Source: an uncultured Chromatiales bacterium | Lineage (GTDB): Bacteria > Bacteroidota > Ignavibacteria > SZUA-365 | DNA length: 64,000 nt | Reading direction: 5' to 3' | NCBI GenBank assembly: GCA_964371045.1 | Contig: CAYJMN010000004.1 | Coordinates: 59,794-123,793, forward strand | Shown: positions 1 through 64,000 of the stretch, in pieces | Numbering within the stretch: the first letter of the stretch is position 1 | How the letters are laid out: each line of letters opens with the position of its first letter | Made by a program: the position numbers and the translations under genes | Notes under the pieces: generated by a model | Told to the model about the DNA's origin: nothing | What the model saw: the letters and a program-made list of their open reading frames with translations, nothing else | The model's database searches: none

Positions 1-209
1 GATTCGTGGTATCAGTCTCATCCTAGTACGAAGTGCGAGAAATGAAAAGCCGCATACAGTTCCTTCATATCACTCCTGATTAATGCTGTTGCAATAGAAC
101 AACCAAAAAATGAGCTGCGGTAAGTCGATGGCATTGCCACGTTTGATGCTGTGCGAGTCTCTCGCCTGGGTGATATGCGGTTTCCATCTAACATTACTTT
201 AGCTGCTTT

Positions 210-461
210 TCATATGTCGTCCAGCGGACTGCTAGCACCTCTGCCGCCGCGGCTGAGATCGTACGTGTAGAGCAAGGTCGTTTTCACATCCTTGTGTCTA
301 GACAATTCCTGAACCATTCGGATTTCGTAGCCGGCCACCGGAAGCAGTGTCGCGAAGGAATTACGATAGGTGTGACATGTTGCCCGTTTCACCATGCCCG
401 CCTTCCCGACTGCAACGGTAACCGCTTTCTGAATGATCGATTCGTGAACTTGATACCGCAA
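210..461 (-). pseudogene. Tyrosine recombinase/integrase, C-terminal fragment only (83 aa; the catalytic-Tyr region is present, the N-terminal roughly 200 aa are missing)
   Basis: The translation ends ...HTYRNSFATLLPVAGYEIRMVQELSRHKDVKTTLLYTYDL. This matches the conserved C-terminal box of phage-type tyrosine recombinases (R-H-R-Y region, GxxxxxIQxLLGHxDxxTTxIYTH). The ORF is far too short for a full integrase, and the upstream frames (462-696) show no integrase-like continuation. Confidence 0.5.
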
Positions 462-696
462 TTCATGTCCGTTTGTCGTGAGCTTCTAGCGTAGTATATC
501 AATGAAATCTATGAAAAGGATTCTCGAATGTCAAGATATGGGAGCAAAAAATCTCCGTATGTGGAAAATATTTCCCTCGCATGCAGTTAGCCTTGTAGCC
601 TGAACCCAAATCGAAGCGCGAGGAATAGTTCTCACCGCCTACCGCCTCGCGAAAGTACGCCTCGAATATCCCATTTGAGAAGCCGTGCACATAGTT

Positions 697-2165
697 CTAC
701 TGTGTTATAAAAACTACGGTGCATGTGTTTGAGGTTTTCTTGTTTGCGGGTGGTTCCTTCGCTTACACACTGGACAACATGGGAGTCGATGAACAAGCAC
801 CGCAATGATTCTCGCACGCATCGTCGCGATCAAGGATTCAACGTAGCGCTCCCATCGCACGGGTTGCGCCCCGTGGACGGTAGGTTGCGGGTAGCACAGG
901 TGTCCGGAACGGATTCCATCGGGATTCTTCTTCTGGGGGGAAAAGGCCGCGTTCAGCGACCAGAAACGCGTATGCCGCGATGCACATGGTCGCGTGATGG
1001 TGGAACCCCCGCCACCCTCGCCCTTCGAAGTGGTTGAGCCCGATCTCGCTTTTCAATTCCTCATAATCCCGTTCGACACGCCACCGCATCATCACGACAT
1101 GGACCAATTGCCGCAAGGTGCTTCCTTTGGGAAGCGTCGCCAGCCAGAATTTGGTCGGTTCGTCGGCGCCTTCCGGCCATTCAACGAGCAGCCATTCCTC
1201 CCGCGCCACGCCTCCGCGCTCTGGGATGTGGTGCGCGCTGACGACGCGTATCGCCCAGAAACGCGATGTAAGAACGGCCGAGGACCCTTCCCGCCAACGG
1301 ATTTCCTGAAACAAGGTCTCACCGGCATCCCGCGCGAGATCAAGCACCGATACGGGCGGATGCTTCACCTTCTCTCCACGATGCGGTTGCATTCCGGGCA
1401 ACCATACGGTGGTCGACGCCCGCACACCGACCGCGTAGGTCAATCCGAGTTCGGTGAGTTGGTGCCGGAACAAACCGTCGTTGCCATAGCCCGCATCCGC
1501 GAGCACGACACCACGCGGCAGATCGCGTTCGACGAGGGATCCGATCAGACTCATCGCGATCGTGGGTTTTGTCTGGAACCAGAGGTGCTCAGGAACGCCG
1601 CATGCGCTCCGTCGCTCCGGGTCCGTTGCCCACACTTCCGGCAAGTACAATCGGAAGGCGACCGGAAGGCTCGCCTGCGTGTGTGCCACCGAGATCGTCA
1701 CCAGCACTTGGCAGTTTTCTTGTTTCCCAAAACGCCCACAGTACTGTCGGGCGACGCCAACCGAGCGCTTGCCTTTCTTTGGCAAACCGGTGTCATCGAT
1801 GATCCATGCTTCGATGGGTTCGATCGTCTCGATGATGGGGAGCGCGTAGTCAATGATGGCGTGCATGACGGAATCGTTACTCCAGGGCGCATCGGCAATA
1901 AAATGATGCATCGACTGGTGTTTCTGCCGCACATGATCCGGATCGATGCGAGCCGCCATCGGCTCGACGCTTTTGCGTTCGCCGGGCAGCAGCAAGCCGC
2001 TGCAATAGTCTCGCAACGGTTCAGCGCGATCGGCGTGGCCTATGGCGGCGGTAAGTCGATTCATGTACGCATCAAAGCGTAGTTCGGGTGTCGAAGGTAG
2101 TGGCATCGGATCTCCATGAGTGTTTTCGATGCCGTAAGATACGAAATATTTTTATAACATAGTAG
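697..2165. mobile_element. IS701-family insertion sequence (~1.47 kb) with imperfect terminal inverted repeats
   Basis: The left end CTACTGTGTTATAAAAAC (697-714) and the right end ATTTTTATAACATAGTAG (2148-2165) are reverse complements of each other, 17 of 19 positions matching. They bracket a single DDE transposase ORF. The size fits the 1.4-1.5 kb typical of IS701. I could not read a clean target-site duplication. Confidence 0.65.
838..2106 (-). CDS. IS701-family (IS4-superfamily) DDE transposase, 422 aa
   Basis: A full-length ORF. The N-terminal region ...SMHHFIADAPWSNDSVMHAI... and the overall layout (DDE catalytic core, C-terminal HHH...) are characteristic of IS701-type transposases. 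Confidence 0.85.
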   Translation of the reverse strand: MPLPSTPELRFDAYMNRLTAAIGHADRAEPLRDYCSGLLLPGERKSVEPMAARIDPDHVRQKHQSMHHFIADAPWSNDSVMHAIIDYALPIIETIEPIEAWIIDDTGLPKKGKRSVGVARQYCGRFGKQENCQVLVTISVAHTQASLPVAFRLYLPEVWATDPERRSACGVPEHLWFQTKPTIAMSLIGSLVERDLPRGVVLADAGYGNDGLFRHQLTELGLTYAVGVRASTTVWLPGMQPHRGEKVKHPPVSVLDLARDAGETLFQEIRWREGSSAVLTSRFWAIRVVSAHHIPERGGVAREEWLLVEWPEGADEPTKFWLATLPKGSTLRQLVHVVMMRWRVERDYEELKSEIGLNHFEGRGWRGFHHHATMCIAAYAFLVAERGLFPPEEESRWNPFRTPVLPATYRPRGATRAMGALR

Positions 2166-2282
2166 GAATAGCTGCAACTCATCCTGAATTCCAATTCGAG
2201 TTTCTGCTTTTCGATGCGCGTAAAGTTACTTTTTTTGCCCAGTTGTCACTCCACCTGCTTCCTTTACTCAGGCCACTCCGGC

Positions 2283-2450
2283 TTACACCCCGGCATCACG
2301 TTCCGGGTAGCTCTCATAGACATGCTCGAACACCGCCGAGCATTTCTGCTTGTAGAGCTCGGGCGTGTAGGCGCGCGGCAGACCCGAGTCAAGCGTGTCT
2401 TCGATGGTGAGCTTCAACTGTGAGCGTGCCGATGACTTCTACCGCCCGTC
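2283..2450 (-). pseudogene. C-terminal remnant (~50 codons) of a larger gene, possibly the C-terminus of a type I restriction HsdR-like protein
   Basis: The minus-strand frame opens immediately after an in-frame stop and reads KSSARSQLKLTIEDTLDSGLPRAYTPELYKQKCSAVFEHVYESYPERDAGV*. It has no start codon and no upstream continuation. The YTxELYxxKxxxVFxHVYxSY motif is, from memory, like type I R-subunit C-termini; I could not search this. Confidence 0.25.
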
Positions 2451-2604
2451 AGTGTTCATTGGCGGGCGGTATGTTTTGTGGTTGCGGTCAGTCGTTCAAG
2501 AGTCAACATACTTTTTACAGTCAGTCAAAATCGTCCATCGTTCTGATGAAAGCCCGCGTTTCCGCAGCTCAAAAGCTCAAACACGATATGATTCTTCTAC
2601 ATAA

Positions 2605-3225
2605 TTGAGACTTTTTGCGTATTGCGAGAATAAAAAACAGCCACCGAATTATTCTGTTGCCTTCTGTATTTACTTTCAGAAACTTATAGACTGGAGGAAC
2701 CAAATTATTACGCGCCGCTTGCAGATTCCAAACGAGATCGTGGAGAAAAGAATACGCCCTGGCGTCCGTTTCGAGAATTGGATTGATCCTATGCCAGGTG
2801 AGACCAGCTGGAGCACGAACCAAATGATTGGAGCCTATGAAGCGGGGCTGACCGAGGAAGTAAAAAAGGCTATGGTGGTCCTCGAAGAATGGGCGGCGGC
2901 GATTGAGAGCGAGAACATTACTAAGGCTGGCGACCATGCACAGCAGGTATTGGATATTCTGCACAAAAGAGGAATGCACCCGAAATCCGCAATTGTGAAT
3001 TCAACGCAATTCGACAATCTACGGGTTCTCATTCTTCTACCATTAGAAGAGTATGTGGGAGAGATTTTCGAAGGGATTTATATGGAGGTGAAGGAACGCG
3101 AACCAGCGTGGGAAGAGCCCAGGTATTCGATTGAATTCATGTTCACCAGCTTCGGTGACAACCTGGATGAGGGTTTGCTAAGGGCGGACGGTTATATAGT
3201 ACATCATATCTCTCTCGGGAAATGA
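2605..3225 (+). CDS. Hypothetical protein (up to 206 aa; the ORF opens at TTG, so the true start is uncertain). It sits in an AT-rich, low-GC segment
   Basis: A long ORF in a segment whose GC (about 45%) is well below the window average, so it looks foreign. Its stop overlaps the next ORF start as ATGA (GAAATGAG at 3222-3225), which suggests translational coupling. I recognise no family. Confidence 0.45.
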   Translation: MRLFAYCENKKQPPNYSVAFCIYFQKLIDWRNQIITRRLQIPNEIVEKRIRPGVRFENWIDPMPGETSWSTNQMIGAYEAGLTEEVKKAMVVLEEWAAAIESENITKAGDHAQQVLDILHKRGMHPKSAIVNSTQFDNLRVLILLPLEEYVGEIFEGIYMEVKEREPAWEEPRYSIEFMFTSFGDNLDEGLLRADGYIVHHISLGK

Positions 3226-3434
3226 GAAAAAAGCATGCCAAATACAACGAATTGCTCTGCGAGGTTTTGGCTGAGGATGGCCGTTGGGATGATTGGGTTG
3301 TAACAACTGCATTCTATTCGGCGATGCATTTTGTTGAGTTTAAACTCTTCCCAATGAGGGAGGCAGGGACCAGTTACCCGGCTTTCGAACAATATGATCA
3401 CGGCTACACTTCTATGAGCAGAAGAGCTTCCTGA
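3222..3434 (+). CDS. Hypothetical small protein (70 aa), translationally coupled to the upstream ORF
   Basis: The ATG overlaps the upstream stop (ATGA). Same AT-rich composition. The sequence MRKKHAKYNELLCEVLAEDGRWDDWVVTTAFYSAMHFVEFKLF... matches no family I recognise. Confidence 0.4.
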   Translation: MRKKHAKYNELLCEVLAEDGRWDDWVVTTAFYSAMHFVEFKLFPMREAGTSYPAFEQYDHGYTSMSRRAS

Positions 3435-3686
3435 TGAAAGGTTCCCTGCCGACGCCCGCCCACTTTCATCTAATCCCTTGACTTCCATTTTTCTTCCGTT
3501 TTTCTTTCGCGAGGATTGACATACGCGTATTTTCTTCGTACAATTTCGCGATAGATTCTACAGAAGATACTCGATGCCCCTGCTGGCCTTGCATCCGCAT
3601 ACCACGAAAAACGTGCTGTTGTGTGGATATGTAGATCGCAGAAATCCGATTTTGATGCAATGCAATAACGAAGAGAAACCTCATTT

Positions 3687-5735
3687 GTGGAGGGTACGAT
3701 GAAGAAACGAAAGATCTTTTCTGTAACGACGGGTCTTCTTTTAGTAGCCCTGTTTTCAGCGGAGGGACAGACCGTCGATTGGAGATTCGGGTTGGAATGG
3801 AATGAGGGAACGCTGCTCGGATGGAGCGATCCCATCCTTGAGCAACTTCTCGGGACATTGGAAGAACTGGGCACCGCCGGAGGCATCAATGTCAATGCCC
3901 ACGGAAGTTGGGGAGTGATGCAGAGCGGCCCTTCAGCGTCGATCAACTGGGCACAAAACGATGCTATTGTCAGGCTCTTTCAACGGTATGGTTTCTCGTT
4001 GACCTGGTATATTGCCAGCAGTGCTCCCTGGGCATTTCCCAATAAGCCCAATTGCCAACCGGATACTGTTTTGGGAGTCGTGATCTACCGGAACTGCTCC
4101 CCCGAACCCGCATTCGAATCCAACTGGATAGATTTCATCAAAGCGGTCGTCGAGCGCTACGATGGCGATGGCATGGACGATATGCCTGGTTTGAGGAAAC
4201 CGATTCAATTCTACATCCAACCAGGCGAGATCAAGTTCGGCATGACCGGCACCGGCGATGCGGAATCGGGACCGTTCTGGTTCGACAGCATCAACAACCT
4301 CCTGCATTTGCACCGGATAACGTATCAGGCCATTCACGAGGCCGATCCTACGGGCAACTCCAAGGTTGTTTCTAGCGGTGCGCTATTGTGGGACCTGTAT
4401 GCCGATTTCCCGGATTGGCCTGCGTTCGATTCCAGCGATCCCAACAGTAAAATCCTGAAACGCCTGGGTGGCGAAAACCATAAGGGGAGTACCTACGTCG
4501 CCGGGTGGGACAGTCTCAAAAAAATGCTCGACAGCTTCGGCAACGACGCCGATGGCATCGAGTGCGATTACGTGGGTTGGCACCCTCATTTTAGTTGGCG
4601 GGTGATCGATCAGGAATTTGCTCTCATCCGCGCACATGCCGGCAACAAGCCAGTGTACGTCGATGACATGTGGGCGAACCTGTACGCCCAGGGCTATGTC
4701 GCCCCCCTGCCCGGTATTCCCGGTGAGGCACAATTCCAAGCCCCGTCCAATCCGTTCGCTGGCACAGATTGGATCAAGCGGATTAACGGCGATTTTCCCA
4801 ATTCTCTTTTCCCGGGGATCGATCCCTACGCCACGCTGTATCAGAAACTGAATCAGGATGATCAGGCGGCGCTGGACTGGTACTATGCAAACGGAGCCCG
4901 GCGGTTGGTGAAATCCATCGTATCGGCTTTCGGCGAGGGTGCGGAACGTGTTTCCTTCTCCGGTACCAACGATGTACCGCGGAGCATTCTTCCCATTAGT
5001 CGCGGCTGGCCGGGCGGCTGGATCAATCTCCTCGGGACTCGCCAGGAAGATTACTTCAAGAAGCCGCAGTTTCACACGCTCAAACTGTTGATAGAAAAGC
5101 TGCATGATTTCACCGCAGTCAAGGGCGTTGCGGTGACCCACGATCCGCGCACGCGAGTCTATGAATTTGATCGCCCGGCTCGCGGTCCGGTCTATGTACT
5201 CTGGAGTGAAACCGGCGAGGCACCACCGGACCTGAACTACCGCAATTCCGGCGGCGAAACCGTAACCCTGAAAATCATTACGAATGTTTCTCAGCTCAAA
5301 TTGACCCACATCATCACCGACACGATACATACGGAACCAGAGGTGGAGATGATTTCTACGCCTACAGATAGGATCACTATACAATTGGGGTATGAGCCGA
5401 TCTTTTTGGAAGGAGCTTTCTTAACCGATGTTAAGGCCAGTCCACCCTTACTTCCATCTGCGTTCGAACTTGGTCAGAATTATCCCAACCCGTTTCATCC
5501 AGGAACGGTGATTGAATATCATTTGCCCCGGTCCTCCGAGGTGGAAATCTCCATCTTCAATCTGTGGGGGCAAAAAGTGGTCACATTGGTGGGAAGGTAT
5601 CAAACCGCTGGGACGCATACAATCATCTGGAACGGAAGAAATGAATCCGGTGTACCTGTCGCCGCCGGCATTTATCTATATCAAATGAAGGCGGGGTTGT
5701 TCGTGGCGGTAAAGAAAATGCTGGTGGCGAATTAA
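3687..5735 (+). CDS. Secreted T9SS cargo protein (682 aa) with an N-terminal signal peptide, a possible glycoside-hydrolase-like catalytic region and a C-terminal Por/T9SS sorting domain
   Basis: Signal peptide MKKRKIFSVTTGLLLVALFSAEGQ. The C-terminus LGQNYPNPFHPGTVIEYHLPRSSEVEISIFNLWGQKVVTLVGRYQTAGTHTIIWNG...GIYLYQM is a canonical T9SS type-A CTD. The middle region is TIM-barrel-hydrolase-like, but I could not assign a family. Confidence 0.8.
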   Translation: MEGTMKKRKIFSVTTGLLLVALFSAEGQTVDWRFGLEWNEGTLLGWSDPILEQLLGTLEELGTAGGINVNAHGSWGVMQSGPSASINWAQNDAIVRLFQRYGFSLTWYIASSAPWAFPNKPNCQPDTVLGVVIYRNCSPEPAFESNWIDFIKAVVERYDGDGMDDMPGLRKPIQFYIQPGEIKFGMTGTGDAESGPFWFDSINNLLHLHRITYQAIHEADPTGNSKVVSSGALLWDLYADFPDWPAFDSSDPNSKILKRLGGENHKGSTYVAGWDSLKKMLDSFGNDADGIECDYVGWHPHFSWRVIDQEFALIRAHAGNKPVYVDDMWANLYAQGYVAPLPGIPGEAQFQAPSNPFAGTDWIKRINGDFPNSLFPGIDPYATLYQKLNQDDQAALDWYYANGARRLVKSIVSAFGEGAERVSFSGTNDVPRSILPISRGWPGGWINLLGTRQEDYFKKPQFHTLKLLIEKLHDFTAVKGVAVTHDPRTRVYEFDRPARGPVYVLWSETGEAPPDLNYRNSGGETVTLKIITNVSQLKLTHIITDTIHTEPEVEMISTPTDRITIQLGYEPIFLEGAFLTDVKASPPLLPSAFELGQNYPNPFHPGTVIEYHLPRSSEVEISIFNLWGQKVVTLVGRYQTAGTHTIIWNGRNESGVPVAAGIYLYQMKAGLFVAVKKMLVAN

Positions 5736-5739
5736 GAGG

Positions 5740-7440
5740 ATTTTGATGAGTCGAATACGTGGTACTGCGAATATTGATCCCGTGTCACAAACGAGACACA
5801 CGCGGCTGACTCTGAGCTGAGTGGACGAAAGGGCTCTCGCTACCTACACCGGTTTTATCCGCTGTCACAGTTTCCTTTTCACCAGAATGTTCCGTGTGGT
5901 CAATCCTCCAGCCGCCCACGTTCGTATCGGGCTGAATGAGATGAATGCTCTCTTTACTTAACGGCTTCTTCTCCGAACTCACAATCCTCGCACGATCGTT
6001 CTGCGGCGGCTCGTGGGTATGAAATTATGGACGTACCTATTCTCCTTGTGCGTTACGGAACGAATCATGCTTCTCCGCAGTAGCGGAGTCACCGGACAAC
6101 CTCAGAGGATCATCTTGAGATCTTGCTGCGGTGGCGCACTTCTTTTGACGTCAGGGACGTGCCCTCGTTTCCTCGTGTGTAAAGGAACGAATCATGCTTC
6201 GAGACGCCTCCGAAGAGGGACTTCAAAATTCCAATAATTCTCTTCGCGGCGGCTCCTGCTAATGACATCATTTAAAATCGGCTTGAATCGTCCTGATTTC
6301 GTAAACTCCCGCCCCGAACACAACGAACCCGGCGTCTGGCGCTGGAGATAATGCCCTCTCCGCCCTCTCCTCTGCCCGTCTCCCATCGGTGAGGATGAAG
6401 GGAGATTTTTCTAAATGCCACAAGTAGAACCCCTCTCCTTCTGGGAGAGGGGCAGGGGAGAGGGCAAGCAAGTACGCACGGCTTTCGCTATTCACACACG
6501 ATCCCAGGGAACCACCATGAACATCACTTCGATCCTCGCCCGTGGAGTAAGCTGTGCGCTGAGCGAAGTTTATGCAGTGCTTAAGGCGCAGATTCGGAAG
6601 TTGTTAAGCGCTGGATCGAATTACTTCCCCCTCTTCCTCCCACCTCTCTCGTGAGAGAGGACGGCCGGGGGTCGAAGACCGTAGGTCGGAGACTCGCTGC
6701 GGCGAGGTCGAAAGCCGAAGGCTGTACACTCGCCACGGCGAGGTGAGGGGTGAGCTAGTTTTCTCGAGTCTCCCCGTACGTTACGGAAGCAATCATTCTT
6801 CGAGACGCCGCCGAAGTAAACTCGTGGAAGCATGGACACTCACTCCGCGGCGGCTCCTGTTAATGACATCATGCAAAATGGGCGGAATCCTCATTTTCGC
6901 CTTCATCAACTCACCCCCCCGGCCCCCTGGTAGAGAGGGGGGAGGAAGAGGGGAAAATCAGTGATTTCCGTAGACGAGGCGGATTAAACATGATCGCCGA
7001 TACATAGATCCAACCTGTTGTCATCCTTGAAATGGACCAGCGTACGGTGCTGGTGGGCACACTCAGCATGACGAGCTTGGTTAGCGCGGATCCATACCCT
7101 CATGTCATCCACGAAATGGACCGGTGCGCAGCGCTGGTGGGCACACTCATAGTAACGATGTTGACTACACTCTTCGGAACCAAAAGCCTCCACATCATGA
7201 GCAGCGCTATCGACCATCTGTATCCACTATATCCTCTCCTCAGCGTCTCTGCGCCTCTGCGTCTCTGCGTTGAATTCTTCTCCCTTTGCGATAAAAAATC
7301 AATGAGGATCTGCGTTATCACTCGAGCGTAAGTTTGTGCGGATCGAGATTTTATCGCAGAGAGAAATTTGAGGGCGCATCTCTCTTGACACTCAGCCCGA
7401 AAATGCTGTTATTGGGTAACATAATCCTGTAAACGGCTGG
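5740..7440. repeat. Non-coding repeat desert (~1.7 kb) built from several dispersed repeat modules
   Basis: No ORF longer than 100 aa. It contains copies of GTTACGGAACGAATCATGCTTC (6044, 6182, 6779), GCGGCGGCTCCTG(C/T)TAATGACATCAT (6236, 6843), G/C-rich hairpins CCCTCTCC...GGAGAGGG (6350-6470) and CCCCCGGCCCCCT...AGGGGGGAGG (6610-6660, 6920-6960), and two tandem copies of the GTCATCC...GCGCTGGTGGGCACACTCA element (7024-7075, 7098-7150). It also has the octamer tandem CTCTGCGCCTCTGCGTCTCTGCG (7245-7270). Confidence 0.6.
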
Positions 7441-7470
7441 TGAATTGTGCCATAACATGGAATGTGACCA

Positions 7471-9717
7471 GTGAATGCGCGAACTCGATTGCGTGCGATG
7501 TGCGCCGGTTGTTCACGGCGAGCTGTACGATGGCTGAGCATGCTCGTGCTTTCGATCGTCTGGCTGACGAATGCTTCCAACGCCCAGAGAATCGTCGTGT
7601 ACGATGTCGTTACTTCAGACTACCCGGAGATGAAGGCGAAGTTCTGGGTTATCGATCCGGCCGGGAGAATCGTCCGCGATATCACTCCGGAGGATGTCGT
7701 GGTCGAGGAATTCGATCGGGTGAAACAGGATGTTTCCGTGACTTGCCCGCCCCCGGCGCCGCCACAGTCGCTCTCCGTTGTGATCCTGCTGCAGCGTTTG
7801 GAAGAGAAAGAGATTCTTGTAGCAAAGCTGGCCCTCAATGCGTGGATAAGGGAAATCGCTGCCGATAGCATTGAATTCGCACTGATTTCATATTCCAATG
7901 CGACATTGGTGCATGACTTTACTACAAGCCGGGATTCGATCCGAACAGCGATCAACGCAGTACCTGCCGGAGGATGGAGTACCGGGGGACTGACGGATGC
8001 GCTCACGTCTAGCCCGAACGGCGCCTTCCAGGTTCTGAAACGGGCGAGATGGAAACGGGTCATTTTGCATTTATGCTGTTCGGGCGATGCGGAGCGCCAC
8101 CCGTGGGAGCTGCTCGCGGAGGCTGAGGAGCTGGAGATCATGATGTTCAGCTCATCATTTATTATGAGTGCAGGCAACGTTCTCCACGATCTCTGTGCGC
8201 GCTCAGGAGGATTCGTCGTCGAGAGGTTACAGGCCAATTATGGGGAGGTGCTGACTGCGCTGCGCCACGCGGGCGCCGCCGCACAAGCATCGCCCTGTGA
8301 ACTGCGCTGGCGAGCCACGGACTGCAAGTCGTACAAAGGGCTTCGTGTCAGCATCCCGCGACTCGGAGTGGCGAATGAAATAGAATTTGAAACCCCGCGG
8401 GAGGTATACACCCGACTGGAGTACCTGCCCTCGGCAGCCGTGCGCTTTGGCGAAACAATCCCGGGAACAAGGACGCGCAGATCGGTGACGATAACCGCGC
8501 GACGCGGGGCAGTTCATGTCCAGTCCATCTCTCCGGATAACCCGGCTGTGCGCATCGTCGATTATGGGGGAGTATCACCTCCGTTTACCGTCTATGAGAA
8601 TCAAAGGCGTACCTTGACTCTCGAGTTCTCGCCCGCGGATTCGTGTTACACGCTGTCCCGGATCGAGGTGGACGCGGACGTCTGCCTCGGCAATGTACTG
8701 CATGCCGACGGAGGATGGCTCAGCAAACCGCGACCGGAACGGGTGGTGCGGGTCATACGTCCCAACGGCGGTGAACGATTCGGTGCGGGCAGCGAGCAGC
8801 TGCTCACCTGGGATCCCCTCTCGGCGGAAGAGCGCGTGCGGCTGGAATATTCCATCGATGTGGGATTCACCTGGATGCTGATCGCGGATTCCGTGACAGG
8901 CACATCCTATCGATGGGATATCCCGAACACCCCTAGCGAGACGTGCCTCTTTCGCGTCCAGCCACTGCGATGGAGGCTGGGAGAGATGGTGCTCATTTCG
9001 GACGGCACGTTCCGGATGGGGGACATGACCGGTGTAGGTACTATAGATGAGGTGCCGGTGCGTCAAGTCACGATAACGCAACCGTTTCTTATGAGCCACA
9101 CCGAAGTGACGCATGGCGATTTCAATACCGTCCTTGGATACGGCCTTGCATCTGTGCCCGATCCCGATCTACCGGTTGGTCATGCGCTGTGGTACGACGC
9201 CGTTGCCTACTGCAACGCCAGATCGAAGCTCGAGGGGCTGGACACGTGCTACAGCGGGAGCGGCCGCGCGACGGATTGCGATTTCCTTGCAAACGGATAT
9301 CGCCTGCCTACGGAAGCCGAGTGGGAATACTCATGTCGCGCCGGAAGCGAGGCGGATTTCTCGACGGGAAACCTGACGCACAATTCATGTGCGGAACTTG
9401 ACTCTGCGCTGGACGCTGTGGGCTGGTACTGCGCGAATACGGACAGTATGATGAAGGTTGCGTTAAAAGCGTCGAATGCGTTTGGTCTGTTCGACATGCA
9501 TGGAAACGTCCACGAATGGTGTTGGGACAGTCTCGTCGGAGACTATTATTCATGGGGACCCTCGGCGGATCCTCGCGGGGGGATCTATTACGCCGGTGGC
9601 CGCGCCACCCGTGGTGGCAGGTTCAGTTGGACCGCTTATAGCTGTCGGTCAGCGGCTCGATCGGACTCGGTTCCGGAACAGAACCGCCTGGGTTTCCGTG
9701 TTGTGCGAAATTTCTAA
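7471..9717 (+). CDS. Secreted multidomain protein (748 aa) with an N-terminal vWA-like domain and a C-terminal FGE-sulfatase (SUMF1/formylglycine-generating-enzyme-like) fold. It has no T9SS CTD
   Basis: Hydrophobic signal-like segment MLVLSIVWLTNASNAQ. The N-terminal domain aligns in layout with the vWA of the downstream paralogue array (RIVVYDV...SLSVVILLQ...). The C-terminal 250 aa carry FGE-family hallmarks: ...FRMGDMTG...EVPVRQVTITQPFLMSHTEVTHGDF...YRLPTEAEWEYSCRAG...GLFDMHGNVHEWCWD...RGGRFSWTAYSCRSAARSD...RLGFRVVRNF. Confidence 0.8.
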   Translation: MNARTRLRAMCAGCSRRAVRWLSMLVLSIVWLTNASNAQRIVVYDVVTSDYPEMKAKFWVIDPAGRIVRDITPEDVVVEEFDRVKQDVSVTCPPPAPPQSLSVVILLQRLEEKEILVAKLALNAWIREIAADSIEFALISYSNATLVHDFTTSRDSIRTAINAVPAGGWSTGGLTDALTSSPNGAFQVLKRARWKRVILHLCCSGDAERHPWELLAEAEELEIMMFSSSFIMSAGNVLHDLCARSGGFVVERLQANYGEVLTALRHAGAAAQASPCELRWRATDCKSYKGLRVSIPRLGVANEIEFETPREVYTRLEYLPSAAVRFGETIPGTRTRRSVTITARRGAVHVQSISPDNPAVRIVDYGGVSPPFTVYENQRRTLTLEFSPADSCYTLSRIEVDADVCLGNVLHADGGWLSKPRPERVVRVIRPNGGERFGAGSEQLLTWDPLSAEERVRLEYSIDVGFTWMLIADSVTGTSYRWDIPNTPSETCLFRVQPLRWRLGEMVLISDGTFRMGDMTGVGTIDEVPVRQVTITQPFLMSHTEVTHGDFNTVLGYGLASVPDPDLPVGHALWYDAVAYCNARSKLEGLDTCYSGSGRATDCDFLANGYRLPTEAEWEYSCRAGSEADFSTGNLTHNSCAELDSALDAVGWYCANTDSMMKVALKASNAFGLFDMHGNVHEWCWDSLVGDYYSWGPSADPRGGIYYAGGRATRGGRFSWTAYSCRSAARSDSVPEQNRLGFRVVRNF

Positions 9718-9719
9718 CG

Positions 9720-10990
9720 AATCGTCAGGCAATCTCCGATTTTCACTGCATACCCGACACACCGGCGTAGCGGAAATCGCTGAGCGCCGTGCTCCCGCGC
9801 TCCGCATTTTATCATTGAGGAGATGTGAGTTACTTGCGCGGTAGCCAGACTCGTCATCCTGAGTGTGCCCACCAGCGCCGCGCACCGGTCCATTTCGTGG
9901 ATGACATCTGGGTTTGTATCGTAAACAAGTACCGTCACCCTGAGCGCAACGACCGCGGCACAACGTGAGCTCAAGGCACAGCCGTTCACGGTCGTGGAGT
10001 CGAAGGGCGGCGTTCGGACTTCTACAAGTTTAACCAGTACAGACTCCTCGATGTCATTAGCAGGAGCCACCGCGGCAAAATCTCTAGTAGATGCTCTGAC
10101 GTTGTTCGGTGGCGTCTTGAAGGATGATTCGTTCCGTGACACAAGAGGAGACTAGGTATGTCCATGATGTCGTAGGAAGCCGCAAAGATTAAGAGGGGAA
10201 TTTAACGCAGAGACGCTAAGGCGCAGAGGCGCAGGGGAGAGGCGCAGGAGATGAGGAAAAACGAGTTCCTCAGCCCGCAGGGCGACACTTCTGTCATCCC
10301 CTCACGTAAGTGTGGGGTTCACGCGACGAGCACCGCACCCTCTCTCAGTCCCGCAGGGACGGCACTTCCTTTTTCCTCGCCGCGGCGGGGTGAGTGCTTC
10401 CGTAACGCACTCGGATACTCGAGATCAATTGCTCACCAATCACTTCCGGAGGAATCTTTGACCTTCGAGACGTCACTCTGCAAAGTGCTGAGCTTCGATC
10501 ATAGATTATCTTGTCGTGACTCCTTCTTATGACATCGAGGAGGTATTTAGTCTCCACGTGCGTAACGGAACGAATCACTTCCGGAGGAATCTTCGACCTT
10601 CGAGACGCCGCTGACCCACGCTGTCGGAACAACGAACGCCTATACCGCAGCGGCCCACAGGGTGACGTGCTTGGCTATGCGCTAGGAAACTCTGATGTCA
10701 TCCAAGCAATGGACCCGTGCGCGGGGCTGGTAAACTCACTCAGGTCGAATTCAGCCGTGTTTTTGGACCCATCTCCAGAAATCGTTCACAGTCCAACCGA
10801 GCGTCGTACAATTAGTCTTGATATGCAGAAGGGGGATTTGTTTTTCTTTTGGCCGGATGATAATCGGTCGGTCAAAGGGATCGGCTACCCGGTTCCATGC
10901 CTCATGACTCGACACTTCGACGCATCGCGGTCAGGCCGAGGTGCTGGAGAAAGGCAATGAAGATTGAAGTGTCGGCTGGTTTGTCGGGCA
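9720..10990. repeat. Non-coding repeat desert (~1.3 kb) carrying the same repeat families as 5740-7440
   Basis: It contains a reverse-complement copy of the GTCATCC...GGCACACTCA element (9851-9905) plus a variant (9925-9990) and another copy (10693-10745). There are GTTACGGAACGAATCAC modules (10380-10470, 10555-10610), a TTATGACATC terminus (10525-10540) and the octamer tandem GCGCAGAGGCGCAGGGGAGAGGCGCAGG (10205-10250). All ORFs here are translations of repeats. Confidence 0.55.
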
Positions 10991-10997
10991 TGGAGAG

Positions 10998-11393
10998 TTA
11001 CACGGGAATGAATACATCCTGCCGTAGCGATTCAATCGCAGCAGGGAATGCAGGTGTCCTCGGAGGGGTGTATTTGGCTTCGGGAACCTTTCGCAGTGTC
11101 CAACCAAGTTGGAGGAGGATACGCTCAAGCGTCCCTCGCTCCGTGGTGTCTTCGAGAAACAGCTTCAGCGCTTCGTTGAAGGCCTGCCTCGCTTTTTCGG
11201 GAGTGCTGGTGTAGTTGCTCAACTCCAACGCGGGAGCGTATACTACGATGTAATCGCCGTCCCTAATGAGCTTAACCTGAAGGCTCACCTTCACTGTATG
11301 GCCTGTTTTTACTAACGTATCCTTACGGGACATAATCTGTACTTCCATTCGGGACGCTGTTGCTTGCTCGAAGAATCCCTGTGTGTGTGACAA
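10998..11393 (-). CDS. HicB-like (UPF0150 family) putative antitoxin, an orphan. The real start is probably internal (MEVQIM... or MSRKD...)
   Basis: ...VKLIRDGDYIVVYAPALELSNYTSTPEKARQAFNEALKLFLEDTTERGTLERIL... fits the HicB/UPF0150 pattern (xDGxYxaxxPxLPGcxxxGxTxEEAxxNxxEAIxLxLE). No HicA-like partner ORF is adjacent. Confidence 0.45.
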   Translation of the reverse strand: MSHTQGFFEQATASRMEVQIMSRKDTLVKTGHTVKVSLQVKLIRDGDYIVVYAPALELSNYTSTPEKARQAFNEALKLFLEDTTERGTLERILLQLGWTLRKVPEAKYTPPRTPAFPAAIESLRQDVFIPV

Positions 11394-11797
11394 GTGTCAA
11401 GAGGAGTTGTGTGGCTAAAATGCTCGTCAAAATAAGTTCCATCGCTCTCTCCCCCATGTATCAGAGGGAAGCAAACCTGATCCGTGGCAATATACGGAAC
11501 CGACATACGTCAAGCTGCCACTTATGATTATAGAAGCCGCTGCCCCGCAAGGATTTGCGCCGTCCTTATTGTCGTCGCTCTTTTGCCTTGCGTGACCCGA
11601 AGGAACTCGCTACTTTAATCAGAATGTACCCAGGAACCAGCAACAGCAATGAAAAGGATAGCCCGGTGTTCTCTCGGGTGCGCGTGTGCAAGCTGGAATG
11701 TATCGTTCATTCTGCGGCGGGAAGACTGGAGATGCGTGGTCCCGCGATCCGTTAATAAGTACCGGATTGTCTGAATCTGGTTTTAACTTTTGATTTT

Positions 11798-12886
11798 ATG
11801 AAATTTATGATACACCCCAGTCGAATCCATTGCGCGCACCACCCCGTCACAGGCATGCTCGCCGTGTTTGCACTCCTGCTCCTGTCGTCCTGCGGAGAAA
11901 GCAGCGGCAGGAAAAAGCCCGATGATTCCGCACCGGTGATGGCGGAAGGCTACGTGGTGCAGCCCGAATTCCACGCGGTCAGCATTCGCGCGACCGGTGA
12001 TCTGCTCGCCAATGAAGATGTGGAAATCAAGGCACCGGTTGCCGGAAATGTGCGGAAAATATACTTCCGTGAAGGTCAGCATGTGAGTAAGGGCGCTCTG
12101 CTTGTTGATATCGACAACCGCAGCTGGATCGCGCAGAAAAAAGGATTGGAAGCTCGTCTGATATCCGCGGAAGGCGAATTGCGCAGGAAACAGCAGCTGC
12201 TCGCCGTCCAGGGCGTAAGCGAGGAGGACGTAGAGCAGAACGTGGCGGAGGTCGCCAGCCTGAAAGCGCAGATGGAGGGACTCGACGTCATGATCGATCT
12301 TGCCGCGGTTCGCGCGCCGTTCGCGGGACGCCTCGGTATGCGGAACTTCAGCCCCGGCGCCTACCTCTCGCAGGGGAGCATCATTACGCGGCTGGTGCAA
12401 GCCGACAAGGTGAAAGTGAATTTCACCATCCCTGCGAAGTATGCCGCCCAGGCCAACAGCAAGCAGAACGTAAGAGTCATTTCCTCCGGCGCCGGTGATA
12501 CCGCATCGGCTGAAATCTATGCTATCGATCCCAAGATCAGCCAGTCGTCGAGAAGCCTGCAGATTCGCGCGATAATGAATACGCGGGATCAGTCGTTCAT
12601 CCCGGGTGATTTTGTGCAGGTGCTTCTCGAAGTCGAGAGAAAAACCGACGCACTGCTCATCCCTGCGGAGTGCATTATTCCGGAGCTGAACACGCAATCA
12701 GTTTTTATCGTCAGAGACGGCAAGGCGGTGCGGCAGGTGGTTGAAACGGGATCGCGCACTGCGGACAGGGTCGAGATCCTCAAGGGACTCTCACCTGGCG
12801 ATACGGTGCTCACGACGGGATTGATGGGAGTGCGAGAGGGAAGTACCATCGACCTGCAGAAACTGCACACCGCGGAGACCGAATGA
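11798..12886 (+). CDS. RND efflux periplasmic adaptor (membrane fusion protein, HlyD/AcrA family), 362 aa
   Basis: A lipoprotein-like N-terminus (LLLSSCGESS) and typical MFP beta-barrel/lipoyl motifs (...VEIKAPVAGNVRKIYFREGQHVSKGALLVDID...). Its stop overlaps the permease start (ATGA at 12883). Confidence 0.9.
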   Translation: MKFMIHPSRIHCAHHPVTGMLAVFALLLLSSCGESSGRKKPDDSAPVMAEGYVVQPEFHAVSIRATGDLLANEDVEIKAPVAGNVRKIYFREGQHVSKGALLVDIDNRSWIAQKKGLEARLISAEGELRRKQQLLAVQGVSEEDVEQNVAEVASLKAQMEGLDVMIDLAAVRAPFAGRLGMRNFSPGAYLSQGSIITRLVQADKVKVNFTIPAKYAAQANSKQNVRVISSGAGDTASAEIYAIDPKISQSSRSLQIRAIMNTRDQSFIPGDFVQVLLEVERKTDALLIPAECIIPELNTQSVFIVRDGKAVRQVVETGSRTADRVEILKGLSPGDTVLTTGLMGVREGSTIDLQKLHTAETE

Positions 12887-15800
12887 CCATCTCCGAGCTG
12901 AGCATCAAACGCCCGGTGCTAACGATGGTCTTCGCCATCGGCATTGTGATCTTCGGCATCTCGTCGTTCATCTCGCTCGGCGTGCGTGAGTATCCCAGCG
13001 TGGATCCCCCGATCATCACGGTCTCGACGACGTACACGGGAGCGAACGCGGAGATCATCGAGTCGCAGATTACCGAACCGCTCGAAATCCAGATCAACAG
13101 AATCGACGGCATCAAAACACTCACGTCGACAAGTTCCACCGGACGCAGCACGATTCGTGTGGAATTCGAACTCGGCATGGATCTGGACAATGCCGCGAAC
13201 GATGTGCGGGACCGCGTGTCCCAGGCCATCCGCACCCTCCCTCCGGATACCGATCCGCCGATTGTTTCGAAGGCCGATGCCGATGCCCAGACCATCGTGA
13301 CCATCACCATGCAGAGCAGAAAACGGAACCTGCTCGCATTGACCGATATAGCACTGAACGTTTTTGCCGAACGGCTTCAAACCATTCCGGGCGTAAGTCA
13401 GGTGAATGTGTGGGGCAGCAAGCAATATGCCATGCGTCTGAACCTCGATGTCGGACGCATGAACGCACTGCGTGTGAATCCCGTTGATGTGCGCAATGCA
13501 CTGTCCGCCCAGAATATCGAACTCCCCTCGGGACAGGTCGAAGGCGACAGCCGCTATCTCACAATTCAGACCGAGGGACGGCTGAATACCGAGGAAGACT
13601 TCAACAACCTCGTGGTCACTGACCGGAACGGGACAATTATCCGTCTGAAGGATATCGGCCGCGCGGAGCTGGGTGCGTTGAACGAGAAATCCATCATGCG
13701 TGGAAACAAGGGGATTCCCATGGTCGGCGTGGCTATACAACCGCAGCCGGGCTCGAATTATATAGATATCGTAGACGAAGTGTACCGTCGCGTGGAAATG
13801 TTGAAGAAGGAAATTCCGCAGGATATCATTATCGGTACCGGTCTCGATATCACCACCAGCATACGGCAGTCGATTAAAAATGTGCAGTCCACGATCATCG
13901 AGGCGTTCGTCCTGGTCGTCGCAATCATTTTCATCTTCCTGAGAAACATCCGGACGACGCTTATACCAATTATCGCAATTCCGATTTCGCTGATCGGCGG
14001 TTTTATTTTTCTGTGGGCAGCCGGATTCTCCATCAATGTGTTGACGCTTCTGGGCCTTCTCCTGGCTACCGGTATCGTGGTGGATGACGCAATCGTGATG
14101 ATGGAAAATATATATACAAAGATTGAAAAGGGGATGAATCCCATCCAGGCTGCGTTCAAGGGATCGCGGCAGGTATTCTTTGCTATTATTTCCACCACGA
14201 TTACACTTATTTGCGTCTTTCTCCCGATTTTCTTCATGCTCGGCCTCACCGGCAGGCTGTTCAGGGAATTCGCCATGGTCATGGCCGGTTCCATCATCAT
14301 TTCCATGTTCGTTTCGTTGACGCTCACGGTAACGATGTGCTCCCGCATGTTGAAGCAGGATGACAGGGAATACCGCTGGCTGCGTCAGGTGCACCGGCCC
14401 ATTGATTATATACTCGAACATTATCCTGCCTGGCTGGGCTGGTTCATGGTGCGGAGGCGTCTTGCCATCCCCATCGTGTTGGTCACCGCGGCCATTATCG
14501 GGGTCCTGCTGGTGACGCTCAAGACGGAGTTGGCTCCGCTCGACGACAAGAGTGCGCTGCGCCTGATGTCCACCGCGCCCGAAGGCACGTCCTTCAATAT
14601 GATGAGCGCCTATCATGAGAAACTTATACAACTCGTTGATTCGCTTCCCGAAAAGGAGAACCTGATCGCCGTCACCGCACCGGGCTTCGGCGGCAGCGGC
14701 GCGGTCAACTCGGCATTTACCCGTCTCATGCTGAAACCGCCCAATCAGAGGGACAAGACGCAGATGGAGCTCGTTGCCGAGTTGAACCGCAAGCTCAGCG
14801 TGTTCAGCATGGCGCAGACGTACGCCTTGCAGGATCCGACCATCTCCGGCGCCGGCGGAGGGCGGGCGGGATTGCCGGTGCAGTACGTTCTTCAGGCCGC
14901 CGATCTGAGCAAACTTGAACGTTATCTCCCTGCATTCCTTGAAGCCGCGCGCGAGCATCCCGCGTTCGAAGTCGTCGATATCGATCTGCGCTTCACCAGA
15001 CCCGAGCTGATCATCGACATCGATCGCGACAGGGCGTTCAATCTGGGAGTCAGCGTCAGGGACATCGCGCAGGTGATTCAGACCTACTTCAGCGAGCAGA
15101 GGATTGGCTATTTCATCAAGGACGGAAAGCAGTATTTCGTACTCGCGCATGCGGAAGCGGATCAGCGCCGGACGCCCGAAGACATCACCGACATACAGAT
15201 ACGGGCTTCATCCGGAGAGTTGATATCGCTGGGCAACGTCGTGAACCTCCGGCATGAAAGCCTTCCGCCGCAGCTGCTTCGCTACAACAGATATTCATCC
15301 GCCACCGTATCCGCTTCCCCTGCTCCCGGCTACACGCTCGGCGACGGCATCGCCGCGATGGATGAAATCGCGGCGAAGGTACTAGACGAGACCTTTCTCA
15401 CCTCTCTCGCGGGCACGTCCGCCGATTTCGCTGAAAGCTCATCCAATCTGCTGCTCGTCTTTCTCTTCGCCCTGCTGCTCGTGTATCTCACGCTGGCTGC
15501 GCAGTTCGAGAGTTTTCGCGATCCATTCACCGTCATGCTCACCGTGCCTCTCGCTCTCGCGGGCGCCCTGCTCTCGATGTGGATATTCGGCGAGACGCTC
15601 AACATTTTCAGCGAGATCGGCATCATCATGCTGGTGGGTATCGTCACAAAGAACGGCATTCTCATCGTGGAATTCGCCAATCAGAAAAGGGAGGAAGGGC
15701 GCGATATCATGTCGGCCGCCACCGAGGCCGCCATCGACCGTATTCGTCCCATTCTCATGACCACGCTGGCCACCGTCCTCGGCGCCGTGCCGCTCGCCAT

Positions 15801-15957
15801 TTCGCTCGACGGCACCGCCAACAGCCGCGTCTCCATGGGCATCGTCATCATCTCCGGACTGCTGTTCTCGCTCGTCCTCACCCTCTTCGTCATTCCCGCC
15901 TTGTACACCTACATCGCCCGCAAGAGTCCACCAGTGACTATCGAGGAAGACATGTGA
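12883..15957 (+). CDS. RND efflux permease (AcrB/MexB/HAE1 family), 1024 aa
   Basis: The N-terminus MTISELSIKRPVLTMVFAIGIVIFGISSFISLGVREYPSVDPPIITVSTTYTGANAEIIESQITEPLE is the canonical AcrB-family start, and the protein shows the 12-TM layout. No outer-membrane factor gene is adjacent. Confidence 0.95.
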   Translation: MTISELSIKRPVLTMVFAIGIVIFGISSFISLGVREYPSVDPPIITVSTTYTGANAEIIESQITEPLEIQINRIDGIKTLTSTSSTGRSTIRVEFELGMDLDNAANDVRDRVSQAIRTLPPDTDPPIVSKADADAQTIVTITMQSRKRNLLALTDIALNVFAERLQTIPGVSQVNVWGSKQYAMRLNLDVGRMNALRVNPVDVRNALSAQNIELPSGQVEGDSRYLTIQTEGRLNTEEDFNNLVVTDRNGTIIRLKDIGRAELGALNEKSIMRGNKGIPMVGVAIQPQPGSNYIDIVDEVYRRVEMLKKEIPQDIIIGTGLDITTSIRQSIKNVQSTIIEAFVLVVAIIFIFLRNIRTTLIPIIAIPISLIGGFIFLWAAGFSINVLTLLGLLLATGIVVDDAIVMMENIYTKIEKGMNPIQAAFKGSRQVFFAIISTTITLICVFLPIFFMLGLTGRLFREFAMVMAGSIIISMFVSLTLTVTMCSRMLKQDDREYRWLRQVHRPIDYILEHYPAWLGWFMVRRRLAIPIVLVTAAIIGVLLVTLKTELAPLDDKSALRLMSTAPEGTSFNMMSAYHEKLIQLVDSLPEKENLIAVTAPGFGGSGAVNSAFTRLMLKPPNQRDKTQMELVAELNRKLSVFSMAQTYALQDPTISGAGGGRAGLPVQYVLQAADLSKLERYLPAFLEAAREHPAFEVVDIDLRFTRPELIIDIDRDRAFNLGVSVRDIAQVIQTYFSEQRIGYFIKDGKQYFVLAHAEADQRRTPEDITDIQIRASSGELISLGNVVNLRHESLPPQLLRYNRYSSATVSASPAPGYTLGDGIAAMDEIAAKVLDETFLTSLAGTSADFAESSSNLLLVFLFALLLVYLTLAAQFESFRDPFTVMLTVPLALAGALLSMWIFGETLNIFSEIGIIMLVGIVTKNGILIVEFANQKREEGRDIMSAATEAAIDRIRPILMTTLATVLGAVPLAISLDGTANSRVSMGIVIISGLLFSLVLTLFVIPALYTYIARKSPPVTIEEDM

Positions 15958-15974
15958 GTTACTTATCCGCTATA

Positions 15975-16115
15975 GCCAAGCTCGTCACTCAGAGTCAGGT
16001 AACCTTCGCTGCGCTTCAGTTTATATCGAGTGTGACATTGCTGCACGGCGGGGGTTGTGAGATCGGAGCAGAATCCGTTAAAAGAGAGCGGAGAGAGCGA
16101 AGAGAGCGGAGAGAG
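15975..16115. repeat. Repeat block immediately downstream of the RND operon, with an inverted-repeat element plus a CTCTC(C/T)GC octamer tandem
   Basis: TCGTCACTCAGAGTCAGGTAACCTTCGCTGCGCTTCAGTTTATATCGAGTGTGACAT has a near-identical second copy at 18612-18675, downstream of vapC. It is followed by the octamer tandem AGAGAGCGGAGAGAGCGAAGAGAGCGGAGAGAG (16078-16112). Confidence 0.55.
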
Positions 16116-16508
16116 TTTTTGCCAAACGCTGCTCGAATGGTTGTGCGAGGCTTGTTACCCCATGGATTCGCTCCGTACGCGATTTTACACCATGCCTTCA
16201 ATGTATGAACCCTTATAAAAATCTCTTCGCTCTCTCTGCTCTCTTTACACATTGGCTACTACTCCATACGCCAATGTACCCGGGGGCTTCAGTGTATGTC
16301 ATGAGAAGCGCAGCACCCGCAGTAGAGTGTGGGGTGTTCGGTACGTACTTCCACGGGGGCGCAGTCGAAGGGCCGCGTTCGTCCATCTCGGTGTTTATAG
16401 GTCCGGAGCATCACATGTCATGAGCTGTGCATGCGGATTACCTGATTTCGAGAGAGCAGTTTCCGAGCGCCCATTGTCCCGACCGGATTGAGGGCTGCCG
16501 CTAAAAAG

Positions 16509-17132
16509 TCAGATCGATTTCGGCAGATCGTAGACCGTATCGAGGTGGTTGGACGCTCCGTGAAGTATCGTGAGATACTTGTTGATTGTGTCGACGAATT
16601 CCGACCGGTGGTCCTCATGAAGCTTGGTCGTCACAAGCGTGATGACACGCCGGAGAATTATCGCGACCTTCGTATCGTATTGCGAAAAGCAGGTCCCGAA
16701 CAGCTTCGTTGATTCAGCAAAAGGTACCTCCAGCAGACGCATCAGCAATCGCGCTTCAAGCAGCTTGTTTTTGCATACCTTTGTAAAATCGTTGATGTGC
16801 CGAACACAGGCACCCAGCGTGTTCGCGAGTTGAAGCTCCTTCGAGAATCCCTTGTGCCGCATGGTGAGTTCCATTTCAATATCGAACATCACGTCATCGA
16901 ACAGCACAAGCTCACCCTCCTCCTTATCGAGATAATTGACGAGAATGAAGTCATACACCATTTGCTCTTTCGCGGCAAGTTTGAGCACGATCTCGGTCAG
17001 TTGTTCCTGCGACAGATTGATGATACTCTCTTTCTCTTCCTTTGACAGACGTGGCATGTCGTATTCCGTATTGATGATGCGAAGGTATTCTGATTCAATG
17101 AGGAATGTGCAAACAAGATGGCCCGAAATCAA
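16509..17132 (-). CDS. Hypothetical protein (207 aa), AT-rich, bracketed on both sides by repeat blocks
   Basis: A long ORF with lower GC than its neighbours and no recognisable family. It is flanked by CTCT-octamer and hairpin repeat blocks on one side (15975-16250) and by the next repeat desert on the other (17130-17800). Confidence 0.55.
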   Translation of the reverse strand: MISGHLVCTFLIESEYLRIINTEYDMPRLSKEEKESIINLSQEQLTEIVLKLAAKEQMVYDFILVNYLDKEEGELVLFDDVMFDIEMELTMRHKGFSKELQLANTLGACVRHINDFTKVCKNKLLEARLLMRLLEVPFAESTKLFGTCFSQYDTKVAIILRRVITLVTTKLHEDHRSEFVDTINKYLTILHGASNHLDTVYDLPKSI

Positions 17133-17800
17133 GAACGGTTTGGATCAGGGGGGAGGCGCAAGGGAATAGGCGCAGGGGGAGGAGAAAATAACGCAGAGAC
17201 GCAAAGGAAAGGCGCAGGGGAGGGGAAATTAACGCAGAGACGCAAAGGCGCAGCGACGCAGAGGAGAGATGCACGGTGAGAAGAAATCAACGCACAGAGG
17301 CAGCTAGGAGAGGCAGATGGAGAAGAAATCCACGTGGAGACGCACAAGGGTAGGTGGGAAATTGAGTTCCTCAGCCCGCAGGGCGACACTTCCGTAGACC
17401 TCGCCGCGGCGAGTCTCCGGCCTGCGGCCTACGACCCTCACGTATGTGTGGGGTGTTCAGCGATCAGCACCCCACCCACTCCCCGGCCACTATGGGTCTC
17501 GAACAACTCACCCCCCGGCCCCCTCTCTCACGAGAGAGGGGGAGGAAAAGGTACTATTCAGTGTATATTTCATACATGCGGAGGCATACACGGCGGTTAC
17601 ACGGAGCGAATATCATGTCATCCACGAAATGCTCCGGTGCGCGGCGCTGGTGGGCTCCTTCTTATGACATCTTATAAACTCGGCTTAAATAGGCCTGAAT
17701 TCATAAACTCACCGTCAGGGATCCGGTCATTGGGGGTCTCGAACAACTCACCCCTGTCTCGCTCCCTTCGGCTTCGTTCAGGGAGCGGGCTTCCGGTGGT
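17130..17800. repeat. Repeat desert with an octamer tandem (ACGCAGAG)n, GAGTTCCTCAGCCCGCAGGGCGACACTTC, a GTCATCC...GGTGGGC copy, a TTATGACATC terminus and a CCCCCGGCCCCCT...AGGGGGAGG hairpin
   Basis: Octamer tandem at 17160-17300. GAGTTCCTCAGCCCGCAGGGCGACACTTC at 17365 is also present at 10260. An element copy sits at 17600-17660, and a G/C hairpin at 17500-17550 matches those at 6610-6660 and 6920-6960. Confidence 0.55.
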
Positions 17801-17928
17801 TGAGCGGAGCCGAAACCACCGGAAGCGAGCTTGGCCAACGCGCATTGCGACGTATCTGCGGCCTTGACAGTGACTCGGACGCTGTGTACATTCAAAATGC
17901 ATCCAAAATGGAACCACGGAGGAACATC

Positions 17929-18168
17929 ATGGCTACTTTGACTATCAAGAATGTACCTGACGCGCTCTATCAGCGTCTGAAGGACAGCGCAAAGCGTGAG
18001 CGCCGCAGTATGAACAGTGAGGCACTGCTCTGTCTCGAACTGGCGCTCCGTCGCGTACCCGCGAACAACGACGAGCTGCTGCAGCACATCCGCGGCATCC
18101 GTGCTGCGACGCCTGTTCGTCTCACAGAGAAGATCCGGCGTGCGGCTGTCAGGGATAGCCGGTCATGA
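17929..18168 (+). CDS. vapB: Ribbon-helix-helix (Arc/VapB/FitA-like) antitoxin, 79 aa
   Basis: MATLTIKNVPDALYQRLKDSAKRERRSMNSEAL... is a classic RHH antitoxin N-terminus. A GGAGG lies 7 nt upstream of the ATG at 17929. Its stop overlaps the PIN gene start (ATGA at 18165). Confidence 0.8.
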   Translation: MATLTIKNVPDALYQRLKDSAKRERRSMNSEALLCLELALRRVPANNDELLQHIRGIRAATPVRLTEKIRRAAVRDSRS

Positions 18169-18560
18169 TCGTCGTGGATAATACTATGCTCTGCTATTTA
18201 CTCATCCAGGGAGATTTCACGGAGTTGGCGGAGCGCACCTACGCTGCGGACCCGGACTGGATTGCTCCGCATTTGTGGCTGAGTGAATTCCGGAACGTAC
18301 TGAGAAAATATATCGTCGGAGGCTTTCTCACGCTTGAACAGGCGATGACCAGTGCCGGGGCGGCGGAACTGCTCATGATGGAGAGGTCGTTCAGTGTGAG
18401 CACGGCAGATGTCCTGCTTTATTTATCCGCATCCGGCTGCAGCGCCTACGATTGCGAATATATCGCTCTCGCCAAAACGCTCTCCTTGAAGCTTGTTACA
18501 ACGGACAAAAAGCTGCTGCGTGCGTTCCCCGAGACTGCCGTGCATCCCGGACATTTCTGA
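18165..18560 (+). CDS. vapC: PIN-domain toxin (VapC family), 131 aa
   Basis: MIVVDNTMLCYLLIQ... (an acidic residue near the N-terminus), the size, and the coupling to the upstream RHH gene are typical of VapBC modules. Confidence 0.85.
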   Translation: MIVVDNTMLCYLLIQGDFTELAERTYAADPDWIAPHLWLSEFRNVLRKYIVGGFLTLEQAMTSAGAAELLMMERSFSVSTADVLLYLSASGCSAYDCEYIALAKTLSLKLVTTDKKLLRAFPETAVHPGHF

Positions 18561-18809
18561 GTCATTCCACCAGCGCTTTGCGCAGGTGCGTATCGGGTAT
18601 ACTTGGGTTTAGAAAAAATCATAAGGATCGTCACGCTGAGTCAGGTAAGCTTTGCTGCACTCCGGTTTATATCGTGTGTGACATGCCGCAGGGAGGGGAA
18701 TCAAACGCAGAGACGCAGAGATGCAATGAGCACCTATGTCATATGCGGAAAGCGATTGGCTGGAGACTTTGCTGCATGGGTCGCACGTTTCGCAGCTATC
18801 CCCCCTCTC

Positions 18810-19442
18810 TCAAAAGAATCGATGCATATACCCAATCTGGAACACCAGCTGGGGAGATGAAAAATCGCCGCTGCCGACCGTTGCTCCGGCCTGCAAAAAG
18901 AAACCACTGAGATTCAATTCGTACACCGCTCCGACGTAGTTCCACTCCCTCATCCTGCTGGAAAACCCTAGATCCTCCTCCACCTCCATGCTGCCGAGGA
19001 TGGCTGCCACCACATGGCTTCGGTCGGCATTGTCGGATAATCTGAATCCGACGTTCATCTGAAGCCCGCTGATTGGTCTACCCCAGATCATTCCCGAGAG
19101 ACGGAGACCGACAAGTCCAAACTGGTAGCCCATCGCGAAATTGATACCGGCGGGGGTTCCGAAATTGACCCCAAGCTCGGGATAGGACTGCGTATCGGAA
19201 TAGCCGGGCATTCCCTCGACGTTCTCCTTCCTGATGATCTCGATCTCGTCGAAGGTGTAGACGAATTCACTCCCATCCTTCGTTTTGATTTTCAGGCTTT
19301 TGTTCGGTACCTGCTCGATGATGGTTCCCAGGATTTTCGAGCCGTTGTGCAGGATGACGGCGTCCACCTGCTCCTGCGCGAGGCAGCGTCCTCCGACGAT
19401 GAGTACGATGAACATCATGATGGCGAGTACGTGTGGCTTCAT
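18810..19442 (-). CDS. Secreted/outer-membrane beta-rich hypothetical protein (210 aa from MKPHVLAIMMFIVLIVGGRCLAQ)
   Basis: A signal peptide, a C-terminal aromatic residue (…GYMHRFF) and alternating hydrophobic beta-strand patterning. AAAGGA lies 6 nt upstream of the ATG at 19442. Confidence 0.65.
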   Translation of the reverse strand: MKPHVLAIMMFIVLIVGGRCLAQEQVDAVILHNGSKILGTIIEQVPNKSLKIKTKDGSEFVYTFDEIEIIRKENVEGMPGYSDTQSYPELGVNFGTPAGINFAMGYQFGLVGLRLSGMIWGRPISGLQMNVGFRLSDNADRSHVVAAILGSMEVEEDLGFSSRMREWNYVGAVYELNLSGFFLQAGATVGSGDFSSPQLVFQIGYMHRFF

Positions 19443-19825
19443 GTTCCTTTCTCCTGACGGGTGTGGATGAAATTGCGTAGACCTTCGCGGATGTCGGTCC
19501 GCAGGAGGTGAAGCGGCAATAAAGATAACCGGGTGCTTTGGGCCGGTGAGAACGCCGGCTGGCCGCTGAATTTCCAGCCAGACGGCATTCAACGAAAGAG
19601 AATTCAAAATGTTCCCCGCCCTCACCCCTACCCCTCTCTGCCGGAGGCATCCCTCCGGGACCAGTAGGGAGAGGGGAAATTTTACGATTTACGATTTACG
19701 ATTGAAGATTTGAAGATTGAGGATTGGCGAATAACGAACTGACCATCGACGAATTGGAGATTTCTCGAATCGAAAATCGTCAATCGTAAATAATAAATCG
19801 TCAATCGTCAATCCAAAATCGTAAA

Positions 19826-22800
19826 TCACAATTTCGTAACCCGCCTTACCAGCACGGCATCGCCAAGCAACGCGACGAGATAGTACACGCCTGGCTTGCG
19901 GTCGCGGAGGGAGTGGGTAAATACCGCACCGCCATCCGGCAGGATACCGGTGTGGATGATTTCTGCACGGCCGAGTACATCGTAGAGAGCCAAGGTAACG
20001 GTTTGATTTTCCGCGCCGGTAAGCCCGATGCGCAGCATATCAGCCACTGGTTCGGGGTACACATTCAGCACGGCGCCTTCAGCGACAGGCGGCACGTCGT
20101 TGACATCGAGCACTGCGACGTTGAATGGATCGGACATGGCCGAGCAGCCTTCCGCATTGGTGACCCGGACCTGATAGACGCCGGTTTGCGTCAGCGCGAG
20201 CAGCGGGCCGGTTGCGCCGGGCATGAGAACGCTGTTCCGATACCATTGATACTGATGCGCCGTGTCGGTTCGAATAACATCCCCGAGGCGGCGGATGACG
20301 GGCTTCGCGGGTGACGGTTTCATCGAGACCGTTACGGTATCCGAATTGCCCCAGCAGTTGTCCGTACTGCGGACGCGCACATGATAACTTCCCGCGGCAG
20401 TTACGTCGATGCCGGGCGTTGTTGCACCGGTGCTCCATTCATATTCCGCATAGCTGCCCGTGGTCCGCAGCGTGACCGCTTCTCCTTTGCAGATGGCAAC
20501 AGGATTGCCCGGCGTGATGACCGGCACAGGGAGCTGATACACCGCGACGCGAACCGTGTCGGAACGGCCATACACACCATCGCTGCGACGGACGACGCAG
20601 GAGTAGTCACCTGAACGCTTGACGATGATTTGCTGTGTCTGTTCGCCGCCCATCCAAAGGTACGACGCGTATCCGCTCCCCGCATCGAGAATGACGGAAT
20701 CGCCTTCGCAGAACGCCAGCGGGCCGTTGGCTGTGAGTTGTACATCGAAGCTCTGAGGCGGGAGACCAGGGATGCGCAGTTGGACTTCGCATTTGCTGGA
20801 ATCGGTGTTCGTCGAATATGTCCACACGGTGATGGTGTAGGTTCGCTCCGTCTCGACAGGTGCGTGCAGCAACATCCATGTTACGTTTCCGCTCTGGGTT
20901 GGATTAAGCATCGGGGGTAGCAGATGCTTTGTAAAGCGGTTCGGGGCGTCGGGCGCTGCGAGCGAGAACTCCGGTGGCAGGACAATACTCGTCAACACCG
21001 TGTCCGTTAACATGCCGCCGGTGTTCAGCGCTGTTACGGTGAGTGGAAAGGGCATGGGTGAATAGCGCAGGTTTACTGTATCTGCTGTGATGTTCGGTAC
21101 ATCGATGTCGCATTCGAGCATCGGTCCTGTACGCTGAATGTACACCTTCAGGCAGCATGTCACATCCGGGTAGTTGTCGAAGCTGCTTTGAATGCAAATT
21201 TCGACAGAATCCCCGGAGGTCCGTTTTTTCGCCGCCAGCTGCCAGGTCACTTCCGCAAACATCCCCGAGGCGATATCCGCCGGTGTGGGAGTTTGTGTGC
21301 TAGTGGCAGGCGAAATCAGGCTGACTGCATTCGTGTCCACGATGATTCTGTAGATCGCATTCAGCAGTGTTGTATCGCCGACATTGTCAAAGCGCCCTGT
21401 GACCACGAAGGGATTCGGATAGTAGTCCTTGAGCGTGCGCTTCCACTCCAGGCTCGTCGGGCCGGTGATACCACAGACAGCGTTTGGCTGTTTGGGATAG
21501 ATGCAGATTCTGCCTGTATCGACAATCGGTCTGAAGCACCCCTGCTCAAACTGCGGATTCACTCCGCGAATCTCGCAGCACGTCGTGTCAAAAGGATCCG
21601 ACGCCTTGAACGTAAACTCCATCAAAACGCCGCTCCCGTTCAAGAGCTTGCGGTCCATCACCTGGATCAGCGCGCCCGTCGGTACCGGCGTCACCGAGAT
21701 CGGCAGGCCATCGAGTAGTGTGCTCGGGGTCGTCGACACGCTTTTGAACTGCATACACAAGGGATTGAACTCCAGCGTGAACTGGAAGGGGTAGAACATC
21801 TCGCCGTTGATAGGTGTGAGGAGGGTCAGGGGTATCGTGATGCCGTCACCGCTTTTCGCGACAGCATCGCCGAGCTTCATGTTGAGATTCGAGTATGTCG
21901 ATGAATCCAGGGGGGCGCGGTAGGTTTTTATCTTCGTGTCGGTTCCCCCGCAGAAATCCTTCAACTGCAATTCCACCGTCCGCAGGGCACCGTCCATGCA
22001 ATCATCTTCGTAGGTAATCACACAATCCTGGAAACTCTGCCGAAGTATGCCGAAAATTTCCTGATATATCGCCGCGAGCTGACCGGAATTCGGCGTCTGA
22101 TAGAATTTTCCGCCCGTCAGCTGGGCGATGAGTTCCAGTTCCACCGTATTGATGCCGGTACCAATGCCAACGGTGAATACACGGATTTGGTGGCGGTCGG
22201 CCAGTGCAATAATCTCCGACGGCTGACGGCCGGATGCATTGTCTCCGCCATCGGTCAGCAGGATCACTGCCCGGCACTGGTTCACCCCGTTATTGATCAG
22301 CTCAATCAGGCCAGCGTAGCCGCCGTCCCAGACCGCCGTCGCACCATTGGCAGGAAGCGCATCCACCGCTGAATGCAGCCTGGTCGTGTCCGTAGTCATT
22401 TGCTGCTGGATTATCACCGTCGAATTGAACCATAGCACCGAGGCTTCGTCGATGTTGCCGTCCATTAGATCGATGAAGGCATGGCCCGCCTGTTTCGCGC
22501 CGGCATTGCCGGATCCAATCATCGATCCTGACGCGTCGAACACAAGCGACACCGATATAGCGCAGGGGATGGTGGGATTAGGGCACGACAACGTGAAATT
22601 CTTGACCTCGACGCCGTTCTCGAAAATCCGGAAATCCTGCATCGACATGTTGTACGCCGGATTGCCGTCGCAGCCGACGGAGAAATACAGCTCGATGGTT
22701 GGCCAGTTGACGGTCACCCGTTTGAACGTCAGGTTCGGTTGCGCCTGTACGATCGGCGCGGCGAGACAGATGACAAGCAGAAGCGCGGAATGCCGCCACG

Positions 22801-22831
22801 CGTTACTATTGGATTTGCCCGGAAACTTCAT
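19826..22831 (-). CDS. Paralogue 1 of 5 (1001 aa): signal peptide, vWA domain with MIDAS, Cys-rich beta-sandwich region, SprB/Ig-like repeats and a T9SS C-terminal domain. A surface adhesin-like protein
   Basis: The vWA reads ...CAISVSLVFDASGSMIGSGNAGAKQAGHAFIDLMDG...AVILLTDGGDNASGRQPSEIIALADRHQIRVFTVGIG..., with an intact DxSxS. Repeats of the form ICKGEAVTLRTTGSYAEYEWSTGATTPGIDVTAAGSYHVRVRSTDNCWGNSDTVTV follow. The CTD is ...LNVYPEPVADMLRIGLTGAENQTVTLALYDVLGRAEIIHTG...GVYYLVALLGDAVLVRRVTKL. Confidence 0.9.
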   Translation of the reverse strand: MKFPGKSNSNAWRHSALLLVICLAAPIVQAQPNLTFKRVTVNWPTIELYFSVGCDGNPAYNMSMQDFRIFENGVEVKNFTLSCPNPTIPCAISVSLVFDASGSMIGSGNAGAKQAGHAFIDLMDGNIDEASVLWFNSTVIIQQQMTTDTTRLHSAVDALPANGATAVWDGGYAGLIELINNGVNQCRAVILLTDGGDNASGRQPSEIIALADRHQIRVFTVGIGTGINTVELELIAQLTGGKFYQTPNSGQLAAIYQEIFGILRQSFQDCVITYEDDCMDGALRTVELQLKDFCGGTDTKIKTYRAPLDSSTYSNLNMKLGDAVAKSGDGITIPLTLLTPINGEMFYPFQFTLEFNPLCMQFKSVSTTPSTLLDGLPISVTPVPTGALIQVMDRKLLNGSGVLMEFTFKASDPFDTTCCEIRGVNPQFEQGCFRPIVDTGRICIYPKQPNAVCGITGPTSLEWKRTLKDYYPNPFVVTGRFDNVGDTTLLNAIYRIIVDTNAVSLISPATSTQTPTPADIASGMFAEVTWQLAAKKRTSGDSVEICIQSSFDNYPDVTCCLKVYIQRTGPMLECDIDVPNITADTVNLRYSPMPFPLTVTALNTGGMLTDTVLTSIVLPPEFSLAAPDAPNRFTKHLLPPMLNPTQSGNVTWMLLHAPVETERTYTITVWTYSTNTDSSKCEVQLRIPGLPPQSFDVQLTANGPLAFCEGDSVILDAGSGYASYLWMGGEQTQQIIVKRSGDYSCVVRRSDGVYGRSDTVRVAVYQLPVPVITPGNPVAICKGEAVTLRTTGSYAEYEWSTGATTPGIDVTAAGSYHVRVRSTDNCWGNSDTVTVSMKPSPAKPVIRRLGDVIRTDTAHQYQWYRNSVLMPGATGPLLALTQTGVYQVRVTNAEGCSAMSDPFNVAVLDVNDVPPVAEGAVLNVYPEPVADMLRIGLTGAENQTVTLALYDVLGRAEIIHTGILPDGGAVFTHSLRDRKPGVYYLVALLGDAVLVRRVTKL

Positions 22832-22869
22832 TCCTCACTCCTTGGCCAATAAGAGGATATAATGACACC

Positions 22870-22898
22870 ATTGTATGAAGAAATGGCACGAATGTCAA
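22870..22898 (-). promoter_or_regulatory. Sigma70-like promoter of paralogue 1: TTGACA, a 17-nt spacer, then TACAAT, with AAGGAGTGAGG as the Shine-Dalgarno
   Basis: On the gene strand the sequence is TTGACAttcgtgccatttcttcaTACAATggtgtcattatatcctcttattggccAAGGAGtgaggaATG. A homologous TTGACA-17-TACAAT lies upstream of paralogue 4 (about 33680-33710), and a TTGACA-17-TACTGG upstream of paralogue 2 (about 26715-26745). Confidence 0.45.
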
Positions 22899-23251
22899 CA
22901 TGCGGAGCGCAGAGATCTCTACGATAAAAGGAGATCCGCACAATGTGGCTCCGCCGCGATAGTCCTCGTCGATTTTTATCGCCGAGGGCACAGAGGGCGC
23001 GGAGGGCACCGAGATTTCTTTAAATGTTTCATTTACCTTAGTCTGTGGCTGTCCGAGGTCTTAGTTTCCAGAACAATGCGCGTAGCTGGTATTTCGGCTT
23101 GCTCTTTTCAACTCAAAGGAAACCTTCCGAGATGCGCCCTCAAATTTCTCTCTGTGCCCTCGGCGATCTCGGCGATCTCTGCGATAAAAAGAGATCCGTA
23201 CAATCTTGCCCTTCCGCGTTTCTGCGTTATATTCTTCTCTGCGTCTCCGAT

Positions 23252-26200
23252 TTACATTTTTGTTACCCGCTTCACCAGCACGGCATCGCCAAGCAACGCG
23301 ACGAGATAGTACACGCCTGGCTTGCGGTCGCGGAGGGAGTGGGTAAATACCGCACCGCCATCCGGCAGGATACCGGTGTGGATGATTTCTGCACGGCCGA
23401 GTACATCGTAGAGAGCCAAGGTAACGGTTTGATTTTCCGCGCCGGTAAGCCCGATGCGCAGTACATCGGTCGCAGGCTCCGGCCAAACGTTCAGCAATCT
23501 ACCTTCTGCGATTGCCGGTTCATGCCCGGTTTCGAGCACGGTGACGCCGAACGGATCGGACATCGCCGGACAGCCCTCTGCATTGGTGACCTGGACCTGA
23601 TATTGTCCCGACTCTGTGACGCTCAGCGACTGGCTGGATGCGGACGGAAGCTGGAGACCGTTTCGGTACCATCGGTACGAAACCGCCGGATCGGTGGACA
23701 ATACATTGCCGTTTCGCTGGACGCCGGGTTTAGGCGGCGACGGTTTTTTCGTTACAACGACAGTATCGGAAAGATTGCGGCAACCGGCGCTATTGCTGAC
23801 CTCAACATAGTAGCTGCCGGCAGTTTTAACTGAGATTCCCGGAGTCATCAGCCCGTTGTTCCACAGGTAGCTCAGGAAACCGCTTCCTACGGAAAGGAAC
23901 ACCGAGTCTCCTTCACAAATCTCCGTCGATCCTGTGATGACCAACCGCGCGTATGGTTTCGGCAGGAAGGTAATCACCACGGTGTCGGAAATCCCGGTGC
24001 ACGTGAGAGAGCTGCTCACCCGTACATAATACGTGCCGGGCGCTGTCACGATTATGCTTGAGTCGGTGCTTCCGTTACTCCACTGGTACGACGGGTAGAT
24101 GCCGCTGACAGACAGATGAAGCGAATCGCCTTCGCATAGCGTTCTCGATCCGATTGGAAATATCCGCGGTGTGAGATTGCGAAGCACTGTGACTACCACC
24201 GTATCGGATTCCCCCATGCAGAAAGGTCTGTCGCCAACACGCACATAATACGCCCCCGATGCCCTCACTATAATGTCCGGATTCGTGCCGCCGTTGCTCC
24301 ATTGGTATGTCTGATAGCTTCCGGAGACGGATAATCGGAGAGAGTCGCCTTCGCAGATCGTCGTCGGTCCGCTGACGTTGAGGCGCGGAGATGGCCTTGG
24401 AGAAACCGTTACCTGAACCGTGTCGGAGTATCCGATGCTTCCGTTTGCCTGTTGCACTGTGCAAAAATACAAACCCGCTGCTGTGATCGGGACGCGCTGC
24501 GTTTGCGGGCCATGCGACCATCGATAGGATGCGTAGCCGTTCCCGGCGTCAAGTATCACGGAATCCCCCTGGCATAATGCGGTCGAACCCTGCGCCGCAA
24601 GTTTGAACGCGAATCTGTTTAGCACATATCCCGGAATGGTAATGTTCACCTCGCATTTTGATGAATCCGTATTCGCCGTTTTCACCCAGACAGTCACGGT
24701 GTAATGCTTATCTGCATCCGAATGGGGATGATGCACCATCCATGCCAGATTTGCGCTCTGACCGGGATTCAGTTGCGACGGTACCATGCTCTTGGTGTTG
24801 CGGTCCGGAGCATCAGGGTATGCGAGTTCGAGATCCGGCGGCAGGATGATGGATGCAAACATCGGTTCGGTCTGCATCAGGCCTGTGTTGTTTGCAGTGA
24901 CCGTAATCGGGAACGGCATCGGATCGTACCCGGAATTCACCGTATCCGCGATAATGACGGGCGCATCAAGCGCACAGTCCACGAGAGGCCCGGTTTGCGG
25001 AATGAACACGTTCGTGCAACATATCACATCAGGATGATTGTCGAACGATGCGGTGATGCAAATCATTGTCGAGTCGCTGCTCGCCCGGCAGTTCGCGGCA
25101 AGCTGCCACACTGCTTCGCTTTCCCCTGCTGGCTGCACATCCGGAGGCGAAGCAGCCTGAACATCGGCCACGGGTGCGGCCAGTCTCAAGGTTGCAGTAT
25201 CGAATGCGATTCTGAAGCGAGCATTGCGTGCTTCCTTGTCACCAACGTTCAGGAGCACTCCCCTGACGGGGAAAGGACTTGGCGTGTAATCCTTCGCCAG
25301 CTTATTCCACGTCAAACCTGGTACACGTTCGATTCCGCAGTAGACTTCGGGGAGTCTGGGAAGAATGCAGATTTCACCCGGAGTAATTACAGGACTGAGG
25401 CAGCCTTGCTCGAACACGGCATTGCTGCCGTAGATACCGCAGCATAGGGTGTCGTCGGGATCGGACGCCCGGAACTGTAATTCAAGGAGCAATCCGCTGC
25501 CGGAAATCAACTTGCGGTCGTTGATACGGATCAGGCTTCGCATGGCAATGGTCGTTACCGACAAGGGCAGGCCTTCGATCAAGGAACCCGGGGGAGTCGA
25601 TACGCTCAGCAGCTTCGCGCACGATGTGTCGTGTTCAAGTGTGAATTCGAACGGAAAAAACATTTCGGCGTTGAGTGGCGTGAGCAGGTTCAGCGGAATC
25701 GTAATCGTGCCGTTGCTTGCAACGCTGCCTCTCCCCAGTTCCAGCGAAAGTGTCCTGAACGTCGAGGTGTCCCTCAAGGCCAGGTACTGCTTTGTTTCCG
25801 TGTCCGTCCCGCCGCAATAATCCTTCAGCCGTAGCTCGACCGTGCGCAGACCGCCGTCCGCGCATTCACGATCATAGGCAATCATGCATTCCCGGAAACC
25901 TGAGGCGACGATTCCGGATATTTCCTGATAGATCGCCGCCAGTTGTCCCGGATCAGCCGTCTTGTAGACCCTTCCGCCCGTCGTCGGTACAACATATTCG
26001 AGCTCGTTCGTGTTGAAATTTGTCCCCAGTGCGATTGTGAACAGACGAATGTGATGCTGTCTCGCCAGCGCCGCATTCATCTGCGCTTCTGCTATGCTTG
26101 AATTATCGTATCCATCCATCATCACGATAAGCGCGCGGTACGGGTTGACTCCGTTGCTGATCAACTCAAGCAGACCTGCATGCACGCACTCCCACATACA

Positions 26201-26704
26201 CACTTCGCCGCCAATGGGCAGGGAATCCACGGCGGAATGCAGCAGCGCTTTACTGGTCGTAATCTGCTGTCGAATCGTCACCGCCTGTCCGAACCAGAGA
26301 ACCGCGGCTTCGTCTGACACGCCGTTCATTGCATTGATGAACGCATGCCCAGCCTGCTTCGCGCCGGCATTCGCGGAAGCGGTCATGGAACTGGTCGCGT
26401 CAAAGACCAATGCTACCGAGCCAATGCAGCGTACTGCCGGATTCGGGCACGTGAGCGTGAAATCCGTCACTTCAATTCCATTTTCGTGGATACAGATATC
26501 CTGCTTCGTCATGCTGAATGACGGATTGCCGCCGCACTCAGCCGAAAAGAACAATTCAATCGTCGGCCAGTTGACGGCCACCCGCTTGAACGTCAGTTCC
26601 GGCTGCGCCTGCACCTGCACAAACGGCGCGGCGAGACAGATGATGATCAGCAGCGCTGCGTATTGCCACGCGTTACGATTGGTTTTGCCCGGATACTCCA
26701 TCAC
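23252..26704 (-). CDS. Paralogue 2 of 5 (1150 aa), same architecture with extra Ig/SprB-like repeats
   Basis: Same vWA (...SVALVFDATSSMTASANAGAKQAGHAFINAMNG...). Its last 65 codons are nucleotide-identical to those of paralogue 1 (23268-23463 equals 19840-20035). Confidence 0.9.
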   Translation of the reverse strand: MMEYPGKTNRNAWQYAALLIIICLAAPFVQVQAQPELTFKRVAVNWPTIELFFSAECGGNPSFSMTKQDICIHENGIEVTDFTLTCPNPAVRCIGSVALVFDATSSMTASANAGAKQAGHAFINAMNGVSDEAAVLWFGQAVTIRQQITTSKALLHSAVDSLPIGGEVCMWECVHAGLLELISNGVNPYRALIVMMDGYDNSSIAEAQMNAALARQHHIRLFTIALGTNFNTNELEYVVPTTGGRVYKTADPGQLAAIYQEISGIVASGFRECMIAYDRECADGGLRTVELRLKDYCGGTDTETKQYLALRDTSTFRTLSLELGRGSVASNGTITIPLNLLTPLNAEMFFPFEFTLEHDTSCAKLLSVSTPPGSLIEGLPLSVTTIAMRSLIRINDRKLISGSGLLLELQFRASDPDDTLCCGIYGSNAVFEQGCLSPVITPGEICILPRLPEVYCGIERVPGLTWNKLAKDYTPSPFPVRGVLLNVGDKEARNARFRIAFDTATLRLAAPVADVQAASPPDVQPAGESEAVWQLAANCRASSDSTMICITASFDNHPDVICCTNVFIPQTGPLVDCALDAPVIIADTVNSGYDPMPFPITVTANNTGLMQTEPMFASIILPPDLELAYPDAPDRNTKSMVPSQLNPGQSANLAWMVHHPHSDADKHYTVTVWVKTANTDSSKCEVNITIPGYVLNRFAFKLAAQGSTALCQGDSVILDAGNGYASYRWSHGPQTQRVPITAAGLYFCTVQQANGSIGYSDTVQVTVSPRPSPRLNVSGPTTICEGDSLRLSVSGSYQTYQWSNGGTNPDIIVRASGAYYVRVGDRPFCMGESDTVVVTVLRNLTPRIFPIGSRTLCEGDSLHLSVSGIYPSYQWSNGSTDSSIIVTAPGTYYVRVSSSLTCTGISDTVVITFLPKPYARLVITGSTEICEGDSVFLSVGSGFLSYLWNNGLMTPGISVKTAGSYYVEVSNSAGCRNLSDTVVVTKKPSPPKPGVQRNGNVLSTDPAVSYRWYRNGLQLPSASSQSLSVTESGQYQVQVTNAEGCPAMSDPFGVTVLETGHEPAIAEGRLLNVWPEPATDVLRIGLTGAENQTVTLALYDVLGRAEIIHTGILPDGGAVFTHSLRDRKPGVYYLVALLGDAVLVKRVTKM

Positions 26705-26873
26705 TCACTCCCAGTATGAAAAAATGGCAGGATTGTCAACGTGCGGAGCGCGGAGAGCGTAGAGTGATGCGCACTCGGCGATCTCTGCGATAGAAGGAAA
26801 TCCGCACAATGTGGCCACCTGTAACGACATAAGTCCTTGCTGCTGTGTTCCATTGTGCGGGTCAACTTTTAAT

Positions 26874-26925
26874 CGCCGAGGGCACAGAGGGCGCCGAGGG
26901 CACAGAGGGCGCCGAGGGCACGGAG
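26874..26925. repeat. 18-bp variable-number tandem repeat (CGCCGAGGGCACAGAGGG x ~3) in the paralogue 2 upstream module. The same repeat has about 2 copies upstream of paralogues 1 and 4
   Basis: Direct reading gives 26874-26925 (about 2.9 copies), 22979-23013 (about 2 copies) and 33833-33866 (about 2 copies). A neighbouring 9-mer array CTCGGCGAT has 3 copies at 23159-23185 and 27069-27096 and 2 copies at 33766-33783. Confidence 0.7.
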
Positions 26926-27156
26926 ATTTTTTTAAATGTCTCATGTACATGAGTCTGTGGCTGTCCGAGGTATTTTAAAGCTTAATCGTATTCCGGGAAA
27001 TTGATCAGTGTACTTTCATCAACTTCTGAAAACCTTCCGAGATGCGCCCTCTAAAAAGCTCTCTGTGCCCTCGGCGATCTCGGCGATCTCTGCGATAAAA
27101 GGAGATCCGCACAATCGTCAATCGTCAATCGTCAATCCAAAATCGTCAATCGTAAA

Positions 27157-30100
27157 TCACAATTTCGTAACCCTCTTCACCAGCACGGCATCGCTGAGAA
27201 TCGCGACGAGATAGTACACGCCGGGCTTGCGGTCGCGGAGGGAGTACATGAAATCCGGCGAATCACCCGCGAGCATTCCTTTGAAAATCACCTCGGTGCG
27301 TCCAAGGATGTCGCAGAGCATCAGCGTCACGGCCTGCGCTTCAGAACGACCAAGGGAAATGTGCAGCGCGTCGCTGGCGGGTTCCGGATACACCAAGAGC
27401 GCGGGACTTCCCGCGATCGGCTGTTCGTCGTCGATGCCGAGTACGGTGACGATGAAATCATCGGAGCATACGGTGCAGCCCTCCGCGTTCGTAACGCAAA
27501 CCTGGTAGCGTCCCGTCCCGGTGAGGACCAGGAATTGATTTGTCGCGACAGACAACTTGACGCCATCTCTGTACCATTGGTAGGCGTGTTCAGGGCCGGT
27601 AGTCAGCACATCGCCATTGCGCTGAATGATGGGCTTCGCGGGAACCGGTTTGGTTGTGACGACGACGGTATCCGAGTAGCCCCAGCAGCTGTCCGCGTTG
27701 CGTACCCTCACATAATATGATCCGGCTGTCCTGGCGGTGATGCTCGCACTCGTTGCTGCGTTGCTCCATTGATACTGCGAAAAAGATCCGACGACACTGA
27801 GCTGTACCGAATTGCCTTCACAGAATGGTATCGATCCGCTGACGGACAGCCTGGGGGCCGGTGTCGGCAGGACAGTTACGTGGATGGTATCGGATATCCC
27901 CCTGCGACCGTCCGGGTGCTGGACGACGCAGAAATAGTCTCCGCTTGTCTCAACCTGAATGCCCCGGGTCTGGCGTCCATTTGACCAGTGATAAGAGGTA
28001 TAGCCCGGGCCTGCGTCGAGGATGACGGATTGACCGTCGCAGAAACGCAAGGCGCCATCGGCCTGGAGTGTCGTCGTGAAATCTTTCGCCGGTAATCCGG
28101 GAATGATAACATCGATTTCACATTTCGACGAATCTCCATCGCGGGTCACAATCCAGACGATCACCGTGTATCTGCGTTCGACTGTTGAATGCGGGTGCGT
28201 GACCATCCATGACGTGCTGTCGGTATCCCCTGGAAACCCAAACCAGGGCATCACTATTTTCGTATGCTGATTCGGAGCGTCGGGTGCGGCCAGTTCAAGA
28301 TCGTTCGGCAGGACGATGGTGGCACGGGCCGAATCCGTATCCGTGCCTCCGTTATTTGTTACCGTGACCTTTAGCGGGAACGGCATTGGCACGTTCCGGA
28401 AAAACAGGCTGTCCGCTATGATTGACGGAGCGTCCAGCGAGCACTCGAGAATTGCCCCTGTCTGCGGTATGAATATCTTCATGCAGCACGTCACGTCGGG
28501 ATGGTTATCAAAACTGCTCCTGATACAGATGTCAATCGAATCGGCGTAGAGTCTAAGCCCTGGTTCGAGCTGCCAGGTCACATCCGTATGTGTCAAGGGT
28601 CCGATATCAGCCGGCGAGAGGACTTGCGTATCCGAGAGGGGCGATACGAGCCGCACCTCCGATGTATCGAAGAGGATTCGGTATCGGGCGTTCAGGGCCG
28701 CCGCATCGCCTGTGTTGCTCACGCGCGTCGTGATGCTGAACGGATTCGGGCTGTAGTCCCTGATATCCCGCCGCCAAAGGAGACGATCGGGACCATTGAT
28801 GTCGCAGGAGATTGACGGCAGTGTGGGGTAGATGCAGATCTCGCCGGGATCGATGACCGGTACGAAACAGCCTTGTTCGAAGACCGGATTCGCACCACGG
28901 ATTTCGCAGCAGGAAGTATCCGATCGATCGATCGTTCGAAACGTGAATTCCATAAGCGTGCCAGTCCCGGCGAGCGGCTTGCGACCCGACACCTCGATCA
29001 GCGCTCCCGCCGCCGTCGGCGTCACCGCGATCGGAAGGCCTTCAAGCAACGAGCCCGATGGGGTCGCGACGCTCTTGAGCTTCACGCAGGATGTGTCGTA
29101 CTTCAGCTCGAAGTGGAAGGGGTAGAACATTTCGCCATTGACCGGTGTGCGGAGATTCATGGGTATCGTGATGTCGGTCCCGCTCATCCCGACAGCATTG
29201 TCAAGCTCCATTGTTAGACTCGAGAAAGTTGACGAATCAAGGGGTGCGCGGTAGGTCTTGGTCTTCGTGTCGGTTCCGCCGCAGAAATCCTTCAATTGCA
29301 GATCCACAGTTCGCAGGGCGCCGTCTTCGCAATCACGATCATACGTGATGACACACTCCTGGAAACCCTGGCGAAGCATGGTGATAATCTCCTGATACAT
29401 CGCCGCGAGCTGGCCGGCGTTCGTCGTCTGATAGAATTTTCCGCCAGTCACCTGTGCGACCAGCTCGAGTTCCACAGTATTGATGCCGGAACCAATGCCG
29501 ACGGTGAACACCCGGATGCGGTGGCGGTTGGCCAGCGCGATGATCTCTGAAGGCTGCCGCGTCGAGGAATTGTCGCCGCCGTCCGTCAGCAGTATGACGG
29601 CGCGGCATTGATTCACGCCATTGTTGATCAATTCGATCAAGCCTGCGTAGCCGCCGTCCCACACCGCCGTCATTCCACTCGCTGGCAGAGCGTCCACCGC
29701 CGAATGCAGCATGGGTTTGACTGTTGTCATCTGTTGATATGGCGTCACGACAGACGTGAACCAGATTACCGTCGCTTCATCGATCACGCCGTCCATCAGG
29801 TCGATGAACGCGTGGCCAGCCTGTTTGGCGCCCGCATTGCCTGAACCACTCATCGACCCGGATGCGTCAAACACGAGTGACACCGAGATAGCACATGGGA
29901 TGGTGGGATCGGGACACCACAGCGTGAAGTCCTTTACCTCCACGCCGTTTTCGTAGATGCGGAAATCCTGTTTCGACATGTTGAACGCTGGATTGCCGTC
30001 GCAACCGACCGAGAAATACAGCTCGACCGTCGGCGAGCTCGCTGTCACGCGTTTGAACGTCAGGTTCGGCTGCGCTTGCAGCAGCGCAAGCGGCGCGGTG

Positions 30101-30168
30101 AGACCGATGATAATGATAAGCGCGGCGAATGCCAGCGTCTTCAGGGTGAATGTCCCGGAACTCTCCAT
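27157..30168 (-). CDS. Paralogue 3 of 5 (~1003 aa from ATG 30168, i.e. MESSGTF...), same architecture
   Basis: The ORF finder opens at TTG (30192). The ATG at 30168 is preceded by GAGGAG. The N-terminal ~315 aa are identical to paralogue 4. Confidence 0.9.
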   Translation of the reverse strand: MESSGTFTLKTLAFAALIIIIGLTAPLALLQAQPNLTFKRVTASSPTVELYFSVGCDGNPAFNMSKQDFRIYENGVEVKDFTLWCPDPTIPCAISVSLVFDASGSMSGSGNAGAKQAGHAFIDLMDGVIDEATVIWFTSVVTPYQQMTTVKPMLHSAVDALPASGMTAVWDGGYAGLIELINNGVNQCRAVILLTDGGDNSSTRQPSEIIALANRHRIRVFTVGIGSGINTVELELVAQVTGGKFYQTTNAGQLAAMYQEIITMLRQGFQECVITYDRDCEDGALRTVDLQLKDFCGGTDTKTKTYRAPLDSSTFSSLTMELDNAVGMSGTDITIPMNLRTPVNGEMFYPFHFELKYDTSCVKLKSVATPSGSLLEGLPIAVTPTAAGALIEVSGRKPLAGTGTLMEFTFRTIDRSDTSCCEIRGANPVFEQGCFVPVIDPGEICIYPTLPSISCDINGPDRLLWRRDIRDYSPNPFSITTRVSNTGDAAALNARYRILFDTSEVRLVSPLSDTQVLSPADIGPLTHTDVTWQLEPGLRLYADSIDICIRSSFDNHPDVTCCMKIFIPQTGAILECSLDAPSIIADSLFFRNVPMPFPLKVTVTNNGGTDTDSARATIVLPNDLELAAPDAPNQHTKIVMPWFGFPGDTDSTSWMVTHPHSTVERRYTVIVWIVTRDGDSSKCEIDVIIPGLPAKDFTTTLQADGALRFCDGQSVILDAGPGYTSYHWSNGRQTRGIQVETSGDYFCVVQHPDGRRGISDTIHVTVLPTPAPRLSVSGSIPFCEGNSVQLSVVGSFSQYQWSNAATSASITARTAGSYYVRVRNADSCWGYSDTVVVTTKPVPAKPIIQRNGDVLTTGPEHAYQWYRDGVKLSVATNQFLVLTGTGRYQVCVTNAEGCTVCSDDFIVTVLGIDDEQPIAGSPALLVYPEPASDALHISLGRSEAQAVTLMLCDILGRTEVIFKGMLAGDSPDFMYSLRDRKPGVYYLVAILSDAVLVKRVTKL

Positions 30169-30389
30169 CACATTCTCCTCAATTGAAATCAATCTACCAG
30201 GCTATTACGCCCCACTGTGATGCGAAGGCGCGAAGGAGAAATAAACGCAAAGTCGCAGAGGAGAGGAGAATTTAACGCAGAGACGCAAAGATGCAACGTC
30301 GCAAAGGAGAATTAAACATTCGAAAAAACCCCTCTGCGCCTCTCCGCCTCTGCGTCTCTGCGTTTCATTCTTCTCTCCGCGTCACCGCG

Positions 30390-33300
30390 TTACATTTTCG
30401 TCACGCGCTTCACCAGCACGGACTCGCCAAACACGGCGACGAGATAGTACACGCCGGCGTCGCGGCTGCGGAGTGAATAGCTGAATTCCGTGGCGTCTCC
30501 TGAAAGTCCGCCGCTGTATATCACCTCTGCCCGACCGCGGATGTCGTAGAGCACAAGGGTCGCCGCCCGGGCTTCGCAGTGACGGAGGGCGATGCGCAAG
30601 ACGTCGGTTGCAGGCTCGGGCCAAGCTTCAAGCGCGGCGCGTTCCGCAATCGGCATTTCGTCGCCGATGCCGAGTAAGGTGACGTTGAACGGATCCGACA
30701 TAGCGGAGCAGCCTTCGGCGTTGGTGACCTGTACCTGGTAGACACCGGTTTGCGTCAGCGCGAGCAGCGGGCCGGTTGCGCCGGGCATGAGAACGCTGTT
30801 CCGATACCATTGATACTGATGCGCCGTGTCGGTTCGAATAACATCCCCGAGGCGGCGGATGACGGGCTTCGCCGGAGCGGGCTTCATGGTGACCGTCACG
30901 GTGTCCGAGATGCCCCAGCAGTTCTCCGCACTGCGTACGCGCACATGATACCGTCCGGCGGCAGTTACATCGATGTCGGGCGTCTTTGCGCCGGTGCTCC
31001 ATTCGTATTCGGCAAAACTGCCGGTGGTTCGCAGCGTAACAACATCGCCCTTGCAGATCGAAACAGGATTGCCCGGCGTGATGACGGGCTTCGCCGGATC
31101 AGGCTTCATGGTGACCGTCACGGTGTCCGAGATGCCCCAGCAGTTCTCCGCACTGCGTACGCGCACATGATACCGTCCGGCGGCAGTTACATCGATGTCG
31201 GGCGTCTTTGCGCCGGTGCTCCATTCGTATTCGGCAAAACTGCCGGTGGTTCGCAGCGTAACAACATCGCCCTTGCAGATCGAAACAGGATTGCCCGGCG
31301 TGATGACGGGTATCGGGAGGGGATGCACCGTCACACGCACCGTGTCGGAACGGCCATAAAAACCGTCGGCGCGACGGACAATACAAGAGTACTCACCCGA
31401 ACGCGTAACGGAGATCTGTTGCGTCCTCTCGCCGCTTTGCCAATTGTATGACGCGTATCCGCTTCCTGCATCGAGAATGACGGAATCGCCTTCGCAGAAT
31501 GTCAGTGGCCCGGTGGCTGTGAGTTGTATATCGAAGTCCTGTGGCGGGAGACCGGGAATGCGGACCGAAATCTCACATTTCGATGAATCGGCATTCGAGG
31601 CGAAGGTCCACACCGTTACCGTGTAATTCCTCTCGGCCGTTGTCGGCGCGTGCTGCAGCATCCACGGAATACTCCCACTCTGTTGCGGTACGAGCACCGA
31701 GGGCATGATGCGTTTTGTATATCGGTCGGGTGCGTCGGGTGCCGCCAGGGTCAGCTCCGGTGGCAATACGATCGAGGCCCACACAGTGTCCGTGCGTGTG
31801 CCGCCCGTGTTTATGGCCGTAACCGTGAGCGGGAACGGCATCGGTGTGTAACGGAGCTGGATGCTGTCCACCGTGATCGGCGGCACATCGACCGCGCACT
31901 CGAGCACGGGTCCGGCCGTCGGAATAAACACACGCATTGCGCAGAGTACATCCGGGTAGTTGTCGAAGCTGCTGAGAATGCCGATATCAACCGAATCCGC
32001 AACTGTACGCCGCTTTGCCGCGACTTGCCATGACACGTTCGCATAGCCGCCAGGATCGATATTCGACGGGCTTATTACCTGCGTTTCAGTAGCAGGTATA
32101 AGCAGCTGAATGTCGGAACTGTCATAGATTATCCTGTACCGCGCGTTTTGCAGGGGTGCATCTCCGGGATTGTCGCAGCGTCCGATAATGACGAAGGGAT
32201 TCGGCTGGTAGTCGCCGAGTGATCGTCTCCACATCAGGCTCTTTGGTCCGGTGATGTCACAAAAGGCGCTGGGAGTTTTCGGATACACGCAGATCCTGCC
32301 GGTATCGATGACTGGTCTGAAGCAGCCCTGTTCAAAAAGGGGATTCACCGCCAGAATATCAGAGCAGCAGGTATCCGCTCTGTCGCTGGCCCTGAACGCA
32401 AGATTCAGAAGCAGACCGCTGCCGTTTAGCAGCTTTCGGTCAAGCAACTCTATCGTGGCGCCTGTGGAAATCGGCATTATCGTGATCGGCACACCCTCCA
32501 GCAGGGACCCCGTCGGCGCCGTTGCGTTTTTGAGCTGCACGCAGGATGTGTCGTACTCCAGCTCGAAGTGGAAGGCGTAGAACATTTCGCCATTGATCGG
32601 TGTGCGGAGATTCATGGGTATCGTGATGTCGGCCCCACTCTTCCCTACAGTGTCGCCAATTTCCATTGTTAGATTCGAGAAAGTTGACGAATCAAGGGGT
32701 GCGCGGTAGGTCTTGGTCTTCGTGTCGGTTCCGCCGCAGAAATCCTTCAATTGCAGATCCACAGTTCGCAGGGCGCCGTCTTCGCAATCACGATCATACG
32801 TGATGACACACTCCTGGAAACCCTGGCGAAGCATGGTGATAATCTCCTGATACATCGCCGCGAGCTGGCCGGCGTTCGTCGTCTGATAGAATTTTCCGCC
32901 AGTCACCTGTGCGACCAGCTCGAGTTCCACAGTATTGATGCCGGAACCAATGCCGACGGTGAACACCCGGATGCGGTGGCGGTTGGCCAGCGCGATGATC
33001 TCTGAAGGCTGCCGCGTCGAGGAATTGTCGCCGCCGTCCGTCAGCAGTATGACGGCGCGGCATTGATTCACGCCATTGTTGATCAATTCGATCAAGCCTG
33101 CGTAGCCGCCGTCCCACACCGCCGTCATTCCACTCGCTGGCAGAGCGTCCACCGCCGAATGCAGCATGGGTTTGACTGTTGTCATCTGTTGATATGGCGT
33201 CACGACAGACGTGAACCAGATTACCGTCGCTTCATCGATCACGCCGTCCATCAGGTCGATGAACGCGTGGCCAGCCTGTTTGGCGCCCGCATTGCCTGAA

Positions 33301-33623
33301 CCACTCATCGACCCGGATGCGTCAAACACGAGTGACACCGAGATAGCACATGGGATGGTGGGATCGGGACACCACAGCGTGAAGTCCTTTACCTCCACGC
33401 CGTTTTCGTAGATGCGGAAATCCTGTTTCGACATGTTGAACGCTGGATTGCCGTCGCAACCGACCGAGAAATACAGCTCGACCGTAGGCCAGTTGACCGT
33501 GACGCGTCTGAACGTCAGGTTCGGCTGCGCATGGAGCTGCGTAAGCGGCGCGGTGAGACAGATGATAATGATAAGCGCGAAAAGCCATCGCGTTGTTGTG
33601 CTAAAATTGCCGGACCTCTTCAT
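30390..33623 (-). CDS. Paralogue 4 of 5 (~1077 aa from ATG 33623, i.e. MKRSGNF...). It contains an internal perfect 74-aa domain duplication
   Basis: The ORF opens at TTG (33662). The ATG at 33623 is preceded by GGAGGGTG. vWA, repeats and CTD as in the others. Confidence 0.9.
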   Translation of the reverse strand: MKRSGNFSTTTRWLFALIIIICLTAPLTQLHAQPNLTFRRVTVNWPTVELYFSVGCDGNPAFNMSKQDFRIYENGVEVKDFTLWCPDPTIPCAISVSLVFDASGSMSGSGNAGAKQAGHAFIDLMDGVIDEATVIWFTSVVTPYQQMTTVKPMLHSAVDALPASGMTAVWDGGYAGLIELINNGVNQCRAVILLTDGGDNSSTRQPSEIIALANRHRIRVFTVGIGSGINTVELELVAQVTGGKFYQTTNAGQLAAMYQEIITMLRQGFQECVITYDRDCEDGALRTVDLQLKDFCGGTDTKTKTYRAPLDSSTFSNLTMEIGDTVGKSGADITIPMNLRTPINGEMFYAFHFELEYDTSCVQLKNATAPTGSLLEGVPITIMPISTGATIELLDRKLLNGSGLLLNLAFRASDRADTCCSDILAVNPLFEQGCFRPVIDTGRICVYPKTPSAFCDITGPKSLMWRRSLGDYQPNPFVIIGRCDNPGDAPLQNARYRIIYDSSDIQLLIPATETQVISPSNIDPGGYANVSWQVAAKRRTVADSVDIGILSSFDNYPDVLCAMRVFIPTAGPVLECAVDVPPITVDSIQLRYTPMPFPLTVTAINTGGTRTDTVWASIVLPPELTLAAPDAPDRYTKRIMPSVLVPQQSGSIPWMLQHAPTTAERNYTVTVWTFASNADSSKCEISVRIPGLPPQDFDIQLTATGPLTFCEGDSVILDAGSGYASYNWQSGERTQQISVTRSGEYSCIVRRADGFYGRSDTVRVTVHPLPIPVITPGNPVSICKGDVVTLRTTGSFAEYEWSTGAKTPDIDVTAAGRYHVRVRSAENCWGISDTVTVTMKPDPAKPVITPGNPVSICKGDVVTLRTTGSFAEYEWSTGAKTPDIDVTAAGRYHVRVRSAENCWGISDTVTVTMKPAPAKPVIRRLGDVIRTDTAHQYQWYRNSVLMPGATGPLLALTQTGVYQVQVTNAEGCSAMSDPFNVTLLGIGDEMPIAERAALEAWPEPATDVLRIALRHCEARAATLVLYDIRGRAEVIYSGGLSGDATEFSYSLRSRDAGVYYLVAVFGESVLVKRVTKM
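30857..31300. repeat. Near-perfect 222-bp x 2 in-frame tandem duplication inside paralogue 4, duplicating one 74-aa SprB/Ig-like module
   Basis: 30857-31078 and 31079-31300 are identical except for about 3 nt (GAGCGG versus GATCAG), giving PVITPGNPVSICKGDVVTLRTTGSFAEYEWSTGAKTPDIDVTAAGRYHVRVRSAENCWGISDTVTVTMKP(D/A)PAK twice. Confidence 0.85.
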
Positions 33624-34026
33624 CACACCCTCCACGGCGAATAAGAAGATATAATGATACAATTGTATAAAGAAAGAATTCTAATGTCAAGACGTTGCAG
33701 AAAAGCGAAGCGCAGAGCGCAGCGAGCGATGCGCCCTCAAATTTCTCTCTGTGCCCTCGGCGATCTCTGCGATAAAAGGAGATCCGCACAATCTGGACAA
33801 TCGCAGTAAGACAAGGCCTCGTTGATTTTTATCGCCGAGGGCACAGAGGTCGCCGAGGGCACGGAGATATATATAAATGTCTCATTTACTTGGGTCTGCG
33901 GCTGTCCGGGGTCTTAACATCGAAAATCGTCCCGTCTTCGCTTTCGTTTACCGACGGTTGTGGCATGTACCGTTGATGCCTCGGCGGGCGTTCCGCAATC
34001 AAAAATCGTCACTCGTCACTCGTAAA

Positions 34027-37000
34027 TCACAATTTCGTCACACGCTTCACCAGCACGGACTTGCCCAGCAGCGCGACGAGATAGTACACACCGGCTTCGC
34101 GACCGTGTAGGGAATGGGTGAATACCGCAGCACCGTCCTCCAATACGCCGCTGTGGATCACCTTCGCACGGCCGAGCACATCGTAGAGCGCCAGGGTAAC
34201 CGTCTGGGCTCCCGTTCCGCCAAGCTCGATGTGCAGCATATTTTCCGCCGGCTCCGGATATGCCACGAGCACCGCAGGATCCGCCACCGGCGGTACCTCT
34301 TCAGCGTCGAGCACGGTGACGTCGAATGGATCGGACATCGCCGAGCAGCCGTTCATGGACCTCAACCTCAGCTGATAGCGGCCGGTTTCACGTAGCTTGA
34401 TACTGCCGTACCCCGAATCCGGCAACAGCACGCCATCGCGGTACCAGTAGAATCCTCCGATATCGCTCTCGGCAATGAGCCAATCGAGGTTGCGGCGGAT
34501 CCTGGGTTTGGATGGAATGGGTTTTGTGGTGACAAGCACGGTATCGGAGTAACCCTCGCAATCGTAATTGCTGCGCACCCGTACAAAATATGCGCCCACT
34601 GAGTGAACAGTGATGACCTGTTCCGTTGCTCCGGTGTTCCAGAGATAGCTGGTGTAGCCGCCGCCCGCGTCGAGACGCACGGAATCGTATTCGCACATGG
34701 GAATCGATCCGTTTACCGCAATCCGTGGCGTTGGATTCCAGGTAACCGTCACCCGCACCGTATCGGAAAATCCGATGCTGCCATCGCCGTGCTCCACCTT
34801 GCAGAAATAGTTGCCTCGCTGTTTCACGGTCAGCAATCGATCGCGAGAACCGTCGGACCAGCGATATGAGGTATAACCCGCCCCTGCATCCAGCACCACC
34901 GAGTCACCCTCGCAGAATACCATCGGTCCGAGAGCTGTAAGTGTGAATGCGAAGGTGGAGACGGGGAGACCCGGGATGGTTATTCCGATGCTACAACGCG
35001 TCGAGTCGGCGTTGGCGGTGTTCAGCAGCACTGATACCAGATATTCCCTGTCTGTATTGCTCCGCGGATGCTGAAGCTGCCAGGAAACACTCGCGGTCTC
35101 GAGTGGTGCCATCGTTGCGGGAAACAGCAGCTTGGTGTAGGAGTCGGGTGCATCCGGCCCGGCCAGGTCGAGATCCATCGGCACGTCGATTGTCGCCCAT
35201 ACGGAATCGGTGGGGGAGGGGCCGAGGTTTGTCGCAGCAAGTGTCACCGTGAACGGCATGGGCGTGTAGCGCAGATTGGCGCTGTCCGCGGTGATCGGCG
35301 GTGCAAAGAGCTGGCAGTCGAGAAGGGGTTCCATCATCGGAATGTACACCTGCTGGCAGCAGACGACATCAGGATGATTGTCGAAGCTCGCGGTGATGCA
35401 GATACGCGTCGTATCGCCGGCTGAACGGTGGACAGCCCGGATATACCAGGAAACGTACTCGACGGAGTTCGTGGCGATGACGCCGGTGCTTCCCCCCTTT
35501 GTATCGGTCTTGGGAGAATACAAGGTCACATCAGCGGAATCGTAGGTGATCCTATAGCGGGGTTGCAGTGCTTCGGCGTCGCCGGTGTTGGAAAAGTGAG
35601 CTCCGATTGTGAAGGGATTCGGATAGTAATTACGCATTCCCCTCATCCATAGAAGTTCGGAAGGACCGCTGATTTCACAGGTGATTATTGGAGTATCCGG
35701 CTGGATGCAGATCCGTCCGTCCGCGATGACCGGCATGAAGCACCCCTGCTCGAAGGAAGCGGCCACGGGTTTCAGCTCGGTACACGCTGAATCAGCCGAT
35801 GTCTTCGTCCGAAAATTCAGTTCCATCAATGTCCCGCTGCCGCTGAGCAGTGTCGGCGCCGCGGTCTGAATCGTCGCGCCGCTTGCGGTGGGCGTCCACG
35901 ATATCGGTACCCCTCTGAGCAGATGTGTCGGATCGGTCGTGGCATGTTGCAGCTCGACAAGCGCGGTATCAAATTCCAGTGTGAACCGGAAGGGGAAGAA
36001 CATGGCGTCGTTGACGGGCGTGATCAGCCGCAGCGGAATGGTCGCATTCGTGCCGCGGCCATTGACCGAACTGCCCAACTCCATATGCAGAGTCGAAAAA
36101 GTAGAGGAATCCAGCGGAGCCCTGAAGGTTTTGAACTTTGCATCGGACCCGCCACAGAAATCCTTCAGCTCCAGCACAACGGTACGCAATGTGCCGTCCG
36201 CGCAGCCGTTATGATATGTGATGAGGCATTCATTCCAGCCAAGGAACATGATCGTGGATATTTCCTGATAGATCGCGGCCAACTGACCCGCGTTCGGGGT
36301 CTGATAGTATTTGCCGCCGGTCGACGATGCGATCAGTTCCAGCTGCGTCGCATCTATGCTCATACCCAGGCCAATTGTGAATACACGGATGCGGTGGCGG
36401 CTCGCAAGAGCGATGACGTCATCTGGAGTTCGCGTAGATGCCTCGTCAGCGCCATCGGTCAGCAGAATCACAGCACGGCACTGGTTCACGCCGTTGTTGA
36501 TGACTTCGATCAGACCGGCATAGGCACCGTCCCATGCGGCCGTTACTCCATTTGCCGGCAGCACATCGACCGCGGAATGCAGCAGTGTTTTGTCACGTGT
36601 CATCGATTGCATCACTGTGACAACGGAAGAAAACCAGAGTACGGAGGCCTCGTCGACGAATCCGTCCATGAGATCGGCGAAAGCGTGGCCTGCCTGTTTC
36701 GCGCCTGCATTGCCGCTGCCAGCCATCGATACGGAGGCGTCGAAGACCAAAGCCACCGACACCGGGCAGCGTGCGATCGGGTCGGGGCACCACAGGGTTG
36801 AAGGCGCCATCTCTACGCCGTTTTCGAAGATCCGGAAATGCTGCAGCGTCGCGTGGTAGGCTGGATTGCCGTCACAGGAGATGGAGGAGTACAGCTCAAT
36901 TGTCGGTCCGTTTACCGTGATGCGCTTGAATGTCAGGTTCGGCTGCGCTATGGCCGACGATCCAAACGCGACCAGAAGGAGAAGGATCCATTGGGCGGGA

Positions 37001-37080
37001 CGCAGCGGGAGGCGGGAGGTGCTCACAATTTTCACAGCGTGACTCATTGACAACATGTTCTCATAAAATACCGATATCAC
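34027..37080 (-). CDS. Paralogue 5 of 5 (1017 aa), the most divergent copy, with the same architecture
   Basis: vWA ...VSVALVFDASVSMAGSGNAGAKQAGHAFADLMDG...AVILLTDGADEASTRTPDDVIALASRHRIRVFTIGLG. CTD ...LVAYPEPAENMLHIELGGTGAQTVTLALYDVLGRAKVIHSG...GVYYLVALLGKSVLVKRVTKL. Its upstream region lacks the shared promoter module. Confidence 0.85.
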   Translation of the reverse strand: MISVFYENMLSMSHAVKIVSTSRLPLRPAQWILLLLVAFGSSAIAQPNLTFKRITVNGPTIELYSSISCDGNPAYHATLQHFRIFENGVEMAPSTLWCPDPIARCPVSVALVFDASVSMAGSGNAGAKQAGHAFADLMDGFVDEASVLWFSSVVTVMQSMTRDKTLLHSAVDVLPANGVTAAWDGAYAGLIEVINNGVNQCRAVILLTDGADEASTRTPDDVIALASRHRIRVFTIGLGMSIDATQLELIASSTGGKYYQTPNAGQLAAIYQEISTIMFLGWNECLITYHNGCADGTLRTVVLELKDFCGGSDAKFKTFRAPLDSSTFSTLHMELGSSVNGRGTNATIPLRLITPVNDAMFFPFRFTLEFDTALVELQHATTDPTHLLRGVPISWTPTASGATIQTAAPTLLSGSGTLMELNFRTKTSADSACTELKPVAASFEQGCFMPVIADGRICIQPDTPIITCEISGPSELLWMRGMRNYYPNPFTIGAHFSNTGDAEALQPRYRITYDSADVTLYSPKTDTKGGSTGVIATNSVEYVSWYIRAVHRSAGDTTRICITASFDNHPDVVCCQQVYIPMMEPLLDCQLFAPPITADSANLRYTPMPFTVTLAATNLGPSPTDSVWATIDVPMDLDLAGPDAPDSYTKLLFPATMAPLETASVSWQLQHPRSNTDREYLVSVLLNTANADSTRCSIGITIPGLPVSTFAFTLTALGPMVFCEGDSVVLDAGAGYTSYRWSDGSRDRLLTVKQRGNYFCKVEHGDGSIGFSDTVRVTVTWNPTPRIAVNGSIPMCEYDSVRLDAGGGYTSYLWNTGATEQVITVHSVGAYFVRVRSNYDCEGYSDTVLVTTKPIPSKPRIRRNLDWLIAESDIGGFYWYRDGVLLPDSGYGSIKLRETGRYQLRLRSMNGCSAMSDPFDVTVLDAEEVPPVADPAVLVAYPEPAENMLHIELGGTGAQTVTLALYDVLGRAKVIHSGVLEDGAAVFTHSLHGREAGVYYLVALLGKSVLVKRVTKL

Positions 37081-37395
37081 ATCATATTATCCATTAGAAT
37101 TTCCATCGCCCCGCATCGACGCCCGGTACGGTTCATCTGTGCTTCCGGTCGGTGACGCTTCGGGATGGTGGAGCCGGATGCCTGTTCCTGGAATATGTAC
37201 GTGCCGGCAAATCTGCACCGAAGGCCTCTATAAATAAACCGTGAAGACCCGGAAAGTTACAGCTGCGATTCCGCACGCTGACATAAATGATATTATGGTA
37301 AAAAAACGCCCTTGACTTTTCGCATCCTGTTCCGTACGTTTCATGATACAGGATAGGCAAGTCCTTAGTAACACCATCCGAGGAAAGGAGGCCGT

Positions 37396-40300
37396 ATGCG
37401 TTTTATCAGCGGGATTCTTCTGCTGTTTTGCATTTCATTCGCCGCATTCGCACAAAACAAGGGAACCGAGAGGCCGAACGAAATTCTTACCAATGACTTC
37501 TACGACTTCATCAACATCAACCGCATACTGATGTGGCTCGGCAACAATGGAGCGTTGTCACACAGTCCCATCACCGCTGGGTCCGGGTTGGAATGGCCGG
37601 CCGGCAGCGGGAAGAATCTCGTTTTCTGCGAAGGTCTTATCATCGGTGGCCTCCTGGATGGCGAACCGCATATCTCCGGATCGACGTACAGGCACGGTCT
37701 GCAGGCGGGAAGCATCCTCCCGAACGGCACATCCGACGATCCCAACGCGACCCGCAACAGGATTTACCGGGCGCATCGGTATGATGCGGCCTGGCTGAAT
37801 CAGCTCCCCGTCAACGAAAAGGCGCGCATCCTGACTGATCTGCGCGATTGGCCTGTACAGCAAGGCGCACCCTGGATCGATGCGAACGGCAATGGGGGCT
37901 ACGATCCCGATCCGGACGCTTGGGCCAGGGGAGAGTTGTCCGATACGCCGCTGCTCCCCGGAGACGACGTCTTCTGGTTCGTCAGCAACGATATGGACCA
38001 GAGAAGAAGCGCCGAATTGTACGGGACCATTCCGATGGGGCTGGAATTTCAGACGATGGTGTGGGCGTCGTCGGGACACCCATTGCTCGAGAACGTGGTG
38101 TTCCGCGAGCATACCATCATCCATAAAGGGCCTTCCAGAGTCAACGAATTGCGTATCGGCGCCTGGGAGGATGCGGATCTCGGCGATGCCTTTGATGACC
38201 TCTGCGGCGTGGACACGACGCTCGGGCTCACATTCGCATACAATGGCTATGGCCATGACTGGTTGTACCCTGTTCCGCCCGTTACCGGCATTCTCTGGCT
38301 GCAGACGCCCGTAGTGCCCGAGCCCGGATCAACCGCCCGATTTGGACAAGGAATCCGCCCGGACTATGCAAACATTCCGCTGTCCGCCTACGTGCATTAT
38401 ATCAATGGCGATCAGGTGTACCAGGATCCATATCTGGGTAGTTCGGTGGGAGCGTGGCAAATGATGAATTATCTCACGGGATACCTGCACGACGGAAATC
38501 CGATGATCGATCCTCTGACGAACCTTGAAACAAGATTCACATTGGCAGGAGATCCAGTGCTGGGAACCGGTTGGGTGGACGGCGTGGCCAGCCCACCGGG
38601 CGACCGCAGGCAGCTTTCGGGCTGCGGTCCCTTTACACTAGCGCCAGGCGATACCCAGAAAGTGGTATTCGCAAGACTCGTTGCAAGCGACGGCAATAAT
38701 CTGCTTGGGGTACGTGCGCTGAAGAATACTGCCCGCCAGTTGCGGGACATGTACCGACATCTGCCGATGGGGTCTGCGCCGCCGCTGTTCTCATCCGCAA
38801 TCGCTCATCCGTCAGCGAGCAGCTACGAACTGCGCGTCAGCGGCGGACCCTTCCCTTCGGGAACGACGAAGGTGGAGGGTGTGCTGCGCAGTGCGGGCGG
38901 CGCGGAAATGCAGCGCATCGCGCTCGCCGATGATGGATCCTCAGGAGATGGCAGCGCAGGTGACGGAGTTTACGGCGGCATGCTCAATGGCAACGCCCTG
39001 GCTGAAGGGGCTGATCTTGTCGTGCTGACTACCGATGCCGACGGTGTGAAAGACTGGTTCGTCGACAGCGAAATTCCCTTGCCGGGAAAGGTGCGTGTGC
39101 AACTGACGGATGTGTTCTCCGACAGTCCCAATTTCGACAGGCACGTCAATCCCGGAGACAATGTGCGGATCGGTCTGCGCATTGAAAACCGGACATCCGC
39201 TGCTATGGGACCATGGCATCTTTTTATTCGCGACGACAGCACGGGAATCGCAGACCAATCCGTCAGGCGCCTGTGGACGAGCACCCCTGCCGGTCAGAGT
39301 CTCGAACCAGTGTATGATCAAGCCGACCCGAGTACCTATTTCTCGTTCACCATTCCGCCAAACACGGCAGCCGGCACGATTCTCACGATCCCGGTCACAT
39401 TGATCTCGGCAACGCATTGCCTGTGGCAGGACACCCTGCGCATCACCGTGGAGGAACAGGTACTCCCGCTCACGAACGGACTGCTCGACCACGTCCAGGG
39501 CCGCGCCTATGGATCGCTCGGCTACAGCATCATCGACGCGAGCGCCCTTACGCTGCACGACTACCGCGTAAGCATCGAGGGCGAAGACTACGAGACAAAG
39601 ACCGTTCACGTCGAGAATATCACCCTCGGCACGACGATGTATCGAGGAGCCCCACTGCCCGGTCGCCCGATACACGGCGGGACACTCATAGACGGTTGGC
39701 TGCTCAATTTCGGCAACGCCGTCGACGGGCTGATCTATTGGGAGGATGGTTTCAAGCTTTGGAGCCCCACGCCGGTAGGTGGTGTCTTTTCCGAACCTTC
39801 GCGTGCCTGGTTCGGCATCTACGAGAATAATCTCATGATCGGCGAAGACTTCCTGTTCGGCAGCAAGCTCAACGCCTACGATATTTTTCCTGTGCAGCTC
39901 GTGTTCGACCGTAGCAACGGACAGAAAGCTATGTGCTATCTGCGCGGCGGTAGCCCCACCTACGGTTATCAGGGATACTTCGACGTTCCTGTCCGGGCAT
40001 ACGACGTGAGCGATCCCTCCCAGCCGCGGCAGCTCATGCTCGGATTCAGCGAGCAGCGCAGCCGAGCGTCGAACGACAACGTCTGGATGCCAACGAAGGA
40101 TCCGAACGACAGGGAGATTCTCTACGTCTTCGCCGACGACTACGCCGACAATGCTGAGGCGAAATTCCAGCAGCCGATCAACACAGAGGCTGTGAATCTC
40201 GATCTGTTGTATTGCGTGTGGGCGATGCGTAACGATAGCATCCCCATGTTCGAGGACGGCGACACATACACAATCTCCACCTACGTGCCGGTCAGCAAGC

Positions 40301-40647
40301 GCGACGTCTACATTCTTTCAAAACCGCGCACGCTCGCCGTGGAGCACTCTCCCACGCATCCCGCGGCGATCACGCTGTACCCGAACTATCCTAATCCGTT
40401 CGGAGCGGGAAGTGCGAGCGGGAGCAGCCGCACCACAATCAGCTTCGATCTGCCGGACGAGTCCACCATCCGCCTCGCCGTCTACGACATCCTCGGACGC
40501 GAGGTCGCAGTATTGGCGCAGGGTGTGCATGCGCCAGGAACATATCGGGCGCAGCTGGATGGAGCTGCCCTGCCCAACGGTCTGTATTACTGCCGTCTGG
40601 AAGCGGGAGCTGCGCAAATGACAAGGTGCATACTGCTGCTTCGCTGA
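37396..40647 (+). CDS. Large secreted T9SS cargo protein (1083 aa), function unknown
   Basis: Signal peptide MRFISGILLLFCISFAAFAQ. The C-terminus ...LYPNYPNPFGAGSASGSSRTTISFDLPDESTIRLAVYDILGREVAVLAQG...GLYYCRLEAGAAQMTRCILLLR is a T9SS CTD. Confidence 0.85.
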   Translation: MRFISGILLLFCISFAAFAQNKGTERPNEILTNDFYDFININRILMWLGNNGALSHSPITAGSGLEWPAGSGKNLVFCEGLIIGGLLDGEPHISGSTYRHGLQAGSILPNGTSDDPNATRNRIYRAHRYDAAWLNQLPVNEKARILTDLRDWPVQQGAPWIDANGNGGYDPDPDAWARGELSDTPLLPGDDVFWFVSNDMDQRRSAELYGTIPMGLEFQTMVWASSGHPLLENVVFREHTIIHKGPSRVNELRIGAWEDADLGDAFDDLCGVDTTLGLTFAYNGYGHDWLYPVPPVTGILWLQTPVVPEPGSTARFGQGIRPDYANIPLSAYVHYINGDQVYQDPYLGSSVGAWQMMNYLTGYLHDGNPMIDPLTNLETRFTLAGDPVLGTGWVDGVASPPGDRRQLSGCGPFTLAPGDTQKVVFARLVASDGNNLLGVRALKNTARQLRDMYRHLPMGSAPPLFSSAIAHPSASSYELRVSGGPFPSGTTKVEGVLRSAGGAEMQRIALADDGSSGDGSAGDGVYGGMLNGNALAEGADLVVLTTDADGVKDWFVDSEIPLPGKVRVQLTDVFSDSPNFDRHVNPGDNVRIGLRIENRTSAAMGPWHLFIRDDSTGIADQSVRRLWTSTPAGQSLEPVYDQADPSTYFSFTIPPNTAAGTILTIPVTLISATHCLWQDTLRITVEEQVLPLTNGLLDHVQGRAYGSLGYSIIDASALTLHDYRVSIEGEDYETKTVHVENITLGTTMYRGAPLPGRPIHGGTLIDGWLLNFGNAVDGLIYWEDGFKLWSPTPVGGVFSEPSRAWFGIYENNLMIGEDFLFGSKLNAYDIFPVQLVFDRSNGQKAMCYLRGGSPTYGYQGYFDVPVRAYDVSDPSQPRQLMLGFSEQRSRASNDNVWMPTKDPNDREILYVFADDYADNAEAKFQQPINTEAVNLDLLYCVWAMRNDSIPMFEDGDTYTISTYVPVSKRDVYILSKPRTLAVEHSPTHPAAITLYPNYPNPFGAGSASGSSRTTISFDLPDESTIRLAVYDILGREVAVLAQGVHAPGTYRAQLDGAALPNGLYYCRLEAGAAQMTRCILLLR

Positions 40648-40788
40648 CGAACGGCGCAGCATGACCGCAGATGCAAGCGGGAAGCCATGACCACGGGCGG
40701 GGGTTTGCCCCGCCCGTGGTTTTTGCTACACGGAGAGATGAGAACATGCCTGAAAGAACTGCTGCTTCGCGGTAAGGGACAGCAGACC

Positions 40789-42459
40789 TTATCTGGTCAC
40801 GAGCATCGCCTTTGTCTCCATCCCTCGACCCATGCGCAGCTGATACATATACAGTCCCGCCGCCGGAAGTTGTGACGCATGGATGCGGATGTGATTCACG
40901 CCCCGCAGGCGATCCGAGAGATCGAGCACTTCCCGGCCGAGAAGGTCGTACACGTTCAGGGAGGCAGTGGATATCCGGTCCGCGAATTCCGGATCACTTC
41001 TCCAATAATCCGGGCGCAAATCCGCGCTACGTTTATCGTACTCCTTTATCCGGAATTCGATGGTCGTGTATTCCGAAAAAGGATTCGGGTAGTTTTGATC
41101 CAACCGCAGCTCGTCGGGTGTATATACCGTGGGACCGTCGACTGGAGTGGAATCCGTCCGTTCGAACGCGCCGATGTCTATCCCGGCTCCCGAAGGTCTG
41201 GCTTTTCCGTCGTAATCTTCCGCCGGTGCCGAGAGCGGCGAACCGGCGTCGATTGCGGGTGAAGCACTTCGCAGATGAAAATCGAATACCATCGGGTCCG
41301 CGAAGAACGGATCGGCTTCCACGAAATCATGACCCCGCACCTCGAATTCCTCGTCCCTGAAACCGTCGATCAGATTATGATCGACGATAACGTTCGATTG
41401 CAGCGCAGCGGTATCGACCACGATCTGAAAGGACAGGTTCTGGCTGCAGATATTGTTCCGGATAATCAGCCCCTCCAGATCCGGATTATTCTGAATGCCG
41501 ATCCCTCCGCCCCAACCGCTCACGCCGTTACCGAACAGCGTGTTGTTGACGATGAGAACGTTCCTGACAGGATGGTGCAAAGGACCCGGACAGCAGCTGG
41601 AAACGCCCAGGCCGTCGAAGCTGTTGTCGTATGAGATATTGTTGAAGACGCGCACGTTTTCGAGCTGGCCGCCCTGTTCCGACGCCAGCATGATGCCGTT
41701 CTTCTGTGCGATGTCGTGCACAAGGTTTCCGTAAACGTCAATATTGAAAGTGTGTTTATCCCACGCATCGACATAGATGCCCACATGATCGGAATGGTGT
41801 ACGTGATTCCTCAATGCTGCGCCATTGGAGGCCCCGTCCTTGAGGCAGATTCCTTCCTTCCTGCAATCGAGCACAATGTTGTCACGGACGAGAAAGGAGT
41901 CTGTCCCGGCCACGGAGATGCACTCCTGGTCACCGTTTGTGCATGCCAGCTCCACCGTGTTGCCGCTGATGAGAATGTGTGAACTGCTCCAGACCCCGAT
42001 GCCGGATGAACCGGTATTGGAGACGGAATTTCCTTCAATGATGATATTGCTTGTGCCGTCCGCGAGTATGCCAGCCTCATTGGAGTTCACCACGCGCAGA
42101 CCGGAGATCCGTATGTACTGTCGGCCCGCGAGATCGACAAGTCCGCTGTATTGGGGGACGGTGATGTTCGCGCCGTCGATTGTCGCGGCAGCGCCGGGGT
42201 ACGTCGCATACGTGATATACATGTCCGCGGTGCCCGAATTCAGGGGAAGCAGGCGTTCTTCGTACACTCCGTCCATGATGAACACCGTATCGCCGGCGGT
42301 CGCTGTGGATGCCGCTCTCGCCAGCGTCTGCCAGGGTTGCTCCTGGCTACCGGCATTGCCGTCGTCGCCGTCGGGAGCAACGTAGTAGCTCTGTCCGAGC
42401 GCAGTTTCGATGGTCGCGAAAATACACCAGGGCAGGAATAGCGCCAAAACCGTTTTCAT
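40789..42459 (-). CDS. Right-handed parallel beta-helix (pectin-lyase-fold) protein with a T9SS CTD, 556 aa
   Basis: Signal peptide, then SYYVAPDGDDGNAGSQEQPWQTLARA (the usual beta-helix N-cap). Repeated NxxxxN/G-rich coils (…IEGNSVSNTGSSGIGVW…ISGNTVE…VRDNIVLD…). The C-terminus is LDQNYPNPFSEYTTIEF...GLYMYQLRMG.... Confidence 0.85.
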   Translation of the reverse strand: MKTVLALFLPWCIFATIETALGQSYYVAPDGDDGNAGSQEQPWQTLARAASTATAGDTVFIMDGVYEERLLPLNSGTADMYITYATYPGAAATIDGANITVPQYSGLVDLAGRQYIRISGLRVVNSNEAGILADGTSNIIIEGNSVSNTGSSGIGVWSSSHILISGNTVELACTNGDQECISVAGTDSFLVRDNIVLDCRKEGICLKDGASNGAALRNHVHHSDHVGIYVDAWDKHTFNIDVYGNLVHDIAQKNGIMLASEQGGQLENVRVFNNISYDNSFDGLGVSSCCPGPLHHPVRNVLIVNNTLFGNGVSGWGGGIGIQNNPDLEGLIIRNNICSQNLSFQIVVDTAALQSNVIVDHNLIDGFRDEEFEVRGHDFVEADPFFADPMVFDFHLRSASPAIDAGSPLSAPAEDYDGKARPSGAGIDIGAFERTDSTPVDGPTVYTPDELRLDQNYPNPFSEYTTIEFRIKEYDKRSADLRPDYWRSDPEFADRISTASLNVYDLLGREVLDLSDRLRGVNHIRIHASQLPAAGLYMYQLRMGRGMETKAMLVTR

Positions 42460-42611
42460 GCCTCACGCTCCGTGTATTTATCGGGTAACTAAGTTGTTAC
42501 ATGTCACGGTATGTTTTTTTCGACCGATCCTCGGAGAAGCCAAACAGTTGGAATGAGCAGTAATCTGCGCTGCCGCTTCGCGTAATGCGCCTTCACGAAC
42601 GGAATGGCAGT

Positions 42612-44441
42612 TCAGATGTTGACTACCAATCCGTACAGGACACAAATACGGAGATTCATCGGTTTCAGCTTGTCGTCGTCCCGCTTCAACCTCAGCATCG
42701 AGATGTAGACTTTGATCCTGTAAGCGGACACCGAATCTCCGACAGCCATGAATTCCGGAGGAATGTTCTCGGCACTTCTGTCGTGATACCGGCGCACAAG
42801 ACTGTCGATAACCGGGGTGAGTGGAATATCGATGGAATCGATCACCTGTCCGGGCTGCGAGCGAACGAAAGTCAGAGTGTCGAGCGAGGGATTCAAGTGA
42901 TATGACGCTGTACCGGATATGACCGTTCGCGTCGGACTTTCGAGGAAGAAGTATCGCTCCGGGAACATGCGGTCATAGCCGGTAACGATCATCGCGTCCT
43001 CCTCCGATGCCTCGAAGGAGAGCTGATCGTCGGACTGCGACAGCCTGACCGCGACGTATTCCACACCGATGTCGGCGGCGATAGATGATGCGTCTCTCCA
43101 TTCGGTCCGGGCGCCGAGAGAATCCTCCCGGAGTGTTCCGGAAAACCATGACTGAATTTCTCCATATCCATGCACGTCATGCAGATACTCCAACGCGGCG
43201 CTGATTTCCCTTGCAGCCTCGAATGGCACGGGATCCGCGGATTTATGCGCTTTGCCATTGACGAGGATCCCATGCGTTTTCAGCAGCGTCTCCAGACGGT
43301 TCACCTGGCTGTTTTCCGAAATTGCGAACGCCCCCCATGGACCCACCGTGATGAGAAGCGTGATGACGCATAGCGTGATCGGGATGGCCTTGATGCTTTT
43401 TCCGCGGCTGAAAAGGAAATACAGCACCATCACCGCGAGCCAGGCACCTGCGACGACGGCGATGTAGCGGCCTTCCGTCATGCCATAATCGGACAGCCGC
43501 CTGAGCACGGCGAGAAAGTACACAAGCACGAGCGGCGCCAGAAAGATGTAAAACCACCGCGATGCGAGCCGTATCCATCGGTTCCCGCTGTCCTCCCGGA
43601 TGGGATGCAACAGCAGCAGCGCGAGCATCCCGGCCGCCGCGAAGCCGAGAATGAGACGTGCCGTCCAACCATGGGGCCAGGTCCAGGTCAGGATTATTTT
43701 CCCGGTGTATGCCGTCAGAATGACAAGATAGATGAGCACCAGGGGGAACAGCACATACTGCGTGAATATTTTGAGTCCTTTCGGATATTCCGTCATCGTG
43801 TCCAGCGCGTCAAGATCCTCAGGGATTCCTGCGAGGAAAAACCAGGTGGTCAGCATGCCGACCAGCAGGATCCACAGCTGGAAATATCTCTTCCCGGGAA
43901 CTGTCACATCGAACAGGTTTTCCACTGCCGCGAGGGCGATGGCAAGTCCGGCGAATAACACCAGCGTGAACAGCCCCGCAGTAATCATCCGCAGGAGAAG
44001 GGTTTTGTTGAAGTGCCAGAAGCCGTTGACCTGTCCGCGGCCCAGCCAAGGCGCGATTGCGACAAAAAGATGCAGTGCTCCGGCGAGCATCACGAAACGG
44101 ATCACATGGATTTCCGGGGCGAGGGTGATATTCGCGGGCAGCGAAAAACCGTACGCTCCGAGCAGCAGCACACCAAATCCTTGCAGGAAAAGAGAGCGGC
44201 TTGTGCTCCATCCGCGCTTCGCGGTGAACAGCGCCAACGCTGTCAGGAAAGGAATGCCAAGTATAGCGGCGAGCAGCACACGGAACGCCCAGGCAGGTTC
44301 TGTACCCGCTTCGCTGTCGGCAAGGAGGAGAGCGGCTGCGGTACCCGCGGCGGCCGCGAAGAGTACGAACGGGAATCTGTTCAGTGTGCGCGCGGAATCA
44401 CGCGCGATCTGTTCAAAAGAAGGAAGACGCATGTCGTGCAC
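42612..44441 (-). CDS. Multi-pass inner-membrane protein (609 aa), possibly DUF4153-like
   Basis: About 12 hydrophobic segments in the N-terminal 400 aa followed by a soluble C-terminal domain. I make the family call from memory of the architecture only. Confidence 0.7.
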   Translation of the reverse strand: MHDMRLPSFEQIARDSARTLNRFPFVLFAAAAGTAAALLLADSEAGTEPAWAFRVLLAAILGIPFLTALALFTAKRGWSTSRSLFLQGFGVLLLGAYGFSLPANITLAPEIHVIRFVMLAGALHLFVAIAPWLGRGQVNGFWHFNKTLLLRMITAGLFTLVLFAGLAIALAAVENLFDVTVPGKRYFQLWILLVGMLTTWFFLAGIPEDLDALDTMTEYPKGLKIFTQYVLFPLVLIYLVILTAYTGKIILTWTWPHGWTARLILGFAAAGMLALLLLHPIREDSGNRWIRLASRWFYIFLAPLVLVYFLAVLRRLSDYGMTEGRYIAVVAGAWLAVMVLYFLFSRGKSIKAIPITLCVITLLITVGPWGAFAISENSQVNRLETLLKTHGILVNGKAHKSADPVPFEAAREISAALEYLHDVHGYGEIQSWFSGTLREDSLGARTEWRDASSIAADIGVEYVAVRLSQSDDQLSFEASEEDAMIVTGYDRMFPERYFFLESPTRTVISGTASYHLNPSLDTLTFVRSQPGQVIDSIDIPLTPVIDSLVRRYHDRSAENIPPEFMAVGDSVSAYRIKVYISMLRLKRDDDKLKPMNLRICVLYGLVVNI

Positions 44442-44680
44442 CCCTCATCGGATGCGAAGGTCAAAAATAATACACAGAGTTGCTACGGGAGTCATGAGAG
44501 CAAGGAACATTGGCGCGTTGAGTCTGGAGTATCCGCTAAATGTCGGCGAGCAGGCGTCATCGTGAAGGAAACCGTCACACGCCCACGGGTCCACGAAAGC
44601 CTCCCCGTCCAACATCTGCCCTCCATCTCGGCGGGATGGCGAGGATGCTGTCGCACGTCTGCGGGTCACCGAATGCCTAC

Positions 44681-45349
44681 TCACCAGAGGACGCCCGCGC
44701 CAACCTGAACGGTTGTAGCGCGGTAGGAGCCGGTGTTTCGCCAGGTATATGCGAGATCGATAGTCAGTCGGGTGCCGGATGAAACAGGGAAGGCGTAGCC
44801 ACCGCCGGCAAGCAAGCCGAAACCGGTATTCTGCGCTGATTGAAACCGCAAGGTTCCCTCACTCGTGCTGACCTGGGTGTCGGACCACTGCATCGCCATA
44901 CCGGGATCAAGGCGAAGATACGGACCGTCACCGATCCCGGGCATCAGGAAGAACTGAAAGCTTGGTCCGATTTGCGCATAGTTCACGGTCGAACTCCAAC
45001 CATCACCCGAGTACGCATCAAAGAAACCCGTCACCGCGACGCCGAGCAGATGACGGCGCGAGAACACAGGCCAGTACAAGCCGACATCGAGAGCCGCGAT
45101 CATACTGCGATCCCCGCCTTCTCGTTTGATCTCCTCAATCTCGGAGGCAAGTGTGCTGGAATATTTTTCGAAAGGGAATCCCACTCCTGCGCGATAATAA
45201 TAGTTTTCATCCTCGAGGACCGACTGCGCAAAAATGAGACGAGGCAGAAGGAACAAGCACAAAACAACGATGCCGCATACGATCGATAGCCTGCGAGCGC
45301 AGGTGCTGCAAGTGCGATGTTTCGTCAGGTCGTTGACGGGAATAGACAT
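44681..45349 (-). CDS. Outer-membrane beta-barrel protein (222 aa)
   Basis: A signal-like N-terminus, alternating beta-strand pattern, and a C-terminal aromatic (…VGAGVLW). Confidence 0.65.
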   Translation of the reverse strand: MSIPVNDLTKHRTCSTCARRLSIVCGIVVLCLFLLPRLIFAQSVLEDENYYYRAGVGFPFEKYSSTLASEIEEIKREGGDRSMIAALDVGLYWPVFSRRHLLGVAVTGFFDAYSGDGWSSTVNYAQIGPSFQFFLMPGIGDGPYLRLDPGMAMQWSDTQVSTSEGTLRFQSAQNTGFGLLAGGGYAFPVSSGTRLTIDLAYTWRNTGSYRATTVQVGAGVLW

Positions 45350-45466
45350 AAGGCAGAAGCCGAAAATTGTACGCGAAAAATAATGTGCCTTCGATCAAAT
45401 GTCAAATGGATGCCAGGTCAGCGCACGACATGCGCGTTCGTCCCGGATTGACGGTGACGAACAGTT

Positions 45467-46231
45467 CTAGCGCGGGAAAGGAAATGAATCCGACACTTTC
45501 CAGGTATGCGTATCCATGCTGAATGGTCCATCCGGATAAATCCGCTTCAGCAGTATTTGCCGATGCCGATCCGGGAACGTGGTGCGGGAGTACATCGGAG
45601 GATCGGGAAAGCAGTATTCATTCTTTACGTGCCAGAGCGCGCGTTGAAAAAACAGATGCTTCGCCGTTTCGCGGTCGAACACGTTCATCGGACAACACCA
45701 CACCGGGATCCAGTCATATCCGGTCCCGATATCCACAGGTGACTGATCGTATGGTACCGTGCAGTACAAGTGCATATTTGGTCCGAGAATGATTGAAAGA
45801 TCCAGCGGGTAATGATCGTTATGATCCCATTTGTCCGCCCAGAGCAGGTTGGCGAAGGGCTCCGGAATAAGCGGCGATGCTTTCATGATTTCGAGCATTT
45901 CTTCAGCTTCCGCCGCGGTGAGCATCTGTACGTCTTCGAGCGGGTTGCCCTCCCGAAGAAGAAACGCCCTGATCAGTAGCTGACACGCGAGCCGGTTCTC
46001 GGATTCGTCCTTGCATTGAAGAGAGTTGAAAACCTCGGCTGCTTCATCATACATGCGCATGCGGAAGTACGACAATGACAGATAGTAGCGCGTCCGGCAG
46101 TTGAGCGGATCGAGACGGAGAGAGTGTTCAAACACGGGGACGCATGCTGGATAGGCGCCGATGTTGAACATCAGGACGCCGTTGTGCATGTTGACGTCGA
46201 CGTTACTGGAGAGAGGTATGAGGGGAGACAT
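45467..46231 (-). CDS. Hypothetical protein (254 aa) with a TPR-like N-terminus
   Basis: A long ORF. AAGGAG lies 9 nt upstream of the ATG. The upstream region carries a 45-bp motif shared with the next gene. Confidence 0.65.
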   Translation of the reverse strand: MSPLIPLSSNVDVNMHNGVLMFNIGAYPACVPVFEHSLRLDPLNCRTRYYLSLSYFRMRMYDEAAEVFNSLQCKDESENRLACQLLIRAFLLREGNPLEDVQMLTAAEAEEMLEIMKASPLIPEPFANLLWADKWDHNDHYPLDLSIILGPNMHLYCTVPYDQSPVDIGTGYDWIPVWCCPMNVFDRETAKHLFFQRALWHVKNEYCFPDPPMYSRTTFPDRHRQILLKRIYPDGPFSMDTHTWKVSDSFPFPR

Positions 46232-46244
46232 GATGCACTCCTTT

Positions 46245-46290
46245 TTAGCTGTTTATGATTCGTGGCCGCAATAGGGATGAAATCGCCACG
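46245..46290 (-). promoter_or_regulatory. Shared upstream motif (copy 1) containing a GTGGC(G/C)-N17-GCCAC inverted repeat, in front of 45467-46231. Copy 2 lies at 47105-47150 in front of the L,D-transpeptidase gene
   Basis: The plus strand reads CCTTTTTAGCTGTTTATGATTCGTGGCCGCAATAGGGATGAAATCGCCAC at 46245. At 47105 it reads CGTTTTTAGCTGTTTGTTTTTCGTGGCCGCAATAGGGATCAAATCGCCAC, about 90% identical. Both sit 15-20 nt upstream of the respective ATG. Confidence 0.5.
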
Positions 46291-46328
46291 GGAGCGTATG
46301 CTCCGCTGAATGGGTCAGGTGAACATGG

Positions 46329-47090
46329 TCATCGGGTCAGATCGTAGCGTCCGTTGGGGGAGACTGCTGCGATCGGAATCAGGCCGGTCTCGCCGAATCG
46401 CTTCAGAATTGCCCGCATGTCTTCGAGATGTTCGCGCAGCAGCAGCCAGGATGAATCGCCGGTGTCGTCGAACTGCTCTTCGGAATAAAAAGTCATCTGC
46501 TGATATTGCGCTTCATCGTCATAGGGAAGGATGAGTACGGGAATGCGCCTGAGGGACGAGGGCCGCGTCGCGACCAGCAGATAGAGCTTCTCGATGACGT
46601 CGTCGGTCATCGCGATGCAGCCGATGGAAACGCATTTGCCGTGGATGAAAATATCCCCACCTTGATTCCAGCTCCGGCGCGTCAACCGCGTATGCCGCGC
46701 GTGCCGTTTGTCGTCGATGGCGTTGGGGTAATTGATTTTCATCGAAAGATGATAGCTGCTGGCAGGATTCAGATACACGACGCTGTAGATGCCGTCCGGT
46801 GTGATGCCGTCGCCCTGCTTCGCCTTGAAGCCCGGGGCGGGGTCCATGTTGCATACCGGAAACGACGCGACGGTATCGGTACGCTCACCCTGCCGTACGA
46901 CGTGGAACATGCCCGTGTGCTTGACGACCACGAAACCGATCCCGGCGCCGCGCCAGTTCGAGTCGCCGAAGGCTTTGGTCCAGTACGCTCTGTGCGCCGC
47001 GTCAAGGCGCTGCAGCAGCGTCTGGCCGTGCGCCGCCGTCGAAACGGCCAGCAGCATGAAGACGAGCAGAATACGGGGGATGGTGTTCAT
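46329..47090 (-). CDS. L,D-transpeptidase (YkuD fold) family protein, ~253 aa from MNTIPRILLVFMLLAVSTAAHGQ
   Basis: ...GGDIFIHGKCVSIGCIAMTDDVIEKLY matches the catalytic HG...(S/T)xGC(I/V)(R/A) motif of L,D-transpeptidases. A signal peptide is present. Confidence 0.7.
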   Translation of the reverse strand: MNTIPRILLVFMLLAVSTAAHGQTLLQRLDAAHRAYWTKAFGDSNWRGAGIGFVVVKHTGMFHVVRQGERTDTVASFPVCNMDPAPGFKAKQGDGITPDGIYSVVYLNPASSYHLSMKINYPNAIDDKRHARHTRLTRRSWNQGGDIFIHGKCVSIGCIAMTDDVIEKLYLLVATRPSSLRRIPVLILPYDDEAQYQQMTFYSEEQFDDTGDSSWLLLREHLEDMRAILKRFGETGLIPIAAVSPNGRYDLTR

Positions 47091-47471
47091 CGGTTGGACT
47101 CCGTTTTTAGCTGTTTGTTTTTCGTGGCCGCAATAGGGATCAAATCGCCACAACTGAAATAATACGTGAACGACTCGTTGAAGTCAATATAAAAACCGCG
47201 GAATGGCAGACCATTCATATACACGGATTTCGGCGTCCCGGCGTGCGCGAGCGTCATGGTGGTGTGCCAGTGATCCACACGCTGAAAGCGATGGTTTTGA
47301 TTCACGATGTAGCGTTTGCTTGTCTCCGCAGTCTTGCACTCGGCAACGTTCGTCAAATAAAATCCGGATATGATTTATTTCAGCGCAATGCGAACATACC
47401 ACCATTCTTGTATATCCGATCGCGACACACGAAATTCGACTCAACGACATTTCACAAACACGGAGGATGCA

Positions 47472-47609
47472 ATGAAATCTGCATTCCTGAATCTCCGCGT
47501 GATGATCATGTTCGTGGCGATAATTTGTTTGTTCGTAACCACACTTGAGGAGCCCGAGTTACGATACGTCTGCGGGGTGTTCATTCTGATCGGGAGCGCC
47601 GGCATTTAG
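47472..47609 (+). CDS. Small hydrophobic peptide (45 aa) MKSAFLNLRVMIMFVAIICLFVTTLEEPELRYVCGVFILIGSAGI, paralogous to 54866-55060
   Basis: GGAGGA lies 7 nt upstream of the ATG. It shares the motif (E/Q)PELRYxCxxxxLIGSxG and a preceding TM segment with the peptide at 54866. Confidence 0.45.
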   Translation: MKSAFLNLRVMIMFVAIICLFVTTLEEPELRYVCGVFILIGSAGI

Positions 47610-48062
47610 AAAGCCCGGAATGAGCACACCGGTCCGTACCATCCGTGAATGATCAGTACCGGGGGAAAGCTACAGAATCGATGCACCCGCGAAGAAGGCG
47701 ATGAAATCGATTGCGAACATACGCTGGTTTTTGAAATGAAGCCGATCCGTCACGGGTAAACGCCGTACTCCGTTTGACAGAAGGAGAAAATGCCCGCGAC
47801 AGTTGAGCAGTTTTTCTCCGGCATGGTGCGCTGAGGGAATTTGAAATAATAAGGATTTGATGCAACCAGAGCGATGACCGCCGTGGTCCGCGCAACGGAA
47901 TTCGGATACCAACTTGCCGCTGAGCGGACCGTTTGACACGAAATATTGGTGTGCGGACCTTGGTGCCTCATCACATGCGACAGCAGCGCCCGGACTTGCA
48001 TCCGGGCGCTGCGTGTTTCTCGGGATCGGTGGGCATCGACACCAGTCCTTTGAGTTGTACCG

Positions 48063-49145
48063 CTACCGTAACAGCAGCATCCGCTTTGTCAGAACGACTC
48101 CATCCGAGATCAGACGGTACTCATAAAAACCGGGAGCCAAATACGTGGCGTCGAGATGCAGTACATTCGATCCAGCCGCATAGTCGCCCTCGAACTCCCG
48201 GATTGTGCGGCCCAGCGCGTCGATGACGAGCAGGGTTGCGTGCATGGTTCTCGGGAGAACGAAACCGATGGTCGTGACCGGATTGAACGGGTTCGGATAA
48301 TTCTGTTCAAGCTCCAGGCCGGGCGGAAGCAGCGCCTCGTCGACGCCGACAACCATCGTCATGCGCACCGGGATGTCGAGGTACACTGGATAGTTCATTG
48401 TCGACACTCTTACGTTGCCATTGTACGTTCCGGCCGGGAGCAGACGCGTGTTGACGGCGACTGCGAAGGTCTGTTCGCCCTCGCCGGCCATCTGCTCGAA
48501 ATCGAGCCACTCGATGTCAGGTGACAGCGTCCATGGTGAGCGCACGTCGCCGACAGGACGAATGGTCAGGTTCGTCGATGGCAGCGGGTCGCGGTTGTTG
48601 ACGTTGAAGACCAGCTCGCTCGGTACGGCGATGAAACCCAGCGGCGACATGTCGACCGAGAGTTCCACGGTGAACTGACCGGCGGCGAACAGGGATACAA
48701 CCTCCGTCTCGCCGGTTTTATCCACATCATCGATCAGGACCCTCATGATGCGTCCAGGCAGCGGAGCGTACCACGAGAGCGTGACGTTCGATGCATTGAT
48801 GCCCGCCTGATAGGCGAGCGTGTATTTTACGGAAAAGGGTTGAGCACCTGCGTCAGGAGCACGATAATCCGCCAGCGAACCTGTACCGAGCTGAGAGGCG
48901 CCAGGCGTGCTGATGCAGCGTGCGTCGAAGATTTCGTTGGGCGGCTGCGGCGGGAGTTCGCCTTCGCCCATGTCCATATCGAGTCCGGATGTCGCGCCTT
49001 CGTATACACCGATGGCGAGCGTCTGCGTTCGGTTCTGGCCATTGGAGATGGTCAATTCGAGCTGCACGCCACGCCATCCTTGTCCTGCCGCCTGCACCGC
49101 GAGAATGAGCAGCAGCAATACGACGATGCTTATTGTGGTTTTCAT
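48063..49145 (-). CDS. Secreted T9SS cargo protein (~361 aa from MKTTISIVVLLLLILAVQAAGQ), function unknown
   Basis: Signal peptide. The C-terminus is LEQNYPNPFNPVTTIGFVLPRTMHATLLVIDALGRTIREF...GFYEYRLISDGVVLTKRMLLLR. The longer ORF (to 49463) would overlap the upstream gene. Confidence 0.8.
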   Translation of the reverse strand: MKTTISIVVLLLLILAVQAAGQGWRGVQLELTISNGQNRTQTLAIGVYEGATSGLDMDMGEGELPPQPPNEIFDARCISTPGASQLGTGSLADYRAPDAGAQPFSVKYTLAYQAGINASNVTLSWYAPLPGRIMRVLIDDVDKTGETEVVSLFAAGQFTVELSVDMSPLGFIAVPSELVFNVNNRDPLPSTNLTIRPVGDVRSPWTLSPDIEWLDFEQMAGEGEQTFAVAVNTRLLPAGTYNGNVRVSTMNYPVYLDIPVRMTMVVGVDEALLPPGLELEQNYPNPFNPVTTIGFVLPRTMHATLLVIDALGRTIREFEGDYAAGSNVLHLDATYLAPGFYEYRLISDGVVLTKRMLLLR

Positions 49146-49155
49146 GGCGGCCTCC

Positions 49156-52100
49156 TTACTTGACGATCGTGAGTGTGCGTGAAACGACACCAGCGGATGT
49201 TTCGAGCCTGCAGACGTACATACCGGCGGGCAGCATGGCGCCGTGCTCGTCGCGTCCGTCCCAGAGCGACAAACGCGATCCCGGCGGTTGGTGCGTGGAA
49301 ACCAGCGTGCGTATGCTTCGTCCAAGCATATCATACACCTGCAACCGCACTTCACCTGCTTCGGAGAGCGTATACGGGATCCAGGTTTCACCGCCCGCGA
49401 TGAACGGATTGGGATACGTCGGGCCAAGCGTGTTCGTGGTCGACGTCTGCTCGATGCGTACATCGAGAAGGAGTTCGATGCTTCCGGGAACGTTGACGGT
49501 CAGTTCCTCACCCGGTAGTCCGGTGAACGTCGCCATCAAACTACCATCGACGCTTCGCACATCAATGCTGATACGCCCTGATACGATGGGCAGCGAAAGA
49601 CGAACGGCGCCCTCGGCCTGCAAGCGGATCGTGTTCTCACCGTTGAAGATGAAAAGCGCGTTTTCGCTTGTCCTCGCATCGAACAGACCGGCCGGCGGCG
49701 GCGTGGGAAGAATCAGCGCCTCACGGCCTTCCGGAGATGGGGTTGTTCCGCTCACATACAGTGCGCGCACACCCTGGCCGTCGTGCGTGGCGATGAGCAA
49801 CGCGGCGACGTCAAGTGCTTCGACCACCTTGCTGTATTGCGCAACGCTTCCGCCAGTAAATGGTGTCGTTTGCATGTGAAGCTTCGTGCCTGGATCGACG
49901 CGCACCCAGTAACCCTTACCGGGATCCACGGTGGTTGGAATGATGTAGCCCTGATTGGGATCCCAACCGAATATCGCCTTCAGGCCTGCTGGAGGCGTTG
50001 ACTGAATGCCTGAAACGGCAAGTGATTTACTGAGCGCGCCGATCATGTTCCATCCGAAACCACAAGGCTCACCGATGCCGTTCAGCGTGTTCCAGTCGAA
50101 ACTGTAACGGTTCACACCGGTCAGTACGCTACCGAAACCTTCGCTCTTGAGCCAGTATCCGCGGCCAAAGTTCATGGCGCCCACGCCTTCATATCCGCCG
50201 GTGGTCGTGTTGAACTGGTAGAGTGTGACCATGGGATCGGCGAAAACCGTCGCCGCTTCCGGGTTCTTCATGTCAACCGGGAGGGAAATCATCTGCCAGC
50301 CGTCCGGGATCTTCCAGGCATAGCGCACGGGATCCTCGTTGCCGTCGGGCAGCGGAAGCGGAACGAGGATTTTCAGCGTGTCTTTTTCCTGGTCCGGGTC
50401 ATCGTTGTTGTTGATAATCTCGATTTCGCGCTCCCGCCCCGGCTTGTCAGGATCGAAGCAGAAATGCACGATGAGCAGCGAGTCGAGCTGTTCGAACGCT
50501 GTCAGCCTGGTAGGCGTGCCCCCGCCGCCGTGTGTCGGTTCCTCGAAGCGGAGATTGTACGGATTGGTATACGGACGCAAAGCCCCGGACTGACGATCGC
50601 GCAATTCCAGCTTCAGACGAACGCAGGGCCAATCCCGCGTATCCATATCCACCGGTGTTACGACGATGTCGTTCTGGTTGGCTGGTTCGGGACAGGTCTT
50701 CTCCTTGACATCGATGAGGAAGATGTATGACCCCTCATCGGTGAAAGTGTAGCTCGACTGTGTGCGCATATCGATGCTGCCCGACACCCCCTGGATGCGG
50801 AGACTGAAGCTCGCGTTGGGAGAGGCCGGCGGCGGAGGCCAGGTCATCTGCACGGGATTTGTCGTACCCGTCTGAACATAGCCCTGGTAGGTGTGTGTGC
50901 TTTTGATCGCGCGATGATCCGTGATGCTGCCTTGCGACCCTGTGATATTCCGCCATCTAATATCGATCGCCGTCGGCGGTGGAATTGGCGGCAGATCGAT
51001 CTGTCCAGCTTCGAGCCCGTCGCCCGCTCCTGGCTGCATGCCGTATTCCAGCGCCATCTGGGCGTGTGATGCATTGACGAATGCGAGATTGTGCATCCAG
51101 GCCTTCATCGGCTCGGGCACACAGGGTTTCGGCCGATAGTGTGCAATCAGTTTCTTGCTGCGCCACATGACGACGTTCAGCGGATTTGTGATCGTCGCAG
51201 TGTCGCCGCTCCAGCCGACGAAGATATAATCCGCGGGCGGATGGGCCTCGGCGATGAGTGTCGATCCGATCGCGGCGGTCTGACGGTAATCGAACGGTCC
51301 TGTCGGGCCTTCGGGGTAGATCACAACCAGCTCGGCCAGTGTGGGGTCGATGGGTCTGATGATCGGGTAGAGTCTGTATGCGCCGGGCAGCGTATTGGGA
51401 CCGAAAGGAATCTCGTTCGGATTCTCGGGCAGCTCGCCAAGATCGCCTCCGATTCCGTGGAACGTAAAGCCCGGAGGGGTCTGGTAGAACAATCTGAACG
51501 GCTGCAAAGCGGATCTGCTCAATCCGTGTTTAAACAGGTCCGGGTGTGGATGCGGAGTGAGAATGATTTCACCCGGGAAAGGCCTGATGAAAATCATGCG
51601 TACGTACTCCGGGTAGGGGATGATCACGGTTGGCGACGAGCTGATCCGCTCGACCTCGATATCGTATTCACCGAATCCGAAATGCCCTCCATAGCGATCA
51701 ACGAGGTCGTAGCTGATGGATTGAGAAATATCCGCTTCCACCTTGATCGTATACTCACCGTCAGTATGGAGGCTGAGTTTCCAGTCGCTTCCGACCCGCA
51801 CCGCGTTGATATGCGCTGTCGTCCCTGCCCGCAAGGCCCGGAATTTCGGTACGAAATTCGAACGCGGTTTTACACGCAAGGTGAGCCGCACAGTTTCGCC
51901 AAAAAAGCCGCTGGACATATTGATTGCCGTGAGCCGGTAATAATCGCCCTGCGGGATGAACCATGAAAACTCGCCGGCGATGCCGGTGATCACCAGTGCG
52001 CCATCAACGCGGTACGGTGTCATGCCGGGTCCGGACGATGGCAGCACGTGGGGATTGGTCGTGGTGTTGGGTTCACTCGGATCGAAGCAGTAGACGGTGT

Positions 52101-54201
52101 CCGGCGGCGTCGCCGGTCGCGTGGTGACCGAGGCAGCCTGCGACGGCGTGCCGCGATTCGTATTGAAATAGCCGACGATACGGAACTTGTACTCGTGGTT
52201 GGACTGAATCGGGTTCGCGCCCGTTCCGCTTGTTCCGGGCACTGCATACACGATGACGCCTGTCCATTGGTTGATACCGACGGGGAAGGGACCCAGTGGA
52301 ATGTGCCCGCTGCCCAACTCGCGCCAGTTACCGGCGGAAGCTTCATACTCGATCTTCGTCTGCGCATCGGACATGTTATAGCGGTTCTGCCAGTGCAGCG
52401 CGACTGCGGGCGCAGGACTTGCGCTCGTGCCTGCCGGCGCGAGATGCGCCCTCAGCGATGTGTTCAGTGTGAAAATATCCGGAGGCGAGCTGGTATAGGT
52501 CGCAGTGACGCGCGTAACGGGATTCGCCTCCGTGGATGAAAGCGCGGTGCTCGGGAGTTGGTTTGCGTACCAGTCGATGTTCGAAGTCGAACCGTCGAGC
52601 CGGCGGACCGCCCAGAAATCGAAGTAGTATGCTATCCCGCCGACCGTCCGGGACGCGGGAGCCACCACCTTATGACGATAGTAATAGCACATCGGGATGG
52701 CGGTCGGTGTGGTACGCGTCACGTTGGCCCTGTCATCTTCATTTTTGAATTCCAGCGGAATACCCGATGGGATACTGAGGAACAACCGTGAGGGTATGGC
52801 GTCCGCGGCGAGTTGCACGGCTGTGAACACCGGTGTCGCCAGACTTGTGCCCCCGGTATAATTCGATTTCATGATGCCGTCCCAACCATGCATGGTGTAG
52901 CCGGGCTGTTTGTATGCAGGACGGTCGGCCTGGCAATTTACGTTCTCGATGCCGCGGTAGCTGAAACCGCAATTGTCGTTTTTGTACTCGTCAGGACAAC
53001 CCCAGAGATGCCCGACCTCATGTGCGACAACGCTGCGCATTGGCAGGTCGAAGGGCGTCGATCCGGCATAACGCGTATCCATAGTGAAATACACGCCTTC
53101 CTTGTCCGCGCCGCTGTTCCACCACACGCTGCAGGCATGCGGCCATATCGCAGCGTCGCCGGATGGTTTGTAAGCGATGAAGCCGGTGATCGATTCATCG
53201 GCGCCGGTCAGTGCGCGGATCTTGTTGTTGTACCACCAGCAGTATTTCAGCCCATCGTCCGCCCACGACCAGCTTGGCGGACTATCGAAGGCGCTCGGGG
53301 TGTAGAATCGCCTGACGATCTCGCGGATGAACACATTCTCACCTACGACCGTCGGTTCTCCGGTTACCTTGGCATAGTCGCCGTAAGGTGTGTACAGCCG
53401 CCAGTTCATGGTGACTACCTTTCCGTATGCCGCTGCGAAGGTCACCCAGAAGTTGATACCCGCGACATAGTAATTCCGATAATCGTTGTACACGGCGTTG
53501 ATCCAATCGTACGATCCGGTACCGGTTTTGCTTTCCATGAAAAAGCTCGTATGCGCGATGAGTCCCCGCAGTGCGGATCTGCGCAGTATCTGCGGATCTC
53601 CCCCGCCCAGGGTCGGTATTCCCCTGGCGATTTCGCGAGGCGACGGCTCATCGACAGTGTAGGCGCGGACGCAGTCCAGTTCGGGCATCGCCTTCATGCG
53701 CGCCCATTGCTCGTCTCCCGCCTGTTGGATACGTTCTTTCTCCTGCTCCGTCATAGGGCGTTTGACAAAATCGAGATACTCCAGTATCGCTTTGTCGGCC
53801 TCGGTTTCCGACGCGAGGATGGAATTGGCGCCGAGCTGAGTCCTGAATTCCGCGCTGCTGTAAGCGACCGAGAACACCTCGATGCTGCCGACCGCTGTGG
53901 CCAGGCGGATCTGTGTGACGGCGTCTTTCGCTTCAGGTGGAACCCACGCCAGCATTCGTTGCGGCGATGTAATGATGGACACGAGTGCGCCCTTCCGTGT
54001 GAGTTCATCACGGAGGAGCAGCGCTTCGTCAATAGTGGTGGAATTGGATTGGATGACGGCCAGGTGCTGATTGTGCGCTTCAAGGCCGAACTCTGCGGCG
54101 TCGGGTGGTACGTATCCTGGCTGCGCAACCTGCGAAAAGACGCAGGTGGAACAGAGCATGGAGATCAGTACCACGCCGAACATGCATTTCCAGTGATTCA
54201 T
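49156..54201 (-). CDS. Very large secreted zinc metalloprotease-like protein (1681 aa) with an M6/immune-inhibitor-A-type HExxH...PDEY motif and a T9SS CTD
   Basis: Signal peptide MNHWKCMFGVVLISMLCSTCVFSQ. The catalytic motif is VVAHEVGHLWGCPDEY, matching the M6 pattern HExGHxxGLPDEY. The C-terminus is LGPTYPNPFIAGGETWIPYTL...GMYVCRLETSAGVVSRTLTIVK. Confidence 0.85.
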   Translation of the reverse strand: MNHWKCMFGVVLISMLCSTCVFSQVAQPGYVPPDAAEFGLEAHNQHLAVIQSNSTTIDEALLLRDELTRKGALVSIITSPQRMLAWVPPEAKDAVTQIRLATAVGSIEVFSVAYSSAEFRTQLGANSILASETEADKAILEYLDFVKRPMTEQEKERIQQAGDEQWARMKAMPELDCVRAYTVDEPSPREIARGIPTLGGGDPQILRRSALRGLIAHTSFFMESKTGTGSYDWINAVYNDYRNYYVAGINFWVTFAAAYGKVVTMNWRLYTPYGDYAKVTGEPTVVGENVFIREIVRRFYTPSAFDSPPSWSWADDGLKYCWWYNNKIRALTGADESITGFIAYKPSGDAAIWPHACSVWWNSGADKEGVYFTMDTRYAGSTPFDLPMRSVVAHEVGHLWGCPDEYKNDNCGFSYRGIENVNCQADRPAYKQPGYTMHGWDGIMKSNYTGGTSLATPVFTAVQLAADAIPSRLFLSIPSGIPLEFKNEDDRANVTRTTPTAIPMCYYYRHKVVAPASRTVGGIAYYFDFWAVRRLDGSTSNIDWYANQLPSTALSSTEANPVTRVTATYTSSPPDIFTLNTSLRAHLAPAGTSASPAPAVALHWQNRYNMSDAQTKIEYEASAGNWRELGSGHIPLGPFPVGINQWTGVIVYAVPGTSGTGANPIQSNHEYKFRIVGYFNTNRGTPSQAASVTTRPATPPDTVYCFDPSEPNTTTNPHVLPSSGPGMTPYRVDGALVITGIAGEFSWFIPQGDYYRLTAINMSSGFFGETVRLTLRVKPRSNFVPKFRALRAGTTAHINAVRVGSDWKLSLHTDGEYTIKVEADISQSISYDLVDRYGGHFGFGEYDIEVERISSSPTVIIPYPEYVRMIFIRPFPGEIILTPHPHPDLFKHGLSRSALQPFRLFYQTPPGFTFHGIGGDLGELPENPNEIPFGPNTLPGAYRLYPIIRPIDPTLAELVVIYPEGPTGPFDYRQTAAIGSTLIAEAHPPADYIFVGWSGDTATITNPLNVVMWRSKKLIAHYRPKPCVPEPMKAWMHNLAFVNASHAQMALEYGMQPGAGDGLEAGQIDLPPIPPPTAIDIRWRNITGSQGSITDHRAIKSTHTYQGYVQTGTTNPVQMTWPPPPASPNASFSLRIQGVSGSIDMRTQSSYTFTDEGSYIFLIDVKEKTCPEPANQNDIVVTPVDMDTRDWPCVRLKLELRDRQSGALRPYTNPYNLRFEEPTHGGGGTPTRLTAFEQLDSLLIVHFCFDPDKPGREREIEIINNNDDPDQEKDTLKILVPLPLPDGNEDPVRYAWKIPDGWQMISLPVDMKNPEAATVFADPMVTLYQFNTTTGGYEGVGAMNFGRGYWLKSEGFGSVLTGVNRYSFDWNTLNGIGEPCGFGWNMIGALSKSLAVSGIQSTPPAGLKAIFGWDPNQGYIIPTTVDPGKGYWVRVDPGTKLHMQTTPFTGGSVAQYSKVVEALDVAALLIATHDGQGVRALYVSGTTPSPEGREALILPTPPPAGLFDARTSENALFIFNGENTIRLQAEGAVRLSLPIVSGRISIDVRSVDGSLMATFTGLPGEELTVNVPGSIELLLDVRIEQTSTTNTLGPTYPNPFIAGGETWIPYTLSEAGEVRLQVYDMLGRSIRTLVSTHQPPGSRLSLWDGRDEHGAMLPAGMYVCRLETSAGVVSRTLTIVK

Positions 54202-54359
54202 GGAGTCTCCTCTCAGCTGGTGAACTGGATCGATGTCGAAGCGGGTTGAAACTCGTCATGCGCCGAACGTGCTCGGCGGCATAGATGGGGTAATGCGCAA
54301 CGTCAATGAGTGACAGTGCGCGGACATCATTGCGCCTTTTATAAAAAGGACTATTTTGT

Positions 54360-54560
54360 ATGATTACAACTTACGTAATTTCGCCGTTGCTGTCAAGAGG
54401 TGCACCGGGGCCTGTTCGTCTGCCCGGCCAAAAAGCACAGGGACACGGGCTAAGGTTTGCTTCGGTTGATAGAATTAGCAAAAGACACGGGGGAGAAGTG
54501 TGGGCCGAGAGTACATTGGACGGTGGCGCGACATGGTATTTCACTTTAGCGCAGCCCTGA
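54360..54560 (+). pseudogene. Histidine kinase C-terminal (HATPase_c G2-box region) remnant
   Basis: ...GAPGPVRLPGQKAQGHGLRFASVDRISKRHGGEVWAESTLDGGATWYFTLAQP* matches the conserved HK terminus GxGLGLxIVKxIVExHGGxIWVESxxGxGSTFxFTLP. No upstream HK sequence is present, only AT-rich filler. Confidence 0.55.
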
Positions 54561-54635
54561 TTATGACATCTTTGTGGATGGGGGCTGATCCAGAGGCCAA
54601 AAAACATCGTCACCTCGCCGCAGCGAGTCTTCGAC

Positions 54636-54684
54636 CTGAGTGTGCCTACCAGTCAGCCTGAGGCTGACTGGTTGGCACACTCAG
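54636..54684. repeat. Near-perfect 22-bp-stem hairpin CTGAGTGTGCCTACCAGTCAGCC-TGAG-GCTGACTGGTTGGCACACTCAG, flanked by TTATGACATC (54555) and GATGTCATTAA (54732) termini. A MITE-like element
   Basis: The inverted repeat was read directly, with one mismatch. The CTGAGTGTGCC(C/T)ACCAG core recurs at 9855, 7130 and 17640, and the TTATGACATC termini recur at 6250, 6850, 10530, 17650 and 57990. Confidence 0.7.
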
Positions 54685-54865
54685 CATGGCGGGGTTGACT
54701 GACGTCAGGACAACTCAAATCGTGCATGATGTCATTAACAGACACTGCCGTGCTTGCGCTGTGCAAATATGAAACGTATTAACGTAGCGGCGCCGCTGTT
54801 GTTGTTTTTCAGCGCGCCATGCAGCAAATTTGAAGCATTGAAAAATCGCAATCCTGGAGGAGGCA

Positions 54866-55060
54866 ATGAAGATGTCATTTCCGACTATTCGCACGGGTAT
54901 CGTCGCGGCGGCAGTCATCTATATGTTCGTCATCGCATTACTCCAGCCGGAGTTGCGCTATCCCTGCATGCTCGCAGTTCTGATCGGAAGCACCGGACTA
55001 TGGAGGTCGTATACGCGAGCGGGGAGCCAGAAGGAGCGGCGGGTTAGCGCAGAACGCTGA
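54866..55060 (+). CDS. Small hydrophobic peptide (64 aa) MKMSFPTIRTGIVAAAVIYMFVIALLQPELRYPCMLAVLIGSTGLWRSY..., paralogue of 47472-47609
   Basis: GGAGGAGG lies 5 nt upstream of the ATG. It shares the (E/Q)PELRYxC...LIGSxG motif. Confidence 0.5.
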   Translation: MKMSFPTIRTGIVAAAVIYMFVIALLQPELRYPCMLAVLIGSTGLWRSYTRAGSQKERRVSAER

Positions 55061-55201
55061 AACACGCGGCCTGCCGTCAACGACTCGAGTGGAATTGTCG
55101 CTGTATTCGCTGACTACGGAGAGCCACCGGCTGAACAGACGAATACCGCCTCTGAAATACGATTACTACACAATATACGCACCTTACGAAGAGATAGCTC
55201 A

Positions 55202-57157
55202 ATGAAACGCCTGCTGTTATTGTCCATGTTCCTGCTCGTGGCCGCCCGGCTCACAGCTCAGGAACTCAGCTACACAGATCGCCTTTACTATGTGAGCAAG
55301 GCATGGGGGCTCGTTAAATACAATCATTCACGGGCAGCAGCCTGCGAGGTGGACTGTGATGCAATGCTGCGATCGGCATTGGCTTCGGTAAAACAGGCAT
55401 CGACGGTCGCTGCATTCAACGACATTCTCTCCGCCATGCTGGACTCCGCCGGAGTGTTCACCGTAGCGACGGACACACCTCCGGTGATCTCACCCGAACT
55501 TCGGCGAAACAGGGATTACACATGGATCGATGATGAGGCACTGCGTTCCGACGTACGTGTTCGATTGGACAGCATCATCGCCAACGCACGAGCGCGTCCG
55601 AACTGCCATGTCGACATGATTCAGGGAACAAGTTCCTGGTTGACGCTTCCACATGATAATCCAATCCTGGGAATAAATGCACAAGCCAATTTTCCGGATG
55701 AATATGAACGGCTGTTCGCTATAATCAAATACTGGAATATTCTTGCATACTTTAATCCGAACAGCCATATACTCGACACGCCATGGGATGACACGTTCCG
55801 GCGCCACATCCTCTCCATCGCGGAAGCGAACAATTACGACACATTTTTTGCCGCATTCAAACGCATGACTGCGGGACTGAACGATGCGCATGTTGAAGGA
55901 TTGACAATCAGTTCAAAGTATAGCACCCGCATGTATGGGCCCAAGCTCGTGTTGCGGCACACTTCCGACGGGTATGTCGTCGTGAAGTCCGGTGTGTCTT
56001 CAATTGCGGTGGGTGATGTGCTGATCTCCGTTGACGGAATGTCGATGCAGCAGCGCGAGGACTCGCTGCGGGAGTATATTTCTGCCGGGAATGATGCCGT
56101 ATTCCGCCGCACGGTGTGCGGTCTGGTATTGCAAGGGGTATACTACGATCCTATTAATCTCACGCTCCGCGACAGCGTGGGCACCGAGTACAGCTATAGC
56201 GGCAGGCGAATGCAGGAGGTGAATTCCACTTGGCACACATCGTATTATCCGAGTGATTCTCTTTCCACGGTGCTATGGCGAAAATGGGCATGCAACGTTG
56301 GCTACGTGCACATGGGGAACCTTACTACGGATGATGTCCAGGAAATGTACGAGGCGCTGAAAACAACGGACGCGATAATCTTCGATGTCCGGAATTATCC
56401 GCGGGGAACCATCACTGAGATCGCGAAGCGCATGCATGCATCCAGAAACATTGCCGTTCGCTATACAATCCCCGATCCGACGTTCCCTGGGTCATTTTTT
56501 ACCGGTGAGACACATGCAGGGATGGATGGCAATCCCGATCCGTATTTGGGCAAGGTGATCGTCCTTTGCAATCAACAGACGCAGAGCCATGCGGAATGGA
56601 CATGCATGATACTGAAGGCGATGCCGCAGTGTACCATCATAGGCAGCCAGACTGCCGGTGCGGACGGAAACGTAACCCGGTTCACTCTGACGAGGGACAT
56701 ACAAACCGGTTTCACGTCCTTGGGAGTATTTTGGCCCAATGGCGACAGCACGCAGCGCATTGGTATCGTTCCGGATATCGAGCTACGACCCACGAGCGTC
56801 GGCATCCGGCGGGGGAGGGATGAGGTACTGGAAAAGGCGCTCGAGGTTGCCGGTTGCGTACTTGACGTACCGGATCCGACAGCACGTGTCCCAGAGGGAA
56901 TGACGCTCGAACAGAATTACCCCAATCCATCCAATCCATTTTCGACGATCGTTTACACGCTCGATCGGCCCGGAATTGTCCACATTCGCATCCTTGATAT
57001 GCTTGGAAGACCTGTACAAACGCTCCGCGTTGAGGTTCACTCCGCGGGGAAGCACCAACTTGAAATTGATACATCCACGCTCGTCCCCGGGAGCTATCGC
57101 TATGTACTCGAGGCCAACGGCGTATATTTGGGGAGAACGATGTTCGTTGTGCGATAG
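55202..57157 (+). CDS. S41-family (tail-specific/C-terminal processing) peptidase with a T9SS CTD, 651 aa
   Basis: ...VIVLCNQQTQSHAEWTCMILKAMPQCTIIGSQTAGADGNV... matches the S41 core (vVLvNxxSASASEixAgALq...xIGexTfGKG). The C-terminus is LEQNYPNPSNPFSTIVYTL...GSYRYVLEANGVYLGRTMFVVR. Confidence 0.85.
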   Translation: MKRLLLLSMFLLVAARLTAQELSYTDRLYYVSKAWGLVKYNHSRAAACEVDCDAMLRSALASVKQASTVAAFNDILSAMLDSAGVFTVATDTPPVISPELRRNRDYTWIDDEALRSDVRVRLDSIIANARARPNCHVDMIQGTSSWLTLPHDNPILGINAQANFPDEYERLFAIIKYWNILAYFNPNSHILDTPWDDTFRRHILSIAEANNYDTFFAAFKRMTAGLNDAHVEGLTISSKYSTRMYGPKLVLRHTSDGYVVVKSGVSSIAVGDVLISVDGMSMQQREDSLREYISAGNDAVFRRTVCGLVLQGVYYDPINLTLRDSVGTEYSYSGRRMQEVNSTWHTSYYPSDSLSTVLWRKWACNVGYVHMGNLTTDDVQEMYEALKTTDAIIFDVRNYPRGTITEIAKRMHASRNIAVRYTIPDPTFPGSFFTGETHAGMDGNPDPYLGKVIVLCNQQTQSHAEWTCMILKAMPQCTIIGSQTAGADGNVTRFTLTRDIQTGFTSLGVFWPNGDSTQRIGIVPDIELRPTSVGIRRGRDEVLEKALEVAGCVLDVPDPTARVPEGMTLEQNYPNPSNPFSTIVYTLDRPGIVHIRILDMLGRPVQTLRVEVHSAGKHQLEIDTSTLVPGSYRYVLEANGVYLGRTMFVVR

Positions 57158-57189
57158 GTTGCCCTACACAAGAATATACCAAAGAGCAT

Positions 57190-57735
57190 ATGAATTCCCG
57201 AGGTCCATTGATCAGAAAAGTTTTAGCCGCAGCTCTCATAGTGTTGCTTTCTTCCGGATGCACATCGACGCGTTTCATCAGTGTGGACGCCGAGTTCCAT
57301 GAAAGGAGCCGCCTGACCTACGTGGAGGCGCAAGAGCATCTCCATGGGGAATTTGTTCGCATTATACTCCGGGACAATCGGGAGGTCTTCGGCGTCGTCA
57401 GTGAATTACGACCGGACTCGGTGCATTTCCTCCACGAGGACGGTGTGGGGTCCCTCGCACTCCCCACACGCGACGTGCTACGACTAGAGAGCAGGAATCA
57501 TCTCAGCGGAGGAATCCTGGGATTTCTTGGCGGTCTCATGGTGGGCCCTCTGGTCGGATTCGCCGTTGGAGGGATCTCGATACCTCGTGGCGGAGATCGT
57601 GGTCTGGGCGTCCTTCTATTTGCCCTCGCAGGCGCGGGAGTTGGCATCTTGTCCGGCACCATATATGGGTCGATTCGTGGCATGGTCGAACGCTATGAAT
57701 TTCAGGCGTATTCAGTCGTTTCGTATGCGCCCTGA
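57190..57735 (+). CDS. Lipoprotein (lipobox LLSSGC), 181 aa, with a Gly-rich hydrophobic C-terminal half
   Basis: The signal plus LSSGC lipobox, followed by a C-terminal GxxxG-rich TM-like region (…GGILGFLGGLMVGPLVGFAVGG…). Confidence 0.65.
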   Translation: MNSRGPLIRKVLAAALIVLLSSGCTSTRFISVDAEFHERSRLTYVEAQEHLHGEFVRIILRDNREVFGVVSELRPDSVHFLHEDGVGSLALPTRDVLRLESRNHLSGGILGFLGGLMVGPLVGFAVGGISIPRGGDRGLGVLLFALAGAGVGILSGTIYGSIRGMVERYEFQAYSVVSYAP

Positions 57736-58387
57736 CCTCCGCAGCGCGTACGATGCGGCGCAGTCGCTACGGGGCTGGTTACTGATCGAGTTCGCAATGA
57801 ATGCAACATTCCAGCGATGCGTGCATGACATCAGGCAGTACTGACCTGAAAATCCTGCATAATCCGGACGCTGCCTCCTGAATCGACACCACGAACCAAG
57901 TTCAGCTTCTCAGATTAAACATCACTCGGTGGCGTATCGAATGATGACTTAGCGCTCGCTAACGTAGAAGATATTCAAAAAATTCTACCAGGCGCTGCGC
58001 TGCTTATGACATCAGGGAGGGACATGGTGTCATGTCACGATTGATCCGTTGCAATACCGCTGCTATGCTGTCTCTGTTTGCACGGTTCTTTCGACCAACT
58101 GTCGAAATTGGGTAAATGCAGCGTGAACGAACGTATCCGGATTCTGAGAACGCAGAGTGTATTGCGCCGTCCGCACTACGCCGGCCTCCGAAGGTGGGAC
58201 TCCAGTTGGATGAAGGAAACTCCGCGCCGGGATCCGGTTGGACAGGGACGGTATTCCGGATCCTCCGTGTTTCGATCGCTTGATAACGGCGATTGCTGAT
58301 GGTGCTACGTGCAGGAGGGAAGGCTGTCATCGAGTTGATTCGAACAAGCGCCAGCTCATGATTGTATCGGTAGCGCACCTGTGCGTG

Positions 58388-59836
58388 TCATGATCTGGAT
58401 GGAGGAGCTGGATGTATTTCAAGGGAGCCGTCTGATGAGCCTTCCTCTTCTGCCGTCGCGTTGTTTTCCCCACTGAGATCGGTGGATGAAGAGAGGTTGG
58501 CAAGCCGCACTTCTCGTTCAGCTGTCGCAAAATTTACGCGCAGCAGCAACACGAAGCCAGCCACGAAATACACCGCCAGGGAGAGTACTGCGATGCGGTA
58601 GCTCCCGGTAAACTGCAGAGCAAGGCCGAAGAACAGCGGACTGAGCCAACTCGTGCCGCGCTCGCTGATTTCGTAAATACCGAAGTACTCCGCTTCGCGT
58701 CCCGCGGGTATCATGCAGGAAAAAGCCGCGCGGCTCAACGCCTGGCTGCCCACCAGCACCAGCGCAGTGACGGCCGCCATCAGGTAGAAATCGGTTTTTG
58801 TCTGCAGGAGTCCCCAGGCATACAGCGTAATGAGGATGTAGATGGAGAGAGAGAGCAGGATGCTGCGTTTCGTCCCCAGACGTCGGGCCAAACGCTCGAA
58901 CAACCAGGCACCGAGCACACCCACGAACTGGACGATCAATATCACTTCCGCCAGATCCTGCATGCCGAGTCCGACCTCCTGCTGCCCGAACTGTGTGGAA
59001 ATTGATGTTACGGTTTGTATGCCATCACTATACAAGAGAAAGGCGACCAGGAACAACAGTGTGTGCGGGTATCGCCGGAGCGTCTGCGCGGTACTCTTCA
59101 ATTCCCTGAATCCCGCGGTGAGCAGCATTCCGCCATCCGATGGTCTGTGCTGCGACCTGCGCGATTTCAGTTGCATCAGCGCGCCGCCGCCGAACAGCAG
59201 CCACCACAAACCGCAGCTCGCAAGTGCGATACGCGTAGCATCCATTTCGTCGAAACCCAGACTCGTCGCATTGGCGAAAAACACATACTGAAATATGAGC
59301 AGAATTCCGCCGCCGAGATACCCGAGGCCCCATCCCGCGGATGAGACCCGGTTCCGGTGCTCGGAATCACAGACTTCCGGGAGGAAAGCGTTGTACAGTA
59401 CATCCGATGCGCCGAAACAGATATTTCCGAAAAGAAACAGCGCACCGGCAAACAGATACTGCTCCATACCGACACCCAGCATGGCTACGACGCTCCCACT
59501 CCCGCCGATCATGCTGAAAATGAGCAGTGATTTTTTCATGCGAGTATAATCCGCCAACGCACCGATGAGCGGCAGCAGACAAATCTGGAGGAAAACGGAG
59601 ATAGAAATCAGGTAAGGATAGAAGGCCCCCGGATGAACAGGTATCCCTAACGGATGCACCATACCCGAGCCATCGGCAGCTGCTTCCGCGATCGTTGTAA
59701 TAAATGGACCGAAAAAAACGGTGACTACCGATGTGGGAAAGACGGCGGCGCCGAAGTCGTACAAACACCACCCCGCGACTTCCCTCCCCAATCGGAAGAT
59801 GCTGCGCTTCTGTGTGCCTTCATCGGTGTCCATCAT
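58388..59836 (-). CDS. MFS transporter, 482 aa
   Basis: 12 predicted TM segments and the 6+6 organisation typical of MFS transporters, with a central loop. Family call by architecture. Confidence 0.8.
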   Translation of the reverse strand: MMDTDEGTQKRSIFRLGREVAGWCLYDFGAAVFPTSVVTVFFGPFITTIAEAAADGSGMVHPLGIPVHPGAFYPYLISISVFLQICLLPLIGALADYTRMKKSLLIFSMIGGSGSVVAMLGVGMEQYLFAGALFLFGNICFGASDVLYNAFLPEVCDSEHRNRVSSAGWGLGYLGGGILLIFQYVFFANATSLGFDEMDATRIALASCGLWWLLFGGGALMQLKSRRSQHRPSDGGMLLTAGFRELKSTAQTLRRYPHTLLFLVAFLLYSDGIQTVTSISTQFGQQEVGLGMQDLAEVILIVQFVGVLGAWLFERLARRLGTKRSILLSLSIYILITLYAWGLLQTKTDFYLMAAVTALVLVGSQALSRAAFSCMIPAGREAEYFGIYEISERGTSWLSPLFFGLALQFTGSYRIAVLSLAVYFVAGFVLLLRVNFATAEREVRLANLSSSTDLSGENNATAEEEGSSDGSLEIHPAPPSRS

Positions 59837-59989
59837 GCTCTTCCTCGGTTTCAGTGTTGTCGATCATTCTCGTACCCGATGCCATTGGCCTGTCTCCTTC
59901 ATCATCGGAACACAGGCCGCAGCCTACGCCGCGGATTGCGCTGCGGGGCTGCGGCCACCTGGCTTCCATCGTACATCCATCCCACCCGT

Positions 59990-62632
59990 TCAGAACCGCA
60001 CCTGGAGGCGTCCGGTGAGCAATCTTCCCACTTCCGCGCCGCCGATGAATTCAACGTGCCTGTGATCAAGCAGGTTTTTTACCGAAAGAATGAAATCCGG
60101 ACGCAGCGGAAGGGGAATCGGAACACGCACACCAACATCCAGCAGGCTGTACGAATTGATGCTTCCCTCGTACACACCGGATTTGACGCGGTGACCGTCA
60201 ACAAACCGATACCGTGCTGTACCCTGTATCCCGCTCGAAGGCTCCGTGTATTGTAGTGAAAGAGCGGCCTTGTGCTGCGGAACATTGAGCGAGAGCGGCC
60301 CCTTCCCATCGACATCGTCGAAATACACCGTGCTGATGAAGCTGTATGTGCCGCCGACCTGCAGATTGCGCAGCACTCCGGCCTTGAAATGCACGTCCGT
60401 TCCCCAGTAATCGATCTTTCCATAATTGATCGGAATCATCAGAATTTCGGTCCTGTCGGTCGCCTGTTCGGGCGTTACGGTACCGAGAGGAACCTGCGCC
60501 ATCCCTTGGGCGACCAGCGTCGCGAATTGCTGCGCGGCAGCATCGCCGACAATCGGCGCCGCCTGCGCGTAGAGGTACGCGGCTGTTTGCTCTCCATCGA
60601 GGAACACGTTTGGTGTGACGACGCGTGCCGGGGTGACGAAGTTTTCATACTCCGAATGATAGATGTCGACTCCCGCCTGAAGTTTTTCAGACAGCATACC
60701 CTTGTAGCCGACCTCCCAGGAGCGGAGCTTCGTGGGCTTCAACCGGGCGATGTCCTGAACCTGCGAGGCATCGATCAGATCGAACGCTTCCGTCTCGATG
60801 TTCAGCAGTGCCAAGGCGCCACCAACCTGCGACGCATCGGGCGCCGGGAGCATCTGGAGCAGCTGACGAACGTCATCCGGAATATCGGGCGAGAGCGATA
60901 CCGTCTGAACGACGGCATCCCAATAGGCCACTGCCTGTCCCACGCCCAGTCCAACCGACGGATCGGGATTGAATTTTGAATGGAAGATCAAATCTCCATC
61001 TTGCCGGCCGAATGTGTAGCCCGTCTCCGGTACGCCAACGTTTCGAAGTCCGTACATCAACGGATCGTAACCGGTATCGAACACATCGTCGGTTATTCTC
61101 ATGTCGAGGAAGAGATCGCTGATTGCCGGCGTGAGATATGCCTGATTGTAGGTGAGACGCAGGCTGTGATTCTGCGTCGGCGAATAACGCAGACCCGCCC
61201 TTGGTGAGAACACCGGATTCTCCAGCATACTGTGATAGTCAAGGCGGCCGGCGACGAGCAGGCTGAGCGCATCGCCGACAAGACGTGTGTCGGACTGCAG
61301 ATACGCGCCGAATTCATCCACGTTGTCCTTGTCCTCGTTCCGACCCATGATGGTGCCATCGGTTTCGGGCCGCGTCAGGAACATGTCCACGCCATAGGTG
61401 AGGCGCTCCCAGTCCATCGGACTACTGGAGTGCTGAACCTCGGCGACGATTTTCTTCGAATTGTCCACAATCTTCTGATCGCCGCGGAGCAGGTAGGTTT
61501 CGCCCGCGTCATTCATATTCAGGTACACCTGGGCGAACAAATCACCGCTCACAAAGCGGCTTTGCACATGCGAATAGCTGAAGTTTTTCGCCTGCACAGC
61601 CCCGTTGTCGGTGAGGTCGAGACCCTGCACCGCGGTGCTGCGTCCGGCGCTGACCGCGAGGCTGCTGTTGTCGCCCACCAGGTAATCGAAGCGGGTGTCG
61701 ATTGAATACCGTTCCGCGGTATGGTCCGCAGGGTATGGCTCCCGCGTGTCGGTAAACTGCCAATCCTCCGCACGCATGTACGTTGCCGATACTCTGTAGC
61801 CGAAGTTGCCGCCGAGCGTGCCCGCATGCCGCGCCGAAGTGGAGTAGAGAGAACGCTCTCCACCCATGACGGAGATATCCGTCCCTCTCGATGCGAAAGG
61901 CGATTTCGTGATAATGTTCATCACACCGTTCGTCACGTTGGGACCATACAGCGCCGAGCCGGGTCCGAGCACTACTTCTATGCGGTCGATATCGGCGTCG
62001 CTCGGGCTCTGCAGATAGGAGATGTTCGCACGGAGGGAGGGAAGATTCGTGATGCGGTTATCGATCAATGTACGCATCGAACCGTTGAACACATTGTTCA
62101 GTCCCCGCGCGATGTATTCCCGTTGCATGATGCCTTTCTGCGCCACATCCACCCCCTGTACGCCTTCGATATGATCCACGGGGGAAACAGCGTTCCGCGT
62201 CTCGATGTCTTTGGCCGAAATGACCGCCACGGATGCCGGCGCGTCAAGCATTTTTTCCTTGCGCCGTGAGGCGGTAACAACCACCTCTCCCATATTGAGG
62301 ATTTCCTCCTCCAGAACAATGGCGAGCGAGACCGGTTTCCCGGACCCTACGCGCACATACTGCGAATCGGTGCGGCTCCCGAGGAAGGAAGTCAACATCG
62401 TGTAGTTACCATCGGCGATACCGCCGATATTGAACGTGCCATCAGTGCCGCTGTATGCGCCGACGACGAAGCTGTTGTCGCCCGAATTCAACAGGCGAAT
62501 GTGCACTCCGGGAAGTGGAGAACCGGTTGCGCCATCGGTGACGCTACCTTTCACTATACCGTTCTGTGCGTGTAGCGGGGCGAGCAGGCCGGCGAGAAGA
62601 AGTGCGGTGAGAATGAGCGATCGTTGTTTCAT
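59990..62632 (-). CDS. TonB-dependent outer-membrane receptor with an N-terminal carboxypeptidase-regulatory-like domain (~880 aa from MKQRSLILTALLLAGLLAPLHAQ)
   Basis: Signal peptide, then NGIVKGSVTDGATGSPLPGVHIRLLNSGD (CarbopepD_reg). The plug has ...EEILNMGEVVVTASRRKEKMLDAPASVAVISAKDIE... and a TonB box-like motif. The barrel ends ...GRLQVRF (C-terminal Phe). The longer ORF to 62959 lacks a signal peptide. Confidence 0.9.
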   Translation of the reverse strand: MKQRSLILTALLLAGLLAPLHAQNGIVKGSVTDGATGSPLPGVHIRLLNSGDNSFVVGAYSGTDGTFNIGGIADGNYTMLTSFLGSRTDSQYVRVGSGKPVSLAIVLEEEILNMGEVVVTASRRKEKMLDAPASVAVISAKDIETRNAVSPVDHIEGVQGVDVAQKGIMQREYIARGLNNVFNGSMRTLIDNRITNLPSLRANISYLQSPSDADIDRIEVVLGPGSALYGPNVTNGVMNIITKSPFASRGTDISVMGGERSLYSTSARHAGTLGGNFGYRVSATYMRAEDWQFTDTREPYPADHTAERYSIDTRFDYLVGDNSSLAVSAGRSTAVQGLDLTDNGAVQAKNFSYSHVQSRFVSGDLFAQVYLNMNDAGETYLLRGDQKIVDNSKKIVAEVQHSSSPMDWERLTYGVDMFLTRPETDGTIMGRNEDKDNVDEFGAYLQSDTRLVGDALSLLVAGRLDYHSMLENPVFSPRAGLRYSPTQNHSLRLTYNQAYLTPAISDLFLDMRITDDVFDTGYDPLMYGLRNVGVPETGYTFGRQDGDLIFHSKFNPDPSVGLGVGQAVAYWDAVVQTVSLSPDIPDDVRQLLQMLPAPDASQVGGALALLNIETEAFDLIDASQVQDIARLKPTKLRSWEVGYKGMLSEKLQAGVDIYHSEYENFVTPARVVTPNVFLDGEQTAAYLYAQAAPIVGDAAAQQFATLVAQGMAQVPLGTVTPEQATDRTEILMIPINYGKIDYWGTDVHFKAGVLRNLQVGGTYSFISTVYFDDVDGKGPLSLNVPQHKAALSLQYTEPSSGIQGTARYRFVDGHRVKSGVYEGSINSYSLLDVGVRVPIPLPLRPDFILSVKNLLDHRHVEFIGGAEVGRLLTGRLQVRF

Positions 62633-62681
62633 TGTATCCTCCGTTGATGGTTTGGGAAATGAACTGAATGTTTCCGCATCG

Positions 62682-63770
62682 TTATAAATCTTTTCGGTAC
62701 ACCGCGAACGTTTTCCATGGCGCAAGCCCGAAGCGTGCGGCCATTCTCTCCGAAGCGGTATTTCCCTCGGTGATCCATGTGGAGTACATATCGTCATAAT
62801 GCCGCGCGATCTCCGCGATGCGGCGAGCGAGCAGCAGACTGACTGCGGAGTTCCGATGTTCCGGGTGAATGCCCATTGCGAATGTGACCAGCGTACGGGA
62901 TCGCGGCGCGTACCAACGGGCGTTGAGCATGCTGAGTGTGCGCCCGATGCGACCAGCACGATTGAACGCTGGATTGACGTCGGGAAAACATAGAAAGGCG
63001 CCTACCGGACGGGCACCGTCGTAGACCAGATTGAGACTCTCCGGTCTGAATGCCGGGAGCAGATACGCCGCGTAGTAGAAATACTCATCAAGCGAAACGG
63101 GTGCTCTTCCCCAACCGTCACCGAACGCCAATTCGAACGTTGTGGAGAGATCCTGGATGCCGCTCCGTAAATCCCTGAGACCAACCTGTCTGATGTGATA
63201 GCGCGAACTTCGATCGGGGAGATCGGCAACCAGGCCGTCCGCGGTCCGCCTCAGTGAGAGGTTGCGCCAGGTCCGTCCGCGCCGCTCGATTGTATATCCC
63301 GCGGATTCAAGCAACTGCGCATAATAGGGCGGTGAGCAGGCCTCGTAGAGGACGTTTTTCTCACCGAAACAATCAAGCTGAATACCTGTTACTCCGGACC
63401 GTGTCGGACTAAATGGGCCGTAAATCGCTGTAGCTCCATGTTGGAGACTGACCTCCCCGGCATGTCCCAGTAGCGCCTTCGCAACAGATTGGTCGTCGAT
63501 GCATTCAAAAAAACCGAATACCGCGGTTCGATCGTTTCCGTTGCCCGGAAGCAGAAGCGAACAGCGACCCACGGGATCTCCATTCTCAAGAGCCAGCAGC
63601 GGCAGCAGCGTGCGCTCACGGAAAGCTGGATTTTTTCGAGCATCCAGCAGTCTCCGCACCTCGAACTCCGGTAATGGAGACGCAGCGGAAGGAACATCGT
63701 ACACCTTCCCCTGTACTGCGAGGAATTGCTTCCATTCCTTCGGGCTGTGTACCGTAATCATCCTCAACAT
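62682..63770 (-). CDS. GNAT-like acyltransferase-fold protein (362 aa), tentative
   Basis: The C-terminal ...WITEGNTASERMAARFGLAPWKTFAVYRKDL resembles the GNAT motif A/B region. The ORF is long and reads cleanly. Confidence 0.55.
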   Translation of the reverse strand: MLRMITVHSPKEWKQFLAVQGKVYDVPSAASPLPEFEVRRLLDARKNPAFRERTLLPLLALENGDPVGRCSLLLPGNGNDRTAVFGFFECIDDQSVAKALLGHAGEVSLQHGATAIYGPFSPTRSGVTGIQLDCFGEKNVLYEACSPPYYAQLLESAGYTIERRGRTWRNLSLRRTADGLVADLPDRSSRYHIRQVGLRDLRSGIQDLSTTFELAFGDGWGRAPVSLDEYFYYAAYLLPAFRPESLNLVYDGARPVGAFLCFPDVNPAFNRAGRIGRTLSMLNARWYAPRSRTLVTFAMGIHPEHRNSAVSLLLARRIAEIARHYDDMYSTWITEGNTASERMAARFGLAPWKTFAVYRKDL

Positions 63771-64000
63771 GGTATTCTCACTCCATCGAATGGTATCGTT
63801 GCCGTGCGCTGTGCACTCATGTACGAAGCAACGTACCCTTGCAGGGAATCGGTCCTGTCATGGAGTTATCGCGGAATTGTAAAAGAATTGTCTGTGGTTC
63901 TTTCCGAATCCATTTCGGTCGATCTTCGCTGACCCGAGATGTGCTTTCTATTAACCCGGTGCGTGTGTCGATATTTCCCGTCTGAGTTTCCGCTCGTGTA

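Follow-up and report, generated by a model that had tools for sequence, protein, structure and literature searches.

Most work on HEPN proteins has dealt with those paired with a minimal nucleotidyltransferase (MNT) or associated with CRISPR. In the HEPN–MNT (HepT/MntA) systems, the two genes form a small operon in which the HEPN gene lies downstream of its partner and overlaps it, and these operons are patchily distributed, mobile and without synteny. For the AF0298 and AbiV clades, in which the Arg of the canonical Rx4-6H endoRNase motif is kept, its His is lost and a second, strongly conserved His is located N-terminal to the motif, an alternative RNase active site was proposed by Anantharaman et al. 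(2013, PMC3710099). The same paper (Table 1) describes the HEPN-T family (Cpin_6617) as Bacteroidetes-centred and without a conserved Rx4-6H motif, and reports that some members are fused to a module of the alpha/beta type (“dyad of ferredoxin”). It also considers that HEPN domains without the motif may act non-catalytically, and an RNA-binding or regulatory role has been proposed for HEPN proteins of the MtlR type.

Here, we analyse a two-gene module, A–B, one copy of which lies in the first 3.5 kb of a 64,000-nucleotide stretch of DNA (the window). The original prediction had read this copy as a translationally coupled pair with a toxin–antitoxin-like layout, to be checked by co-occurrence in other genomes, and in both respects it is borne out. 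In 71 of the 73 B loci (the exceptions being one contig edge and one disrupted locus) and in all three loci on viral contigs, gene B is directly preceded by gene A in the same orientation; the distance from the A stop to the B start ranges from -41 to +24 nt with a mode of -4 (ATGA), and in a Chitinophagaceae genome (L072) the two genes are fused in frame. A–B is almost certainly a conserved unit. Its loci belong mostly to Bacteroidota and Ignavibacteria, and 69 loci are spread over many Bacteroidota genera and Ignavibacteria. Small co-oriented genes that co-occur and are tightly spaced or overlapping correspond to the generic toxin–antitoxin layout, as do the patchy distribution and the variable neighbourhood. 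The 122 ORFs flanking A–B represent 142 Pfam families, each present in no more than four loci, and no conserved neighbour gene was found among them by Pfam; only a few of these ORFs are defence or mobile genes, and housekeeping genes occur too (e.g., MurB, KdpA, and histidinol dehydrogenase). No copy of the module was present in 72,556 plasmids, and viral contigs contain few (3 loci). In the proposed comparison with known defence systems, PADLOC-DB v2 gave no significant match for A or B of the window or for 10 full-length relatives. A role in defence therefore lacks direct support, and defence genes are only occasional neighbours.

Both genes had been predicted to lack recognisable homology, which is wrong for gene B. 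Judging from the structural models, B represents a divergent lineage within the HEPN superfamily, with the AF0298/2hsb-type HEPN-T as its closest fold. The family includes 89 homologues of 124–146 aa and, when clustered at 90% identity, comprises no fewer than 89 clusters; a full-length example is found in Dyadobacter pollutisoli (L013, 5001–5390). The AF2 model of a full-length relative (P0005; pLDDT 96.6) has the four-helix up-and-down bundle of HEPN, and its top seven Foldseek matches in the PDB are all HEPN proteins (including 2hsb, 2q00, 1wol, 1ufb, 1o3u, and sacsin; prob 0.96–1.0, TM 0.55–0.66). The best of them is 2hsb (TM 0.63, prob 1.0), while the HEPN chains of HEPN–MNT complexes (7bxo_D, 8xeh) rank lower. 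In contrast to the fold, the similarity in sequence to AF0298-like HEPN-T is marginal: Pfam HEPN (PF05168) is matched, weakly, by 9 of 83 B members (best E 7.6e-6), with no match in B of the window or its closest relatives (L001, L005), and a B-family profile search against PDB HEPN proteins gave no match. The invariant or near-invariant residues of the family include H71, R100, and Y101. The consensus reads A-R-Y-x-N-Y, with Arg100 conserved to at least 90% and no His after it, and the invariant His71 is located upstream; the canonical Rx4-6H motif is therefore absent from the family. This pattern (Arg kept, Rx4-6H His lost, a second strongly conserved His N-terminal) agrees with the alternative active site suggested for AF0298 and AbiV (PMC3710099), from which the A–B system differs also in its genomic partner.

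In the window itself, gene B (3222..3434, plus strand) is very probably a HEPN fragment. By tblastn, DNA alignment and profile it represents codons 1–58 (3222–3395) of a divergent HEPN-domain protein of about 128 aa, after which the frame runs through 12 unrelated codons to a stop. Full-length partners (125–130 aa) match the window by tblastn only in residues 1–58/60 (81% and 47% identity), the B-family profile covers only positions 1–64, the DNA homology to L001 stops at about 3398, and the remainder of the gene is absent from the whole window. As read from these alignments, a deletion took the 3' ~210 bp (the C-terminal 70 residues) of B, and the residual product lacks the invariant His71 and the conserved Arg100. 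Immediately past the truncation point there is an 8-bp inverted repeat (GATGAAAG ... CTTTCATC; 3433..3470, plus strand, read from the sequence) without a T-tail and with a predicted fold energy of -10.1 kcal/mol. The claim of an uncharacterised two-gene system is therefore sustained for the family, which is a conserved pair, but not for the window copy, where the loss of the C-terminal 70 residues of B leaves the two-gene system incomplete.

Gene A (2719..3225, plus strand, 168 aa) most likely starts at TTG 2719 rather than at 2605, the start of the longest ORF, since the conserved part begins near 2719, in agreement with the length of the homologues (169 aa) and of the gene called in L009 (168 aa). 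Hence the two ORFs predicted at 2605–3225 and 3222–3434 do exist, and the start of B overlaps the stop codon of A (ATGA), but A is probably shorter at its 5' end and B is truncated. The product is 59% and 46–48% identical (46% in the alignment, 48% by BLASTP) to two 169-aa homologues (P0002 and P0003, respectively), and A looks intact in the window. Upstream of it, the stretch 2600..2718 (plus strand) is the presumed operon promoter and 5' UTR, as the DNA alignment with L001 starts at about 2600; no sigma-70-like promoter was found on its plus strand by a scan that does not cover Bacteroidota-type promoters. Gene A represents a new family of proteins of about 150–170 aa without a Pfam model (214 representative clusters at E<=1e-3, clustered at 50% identity). 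Searches of Pfam, PADLOC, PHROGs and PDB sequences gave no consistent match. The AF2 model (pLDDT 90.9) combines a flexible N-terminal part with a helix of 50 residues and a small alpha/beta domain; for this model, Foldseek returned only weak uS3/KH-like matches (E>=0.027) and two weak viral NTase-domain matches (prob 0.5–0.66, E>0.1). Thus, of the fold comparisons that had been suggested for both proteins, the one for B identified HEPN, but the one for A gave no confident match.

A–B differs from HEPN–MNT in its partner. The two systems share the layout, the patchy and mobile distribution without synteny, and the HEPN fold (7bxo_D and 8xeh are among the structural matches of B). However, A is not a minimal nucleotidyltransferase: NTP_transf is matched by 0 of 107 family members, no G[GS]...DxD motif was seen on inspection of the alignment, and no MNT structure occurs among the PDB Foldseek matches of A. 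In addition, B is devoid of the canonical Rx4-6H motif. The fusions described for HEPN-T (Cpin_6617), which we compared by description only, are echoed by the A–B fusion in L072, but the structure predicted for A contains a single alpha/beta domain and a long helix, not two ferredoxin domains.

We are inclined, with modest confidence, to regard A–B as a toxin–antitoxin-like or abortive-infection HEPN module with a new, non-nucleotidyltransferase partner. B would be an RNA-targeting effector. A would bind B through the long helix and the small alpha/beta domain, which is KH-like, and restrain or direct it, in the position that belongs to the MNT nucleotidyltransferase in the classical HEPN–MNT pairs. 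In the genome analysed here, the 3' deletion would have left the effector dead, since it took both candidate catalytic residues, and the apparently intact A would be an orphan partner. A more specific proposal, to which we give slightly less than even chances, is that A–B constitutes a previously undescribed toxin–antitoxin or abortive-infection family, spread through Bacteroidota and Ignavibacteria. In it, A would be a HEPN partner of a new class, a small protein of helix and KH-like parts replacing MNT as antitoxin, sensor or RNA-specificity subunit, and B would have a non-canonical His71/Arg100 active site. Several observations speak against a toxin–antitoxin-like role. Without the canonical Rx4-6H motif, B might bind RNA but not act as a catalyst; features of DNA-binding proteins or nucleotidyltransferases are missing from A, whose fold matches fall short of significance (E>=0.027). 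In L021 and L047, and possibly L018 and L061, an intact B stands beside an A with an apparent frameshift, which is unexpected if B is a potent toxin, although most of these contigs come from MAGs and may contain errors. Plasmid copies and PADLOC matches are lacking, viral loci are few and housekeeping neighbours are many.

The same observations lend some credit to a different interpretation, which we consider unlikely: A–B may be a non-toxic accessory heterocomplex for RNA binding or processing, composed of a catalytically inactive HEPN protein (B), serving as an RNA-binding or regulatory domain, and a KH-like RNA-binding partner (A); B would then have been lost from the window by neutral decay. 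The missing Rx4-6H motif, the housekeeping genes in the flanks together with the lack of PADLOC matches, the disruption of A beside an intact B in some genomes and the existence of the A–B fusion are all compatible with it, and the GC content of the module tracks that of the host, which suggests long residence. A heterocomplex of this kind is difficult to reconcile, however, with the patchy distribution without conserved synteny, the repeated pseudogenisation of both genes, the tight two-gene layout typical of toxin–antitoxin modules, and the presence of an invariant His and a conserved Arg at the positions of the proposed alternative HEPN active site.

Still less probable, and in our opinion improbable, is a reversal of roles, with A as the toxic effector and B as the antitoxin or regulator. 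This would agree with the lack of an assigned fold for the A family, with the retention of A and loss of B in the window, and with the view that HEPN domains fused to nucleotidyltransferases are regulatory (PMC3710099). Nevertheless, the loss of an antitoxin next to an intact toxin should be lethal, yet an intact A with a broken B was found in at least four loci (L060, L070, L075, and the window), so that the window A would have to be inactive or tolerated. Furthermore, HEPN proteins are the toxins in the characterised two-gene systems, and the upstream gene of type II modules is usually the antitoxin.

The window copy lies in a low-GC island of horizontal origin, whose eroded right-hand margin makes up the first 3.5 kb of the window. 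This margin contains three dead or selfish elements (an IntI-like recombinase stub, a live IS701 element and an HsdR tail stub) together with one copy of the A–B operon. The predicted integrase fragment at 210–461 (minus strand) is confirmed by Pfam (Phage_integrase PF00589, E 1.6e-9), and among NCBIfam models it fits best the integron integrase TIGR02249 (E 1e-24), XerC models scoring lower (E 1e-9 to 1e-10). This C-terminal remnant of an integron-type tyrosine recombinase (210..482, minus strand, about 89 codons) covers only positions 226–314 of the 315 in the model; the HxxR and Tyr motifs are kept, but the stub is non-functional because the N-terminal ~225 residues are gone, and the 65 residues encoded upstream of it (499–690) gave no match. 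One might suppose that A–B represents a present or former gene cassette of an integron, captured beside this integrase, which fits the integron model best and is divergent to A–B as intI is to its cassettes, but this disfavoured reading is highly improbable, since the two weak attC-like candidates in the 16 kb spanning the region, neither adjoining A–B, do not exceed chance (0–4 in 20 shuffles), the L001 pair terminates in an ordinary hairpin and T-run (read from the alignment), integrases make up only 2 of the 122 flanking ORFs elsewhere, and the HsdR stub, on the strand opposite to the pair, sits between integrase and pair.

The IS701-family element (~690..2172, minus strand) is intact with terminal inverted repeats, as predicted. 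Its transposase (CDS 838–2106, minus strand, 422 aa) is a full-length DDE transposase that scores 410.5 bits with NF033540, well above the curated cut-off of 150 (E 7e-123), and matches Pfam DDE_5 (E 2.7e-76). The terminal inverted repeats (686–713 and 2149–2176) are 28 nt long, imperfect and 82% complementary. TGCA borders the element on both sides (686–689, 2173–2176). It represents a target duplication of 4 bp or else belongs to the repeats, and in the second case the element spans 686–2176; the exact ends and the duplication are ambiguous because TGCA is palindromic. The element has no unusual feature for its family and occurs once in the window, and four related contigs (L008, L009, L011, L012) have their start within it, in keeping with a multicopy repeat.

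The low-confidence assignment of 2283–2450 to an HsdR terminus was also correct. A stretch of about 56 codons with one in-frame stop (2283..2468, minus strand) is the C-terminal remnant of a type I restriction endonuclease R subunit: all five of its tblastn matches among plasmids are annotated as such (E 1e-4 to 1e-2), and only R-subunit C-termini were matched. It maps to the last ~54 codons (3' end) of a 1061-aa HsdR, window 2468–2301 aligning to residues 995–1051 with 40% identity (E 9e-8) across the stop. The nuclease and helicase domains are absent, only tail residues ~995–1051 being represented, and no further HsdR sequence was found near the remnant. A separate full-length HsdR (973 aa) is located about 9 kb leftward on the other strand.

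The low GC extends at least 6 kb further left, over a region that includes a full-length HsdR and RadC. The A–B pair is the lowest-GC 800-bp stretch of the window, with 46.5% against a mean of 55.8%, a deficit of 9 points and not the approximately 15 claimed initially. However, the module lies 3–11 points under its flanks in all seven hosts checked, and this dip is weak evidence of recent transfer since it looks intrinsic to the family. Thus, the prediction of an acquired island stands as regards the decayed mobile-element and restriction islet and its low-GC continuation leftward, but draws little from the GC of the pair; elsewhere, the module is not usually located in defence islands. The window copy of A–B represents ordinary decay, while the A–B family is moderately novel.

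As a dead remnant, the window copy matters little in itself, but it points to a conserved, unannotated two-gene module that couples a HEPN protein devoid of the canonical RNase motif with a partner in which no domain is known. In practice, caution is called for, as modules of this kind may owe their low GC to the family itself and not to recent transfer. The toxin–antitoxin and defence repertoires of Bacteroidota are poorly charted, and a tractable non-MNT pair would test whether the alternative HEPN active site is real and in what way a HEPN effector can be controlled without AMPylation.

Gene A and the downstream gene B form a two-gene module. Profiles of both families place A directly upstream of B, and in the same orientation, in 71 of 73 loci, which bears out the co-occurrence expected in the original prediction; of the remaining two, one lies at a contig edge and one is disrupted. 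A is upstream of B in all three IMG/VR loci as well. A full-length pair is present in Dyadobacter pollutisoli CP112998, with A at L013 4519-5001 and B at 5001-5390. Between the stop of A and the start of B there may be as much as 41 nt of overlap or a gap of up to 24 nt, the commonest form being the 4-nt ATGA overlap observed in the window. This overlap had been predicted correctly, while the start of A had probably been placed too far upstream, at 2605. Only two close relatives of the window A were found in an index of 5.8 billion proteins, both 169 aa long, with 59% and 46-48% identity. Since both align from TTG 2719, and the 168-aa gene call in L009 (a contig of the same population) uses the same start, A is best placed at 2719-3225. 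In Chitinophagaceae bacterium PMP191F (L072:3602-4369), A and B occupy one frame (...NADGYFLKYEK followed directly by ACEHLLVGQDLSDWVVTTAFY...), from which ~9 residues at the start of B and ~24 profile positions at the start of A are missing; it may represent either a natural fusion or a decay product.

The B gene of the window (3222-3434) is truncated. At the loci of A's relatives, the gene after A encodes 125-130 aa, and residues 1-58 of its product are 81% and 47% identical to the window B. DNA homology between the window and the related locus L001 spans ~2600 to ~3398 and ends abruptly, and the missing 70 codons of B occur in no frame anywhere in the 64-kb window. Therefore, the window B is a 5' fragment composed of 58 genuine codons, 12 unrelated ones and a stop. 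At position 8 it has Tyr in place of the His found in at least 90% of the family. An 8-bp inverted repeat (GATGAAAG...CTTTCATC) at 3433-3470 (plus strand), just past the breakpoint, could mark the edge of what replaced the 3' half of B. Further right, a near-consensus sigma-70-like promoter (TTGACA, 17 nt, TACAAT; 11 of 12 positions) is located at 3516-3544 (plus strand), upstream of a 682-aa gene (3687-5735) whose product has a C-terminal sorting domain for type IX secretion. Downstream of this gene, L009:6080-11924 has wholly different genes (radical SAM/SPASM, methyltransferase, glycosyltransferase), which indicates a strain-level rearrangement just right of the A-B site.

B had been described as an ORF with no recognisable homology, and a single-sequence search with its 70 aa indeed returned only itself. 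Its relatives were reached by a profile of the full-length partners from the loci homologous to A's, and they assign B to the HEPN family. This profile recovered 89 proteins, almost all unnamed, including one with the UniRef label "HEPN domain-containing" and one with a precomputed PF05168 match; Pfam HEPN was matched by 9 of the 83 members scanned singly (best E 7.6e-6). The AlphaFold model of a full-length member (pLDDT 96.6) has as its seven top PDB matches only small HEPN proteins (2hsb, 2q00, 1wol, 1ufb, 1o3u and sacsin among them), and HEPN chains from HEPN-MNT toxin-antitoxin complexes (7bxo_D, 8xeh) stand lower in the same list. Searches of PDB sequences gave a spurious hit to NEMO with the B profile (E 0.6) and negative or spurious results with the protein P0079. 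The family does not have the canonical Rx4-6H motif of HEPN RNases. Arg100 is retained (consensus ARYxNY), and His71, with which the preceding helix begins, is invariant. The same Arg/His arrangement occurs in the AF0298 (2hsb) HEPN-T clade and in AbiV, for which it was proposed as an alternative RNase active site (Anantharaman et al. 2013, PMC3710099). Both residues lie within the part deleted from the window B.

The A family comprises 214 representative clusters at E<=1e-3 in an exhaustive profile search, nearly all of 150-170 aa. No consistent match was obtained in a Pfam scan of 107 members, and none in PADLOC, PHROGs or PDB sequence searches; a profile hit to influenza HA2 in PDB (E about 0.05) was taken as a coiled-coil artefact. 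For the window A and B themselves, there is no match in Pfam, NCBIfam or PADLOC, the last being the defence-system check suggested for the pair, and no significant PHROGs match either. In the predicted structure of A (pLDDT 90.9), the N-terminus is less ordered; a single helix spans 50 residues, and there is a compact alpha/beta domain, whose element order (helix, strand, strand, helix, helix, strand) in the model resembles the type II KH fold. All Foldseek matches are weak and cover ~87 residues: ribosomal protein uS3 with its KH domain (E>=0.027) and, among viral models, a few uncharacterised proteins as well as two that carry a Pol-beta nucleotidyltransferase domain. Because these matches are weak, we assign no firm fold to A. 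Neither an MNT nucleotidyltransferase nor a DNA-binding domain can be recognised in it.

In a scan with one genome per species, B was found at 69 loci, almost all in Bacteroidota (including Pedobacter, Mucilaginibacter, Dyadobacter, Flavobacterium, Chryseolinea, Tannerella and Sphingobacterium) and a few in Ignavibacteria. Two loci outside this range (L017 and L029, the latter identical to L015) come from MAGs labelled Saccharibacteria and Chromatiales, which may reflect either binning error or real transfer. Among 72,556 plasmids, none carries the module. The module lacks a conserved neighbourhood: the nearest ORFs flanking it, 122 in all, match 142 Pfam families, none of them in more than four loci. 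Some neighbours are plainly housekeeping genes; transposases, integrases and defence proteins (HamB, AbiEi, DarT) account for a few others. The module is often broken, with B damaged next to an intact A in the window and three other genomes, the reverse in at least two genomes, and both genes broken in two more.

The low GC content of the pair had been interpreted as a sign of a horizontally acquired island. The pair is the lowest-GC 800-bp stretch of the window, and its GC (46.5%) is 9 points under the window mean (55.8%), not the 15 claimed. The module is 3-11 points under its flanks at all the loci checked (L001, L005, L013, L015, L018, L032 and window 2719-3434), and the dip persists over host GC of 30-64%. 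The dip is therefore largely a property of the family and not evidence of recent arrival; an intrinsic composition bias here mimics the signature of horizontal transfer. What holds of the island claim is the low-GC tract, which runs at least 6 kb left of the window in L006, a contig of the same population with most 1-kb blocks at 42-47% GC, so that the site represents the right-hand end of a larger island. L006:1-6800 encodes a full-length 973-aa HsdR (plus strand), RadC, a pentapeptide-repeat protein, a radical-SAM protein and four ORFs without a Pfam match.

All the elements described in the original prediction were recovered by ORF listing and direct reading, with slightly changed coordinates, and the three that precede the pair are ordinary. 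The low-confidence suggestion of an HsdR terminus (2283-2450) was correct: all five plasmid matches are annotated as type I R subunits, and the remnant (2468-2301, minus strand) corresponds to the 3' end of such a gene (its final ~54 codons), aligning with residues 995-1051 of a 1061-aa HsdR (E 9e-8) across one in-frame stop; a PDB sequence search with it was negative or spurious. Its orientation, opposite to that of the 973-aa HsdR, and the lengths of the two are compatible with an old inversion which may have parted them. The last 79 nt of the 973-aa gene, all that is visible for comparison, do not align with the Picosynechococcus HsdR, the sole type I R subunit queried. Within the remnant, ~250 bp upstream of A, there is a strong hairpin at 2440-2471 (plus strand) with a 14-bp stem, a 4-nt loop and a T-rich tail; overall, shuffled sequence yields at least as many terminator-like sites as the region does. 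Searches of the region found no Rfam families or tRNA, and no excess of promoter and terminator sites.

The IS701-family element encodes a full-length transposase of 422 aa (838-2106, minus strand), which scores 410 bits with NF033540 (cut-off 150). Inverted repeats of 28 nt (82% complementary) lie on either side of it, at 686-713 and 2149-2176. TGCA at both outer ends implies an element at 690-2172 with a 4-bp duplication or at 686-2176 without it; the former case, with TGCA as target duplication, would make the insertion a simple one. One copy is present within the window, and four related contigs (L008, L009, L011, L012) start within the element, as expected of a multicopy repeat. The tyrosine recombinase ORF (210-461, 83 codons, minus strand) retains the C-terminal catalytic part (PF00589, E 1.6e-9). 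It matches the integron-integrase model TIGR02249 (positions 226-314/315, E 1e-24) far better than any other, XerC included (1e-9 to 1e-10). The similarity reaches ~482, seven codons past the ORF start, and the 65 residues encoded by 499-690 match nothing; the recombinase is a stub without some 225 N-terminal residues. Its truncation by IS701 is unlikely because the similarity ends 200 bp short of the IS. The idea that A-B is an integron cassette, prompted by the IntI-like stub, is unsupported since attC-like sites do not exceed chance.

Two small, co-translated, always-paired genes, patchily distributed, without synteny, often pseudogenised and with a HEPN gene downstream, constitute the anatomy of a selfish or conflict-type module. 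The main rival explanation, a non-toxic RNA-binding accessory complex, draws some support from the lack of Rx4-6H in B, the housekeeping genes among the neighbours, the genomes with intact B next to broken A, and the existence of a fused A-B frame. We consider a toxin-antitoxin-like or abortive-infection-like system to be the best explanation, in which B would be the effector, acting on RNA through a non-canonical active site, and its protein partner A would serve as antitoxin or regulator. The layout and proposed role are analogous to those of HEPN-MNT pairs, from which A-B differs in using another, new partner family. Whatever the family function, the window copy is unable to act as a pair because B lacks its C-terminal half; the two-gene system originally predicted stands as a conserved pair, whereas B is represented here by a 58-codon fragment.

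A literature search found no paper describing the A-B pair. The family is possibly the one that Table 1 of PMC3710099 lists as "HEPN-T (Cpin_6617)", a Bacteroidetes family without Rx4-6H that is sometimes fused to an alpha/beta module. The novelty of the A-B family is in its partner: it represents a HEPN two-gene module with a previously undescribed A, and is of moderate interest as a family, while this degraded locus is itself of low interest.

Follow-up and report, generated by a model that had tools for sequence, protein, structure and literature searches.

Gene array and protein architecture

The window (the whole 64-kb stretch of DNA that was analysed) carries five co-directional ORFs on the minus strand, located where a preliminary description of this DNA had placed them and termed g1 to g5 here. 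Their coordinates follow the start codons of the public gene calls:

19826-22831, minus strand: g1, 1001 aa
23252-26701, minus strand: g2, 1149 aa, the most divergent paralogue
27157-30168, minus strand: g3, 1003 aa
30390-33623, minus strand: g4, 1077 aa
34027-37047, minus strand: g5, 1006 aa, part of no exchange tract

ORFs and profile matches agree with the description of five tandem paralogues combining VWA, Ig-like domains and a T9SS CTD, and VWA copies and related CTDs number exactly five each in the window. All five proteins follow a common plan of signal peptide, VWA head, beta-sandwich domains, 74-aa Ig-like repeats and T9SS type-A CTD. The signal peptide, as read from the sequence, consists in every case of a hydrophobic h-region and then (V/L/A)xAQP, and the VWA domain (PF00092) scores 31.9-40.9 bits in all five, above the gathering cut-off of 23.8. 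The type-A sorting domain (TIGR04183 / PF18962; TIGR04183 cut-off 23 bits) is found in g1 (30.4 bits), g2 (35.4), g4 (23.3) and g5 (35.5), and the CTD of g3 lies marginally under the cut-off with 21.0 bits. The number of Ig-like repeats varies between three (g1, g3, g5), four (g4) and five (g2). The DxSxS MIDAS motif, originally described as intact in every copy, is present in four of them (DASGS in g1, g3 and g4, DASVS in g5), each together with the motifs TAVWDG and LLTDG, but is degenerate in g2, which reads DATSS and has the downstream conserved Thr replaced by Val. The domains of g1 are arranged as follows:

g1, head and middle part: beta-sandwich; VWA, aa 92-264; cohesin-like sandwich, aa 314-445; two more sandwiches
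g1, C-terminal part: three Ig-like repeats; T9SS type-A CTD, aa 921-1000

Structure prediction (mean pLDDT 86.7), which had been suggested for the VWA and the domains downstream of it, recovered a Rossmann-like alpha/beta fold for the VWA (aa 92-264), the sandwiches, and a 7-strand sandwich for the CTD (aa 921-1000). Solved T9SS CTDs, namely 8qb1 (the mirolase CTD) and 8glj, also match the array CTD by sequence.

From these features we infer that each protein is adhesin-like and located at the cell surface, with secretion, surface anchoring and adhesion as its likely course. Behind a Sec signal peptide, the predicted N-terminal head would consist of a beta-sandwich, a VWA with a metal-ion (MIDAS) site and a cohesin-like sandwich, and would be carried by a stalk of further beta-sandwiches and three to five 74-aa Ig-like repeats. 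[quoted passage not shown] The array is surrounded by an RND efflux pump, a PIN/RHH pair, hypothetical proteins and other CTD proteins. Besides the array, at least five further CTD-bearing ORFs lie within the 64-kb window, in which no T9SS component gene was identified.

Identity tracts between paralogues

Three pairs of paralogues share tracts of high identity, and g4 contains an internal duplication:

g1 19848-20035 = g2 23274-23461, minus strand: tract (a), 188 nt exact, inside the CTD
g1 20181-20308 = g4 30745-30872, minus strand: tract (b), 128 nt exact, last Ig-like repeat
g3 29075-30124 = g4 32530-33579, minus strand: tract (c), 1050 nt at 97.3%
g3 29220-30030 = g4 32675-33485, minus strand: exact core of tract (c), 811 nt
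30853-31310, minus strand: internal tandem duplication in g4, a 222-nt (74-aa) Ig-like repeat at 98.7%

All three tracts had been reported before, with other limits: for tract (a) the coordinates were shifted by 2 nt against each other (48/196 positions match when they are taken literally), and tract (b) had been given a slightly different extent. Tract (b) lies within 409 nt at 88.5% and forms the core of the g1/g4 stalk region, where identity is 75-95%; the CTDs of g1 and g2 are 92% identical overall. Outside the tracts, the same three pairs are only 45-85% identical, which bears out the patchy identity described for this locus.

A permutation runs test (Sawyer-type) yielded p<0.0005 for g1/g2, g1/g4 and g3/g4 only, so chance cannot account for the tracts. 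In line with this, NJ trees of the separate segments group g3 with g4 in the head (bootstrap 100%), g1 with g4 in the stalk (99-100%) and g1 with g2 in the CTD (100%), three groupings that are mutually incompatible; divergence along the genes is therefore not uniform, as the proposed recombination test and identity plot were meant to reveal. Synonymous divergence is about 0 inside the tracts and >1.5 or saturated outside. Strong purifying selection on VWA and CTD could be considered as the cause of the identity, as the VWA region is the most conserved stretch in all pairs (dN about 0.1). This explanation has practically no probability left: it is refuted by the dS contrast, since synonymous sites, identical in the tracts, have reached saturation where other pairs are compared in these domains, and just one pair is affected per segment.

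The shared patches are confined to coding sequence, and the neighbouring spacers and promoters are not shared. Taken together, patches with diverged flanks, conflicting trees, the runs test and the dS contrast make past interlocus gene conversion between the tandem paralogues a well supported reading of the sequence, although one genome is not enough to separate it strictly from older partial duplications or double crossovers. Such segment swapping is ordinary for surface-protein gene families.

Comparison across assemblies

The comparison set comprised 14 fetched loci, taken from about ten further metaSPAdes assemblies that cover this locus; g2 and the spacers were compared in eight of them. 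Within 23 kb, variation between the window and these loci is found almost solely inside tract (c), which holds 50 variant sites, and all 50 are mirrored at +3455 in the other gene in every assembly. Three variable blocks of the g3 copy (29302-29497, 29572-29773 and 29931-29971) switch independently of each other, with seven of the eight possible combinations seen. Identical runs shared by the alleles measure ≤53 nt within and 59-157 nt between blocks, as predicted by a k=55 de Bruijn graph. Roughly half of the assemblies carry the alternative allele, which is what two copies of one genome at 1:1 coverage should give. Mirrored sites, free block combinations and boundaries set by k=55 point to bubble-popping in a collapsed two-copy repeat: the graph would have merged g3 and g4 copies that differ at about 50 sites. 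The 100% identity that had been reported over about 830 nt, although exact over 811 nt in the window, is irreproducible between assemblies and, judged from this comparison, very probably a short-read assembly artefact; the real g3/g4 identity in the core would be about 94%, with some 50 differing sites.

Tract (a) differs at a single position, 19895, which reads C in the window alone and T in 14/14 other loci (187/188 identity), while its g2 counterpart is invariant in the eight loci compared; tract (b) is invariant. The check for an assembly artefact thus separates the perfect identity of (c), which is very probably a collapse, from the stable tracts (a) and (b). Within the 222-nt repeat of g4, variants at 30963, 30985 and 30990 are mirrored at +222 in other assemblies, and one public contig breaks off inside the array at 31088, so that copy number and sequence of this repeat are uncertain.

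One could go further and regard all tracts as chimeric or collapsed-contig artefacts laid over paralogues that truly diverged uniformly. The collapse in tract (c) and in the g4 repeat, the contig break and the many family members at contig ends in public MAGs would fit this explanation, which we nevertheless consider very unlikely. Even the maximally different haplotype assignment leaves g3 and g4 with 93.8% identity across the 811 nt, compared with about 58% outside tract (c), and trees and runs tests give the same outcome when g4 is given the alternative haplotype. Moreover, random 1:1 bubble popping would leave mirrored variants in tracts (a) and (b), and none were seen there in any assembly. 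Since collapse needs prior exact repeats of at least k, it cannot make similarity out of diverged sequence. Past exchange remains well supported, whereas the claim that conversion is “ongoing” loses its support with the 100% identity of tract (c).

Perfect identity tracts between paralogues are hence not safe at face value in short-read metagenome assemblies. Comparing independent assemblies of one population, as done here, exposes mirrored and freely combining blocks and offers a widely applicable check that does not need reads.

Relatives and growth of the array

A syntenic array of three copies is found in GCA_027493955.1 and contains no exact tract >15 nt. Its first gene (hA) is the orthologue of g5, with 69% nt identity that is fairly even along the gene, and in the head segment g1, g3 and g4 all group with hC of the same genome. 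Another relative (L092/L093) holds at least four copies, among which the CTDs of jA and jB are 92% identical. Each of the 25 fetched family loci has 2-5 co-directional copies, and most family arrays lack any tract of ≥100 nt at ≥90%. With three or at least four copies in syntenic relatives, the present array probably grew by tandem duplication.

A history without any conversion, in which duplications (partial or chimeric) and unequal crossovers took place at different times, would explain the varying copy number among syntenic relatives (3, ≥4 and 5) and the common grouping of the g1, g3 and g4 heads with hC. It is also consistent with a 5.9-kb duplication at 97.9% in a relative whose contig names (tig...) suggest long reads. 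We consider it unlikely nonetheless, because the patches lie inside coding DNA with both flanks diverged and spacers and promoters excluded, and involve three different pairs with tracts of different apparent ages. In addition, judging from gene order, a simple g3 x g1 unequal crossover would not put a chimera of g3 head and g1 stalk upstream of g3.

We therefore return to gene conversion. Tandem duplication would have come first and later patching by interlocus conversion second, in units that roughly follow the modules: the pair g3/g4 for the head, g1/g4 for the Ig stalk and g1/g2 for the CTD. This scenario, taken jointly as a tandem adhesin-like array, past module-wise conversion and an 811-nt identity made by the assembler, is in our view the probable one. 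The direction and age of the conversions, as well as any benefit of exchanging modules, are a matter of inference.

Promoters and spacers

Upstream regions and spacers contain the following elements:

22870-22898, minus strand: sigma70-like promoter upstream of g1, TTGACA-17-TACAAT, 11/12 matches
33662-33690, minus strand: sigma70-like promoter upstream of g4, TTGACA-17-TACAAT, 11/12 matches
22905-23251, minus strand: composite repeat in the g2-to-g1 spacer with perfect 18-nt inverted repeats ATCGCCGAGGGCACAGAG, 154 nt apart

Strong sigma70-like promoters of their own are thus predicted for g1 and g4 at least. The composite repeat also includes a 23-nt direct motif, and related elements occur in the spacers 26702-27156 and 33624-34026, with perfect 18-nt inverted repeats enclosing 66-165 nt in three spacers. 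Phase variation by an invertible promoter (inverton) was rejected, as the strong promoters sit outside the 18-nt inverted repeats; a flipped spacer orientation was seen in none of the eight other assemblies compared.

Exchange and diversification

Frequent ongoing conversion among five expressed copies, by which new adhesin mosaics are continually made, would be the most far-reaching reading of the tracts. Over their 188 and 128 nt, tracts (a) and (b) match exactly or nearly so and are stable in all assemblies, which indicates that some exchange is fairly recent. The tracts also follow domain modules, and homogenisation of neighbouring CTDs recurs independently in the relative carrying jA and jB. 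Nevertheless, active diversification is improbable: its chief support, the 100% identity over 811 nt, is very probably an artefact, and the alternative mosaics expected in other assemblies of the population are missing, as the 14 other loci (consensus assemblies, from which rare variants could escape) show one mosaic and no alternative junctions. Tracts are entirely missing from the closest complete relative and, at the level of ≥100 nt and ≥90%, from most arrays of the family, and the apparently environmental hosts weaken the case for immune-type selection.

The resemblance to antigenic-variation loci that had been put forward is not supported either. In Neisseria pilE/pilS, Borrelia vlsE and Anaplasma msp2, one expression site is combined with silent partial cassettes and switches at high frequency. 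The array has in common with these systems the segmental, non-reciprocal transfer between related surface-protein sequences at one locus, but it consists of five complete genes, all with signal peptide and CTD. No silent, truncated or promoterless donor copies and no recombinase adjoining the array were found, and no switching is evident in the assemblies compared.

A related proposal is that module-wise exchange is a recurrent, selected diversification of T9SS-displayed adhesins across the lineage, to which we give a small chance only. CTD homogenisation may then ensure that the secretion machinery accepts every copy, and the lineage-specific spacers with 18-nt inverted repeats may act as insulators or recombination boundaries.

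Comparison with known systems

With precedents known from Porphyromonas and Tannerella, the locus represents an ordinary, if uncharacterised, multigene family and not a new variation system or mechanism; the view that nothing of this kind had been described is contradicted by three examples (PMC5266723, PMC8313007, PMC4404884). In P. gingivalis, adhesin-domain proteins exported by the T9SS undergo recombination and domain rearrangement, and module exchange between gingipains and HagA has been discussed as antigenic or functional variation (PMC5266723). Here as there, modules of T9SS-exported surface proteins are swapped by homologous recombination to give mosaic paralogues or alleles (PMC5266723). 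However, the gingipain/HagA genes are dispersed, belong to unrelated families (proteases, haemagglutinins) and show much exchange between strains, whereas the array is tandem and found in an uncultured, apparently environmental organism.

Mfa5, the tip protein of the type V pilus of Porphyromonas gingivalis, depends on the T9SS for export, and some strains carry a tandem mfa5-1/mfa5-2 pair whose members share the C-terminal half but diverge in their N-terminal parts (PMC8313007, PMC7835359). It shares signal peptide, VWA, Ig-like domains and T9SS CTD with the array proteins, and its crystal structure (6to1) is a Foldseek match to the array model (E 3.8e-11). This similarity is at the domain level alone, with 9% identity, and no Mfa5 match appeared in a profile search of PDB sequences. 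In contrast to the array, Mfa5 is a pilus accessory protein encoded in the mfa fimbrial operon, and no fimbrial genes or mfa1-5 type V pilus operon were found flanking g1-g5. The five copies, the cohesin-like domain and the 74-aa CHU_C-associated Ig repeats further set the array apart.

The KLIKK proteases of Tannerella forsythia are encoded by clustered T9SS cargo genes with nearly identical CTDs (PMC4404884), a parallel to the neighbouring CTDs of g1/g2 (92%, 188 nt exact) and jA/jB (92%). They belong to different catalytic classes and have only the C-terminal region in common, whereas the array genes are paralogous over their full length.

GhpA of Aureispira (PDB 9flp and others), a 5898-residue filament protein and in this respect different, gave a profile match of E 4.5e-147 over 18 stretches and the top Foldseek matches. 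The Ig-like stalk repeats of the array belong to the same repeat family; since the similarity is confined to them, it is uninformative on function.

With this locus, a large and so far uncharacterised family of T9SS surface proteins with VWA heads is documented in uncultured Bacteroidota/Ignavibacteria-type MAGs, typically in arrays of two to five co-directional genes. As its members have exchanged domain modules, the family should be useful for studies of adhesion or floc formation in these organisms. The hosts appear to be environmental: some of the source MAGs stem from wastewater and enrichment-culture metagenomes, and one relative comes from a benzene-degrading enrichment culture (PMC11465867).

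Five tandem genes for VWA-domain proteins, predicted T9SS cargo

Five long open reading frames, g1 to g5, follow one another in the same direction on the minus strand (19826-37080); their starts are placed at the start codons of the public gene calls for the same contig. A tblastn search of the 64 kb with the VWA region and the CTD of g1 recovered exactly these five genes.

Genes of the array (position, strand, product length)
g1: 19826-22831, minus, 1001 aa
g2: 23252-26701, minus, 1149 aa
g3: 27157-30168, minus, 1003 aa
g4: 30390-33623, minus, 1077 aa
g5: 34027-37047, minus, 1006 aa

All five pass the Pfam threshold for VWA and four pass the NCBIfam threshold for the T9SS type-A sorting domain, g3 scoring 21.0 against a cut-off of 23. 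The MIDAS motif, which the preliminary description took to be intact throughout, is canonical in four of the genes but reads DATSS in g2, where Val replaces the conserved Thr. An AlphaFold2 model of g1, calculated from a 40-sequence family alignment (mean pLDDT 86.7), predicts a signal peptide, a small beta-sandwich and a VWA fold (aa 92-264), followed by a sandwich plus cohesin-like domain (314-445, for which cohesin matches were also found), two more sandwiches, three Ig-like domains and a seven-strand CTD (921-1000). The proteins differ in length because the number of 74-aa Ig-like repeats differs: three in g1, g3 and g5, four in g4 and five in g2.

Mosaic identity between the paralogues

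Three pairs share long exact stretches, measured on the codon alignment, while exact matches in all other pairs reach at most 22 nt.

Exact tracts shared between paralogues
(a) g1/g2, CTD: 19848-20035 = 23274-23461, 188 nt
(b) g1/g4, Ig stalk: 20181-20308 = 30745-30872, 128 nt
(c) g3/g4, head: 29220-30030 = 32675-33485, 811 nt in the window

The positions first reported were accurate for tract (c) but slightly out of register for (a) and (b), where only 48 of 196 and 37 of 134 positions match as originally paired. The patchiness itself is borne out, as sliding-window identity is clearly uneven in all three pairs: g3/g4 are 100% identical in the head and 55-65% after it, identity of g1/g4 rises to 80-95% in the Ig stalk from 57-70% in the other parts, and g1/g2 are 100% identical in the last window and 46-81%, mostly 50-70%, in the rest. 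Neighbour-joining trees of single segments, which took in three paralogues of a syntenic relative besides g1-g5, grouped g3 with g4 in the head (bootstrap 100%), g1 with g4 in the stalk (99-100%) and g1 with g2 in the CTD (100%), three groupings that do not fit on one tree. When runs of concordant polymorphic sites were put to a Sawyer-type permutation test, exactly the same three pairs stood out (p<0.0005, the lowest value that the test can return), the remaining seven pairs being unremarkable. Most of the length of every pair is saturated at synonymous sites (dS>1.5), but inside the tracts dS falls to about zero, so that their identity is not explained by selection at the protein level. According to these three independent tests (segment trees, runs test and synonymous sites), the mosaic is real biology.

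The stretches of high similarity lie within coding sequence and leave out the spacers; they therefore have the pattern of conversion patches rather than of a duplication junction. The sequence evidence thus supports a scheme in which tandem duplication would have been followed by interlocus gene conversion in module-sized patches, and the gene conversion proposed in the preliminary description is reasonable in view of the conflicting trees, the runs test and the synonymous sites.

Probable assembly collapse in tract (c)

At least 23 public contigs from many ENA samples encode proteins identical to g1 and g2; these contigs have metaSPAdes-style names and sizes of 89,935, 62,226, 55,043 and 51,764 bp. 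We compared 14 fetched loci to the window, eight of which span 23 kb. In these eight, only three sites (19656, 19895 and 26799) vary outside two repeats, and all remaining differences fall into tract (c) or a 222-nt internal repeat of g4. Tract (c) holds 50 variant sites, and in every assembly that contains both genes each g3 variant is mirrored at +3455 in g4.

Blocks of variant sites in tract (c)
Block A: 29302-29497, 21 sites
Block B: 29572-29773, 24 sites
Block C: 29931-29971, 5 sites

The alternative form of each block is present in about half of eleven assemblies, and these assemblies contain seven of the eight possible combinations, so that the blocks assort freely. Neighbouring variant sites of the same block are separated by at most 53 identical bases, whereas the identical runs between blocks, and from blocks to the fixed flanking differences, measure 59, 74, 82 and 157 nt. 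The default largest k of metaSPAdes is 55, and the run lengths fit a de Bruijn graph with this value. In such a graph g3 and g4, sharing exact stretches of at least k, would merge into one path with three bubbles, each of which would be popped at random at 1:1 coverage, and the consensus would be written twice because the graph can be traversed in one way only, flank-R-middle-R-flank. Had the blocks come from a mixture of strains, variation would extend beyond the repeat and the combinations would mostly be 000 or 111; as the variation is limited to the duplicated tract, is always mirrored and combines freely by block, we rejected this explanation. Judged from these sequence patterns, the perfect 811-nt identity of g3 and g4 is very probably an artefact of assembly, and the claim that conversion is ongoing loses its headline evidence. 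If g3 and g4 are given opposite alleles at all 50 sites, identity over tract (c) comes to 93.8%, the two proteins differ at 19 residues over 270 codons, and all recombination tests are still significant under this assumption. The g3/g4 conversion is probably not recent, with about 6% divergence since, and the g1/g2 CTD and g1/g4 stalk patches are probably younger than this event.

Within the g4 internal repeat, variants at 30963, 30985 and 30990 are mirrored at +222 and one public contig ends inside it at 31088, so that its sequence and copy number are uncertain. Mirrored variants were absent from tracts (a) and (b) in all compared assemblies, and these tracts are therefore probably genuine. 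At 19656 and 19895 the window has C and all 14 fetched loci have T, which indicates that the window comes from a different assembly or sub-population; the C at 19895 makes g1 match g2 at this position of tract (a).

Related arrays in other genomes

The family is large. Its members come from MAGs labelled Bacteroidota, Bacteroidia or Ignavibacteria and bear no annotation beyond "VWA domain-containing" or "T9SS type A sorting domain-containing" protein; two to five co-directional copies occur in 25 of the fetched genomic loci. The array of the closest complete relative, GCA_027493955.1 (5.24-Mb contig), is syntenic with that of the window, both being bounded by a CTD protein of 1083/1084 aa and a gene of 210/214 aa with an RND pump beyond, but it has only three copies and is devoid of exact tracts over 15 nt. 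A third genome (L092/L093) has at least four copies, of which the neighbours jA and jB have CTDs that are 92% identical against 62-69% elsewhere; exact 74-nt runs occur in jA/jB and in jC/jD. The relatives' arrays have an orthologue of g5 as their first gene, and in the head segment g1, g3 and g4 group with a single gene (hC) of the three-copy relative. From these comparisons, copy number changes between close relatives, and partial homogenisation is recurrent in the family, though not universal.

Another locus (L052) contains a 306-nt tract of 97.4% identity between neighbouring copies (10924-11229 and 14507-14812). In L035 (JADKJW01), whose contig names (tig...) suggest a long-read assembly, a 5.9-kb direct duplication of 97.9% identity (2858-8722 and 11872-17755) includes a VWA paralogue; we dropped this locus as an independent long-read check because its ORFs are broken up, with frameshift errors as the probable cause. 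In public short-read MAGs (L020-L091), many members of the family lie on short contigs or at contig ends, which suggests that assemblies often break at these paralogues. Some of the host MAGs, several in number, carry the label Chromatiales or Ectothiorhodospiraceae, and the closest protein relatives are in MAGs labelled Bacteroidota or Ignavibacteria, suggesting binning or labelling errors. One relative stems from a benzene-degrading enrichment metagenome.

Promoters and spacers

Of all sigma70-type promoter matches in the 18-kb region, the two best (11/12, TTGACA-17-TACAAT) immediately precede g1 and g4, and g2 has a weaker copy abutting its ribosome-binding site. Three of the four spacers (22832-23251, 26702-27156 and 33624-34026), and no other part of the window, carry a composite repeat that is specific to this lineage. 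Its 16-mer CGCCGAGGGCACAGAG occurs ten times against 0.07 expected by chance. The copies form perfect inverted repeats of 18 nt, separated by 154, 165 and 66 nt, and on one side there are further 18-nt copies in tandem; a direct motif of 23 nt, ATTGTRCGGATCTCYTTTTATCG, is present in five copies. As RNA, the g2-g1 spacer is predicted to fold better than shuffled sequences (z = -3.4). The relatives' arrays lack these motifs, and a metagenome scan with the 18-mer gave 62 single-copy matches on 62 different contigs from many different metagenomes, which we take to be chance. The composite repeat may terminate transcription, act as an insulator or represent a small mobile element. An inverton was rejected, as the promoters lie outside the inverted repeats and the compared assemblies contain no flipped copies.

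Short GATTGAC / TTTACGA tandem repeats directly follow the stop codons of g1, g3 and g5 (19770-19825, 27112-27156 and 33995-34026). Downstream of g1, the reverse-complement repeat AATCGTAAATCGTAAATCGTAAA at about 19675-19700 could base-pair with these repeats to give a long hairpin. Adjoining the array, we found neither a recombinase nor a silent cassette; the only mobile-element gene seen in the window, a DDE_5 family transposase (838-2106, minus strand, E 2.7e-76), lies far from it.

Proposed function and known parallels

Each gene is probably its own transcription unit. From the domain content, and by analogy with Mfa5 and other characterised cargo (PMC8313007; PMC7835359), each protein would be exported by Sec and then through the T9SS via its type-A CTD and anchored on the cell surface, where the metal-dependent VWA head on its Ig-like stalk would bind a ligand. 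A Foldseek search of the PDB with the whole model returned only generic matches, to multi-Ig proteins, integrins and Mfa5, all of low TM-score, and gave no functional assignment.

Comparable gene sets are described for P. gingivalis, with mosaic T9SS-exported adhesin-domain proteins shaped by recombination (PMC5266723) and tandem VWA+Ig+CTD genes with shared C-terminal halves (PMC8313007), and for T. forsythia, with an array of T9SS cargo genes whose CTDs are nearly identical (PMC4404884). The g1-g5 array does not show the features that define cassette-type antigenic variation or invertons, and it fits best among the known multigene families of surface proteins that occasionally undergo concerted evolution. 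The preliminary description was largely correct in what it observed and reasonable in invoking conversion, but its view of an ongoing process and of a novel variation system is not supported.

Neighbouring genes

Just downstream of the array, a 210-aa gene (18810-19442, minus strand) encodes a signal peptide and the C-terminus ...GYMHRFF, which by sequence resembles the terminal aromatic signature of outer-membrane beta-barrels; it has no Pfam match. The gene is kept at the same position, with 62-63% identity, in two other closely related genomes. We rejected it as a family-wide partner since it is confined to the three closest genomes and does not occur beside more distant arrays, which indicates synteny and not family association. 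A FitA-like RHH / PIN-domain toxin-antitoxin pair (17929-18560, plus strand) separates the array from the RND efflux operon (11798-15957) and is absent from the syntenic region of GCA_027493955.1.

An Rfam match to the SAM-II riboswitch (SAM_alpha, RF00521; 47089-47161, minus strand), at 37.9 bits just above the gathering threshold of 36, overlaps with the start annotated for an ORF (46329-47153) that has a YkuD L,D-transpeptidase domain; such a gene downstream of a SAM riboswitch would be unusual.

At least five more ORFs of the window have weak to moderate Por_Secre_tail matches, among them a beta-helix protein, an S41 peptidase and a 1083-aa protein whose gene is transcribed divergently from g5; a sixth, of 1681 aa, has only FlgD_ig at its C-terminus. 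The genome appears to be rich in T9SS cargo.

Positions of these six ORFs
3687-5735
37396-40647
40789-42459
48063-49463
49156-54201
55202-57157

What the first reader, a model, noticed from the sequence alone, without database searches (positions are those of the whole stretch)
22832..23251. Duplicated promoter module upstream of paralogues 1, 2 and 4, with a palindromic operator-like direct repeat abutting the -35 box and variable-number 9-mer and 18-mer repeats
On the gene strand the intergenic regions 22832-23251, 26705-27156 and 33663-34026 share the same layout. First comes a direct repeat ATTGT(A/G)CGGATCTC(C/T)TTTTATCG(C/T)AGAGATC, itself an imperfect palindrome of the form GGATCTC-N11-GAGATC. 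Then a 9-mer tandem (CTCGGCGAT, 2-3 copies). Then a conserved ~80-bp core AAATGA(A/G)ACATTTAAA...ATCTC(G/C)GTGCCCTC. Then an 18-mer tandem (CGCCGAGGGCACAGAGGG, 2-3 copies), the inverted partner CTCTGTGCCCTCGGCGAT, a second copy of the palindromic repeat, and finally a TTGACA-17-TACAAT promoter. Paralogue 4 has only one palindromic copy. Paralogue 3 uses an unrelated (ACGCAGAG)n octamer region instead, and paralogue 5 has none. The palindrome directly upstream of or overlapping -35 is the classic position for a repressor or activator operator. Copy-number variation of the short tandems between otherwise homologous promoters could tune expression of individual paralogues, giving differential or phase-like expression of the adhesin array.
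Basis: partly seen in the sequence, partly recalled or inferred. Interest (0 to 1): 0.6.

Follow-up and report, generated by a model that had tools for sequence, protein, structure and literature searches.

The report
Repeat-invaded spacers before adhesin-gene promoters
The shared sequences between these tandem surface-protein genes are an old, conserved promoter plus recently added copies of a modular hairpin-forming repeat, with no sign that they act as a regulator-binding switch, so the finding is real but fairly ordinary.

Summary
The described modules are in the sequence. Three spacers of a five-gene array (VWA + Ig-like + T9SS sorting domain, minus strand) share a 31-nt weakly palindromic repeat (PR, 5 copies), 9-mer and 18-mer tracts, a ~50-nt core and a TTGACA-17-TACAAT promoter.

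The layout is not uniform. Paralogue 4 has the modules in a different order, and paralogue 2 has a damaged -10 box.

Only the promoter, its 5'UTR and simple 7-mer and 9/18-mer tracts are conserved in syntenic arrays of related Bacteroidota MAGs. PR, the G-rich arm (module B) and the core are absent there.

Within this genome the modules are 82-94% identical between spacers in the three-way alignment (up to 98% in local matches), while the linkers between them are 31-67% identical.

Module B belongs to a dispersed repeat family. It also occurs after mutS and after other unrelated genes in other genera, and partly upstream of an unrelated gene at 7239-7390.

Module B and the 18-mers are inverted repeats that form a long foldback. 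PR lies 15, 40 or 71 nt from -35, its own hairpin is weak, and no regulator gene is nearby. Seven metagenome assemblies show no change in repeat number.

Best reading: a MITE/BOX/BrickBuilt-like foldback repeat inserted upstream of an ancestral promoter. It probably acts, if at all, as an RNA hairpin between transcription units.

The parts
22870..22898 (-). Sigma-70-type promoter of paralogue 1. TTGACA is at 22893-22898 and TACAAT at 22870-22875, with a 17-nt spacer.
   Evidence: 11 of 12 positions; coordinates. Conserved in relatives.
22832..22869 (-). 5'UTR and ribosome-binding site of paralogue 1 (GGTGTCATTATATCCTCTTATTGGCCAAGGAGTGAGGA).
   Evidence: Conserved with the spacers of L028 and L031.
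22899..22913 (-). C/T-rich tract (TCTGCGCTCCGCATG) abutting -35. It is the remnant of the ancestral pre-promoter pyrimidine repeats.
22914..22944 (-). PR copy 2 of spacer 1 (ATTGTGCGGATCTCCTTTTATCGTAGAGATC), 15 nt upstream of -35.
   Evidence: (D18).
22945..22972 (-). Linker E, poorly conserved between spacers (52-67%).
22973..23010 (-). C-rich arm: 9/18-mer tract (CCCTCTGTGCCCTCGGCG) followed by ATAAAAA. It is the right arm of the foldback.
   Evidence: (I14).
23011..23060 (-). Conserved core D (GACCTCGGACAGCCACAGAC...ACATTTAAAGAAATCTC).
   Evidence: (D14).
23061..23122 (-). Variable linker C (54% identity between up1 and up2).
23123..23173 (-). Module B: a G-rich tract with 9-nt period (GCCGAGATC GCCGAGGGC ACAGAGAGA) plus the tail AAATTTGAGGGCGCATCTCGG. 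It is the left arm of the foldback and a member of a dispersed repeat family.
   Evidence: (I3, I6, I9).
23174..23204 (-). PR copy 1 of spacer 1 (ATTGTACGGATCTCTTTTTATCGCAGAGATC).
23205..23251 (-). Post-stop purine-rich octamer-like tract (GGAGACGCAGAGAAGAATATAACGCAGAAACGCGG). It is complementary to the tract before -35.
26705..27156 (-). Spacer upstream of paralogue 2, with the same module order. Coordinates: 7-mers 27112-27158; PR 27085-27115; B 27033-27084; core 26923-26972; 18-mers x2.9 at 26867-26922; PR' 26780-26810; -35 at 26734-26739; defective -10 (TACTGG) at 26711-26716.
33662..34026 (-). Spacer upstream of paralogue 4, with permuted order. Coordinates: ancestral 5' part 33917-34026; core 33864-33913; 18-mers 33826-33863; PR 33762-33792; B 33728-33761; -35 at 33685-33690; -10 at 33662-33667.
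7239..7390 (+). Partial fourth copy outside the array. It consists of an octamer C-arm (7239-7269), an E-like GCGATAAAAAATCAATGAGG (7288-7307), a degenerate PR plus the B tail (7333-7380) and TTGACA (7385-7390). It lies upstream of an FGE-sulfatase-domain gene.
30260..30378 (-). Octamer-based foldback (48-nt arms, 23-nt loop) in the spacer between paralogues 4 and 3. It has the same architecture with different arm units.
   Evidence: I4; z -6.2.
19681..19827 (-). 7-mer-based foldback downstream of paralogue 1, at the end of the array.
   Evidence: I8, I11; z -4.9.

Best explanation
Each spacer is a mosaic of two layers.

**Layer 1, ancestral.** After the upstream gene's stop codon comes a purine/T-rich 7-mer tract, then a pyrimidine-rich 9/18-mer tract. 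A sigma-70-type promoter (TTGACA-17-TACAAT) with a conserved 5'UTR follows.

**Layer 2, specific to this lineage.** This layer consists of one or two copies of a modular, non-coding repeat.
- The repeat has a head (PR), a G-rich tract of 9-nt period with the tail TTTGAGGGCGCATC (module B), and a core next to the C-rich 18-mers.
- Module B is the reverse complement of the 18-mer tract, so the insert is a foldback with roughly 30-60-nt imperfect arms.
- The tracts grew by slippage in 9-nt steps.
- The modules were spread or homogenised among three spacers, and to one unrelated promoter region, by recombination or transposition.

**How it works (inferred, not shown).** The foldback lies between the stop codon and -35, so it is present only in read-through transcripts from the upstream paralogue. 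There it would form a long hairpin that blocks, processes or stabilises the 3' end, making each paralogue its own transcription unit. It does not act as an operator. Expression of each paralogue starts at the old promoter.
For: **The array and its promoter are ancestral; the modules are not**
- The array predates the species split: W_p1 groups with L028_g3 and L031_g4 (75-77% aa identity), and W_p5 with L028_g1 and L031_g2.
- The relatives' spacers keep the 7-mers, the pre-promoter 9/18-mers, the promoter and the 5'UTR, but lack PR, B and the core.

**Modular conservation within this genome**
- Between up1 and up2 the modules are 88-94% identical and the linkers are 54% identical.
- The flanking paralogues are only 44-70% identical in protein.

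**Module B belongs to a dispersed family**
- It aligns to units in L045 at 46 of 55 positions, with score 61 against a shuffle maximum of 24. The non-repetitive tail alone has p about 0.0005.
- The related units lie after mutS (L045), after a 667-aa gene (L006, L008) and between other genes (L060).
- A partial copy lies at 7239-7390.

**Foldback structure**
- The arms are 29-59 nt long and 74-86% complementary.
- Folding z-scores of the window's spacers are -2.4 to -6.2. The relatives' inter-paralogue spacers are near 0. The relatives' end-of-array spacers are -4.6 to -5.9.
- No canonical intrinsic terminator lies in these spacers. Other genes of the same genome have them: window 40690-40725 and L033.

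**Other negatives consistent with this reading**
- No gene is called in the spacers.
- No Rfam family matches at E <= 1.
Against: - No target-site duplication could be defined.
- No further PR copy was found in about 23 kb more of the same genome (L019 extension, L033) or in public collections. Mobility is therefore not shown, and spread inside the array could be gene conversion alone.
- The hairpins are followed by A-rich, not U-rich, sequence on the gene strand, so they are not canonical intrinsic terminators.
- The fold is about as stable on the opposite strand, so nothing singles out RNA of the gene strand.
- Conserved modules next to diverged linkers could also reflect selection for protein binding.
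- There are no expression data.
Confidence: 0.5

Rival explanations
1. The modules are selfish or neutral repeat DNA. They are slippage-prone microsatellite tracts and a dispersed repeat that settled in permissive spacers, with no selected effect on the adhesin genes. Their similarity reflects recent copying or gene conversion only.
For: - The modules are absent from orthologous spacers of relatives that keep the promoter.
- The family occurs in unrelated contexts and in both orientations relative to genes.
- The genome is full of other intergenic repeats.
- No known RNA family matches.
Against: - Modules are 88-94% conserved while adjacent linkers are about 54% identical.
- Arm complementarity is kept with three different arm units (7-, 8- and 9/18-mers) in five spacers of the array.
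Confidence: 0.25
2. PR is the operator of a dimeric regulator that controls paralogues 1, 2 and 4, and perhaps the gene at 7471. The number of 9-mer and 18-mer repeats tunes promoter strength.
For: - PR is the best-conserved short element (90-94%) and has a perfect 6-bp dyad.
- A PR copy precedes each of four TTGACA boxes.
- In relatives, 9/18-mer pyrimidine tracts abut -35 directly, and their copy number differs between paralogues and species.
Against: - The PR to -35 gap varies (15, 40, 71 and 21 nt) with no common helical phase.
- PR is absent from orthologous promoters.
- The extra PR copies lie about 300 nt upstream.
- No regulator gene is nearby.
- The five dyads are copies of one sequence, so they are not independent evidence.
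- There is no variation in repeat number in 6-7 assemblies.
Confidence: 0.12
3. The inverted arms flank an invertible DNA segment, a Bacteroidota-type inverton that switches expression of the downstream paralogue.
For: Inverted repeats of 29-59 nt flank 74-150-nt segments upstream of surface-protein genes. Invertons are common in this phylum (own knowledge).
Against: - The conserved promoter lies outside the flanked segment, and no promoter-like site scoring 9 of 12 or better lies inside it.
- The orientation is the same in all 6-7 assemblies.
- The only recombinase-like gene nearby is an integrase fragment about 22 kb away.
Confidence: 0.03
4. The core between the arms is a small non-coding RNA gene, or a cis-regulatory leader, with its own function.
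For: The 50-nt core is 82-88% conserved among the three copies and is enclosed by a stable stem.
Against: - No Rfam match at E <= 1.
- No promoter-like site in front of the core on either strand.
- The core is absent from relatives.
- The core lies upstream of the mapped promoter, so it is not in the mRNA leader.
Confidence: 0.05

Closest known systems
BOX elements of Streptococcus pneumoniae (boxA-(boxB)n-boxC) and other pneumococcal small repeats (PMC3049150; PMC10969869)
   Same: - Modular and non-coding, with a variable number of an internal unit.
- Folds into a stable secondary structure.
- Sits in intergenic regions next to promoters and terminators, and clusters with other repeats.
   Different: - The sequence is unrelated.
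- Here the variable parts are 9-nt-period tracts that themselves form the two complementary arms.
- The copy number in the genome is unknown.
BrickBuilt MITE of Porphyromonas gingivalis (PMC4596501)
   Same: - The host is a Bacteroidota with a T9SS.
- The element is intergenic.
- It contains a head-to-tail tandem repeat flanked by leader and tail subunits with inverted ends.
- It is associated with promoter activity.
   Different: - BrickBuilt has a 23-nt unit, 19 dispersed copies and promoters inside the element.
- Here the units are 9/18 nt, the promoter is ancestral and outside the element, and dispersal is shown only weakly.
Correia (CREE/NEMIS) and ERIC elements (PMC10969869; PMC3184786)
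   Same: - A foldback of about 100-230 nt with inverted ends.
- It is inserted between genes.
- Those elements give hairpins in transcripts that are cut by RNase III or change mRNA stability, which is the mechanism proposed here.
   Different: - Correia has defined 26-bp terminal inverted repeats, a TA duplication, an IHF site and more than 100 copies.
- None of these could be shown here, and the arms here are microsatellite-like.
REP/BIME elements of enterobacteria (own knowledge; PMC3184786)
   Same: - Short palindromic units combined with other motifs into mosaics at the 3' ends of genes.
- They act as mRNA 3'-end stabilisers or attenuators.
   Different: - PR folds weakly.
- All PR copies have one orientation.
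- No RAYT transposase is known for this genome.

Membership tests
Sigma-70-type promoter | -35 and -10 hexamers close to TTGACA and TATAAT with a 16-18-nt spacer, upstream of the start codon | tested here: met
   11 of 12 positions with a 17-nt spacer for paralogues 1 and 4. Paralogue 2 has TACTGG as its -10 box.
Sigma-70-type promoter | Conservation at orthologous positions in related genomes | tested here: met
   TTGACA-17-TACAAT plus the 5'UTR is conserved in L028_g2 and L031_g2-g4.
Sigma-70-type promoter | Mapped transcription start site | not testable with these tools
   No transcript data are available.
Operator of a dimeric transcription factor | Dyad symmetry | tested here: inconclusive
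   There is a perfect 6-bp dyad with an 11-12-nt spacer. Such a dyad occurs in 2.5% of shuffled 31-mers, and the five copies are not independent.
Operator of a dimeric transcription factor | Fixed position and phase relative to the promoter | tested here: not met
   The gaps to -35 are 15, 40, 71 and 21 nt.
Operator of a dimeric transcription factor | Conservation at orthologous promoters, and a cognate regulator nearby | tested here: not met
   PR is absent in L028, L031 and L032. No regulator domain was found in the window's ORFs.
Phase-variable simple-sequence contingency locus | Repeat tract inside the promoter spacer or the reading frame | tested here: not met
   The tracts lie about 75 nt or more upstream of -35.
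Phase-variable simple-sequence contingency locus | Repeat-number polymorphism between populations | tested here: not met
   Spacers up1, up2 and up3 are identical in six assemblies, and up4 in a seventh. These are consensus sequences only, possibly of one strain.
MITE | Terminal inverted repeats | tested here: met
   Arms are 29-59 nt long and 74-86% complementary. Both ends carry TTTTATCGC / GCGATAAAA.
MITE | Target-site duplication | tested here: inconclusive
   The flanks of the arms were compared by eye in up1 and up2 and no shared direct repeat was found. The boundaries are uncertain.
MITE | Small size and no coding capacity | tested here: met
   About 220-231 nt from end to end. No genes are called in the spacers.
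MITE | Many dispersed copies in the genome | tested here: inconclusive
   Three clustered copies plus one partial copy in about 87 kb of this genome. Module B relatives occur in four other contigs. The whole genome was not available.
MITE | Empty sites in related genomes | tested here: met
   The orthologous spacers lack the modules.
MITE | Parent IS with matching ends | tested here: not met
   The only IS in the window (DDE_5 transposase, inverted ends at 686-713 and 2149-2176) has unrelated ends.
Bacteroidota invertible promoter (inverton) | A promoter inside a segment flanked by inverted repeats, with both orientations present | tested here: not met
   No promoter-like site lies inside the segment. 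A single orientation is seen in 6-7 assemblies.
Any Rfam RNA family | Covariance-model match | tested here: not met
   No match at E <= 1 in 19400-37500. There is none at gathering score in the array.
Canonical intrinsic terminator | GC-rich stem followed by a U-tract on the gene strand | tested here: not met
   None is found in up1, up2 or up4. The arms are followed by ATAAAAA.

The most novel reading that the evidence does not exclude
This uncultured Bacteroidota lineage carries an undescribed family of modular foldback repeats whose two complementary arms are built from 7-9-nt microsatellites. Three arm types occur in one gene array. The repeats have colonised the spacers of a T9SS adhesin array, where they act as hairpin insulators or processing sites that uncouple the paralogues. 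They may also act as recombination hot spots that drive concerted evolution of the paralogues.
Probability: 0.15. Interest if true: 0.5.

Novelty: new member of a known kind. Interest (0 to 1): 0.27.

Why it matters
- Conserved, palindromic-looking sequence next to a promoter in a paralogue array should not be read as an operator without comparison to related genomes. Here only the promoter is ancestral.
- If the foldbacks insulate the paralogues, they would be an example of repeat invasion turning a possibly co-transcribed adhesin array into independent units.
- The repeat family is undescribed but belongs to a well-known class, so the general significance is modest.

Tried and rejected
**Searches that led nowhere**
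- Exact-pattern scans for PR in genome contigs and metagenome contigs gave 0 hits.
- The metagenome scan for GAGAKCGCCGAGAKCGCCGAGGGC gave 31 hits. Most are coding sequence of high-GC organisms. From their context, L045 and L060 are clearly the same repeat family, L038 and L059 hold similar-looking non-coding foldbacks, and L040 and L046 hold longer tandem tracts in unclear context.
- PR, the 18-mer and octamer motifs are not in L001-L018.
- The Rfam scan gave nothing in the array.
- Attempts to sample more of the same genome mostly failed. The transposase is single-copy. P0021, P0118 and P0099 come from other organisms. Three look-ups failed on start-codon differences.

**Ideas tested and dropped**
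- *The foldback at 16083-16245 has a homologous core.* Rejected: local alignment scores are no better than shuffles.
- *All inter-paralogue spacers in the lineage fold into hairpins.* Rejected: the relatives' spacers have z near 0.
- *PR is a stable hairpin.* Rejected.
- *The IS ends match the element.* Rejected.
- *The SNP blocks show gene conversion between paralogues 3 and 4.* Not upheld: both copies always carry the same allele in each assembly, so collapse of repeats during assembly explains the pattern equally well.

Full report
**Context.** The window holds five tandem paralogues on the minus strand: 19826-22831, 23252-26704, 27157-30192, 30390-33662 and 34027-37080.
- Each has a VWA domain and Ig-like domains, and four of the five match the T9SS C-terminal sorting domain.
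- Many other T9SS cargo genes surround them.
- The closest relatives are uncultured Bacteroidota / Ignavibacteria-like MAGs.
- The window is part of an 89,935-nt metagenome contig that was assembled independently from many samples.

**Checking the observation.** The modules exist and are far beyond chance.
- The GGATCTC-N11-GAGATC repeat (PR) occurs five times with 0-1 mismatch on the gene strand, only in the three spacers.
- The 16-nt core of the 18-mer occurs ten times in these spacers, against 0.85 matches expected in the whole window.
- TRF reports CTCGGCGAT x3.0 in two spacers. The 18-mer is present at 2.9 copies (up2) and 1.9 copies (up4). In up1 only a 9-mer period is reported (x3.3), about 1.7 18-mer units.
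- The two best sigma-70-like matches in 19 kb (11 of 12 positions) lie just upstream of paralogues 1 and 4.

- Paralogue 4 has the order core-18mers-linker-PR-B-promoter. Paralogues 1 and 2 have PR-B-linker-core-18mers-linker-PR'-promoter.
- PR is 15 nt from -35 only at paralogue 1. The gap is 40 nt at paralogue 2 and 71 nt at paralogue 4.
- Paralogue 2 has lost about 29 nt and retains only TTGACA-17-TACTGG.
- The palindrome is modest. A perfect 6-bp inverted repeat occurs in 2.5% of shuffled 31-mers. The isolated PR hairpin (-6.7 to -9.3 kcal/mol) is no better than shuffles.

**Anatomy.**
- The sequence after PR reads in a 9-nt period: GCAGAGATC GCCGAGATC GCCGAGGGC ACAGAGAGA AATTTGAGG GCGCATCTC. 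I call this stretch module B.
- The 18-mer is two such 9-mers on the other strand. Module B and the 18-mer tract are therefore inverted repeats (29-59 nt, 74-86% complementary).
- Both arms end with TTTTATCGC / GCGATAAAA.
- The spacers fold into long hairpins with z-scores of -2.4 to -6.2.
- The spacer between paralogues 4 and 3 has the same architecture built from octamers. The region after paralogue 1 has it built from 7-mers.

**Comparison with relatives.** Syntenic arrays exist in a 5.24-Mb MAG (L028, three paralogues) and in L031/L032 (four paralogues).
- Paralogues 1 and 5 have clear orthologues there (72-77% aa identity). The array is therefore older than the species split.
- The relatives' spacers (221-279 nt) keep four features:
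  - the post-stop 7-mers;
  - pyrimidine-rich 9/18-mers (TTCTGCGTG)n that abut -35;
  - the TTGACA-17-TACAAT promoter;
  - the 5'UTR.
- PR, module B and the core are absent from the relatives. Their inter-paralogue spacers do not fold unusually (z about 0). Only the end-of-array spacer does (z -4.6 to -5.9).
- The promoter is therefore ancestral, and the PR/B/core modules are a later addition in this lineage.

**Nature of the addition.**
- Between up1 and up2 the modules are 88-94% identical, while the linkers between them are 54% identical. The paralogues they separate are 44-70% identical in protein.
- A partial copy lies at 7239-7390 (+). It has an octamer arm, an E-like linker, a degenerate PR, the B tail and TTGACA. 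It sits upstream of an unrelated FGE-sulfatase-domain gene.
- Module B is significantly similar to about 90-nt units in other genera: 46 of 55 positions, score 61 against a shuffle maximum of 24, and tail alone p about 0.0005.
- Those units occur as four tandem copies after a 667-aa gene (L006; also L008), as two copies after mutS (L045) and as one copy between other genes (L060).
- The PR head itself has no significant counterpart there (p = 0.066). It also has no match in public collections.
- A second VWA array of the same genome (L033, same sample and coverage) lacks the modules. It has canonical intrinsic terminators after its first two genes.

**Stability.** The spacers upstream of paralogues 1, 2 and 3 are base-identical to the window in six assemblies from different samples. 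The spacer upstream of paralogue 4 is identical in a seventh. These are consensus sequences, possibly of one strain, so low-frequency variants cannot be excluded.

**Interpretation.**
- The promoter reading is supported by phylogenetic footprinting.
- The operator reading is not supported: the geometry varies, PR is absent at orthologous promoters, no regulator gene is nearby, and the dyads are copies of one sequence.
- The phase-variation reading is not supported: the tracts are far from the core promoter and show no polymorphism.
- The best description is a modular foldback repeat of the MITE/BOX/BrickBuilt/Correia kind (PMC10969869, PMC4596501, PMC3049150, PMC3184786). It is inserted between the stop codon of one paralogue and the ancestral promoter of the next.
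- Strict MITE membership is not established. No target-site duplication was found, dispersal is uncertain and no parent IS is known.
- The most likely effect is inferred from position, from the absence of canonical terminators in this array and from what Correia and ERIC elements do. It is a long hairpin in read-through transcripts that ends, processes or stabilises them.
- A neutral-repeat explanation remains a serious rival.

**Verdict.** The repeat family is new, but it is of a known kind.

Noticed in passing
window 37236-37261 (-); L028:3307-3332; L031:7-32; L033:659, 4704, 8213, 10506: A motif TGTAAYT-N12-AYGGKWT lies about 150-190 nt upstream of paralogue 5. It also lies upstream of the first array gene in two relatives and of all four genes of a second VWA array in the same genome. 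Only 0.01 matches are expected in the window. It may be an alternative-sigma promoter, which would mean the first gene of the array is controlled differently from paralogues 1-4.
   Followed up: partly
window 29302-29971 (paralogue 3), 32757/32778 (paralogue 4), 30963-31212 (222-nt repeat in paralogue 4): Assemblies from different samples differ by three blocks of linked SNPs, in all combinations. The window's allele always equals paralogue 4. Homologous sites in paralogues 3 and 4, and in both copies of the 222-nt repeat, change together. This could be gene conversion or repeat collapse during assembly, and the data cannot distinguish them.
   Followed up: partly
window 26705-26760 (-): The promoter of paralogue 2 has a deletion of about 29 nt compared with paralogue 1. 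It leaves TTGACA-17-TACTGG just upstream of the ribosome-binding site. This copy may be poorly expressed or may depend on read-through.
   Followed up: partly
window 7239-7282, 10192-10247, 16083-16245, 17153-17330, 18698-18726; L033:4395-4520: Other intergenic regions carry (ACGCAGAG)n or (AGAGAGCGG)n tracts. Some have a complementary tract nearby that forms a foldback; for example 16083-16245, after the AcrB gene, has a centre of about 100 nt. The centre of that element is not similar to the core of the array elements.
   Followed up: partly
window 5736-7470, 15958-16508 and 17133-17900: Long stretches without convincing genes are full of other short dispersed motifs. One example is TCATGTCATCCACGAAATG...GCGCTGGTGGGC, at 7100-7150 and 17615-17665. 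Another is a motif shared with L033:4327-4444.
   Followed up: no
window 47089-47161 (-): There is a SAM-II (SAM_alpha) riboswitch match just above threshold (37.9 bits against 36). It overlaps the start of an ORF with a YkuD L,D-transpeptidase domain, which is an unusual partner for a SAM riboswitch.
   Followed up: no
window 30853-31310 (-): Paralogue 4 contains a 222-nt tandem duplication (2.1 copies, 98% identical), which adds one Ig-like module.
   Followed up: no
window 686-2176 and 210-461: A single-copy IS with a DDE_5 transposase (inverted ends at 686-713 and 2149-2176) lies next to an 83-aa integrase fragment. Radical-SAM and pentapeptide-repeat genes and a type I restriction gene lie beyond the window's left end.
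   Followed up: no
L028:13013-13116 and L031:13013-13160: In relatives the last paralogue is followed directly by a hairpin. It is made of purine-rich 7-mers (AGAGCGG, AAGAGTG) and their complement (z -4.6 to -5.9). So foldbacks with tandem-repeat arms at gene ends are a trait of the whole lineage.
   Followed up: partly

Follow-up and report, generated by a model that had tools for sequence, protein, structure and literature searches.

The window analyzed here, which is the whole stretch of 64,000 nucleotides, harbors a vWA/Ig protein array of five tandem paralogues (P1-P5), all encoded on the minus strand and predicted to be secreted (Table 1). P3 comprises, in this order, a putative signal peptide, an N-terminal beta-sandwich, the vWA domain, a second beta-sandwich, Ig-like repeats and a putative T9SS type A C-terminal sorting domain. 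Each of the five paralogues would have this layout. An alignment of the paralogues shows a hydrophobic leader with the end ...QAQP, and the head module is the best-conserved part across all of them. The array of a closed relative genome contains three tandem genes (Q1-Q3) versus five in the window.

Table 1. Genes, repeats and variable sub-blocks of the vWA/Ig protein array (positions refer to the window).
Feature	Position	Strand	Description and basis
P1	19826..22831	-	1001-aa paralogue (ORF, Pfam)
P2	23252..26704	-	~1149 aa; additional Ig-like units (ORF, Pfam, gene calls)
P3	27157..30168	-	1003 aa (ORF, Pfam; start codon from sequence; 1003-aa gene calls in related contigs)
P4	30390..33623	-	1077 aa; P3-like architecture with one more 74-aa Ig-like unit
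P5	34027..37080	-	1006-aa gene call; ortholog of Q1 (closed relative genome)
811-bp exact tract, P3 copy	29220..30030	-	codons 47-316; presumed collapsed-repeat consensus
811-bp exact tract, P4 copy	32675..33485	-	codons 47-316; partner of 29220-30030
Full high-similarity tract, P3	29075..30124	-	1,050 bp; P4 partner 32530-33579 (BLAST cross-matches, identity profile, dS)
Sub-block 1	29931..29971	-	5 A/B sites (aa 80 D/N); switches independently; P4 partner +3455
Sub-block 2	29572..29773	-	24 A/B sites (aa 133-175, adjoins MIDAS T167); P4 partner +3455
Sub-block 3	29302..29497	-	21 A/B sites (aa 225-289); P4 partner +3455
P4 internal tandem duplication	30880..31310	-	222-bp (74-aa) Ig-like unit

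The Pfam VWA match of P3 spans aa 97-258 (nt 29395-29880), and PF00092 scored 38.1 bits in P3 and 37.9 bits in P4 (cut-off 23.8); the vWA family matches in NCBIfam were all sub-threshold. The MIDAS motif DxSxS...T...D of P3 is intact (D101, S103, S105, T167, D196) in both haplotypes, A and B, described below. AlphaFold modelled aa 31-365 of P3 with a pLDDT of 89.5 as an alpha/beta Rossmann-like vWA fold, and Foldseek matched this head model to vWF A3, integrin I domains and bacterial vWA proteins with E-values of 1e-10 to 1e-15. The matches include 4fx5, ArnB (8s05/5a8j), ITIH1 (6fpy), vWF A3 (1atz), Porphyromonas gingivalis Mfa5 (6tnj), LapA vWFA (9no5) and BatB (3ibs). The predicted head of P3 resembles solved vWA/MIDAS modules in its Rossmann-type fold, its intact MIDAS motif and its flanking beta-sandwiches, while sequence identity to these structures is only 10-24% and P3 differs from them by a long Ig-repeat stalk and the putative T9SS sorting domain. 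For the latter, P4 scored 23.4 bits and P3 21.0 bits with TIGR04183, both near its cut-off of 23, and PF18962 stayed below its cut-off of 27 with 19-22 bits; in each of the five paralogues the match lies at the very C-terminus. A scan of the array for promoter and terminator consensus sequences did not exceed shuffled controls. Each of the five copies in the window is a full-length ORF that carries a leader and a putative sorting domain of its own, unlike the silent, promoterless or shortened donors of a cassette system, and truncated vWA cassettes were not found among the repeats of the window.

The most conspicuous feature of the array is an exact direct repeat that P3 and P4 share at an offset of 3455. 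The earlier note had described a ~0.9-kb block of 100% identity over the entire vWA domain. The exact alignment it proposed as a check recovers the repeat (29220-30030 = 32675-33485), which does enclose the complete Pfam VWA match, while its length is 811 bp. The note was also right in that the signal peptides and C-terminal parts of both genes differ, as the first 46 residues, which form the leaders, and the C-terminal two thirds are distinct (60% nucleotide identity). However, the flanks do not drop abruptly to unrelated sequence. Identity is still ~88% at 29075-29219 (137-145 bp) and 30031-30124 (~94 bp), and beyond these flanks P3 and P4 remain homologous with 55-65% identity. Together with its flanks the repeat forms a high-similarity tract of 1,050 bp, in which P3 and P4 differ at 28 positions as assembled and at 78 (92.6% identity) in a comparison of haplotypes A and B. 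The limits of this longer tract lie at ~aa 15 and ~aa 362, those of the 811-bp tract at aa 47 and aa 317. They fall into the signal peptide, into the N-terminal beta-sandwich and past the second beta-sandwich. With the limits of neither tract at domain borders, the proposal of a recombining, MIDAS-bearing cassette unit finds no correspondence in the proteins.

To put the repeat into context, we compared the window with contigs from 17 other assemblies that cover the same, otherwise near-clonal locus. In the window and in each of 11 other contigs that contain both genes, with assembly coverages from 5x to 149x, P3 and P4 are identical over the tract without a single mismatch. In contrast, as many as 50 sites of the tract itself vary from one assembly to another; these define the haplotypes A and B and fall into three sub-blocks. 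Seven mosaics were found among the contigs (AAA-AA, BBB-BB, BBA-AA, BAB-BB, ABB-BB, ABA-BB and AAA-BB), and the window carries the one that is entirely 'A', one of eight possible. Contig L001 illustrates this pattern. Over 23,012 positions it shows 108 differences to the window: 50 in the tract of P4, the same 50 again in that of P3 at an offset of 3455, six that are paired in the 222-bp tandem of P4, and only two elsewhere. Since the tract varies among assemblies and P3 nevertheless equals P4 within each of them, perfect identity is not a stable property of the genome.

At the protein level of P3, 7 of 8 sub-block combinations occur among 24 contigs. The ratios of A to B are 11:13, 9:15 and 14:10 for the individual sub-blocks, which are pairwise independent (Fisher p 0.2-1.0), and mosaics account for 75% of the contigs, exactly as expected from flipping coins. 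Such a random and independent choice requires that A and B are present at 1:1 in every sample, as would be provided by two paralogous copies per genome. A third paralogue elsewhere was considered as source of haplotype B and rejected, as its 2:1 coverage would consistently favor A, while the choices are ~50:50. A search for a donor of the A/B differences among P1, P2, P5 and Q1-Q3 gave no overall signal; P1, for example, agrees with A at 20 and with B at 19 sites. Within a 22-bp patch (29476-29497) A agrees with P1 at 10 of 11 sites.

The switch points between A and B are located at identical runs of 157 and 74 bp. Switches at a 53-bp run inside sub-block 3 occur only in contigs of ~5x coverage, and none was seen at a 44-bp run. 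While the exact tract measures 811 bp in most contigs, it extends to 909 bp in L007 and to more than 2.2 kb in the two chimeric 5x contigs L014 and L015, in which leader and tract of P3 are joined to downstream sequence of P4. We modelled, by de Bruijn analysis at k=55, a genome whose P3 carries B and whose P4 carries A. The collapsible region of this model is exactly 29220-30030, and it contains exactly three bubbles (29302-29497, 29572-29773 and 29931-29971), which equal the observed sub-blocks; models with k=33 and k=77 did not fit the observed tract structure. The boundaries that the earlier note took as sharp marks of recombination coincide exactly with the outermost 55-mers common to two ~94%-identical copies. 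In addition, contig L016 terminates exactly 55 nt inside the tract, and the contig names follow the SPAdes format. From the names, the switch-point pattern and this one contig end, we infer a metaSPAdes-type assembler with k=55, whose bulge-length limits would presumably permit branches of ~250 nt. Two observations qualify the pattern. Real homologous recombination likewise favors longer identical stretches, so that the switch points alone are not unique to an artifact, and two chimeras in the P4 flanks, in L007 and L015, change over where no more than 20 bp are identical, which bubbles at k of at least 21 leave unexplained.

We consider it likely, judging from these sequence comparisons, that two layers are superimposed at this locus: an older conversion of P3 by P4 and a repeat collapsed by the assembler, which would have produced the perfect identity. 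The 811-bp identity is most likely the merger of two copies that are really ~94% identical. The true copies of P3 and P4 probably differ at ~50 sites, which corresponds to ~94% identity in the tract and 92.6% over 1,050 bp. In the k=55 graph, both copies would share four identical stretches of 59-157 bases, so that everything from the first to the last shared 55-mer would become a single path with three bubbles that hold the differences between the paralogues. An assembler of the metaSPAdes type would project each bubble onto one branch, and this choice would effectively be random given equal coverage of both branches. By walking the loop of repeat, intervening sequence and repeat, it would spell the same consensus twice, yielding a tract of 811 bp whose identity is built in by the assembly and whose edges lie exactly at the outermost shared k-mers. 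The earlier note rightly flagged assembly collapse as the main risk, which the mosaics across assemblies and the k=55 model both match.

This behavior resembles the bulge projection and strain-path repeat resolution described for metaSPAdes, where divergent copies of a repeat that exceeds k become bulges and are projected to one branch, the repeat then being read as a single consensus (PMC5411777). Larger bulges are collapsed and a diverged repeat copy is projected onto the consensus, while repeats longer than the insert size get resolved (PMC5411777). The limits and sub-blocks of the P3/P4 tract match the shared k-mer structure at k=55, and the contigs bear SPAdes-format names. In contrast, the bulges in that paper represent strain variants (PMC5411777), while here they would stem from paralogous copies within one genome; coverage of 1:1 and random choice are expected precisely because both branches would belong to one genome. 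Less probably, two sub-strains are mixed at ~1:1 in all samples.

The biological layer is visible in the synonymous divergence. Between P3 and P4, dS is 0.163 in the tract (A versus B) and 0.151 in the adjacent C-flank, compared to ~2.0 elsewhere in the gene. For P4 and P1, tract and remaining gene are concordant (dS 1.05 and 1.01, respectively), whereas for P3 and P1 they are discordant (1.05 and 2.11). P3 is consequently the recipient, since the history of its tract disagrees with the rest of P3 and agrees with the rest of P4. As dS is low even if the copies are taken to be as divergent as possible (A versus B), the patch requires non-reciprocal recombination, and both breakpoints lie within the gene. 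A ~1.05-kb internal patch of P4, from the core of the signal peptide to ~aa 362, would thus have been copied into P3 by gene conversion, after which the copies would have diverged to dS ~0.15-0.16, that is ~6% in the central 811 bp and ~7.4% over 1,050 bp. Of the recent conversion or unequal crossover that had been proposed, the non-reciprocal internal patch stands (dS 0.15-0.16 versus ~2.0), but not its recency: we infer from the sequences that the conversion is real and older. Among 21 loci of other genomes, including the closed 5.24-Mb relative, we found no near-identical tracts between tandem paralogues, the best similarity being ~80% over 1.7 kb; the similarity of P3 and P4 is thus specific to this lineage. 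A scan of genome contigs with P3 only found no relative, and one with the alignment of the five paralogues yielded only distant MAG homologues, none of the same species.

Other histories could be envisioned for the patch. An unequal crossover or fusion, giving a hybrid gene with the 5' part of P4 and the 3' part of another paralogue, would be favored by the tandem arrangement, by the array size that varies among relatives (5 here versus 3 in the closed genome) and by the clear downstream breakpoint at ~29075-29083. However, one crossover gives one junction, while here a second, upstream breakpoint lies inside the gene. The first ~15 codons of P3 and the upstream intergenic region are not P4-like, and dS is 0.46 over aa 1-46 compared to 0.15-0.16 in the tract; we thus regard a crossover as unlikely. 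Purifying selection on a conserved vWA domain would agree with the head module being most conserved in all paralogues and with a dN/dS of ~0.23 for A versus B. Yet synonymous divergence is low too, with 0.15-0.16 against 1.0-3.0 for other paralogue pairs in the same region, and similarity runs past the vWA domain into the neighboring domains and part of the leader, which leaves selection alone hardly credible. The same low credence applies to the idea that only one gene exists and was duplicated by mis-assembly, a possibility that the earlier note had named. While the low-coverage contigs L014 and L015 do show chimeras by re-traversal of the loop, P3 and P4 occur in the same order in all contigs of at least 6x coverage. 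Their leaders are distinct in all good assemblies, as are their C-terminal parts (only 60% identical, dS ~2), and the closed relative also carries several tandem paralogues.

The identity of P3 and P4 might also be real, due to very recent conversion or ongoing concerted evolution, with A and B as alleles of co-existing strains that are shuffled and re-homogenised in each lineage. This would accommodate that P3 equals P4 in every contig with both genes, that A and B are both genuine sequences in the samples and that the family shows further mosaic similarity (P1/P4 and P1/P2). Nevertheless, at least seven recombinant haplotypes would be required, each perfectly homogenised in both genes, and the polymorphism would have to be limited exactly to the duplicated tract, while the remaining ~21 kb of the locus carries only ~2 SNPs. 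Furthermore, A and B would need to occur at ~1:1 with independent sub-blocks in 24 contigs, although a major strain should win all bubbles, and neither the match of limits and switch points to k=55 nor the end of L016 at 55 nt would have a reason. We consider real identity improbable, somewhat more so than a crossover. That the mosaics themselves are real, with a population that shuffles two head-module haplotypes and a rapid re-homogenisation that keeps P3 and P4 identical, appears more improbable still. If true, it would represent an unusually rapid system of concerted evolution or switching that targets the vWA head with which T9SS adhesins bind their ligand.

Further repeats are present in the array. 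In the window, 209 bp of the internal tandem of P4 are identical (30880-31088 = 31102-31310), and in other assemblies this tandem shows a collapse behavior like that of the vWA tract, independent of the vWA mosaic. P1 and P2 share an exact tract of 188 bp (19848-20035 = 23274-23461) that contains one mismatch in other assemblies, and P1 and P4 one of 128 bp (20181-20308 = 30745-30872).

Interlocus gene conversion is known from tandem surface-protein genes such as babA/babB of Helicobacter pylori and opa of Neisseria. By analogy, the low-dS internal patch in the deeply diverged paralogues P3 and P4, the apparent asymmetry of donor and recipient (P4 to P3) and the mosaic similarity within the family (P1/P4 and P1/P2) may be compared to these systems. 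In contrast to them, P3 and P4 give no sign of silent cassettes, of phase variation or of switching that still goes on, the event is not a recent one (dS ~0.15), and the organism is an uncultured environmental member of the Bacteroidota outside a host-immunity context. Antigenic variation with pilE/pilS-like cassettes differs as well, as every copy in the window has full length and truncated vWA cassettes were not found among its repeats. Our literature search on T9SS, vWA and gene conversion returned only papers on human VWF, and one by the accession of the closed relative genome gave none.

These results call for caution, as a short-read metagenome assembler can turn ~94%-identical copies into an exact, sharp-edged repeat of paralogues longer than k. 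The apparent 'breakpoints' of such repeats are the outermost shared k-mers and not junctions of recombination. Taken at face value, the tract would lead to an event misdated as very recent, to misplaced boundaries and to a wrong protein sequence for one or both genes, a problem that concerns 19 residues close to the MIDAS. The remaining signal is of an ordinary kind, an older conversion inside P3 by P4 within a tandem family of predicted secreted, vWA adhesin-like proteins that is expanding.

The five paralogues are encoded in tandem on the minus strand and span 19.8-37.1 kb of the window (see the table below); beyond the array lies, in divergent orientation, a T9SS sorting-domain protein of 1083 aa. 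Each paralogue showed a hydrophobic leader, a Pfam VWA domain above cut-off, Ig-like repeats (Ig_2, Ig_7 and cohesin-like, all matches below cut-off) and a Por_Secre_tail-type C-terminal sorting domain scoring near the cut-off. An AlphaFold model of P3 residues 31-365 (pLDDT 89.5) places a vWA Rossmann fold between two beta-sandwiches, and its Foldseek matches are vWA proteins and adhesins (4fx5, ArnB, ITIH1, vWF A3, Mfa5, LapA vWFA). At the sequence level, the MIDAS residues of P3 are intact (D101, S103, S105, T167, D196). According to gene calls on two contigs of other assemblies (L001, L003), a PIN-domain toxin and, in the adjacent upstream ORF, a 79-aa FitA-like RHH antitoxin adjoin the array. 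The gap between P4 and P3 contains a long, imperfect hairpin, in which arms of 48 nt, complementary at 77%, enclose a loop of 23 nt; CGCAGAG/CTCTGCG motifs abound in it, and two inverted repeats like it occur elsewhere. Three short intergenic elements, sharing exact matches of 38-42 bp and having an inverted copy about 16 kb off, resemble a dispersed REP-like element.

Coordinates (window positions) of the paralogue array and of repeats in and around it
Feature	Position	Strand	Remark
P1	19826-22831	minus	tandem vWA paralogue
P2	23252-26704	minus	tandem vWA paralogue
P3	27157-30168	minus	tandem vWA paralogue
P4	30390-33623	minus	tandem vWA paralogue
P5	34027-37080	minus	tandem vWA paralogue
PIN-domain toxin	18165-18560		131 aa
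Exact P3/P4 repeat (tract)	29220-30030 = 32675-33485		811 bp, offset 3455; codons 47-316 of both genes
VWA match in the tract	29395-29880
High-similarity tract	29075-30124		1,050 bp, exact repeat plus flanks
Sub-block 1	29931-29971		A:B 11:13 (P3 proteins, 24 contigs)
Sub-block 2	29572-29773		A:B 9:15 (P3 proteins, 24 contigs)
Sub-block 3	29302-29497		A:B 14:10 (P3 proteins, 24 contigs)
Patch in sub-block 3	29476-29497		22 bp
P4 tandem duplication	30880-31310		222-bp (74-aa) Ig-like unit, 209 bp identical
P1/P2 exact tract	19848-20035 = 23274-23461		188 bp
P1/P4 exact tract	20181-20308 = 30745-30872		128 bp
Hairpin	30260-30378		between P4 stop and P3 start
Similar inverted repeats	33741-33872; 26768-26886
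Short intergenic elements	23131-23189; 27059-27116; 33728-33793		3' of P2, P3 and P5 stop codons
Inverted copy of the short element	7357-7382

Homologue searches found the family confined to MAGs of uncultured Bacteroidota and Ignavibacteria. In the closed 5.24-Mb Bacteroidia MAG GCA_027493955.1 (4421730-4444741) the locus is syntenic with 12.8-40.6 kb of the window, including the sorting-domain protein (1083/1084 aa), the vWA array, a ~210-aa protein and an RND efflux pump (1024 aa). This relative carries three paralogues against five in the window, thus the array has expanded or contracted; its paralogue Q3 groups with P1 and P4. Genes of this family commonly break short-read assemblies. In other MAGs, many contigs stop within such a gene (L018, L020, L022, L023, L027, L029, L033); L029, covering query residues 37-307, breaks off close to where the head module ends.

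An earlier note had described a ~0.9-kb block, identical between P3 and P4 over the entire vWA domain, with flanks falling abruptly to unrelated sequence. Exact alignment of the region confirmed an identical stretch enclosing the whole VWA match in the window text, yet it measures 811 bp, and the description of its flanks needed correction: the adjoining segments (about 94 bp and 137-145 bp) retain ~88% identity, giving 28 mismatches over the 1,050-bp tract as assembled, and outside it P3 and P4 are still homologous (55-65% nucleotide identity).

Exact-protein look-ups yielded this locus in 17 ENA assemblies (ERZ13692934-ERZ13693180; SPAdes-format contig names, 5x-149x coverage, the 149x assembly being ERZ13693045). 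Contig L001 differs from the window at 108 of 23,012 positions, of which 50 lie in the P4 tract and the same 50, shifted by 3455, in the P3 tract, while six are paired at an offset of 222 in the P4 internal tandem and two lie elsewhere. The tract therefore exists as two haplotypes, A (in the window) and B, whose differences (50 nt, 19 aa) fall into three sub-blocks set apart by identical runs of 157 bp and 74 bp. Sub-block 1 is 60-100 bp away from the nearest flank sites that distinguish P3 and P4 (30031-30053), and at the other end sites 29302 and 29323 are 83-104 bp away from 29219. In the window and the 11 other contigs with both genes, P3 equals P4 across the tract in every case, and seven A/B mosaics occur (AAA-AA, BBB-BB, BBA-AA, BAB-BB, ABB-BB, ABA-BB, AAA-BB). 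Protein variants in two 90% clusters (seven of P3, from 24 contigs, and 16 of P4) match these mosaics. Choices at the sub-blocks are pairwise independent (Fisher p 0.2-1.0; 24 contigs), and 18 of 24 contigs (75%) are mosaic, the share that three independent flips of a fair coin would give.

We infer a collapsed repeat, because the pattern needs an A:B ratio of about 1:1 in all samples together with a choice per sub-block that is common to both genes; two paralogous copies in one genome, once collapsed into one path, give exactly such choices. The P3 and P4 copies of one genome would merge into a single graph path with their differences held in three bubbles, each bubble would be resolved independently, and traversal of the merged repeat for both genes would leave the same mosaic in each. 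We listed the shared k-mers of a model genome carrying B in P3 and A in P4, the assembler and k being inferred. With k=55, the part that can collapse is precisely the 811-bp tract, with exactly three bubbles, and these equal the observed sub-blocks. With k=77, sub-block 1 would stay uncollapsed, and k=33 gives two extra splits, at identical runs of 53 bp and 44 bp; the former was observed in three ~5x contigs only, the latter in none of the contigs compared. Signs of graph ambiguity are that L016 ends exactly 55 nt inside the tract, that L014 and L015 (5x) are chimeras in which a gene with the P3 leader passes the tract and continues as P4 downstream sequence (>2.2 kb), that the identical run in L007 reaches 909 bp, and that the 24,055-bp contigs begin at the edge of the P4 internal 209-bp repeat. 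metaSPAdes collapses larger bulges than SPAdes does, projects diverged copies of long repeats onto the consensus and uses pre-masking strain paths to cross repeats longer than the insert (PMC5411777). In the downstream flank (window-equivalent 29103-29219), P4 of L007 and P4/P3 of L015 carry P3-type bases in P4 at the first 12-14 paralogue-specific sites. The identical runs where these switches sit are just 20 bp long, and bubbles at k>=21 do not account for such switches; read-correction artefacts or real heterogeneity are possible causes. Taken together, assembly most probably created the perfect P3/P4 identity with its sharp edges, and the edges that the earlier note took for boundaries of conversion or crossover coincide with the limits of shared k-mers in the k=55 model, with the ~88% flanks beyond.

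Two other repeats behave as the vWA tract does. Both P4 222-bp units share one of two 3-SNP variants in every case (K/T at 'STGAKTPD', the alternative being found in other assemblies), independent of the vWA mosaic, and some assemblies merge them into one, giving a 1003-aa P4; the true unit number and sequence may thus differ from those in the window. The P1/P2 tract, which takes in most of the C-terminal T9SS sorting domain of both proteins, has one P1-specific mismatch, at 19895, in three other assemblies, so that its exact match in the window may be a popped bubble; P1 and P2 leaders are 77-79% identical. The P1/P4 tract is unchanged in all assemblies checked and lies within C-terminal Ig-like repeats of 80-90% identity (about 20.0-20.9 kb vs 30.6-31.5 kb). 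At the 22-bp patch A matches P1 at 10 of 11 variable sites and B matches P2 at seven of 11, which could reflect micro-conversion from other family members. Overall, the family has a mosaic make-up.

It is very improbable that the P3/P4 identity is real and concerted, with A and B as strain-level alleles. Many recombinants would be required, each re-homogenised, as would 1:1 strain ratios everywhere; the polymorphism would have to be limited to the duplicated tract of an otherwise clonal locus, and the agreement with k=55 would be coincidence. At the other extreme, P3 and P4 might be one mis-assembled gene, which the earlier note had named as its refutation. This is excluded, since their leaders and C-terminal parts are distinct in all good assemblies. 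Selection alone as the source of the similarity is also excluded, being contradicted by synonymous sites.

Most likely, the true P3 and P4 copies are distinct at all 50 A/B sites, in either phase. Between A and B, identity is 93.8% across the 811-bp tract and 92.6% across the 1,050-bp one (78 mismatches). Even with A vs B, P3-P4 dS is 0.163 in the tract and about 2.0 in the rest of the gene, a contrast that remains strong evidence of recombination; the corresponding values are 1.05 and 1.01 for P4-P1, and 1.05 and 2.11 for P3-P1. In the never-collapsed C-flank (aa 318-362) P3-P4 dS is 0.151, equal to the tract value, and thus fits a single event over the whole ~1 kb. The P4 tract and the rest of P4 are equally far from P1, whereas the P3 tract is P4/P1-like and the rest of P3 equidistant from all paralogues. 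Consequently, P4 donated the segment and P3 received it. The two junctions lie within the gene, at about aa 15 and about aa 362, which makes gene conversion likelier than a single unequal crossover. Thus, of the proposed recent conversion or crossover, conversion is retained, although as a moderately old event. Since the junctions are off the domain borders, the suggested MIDAS cassette unit is unsupported, and a dN/dS of about 0.23 between A and B gives no sign of diversifying selection. What remains is an ordinary gene conversion of moderate age between paralogues in a tandem family of adhesin-like proteins.
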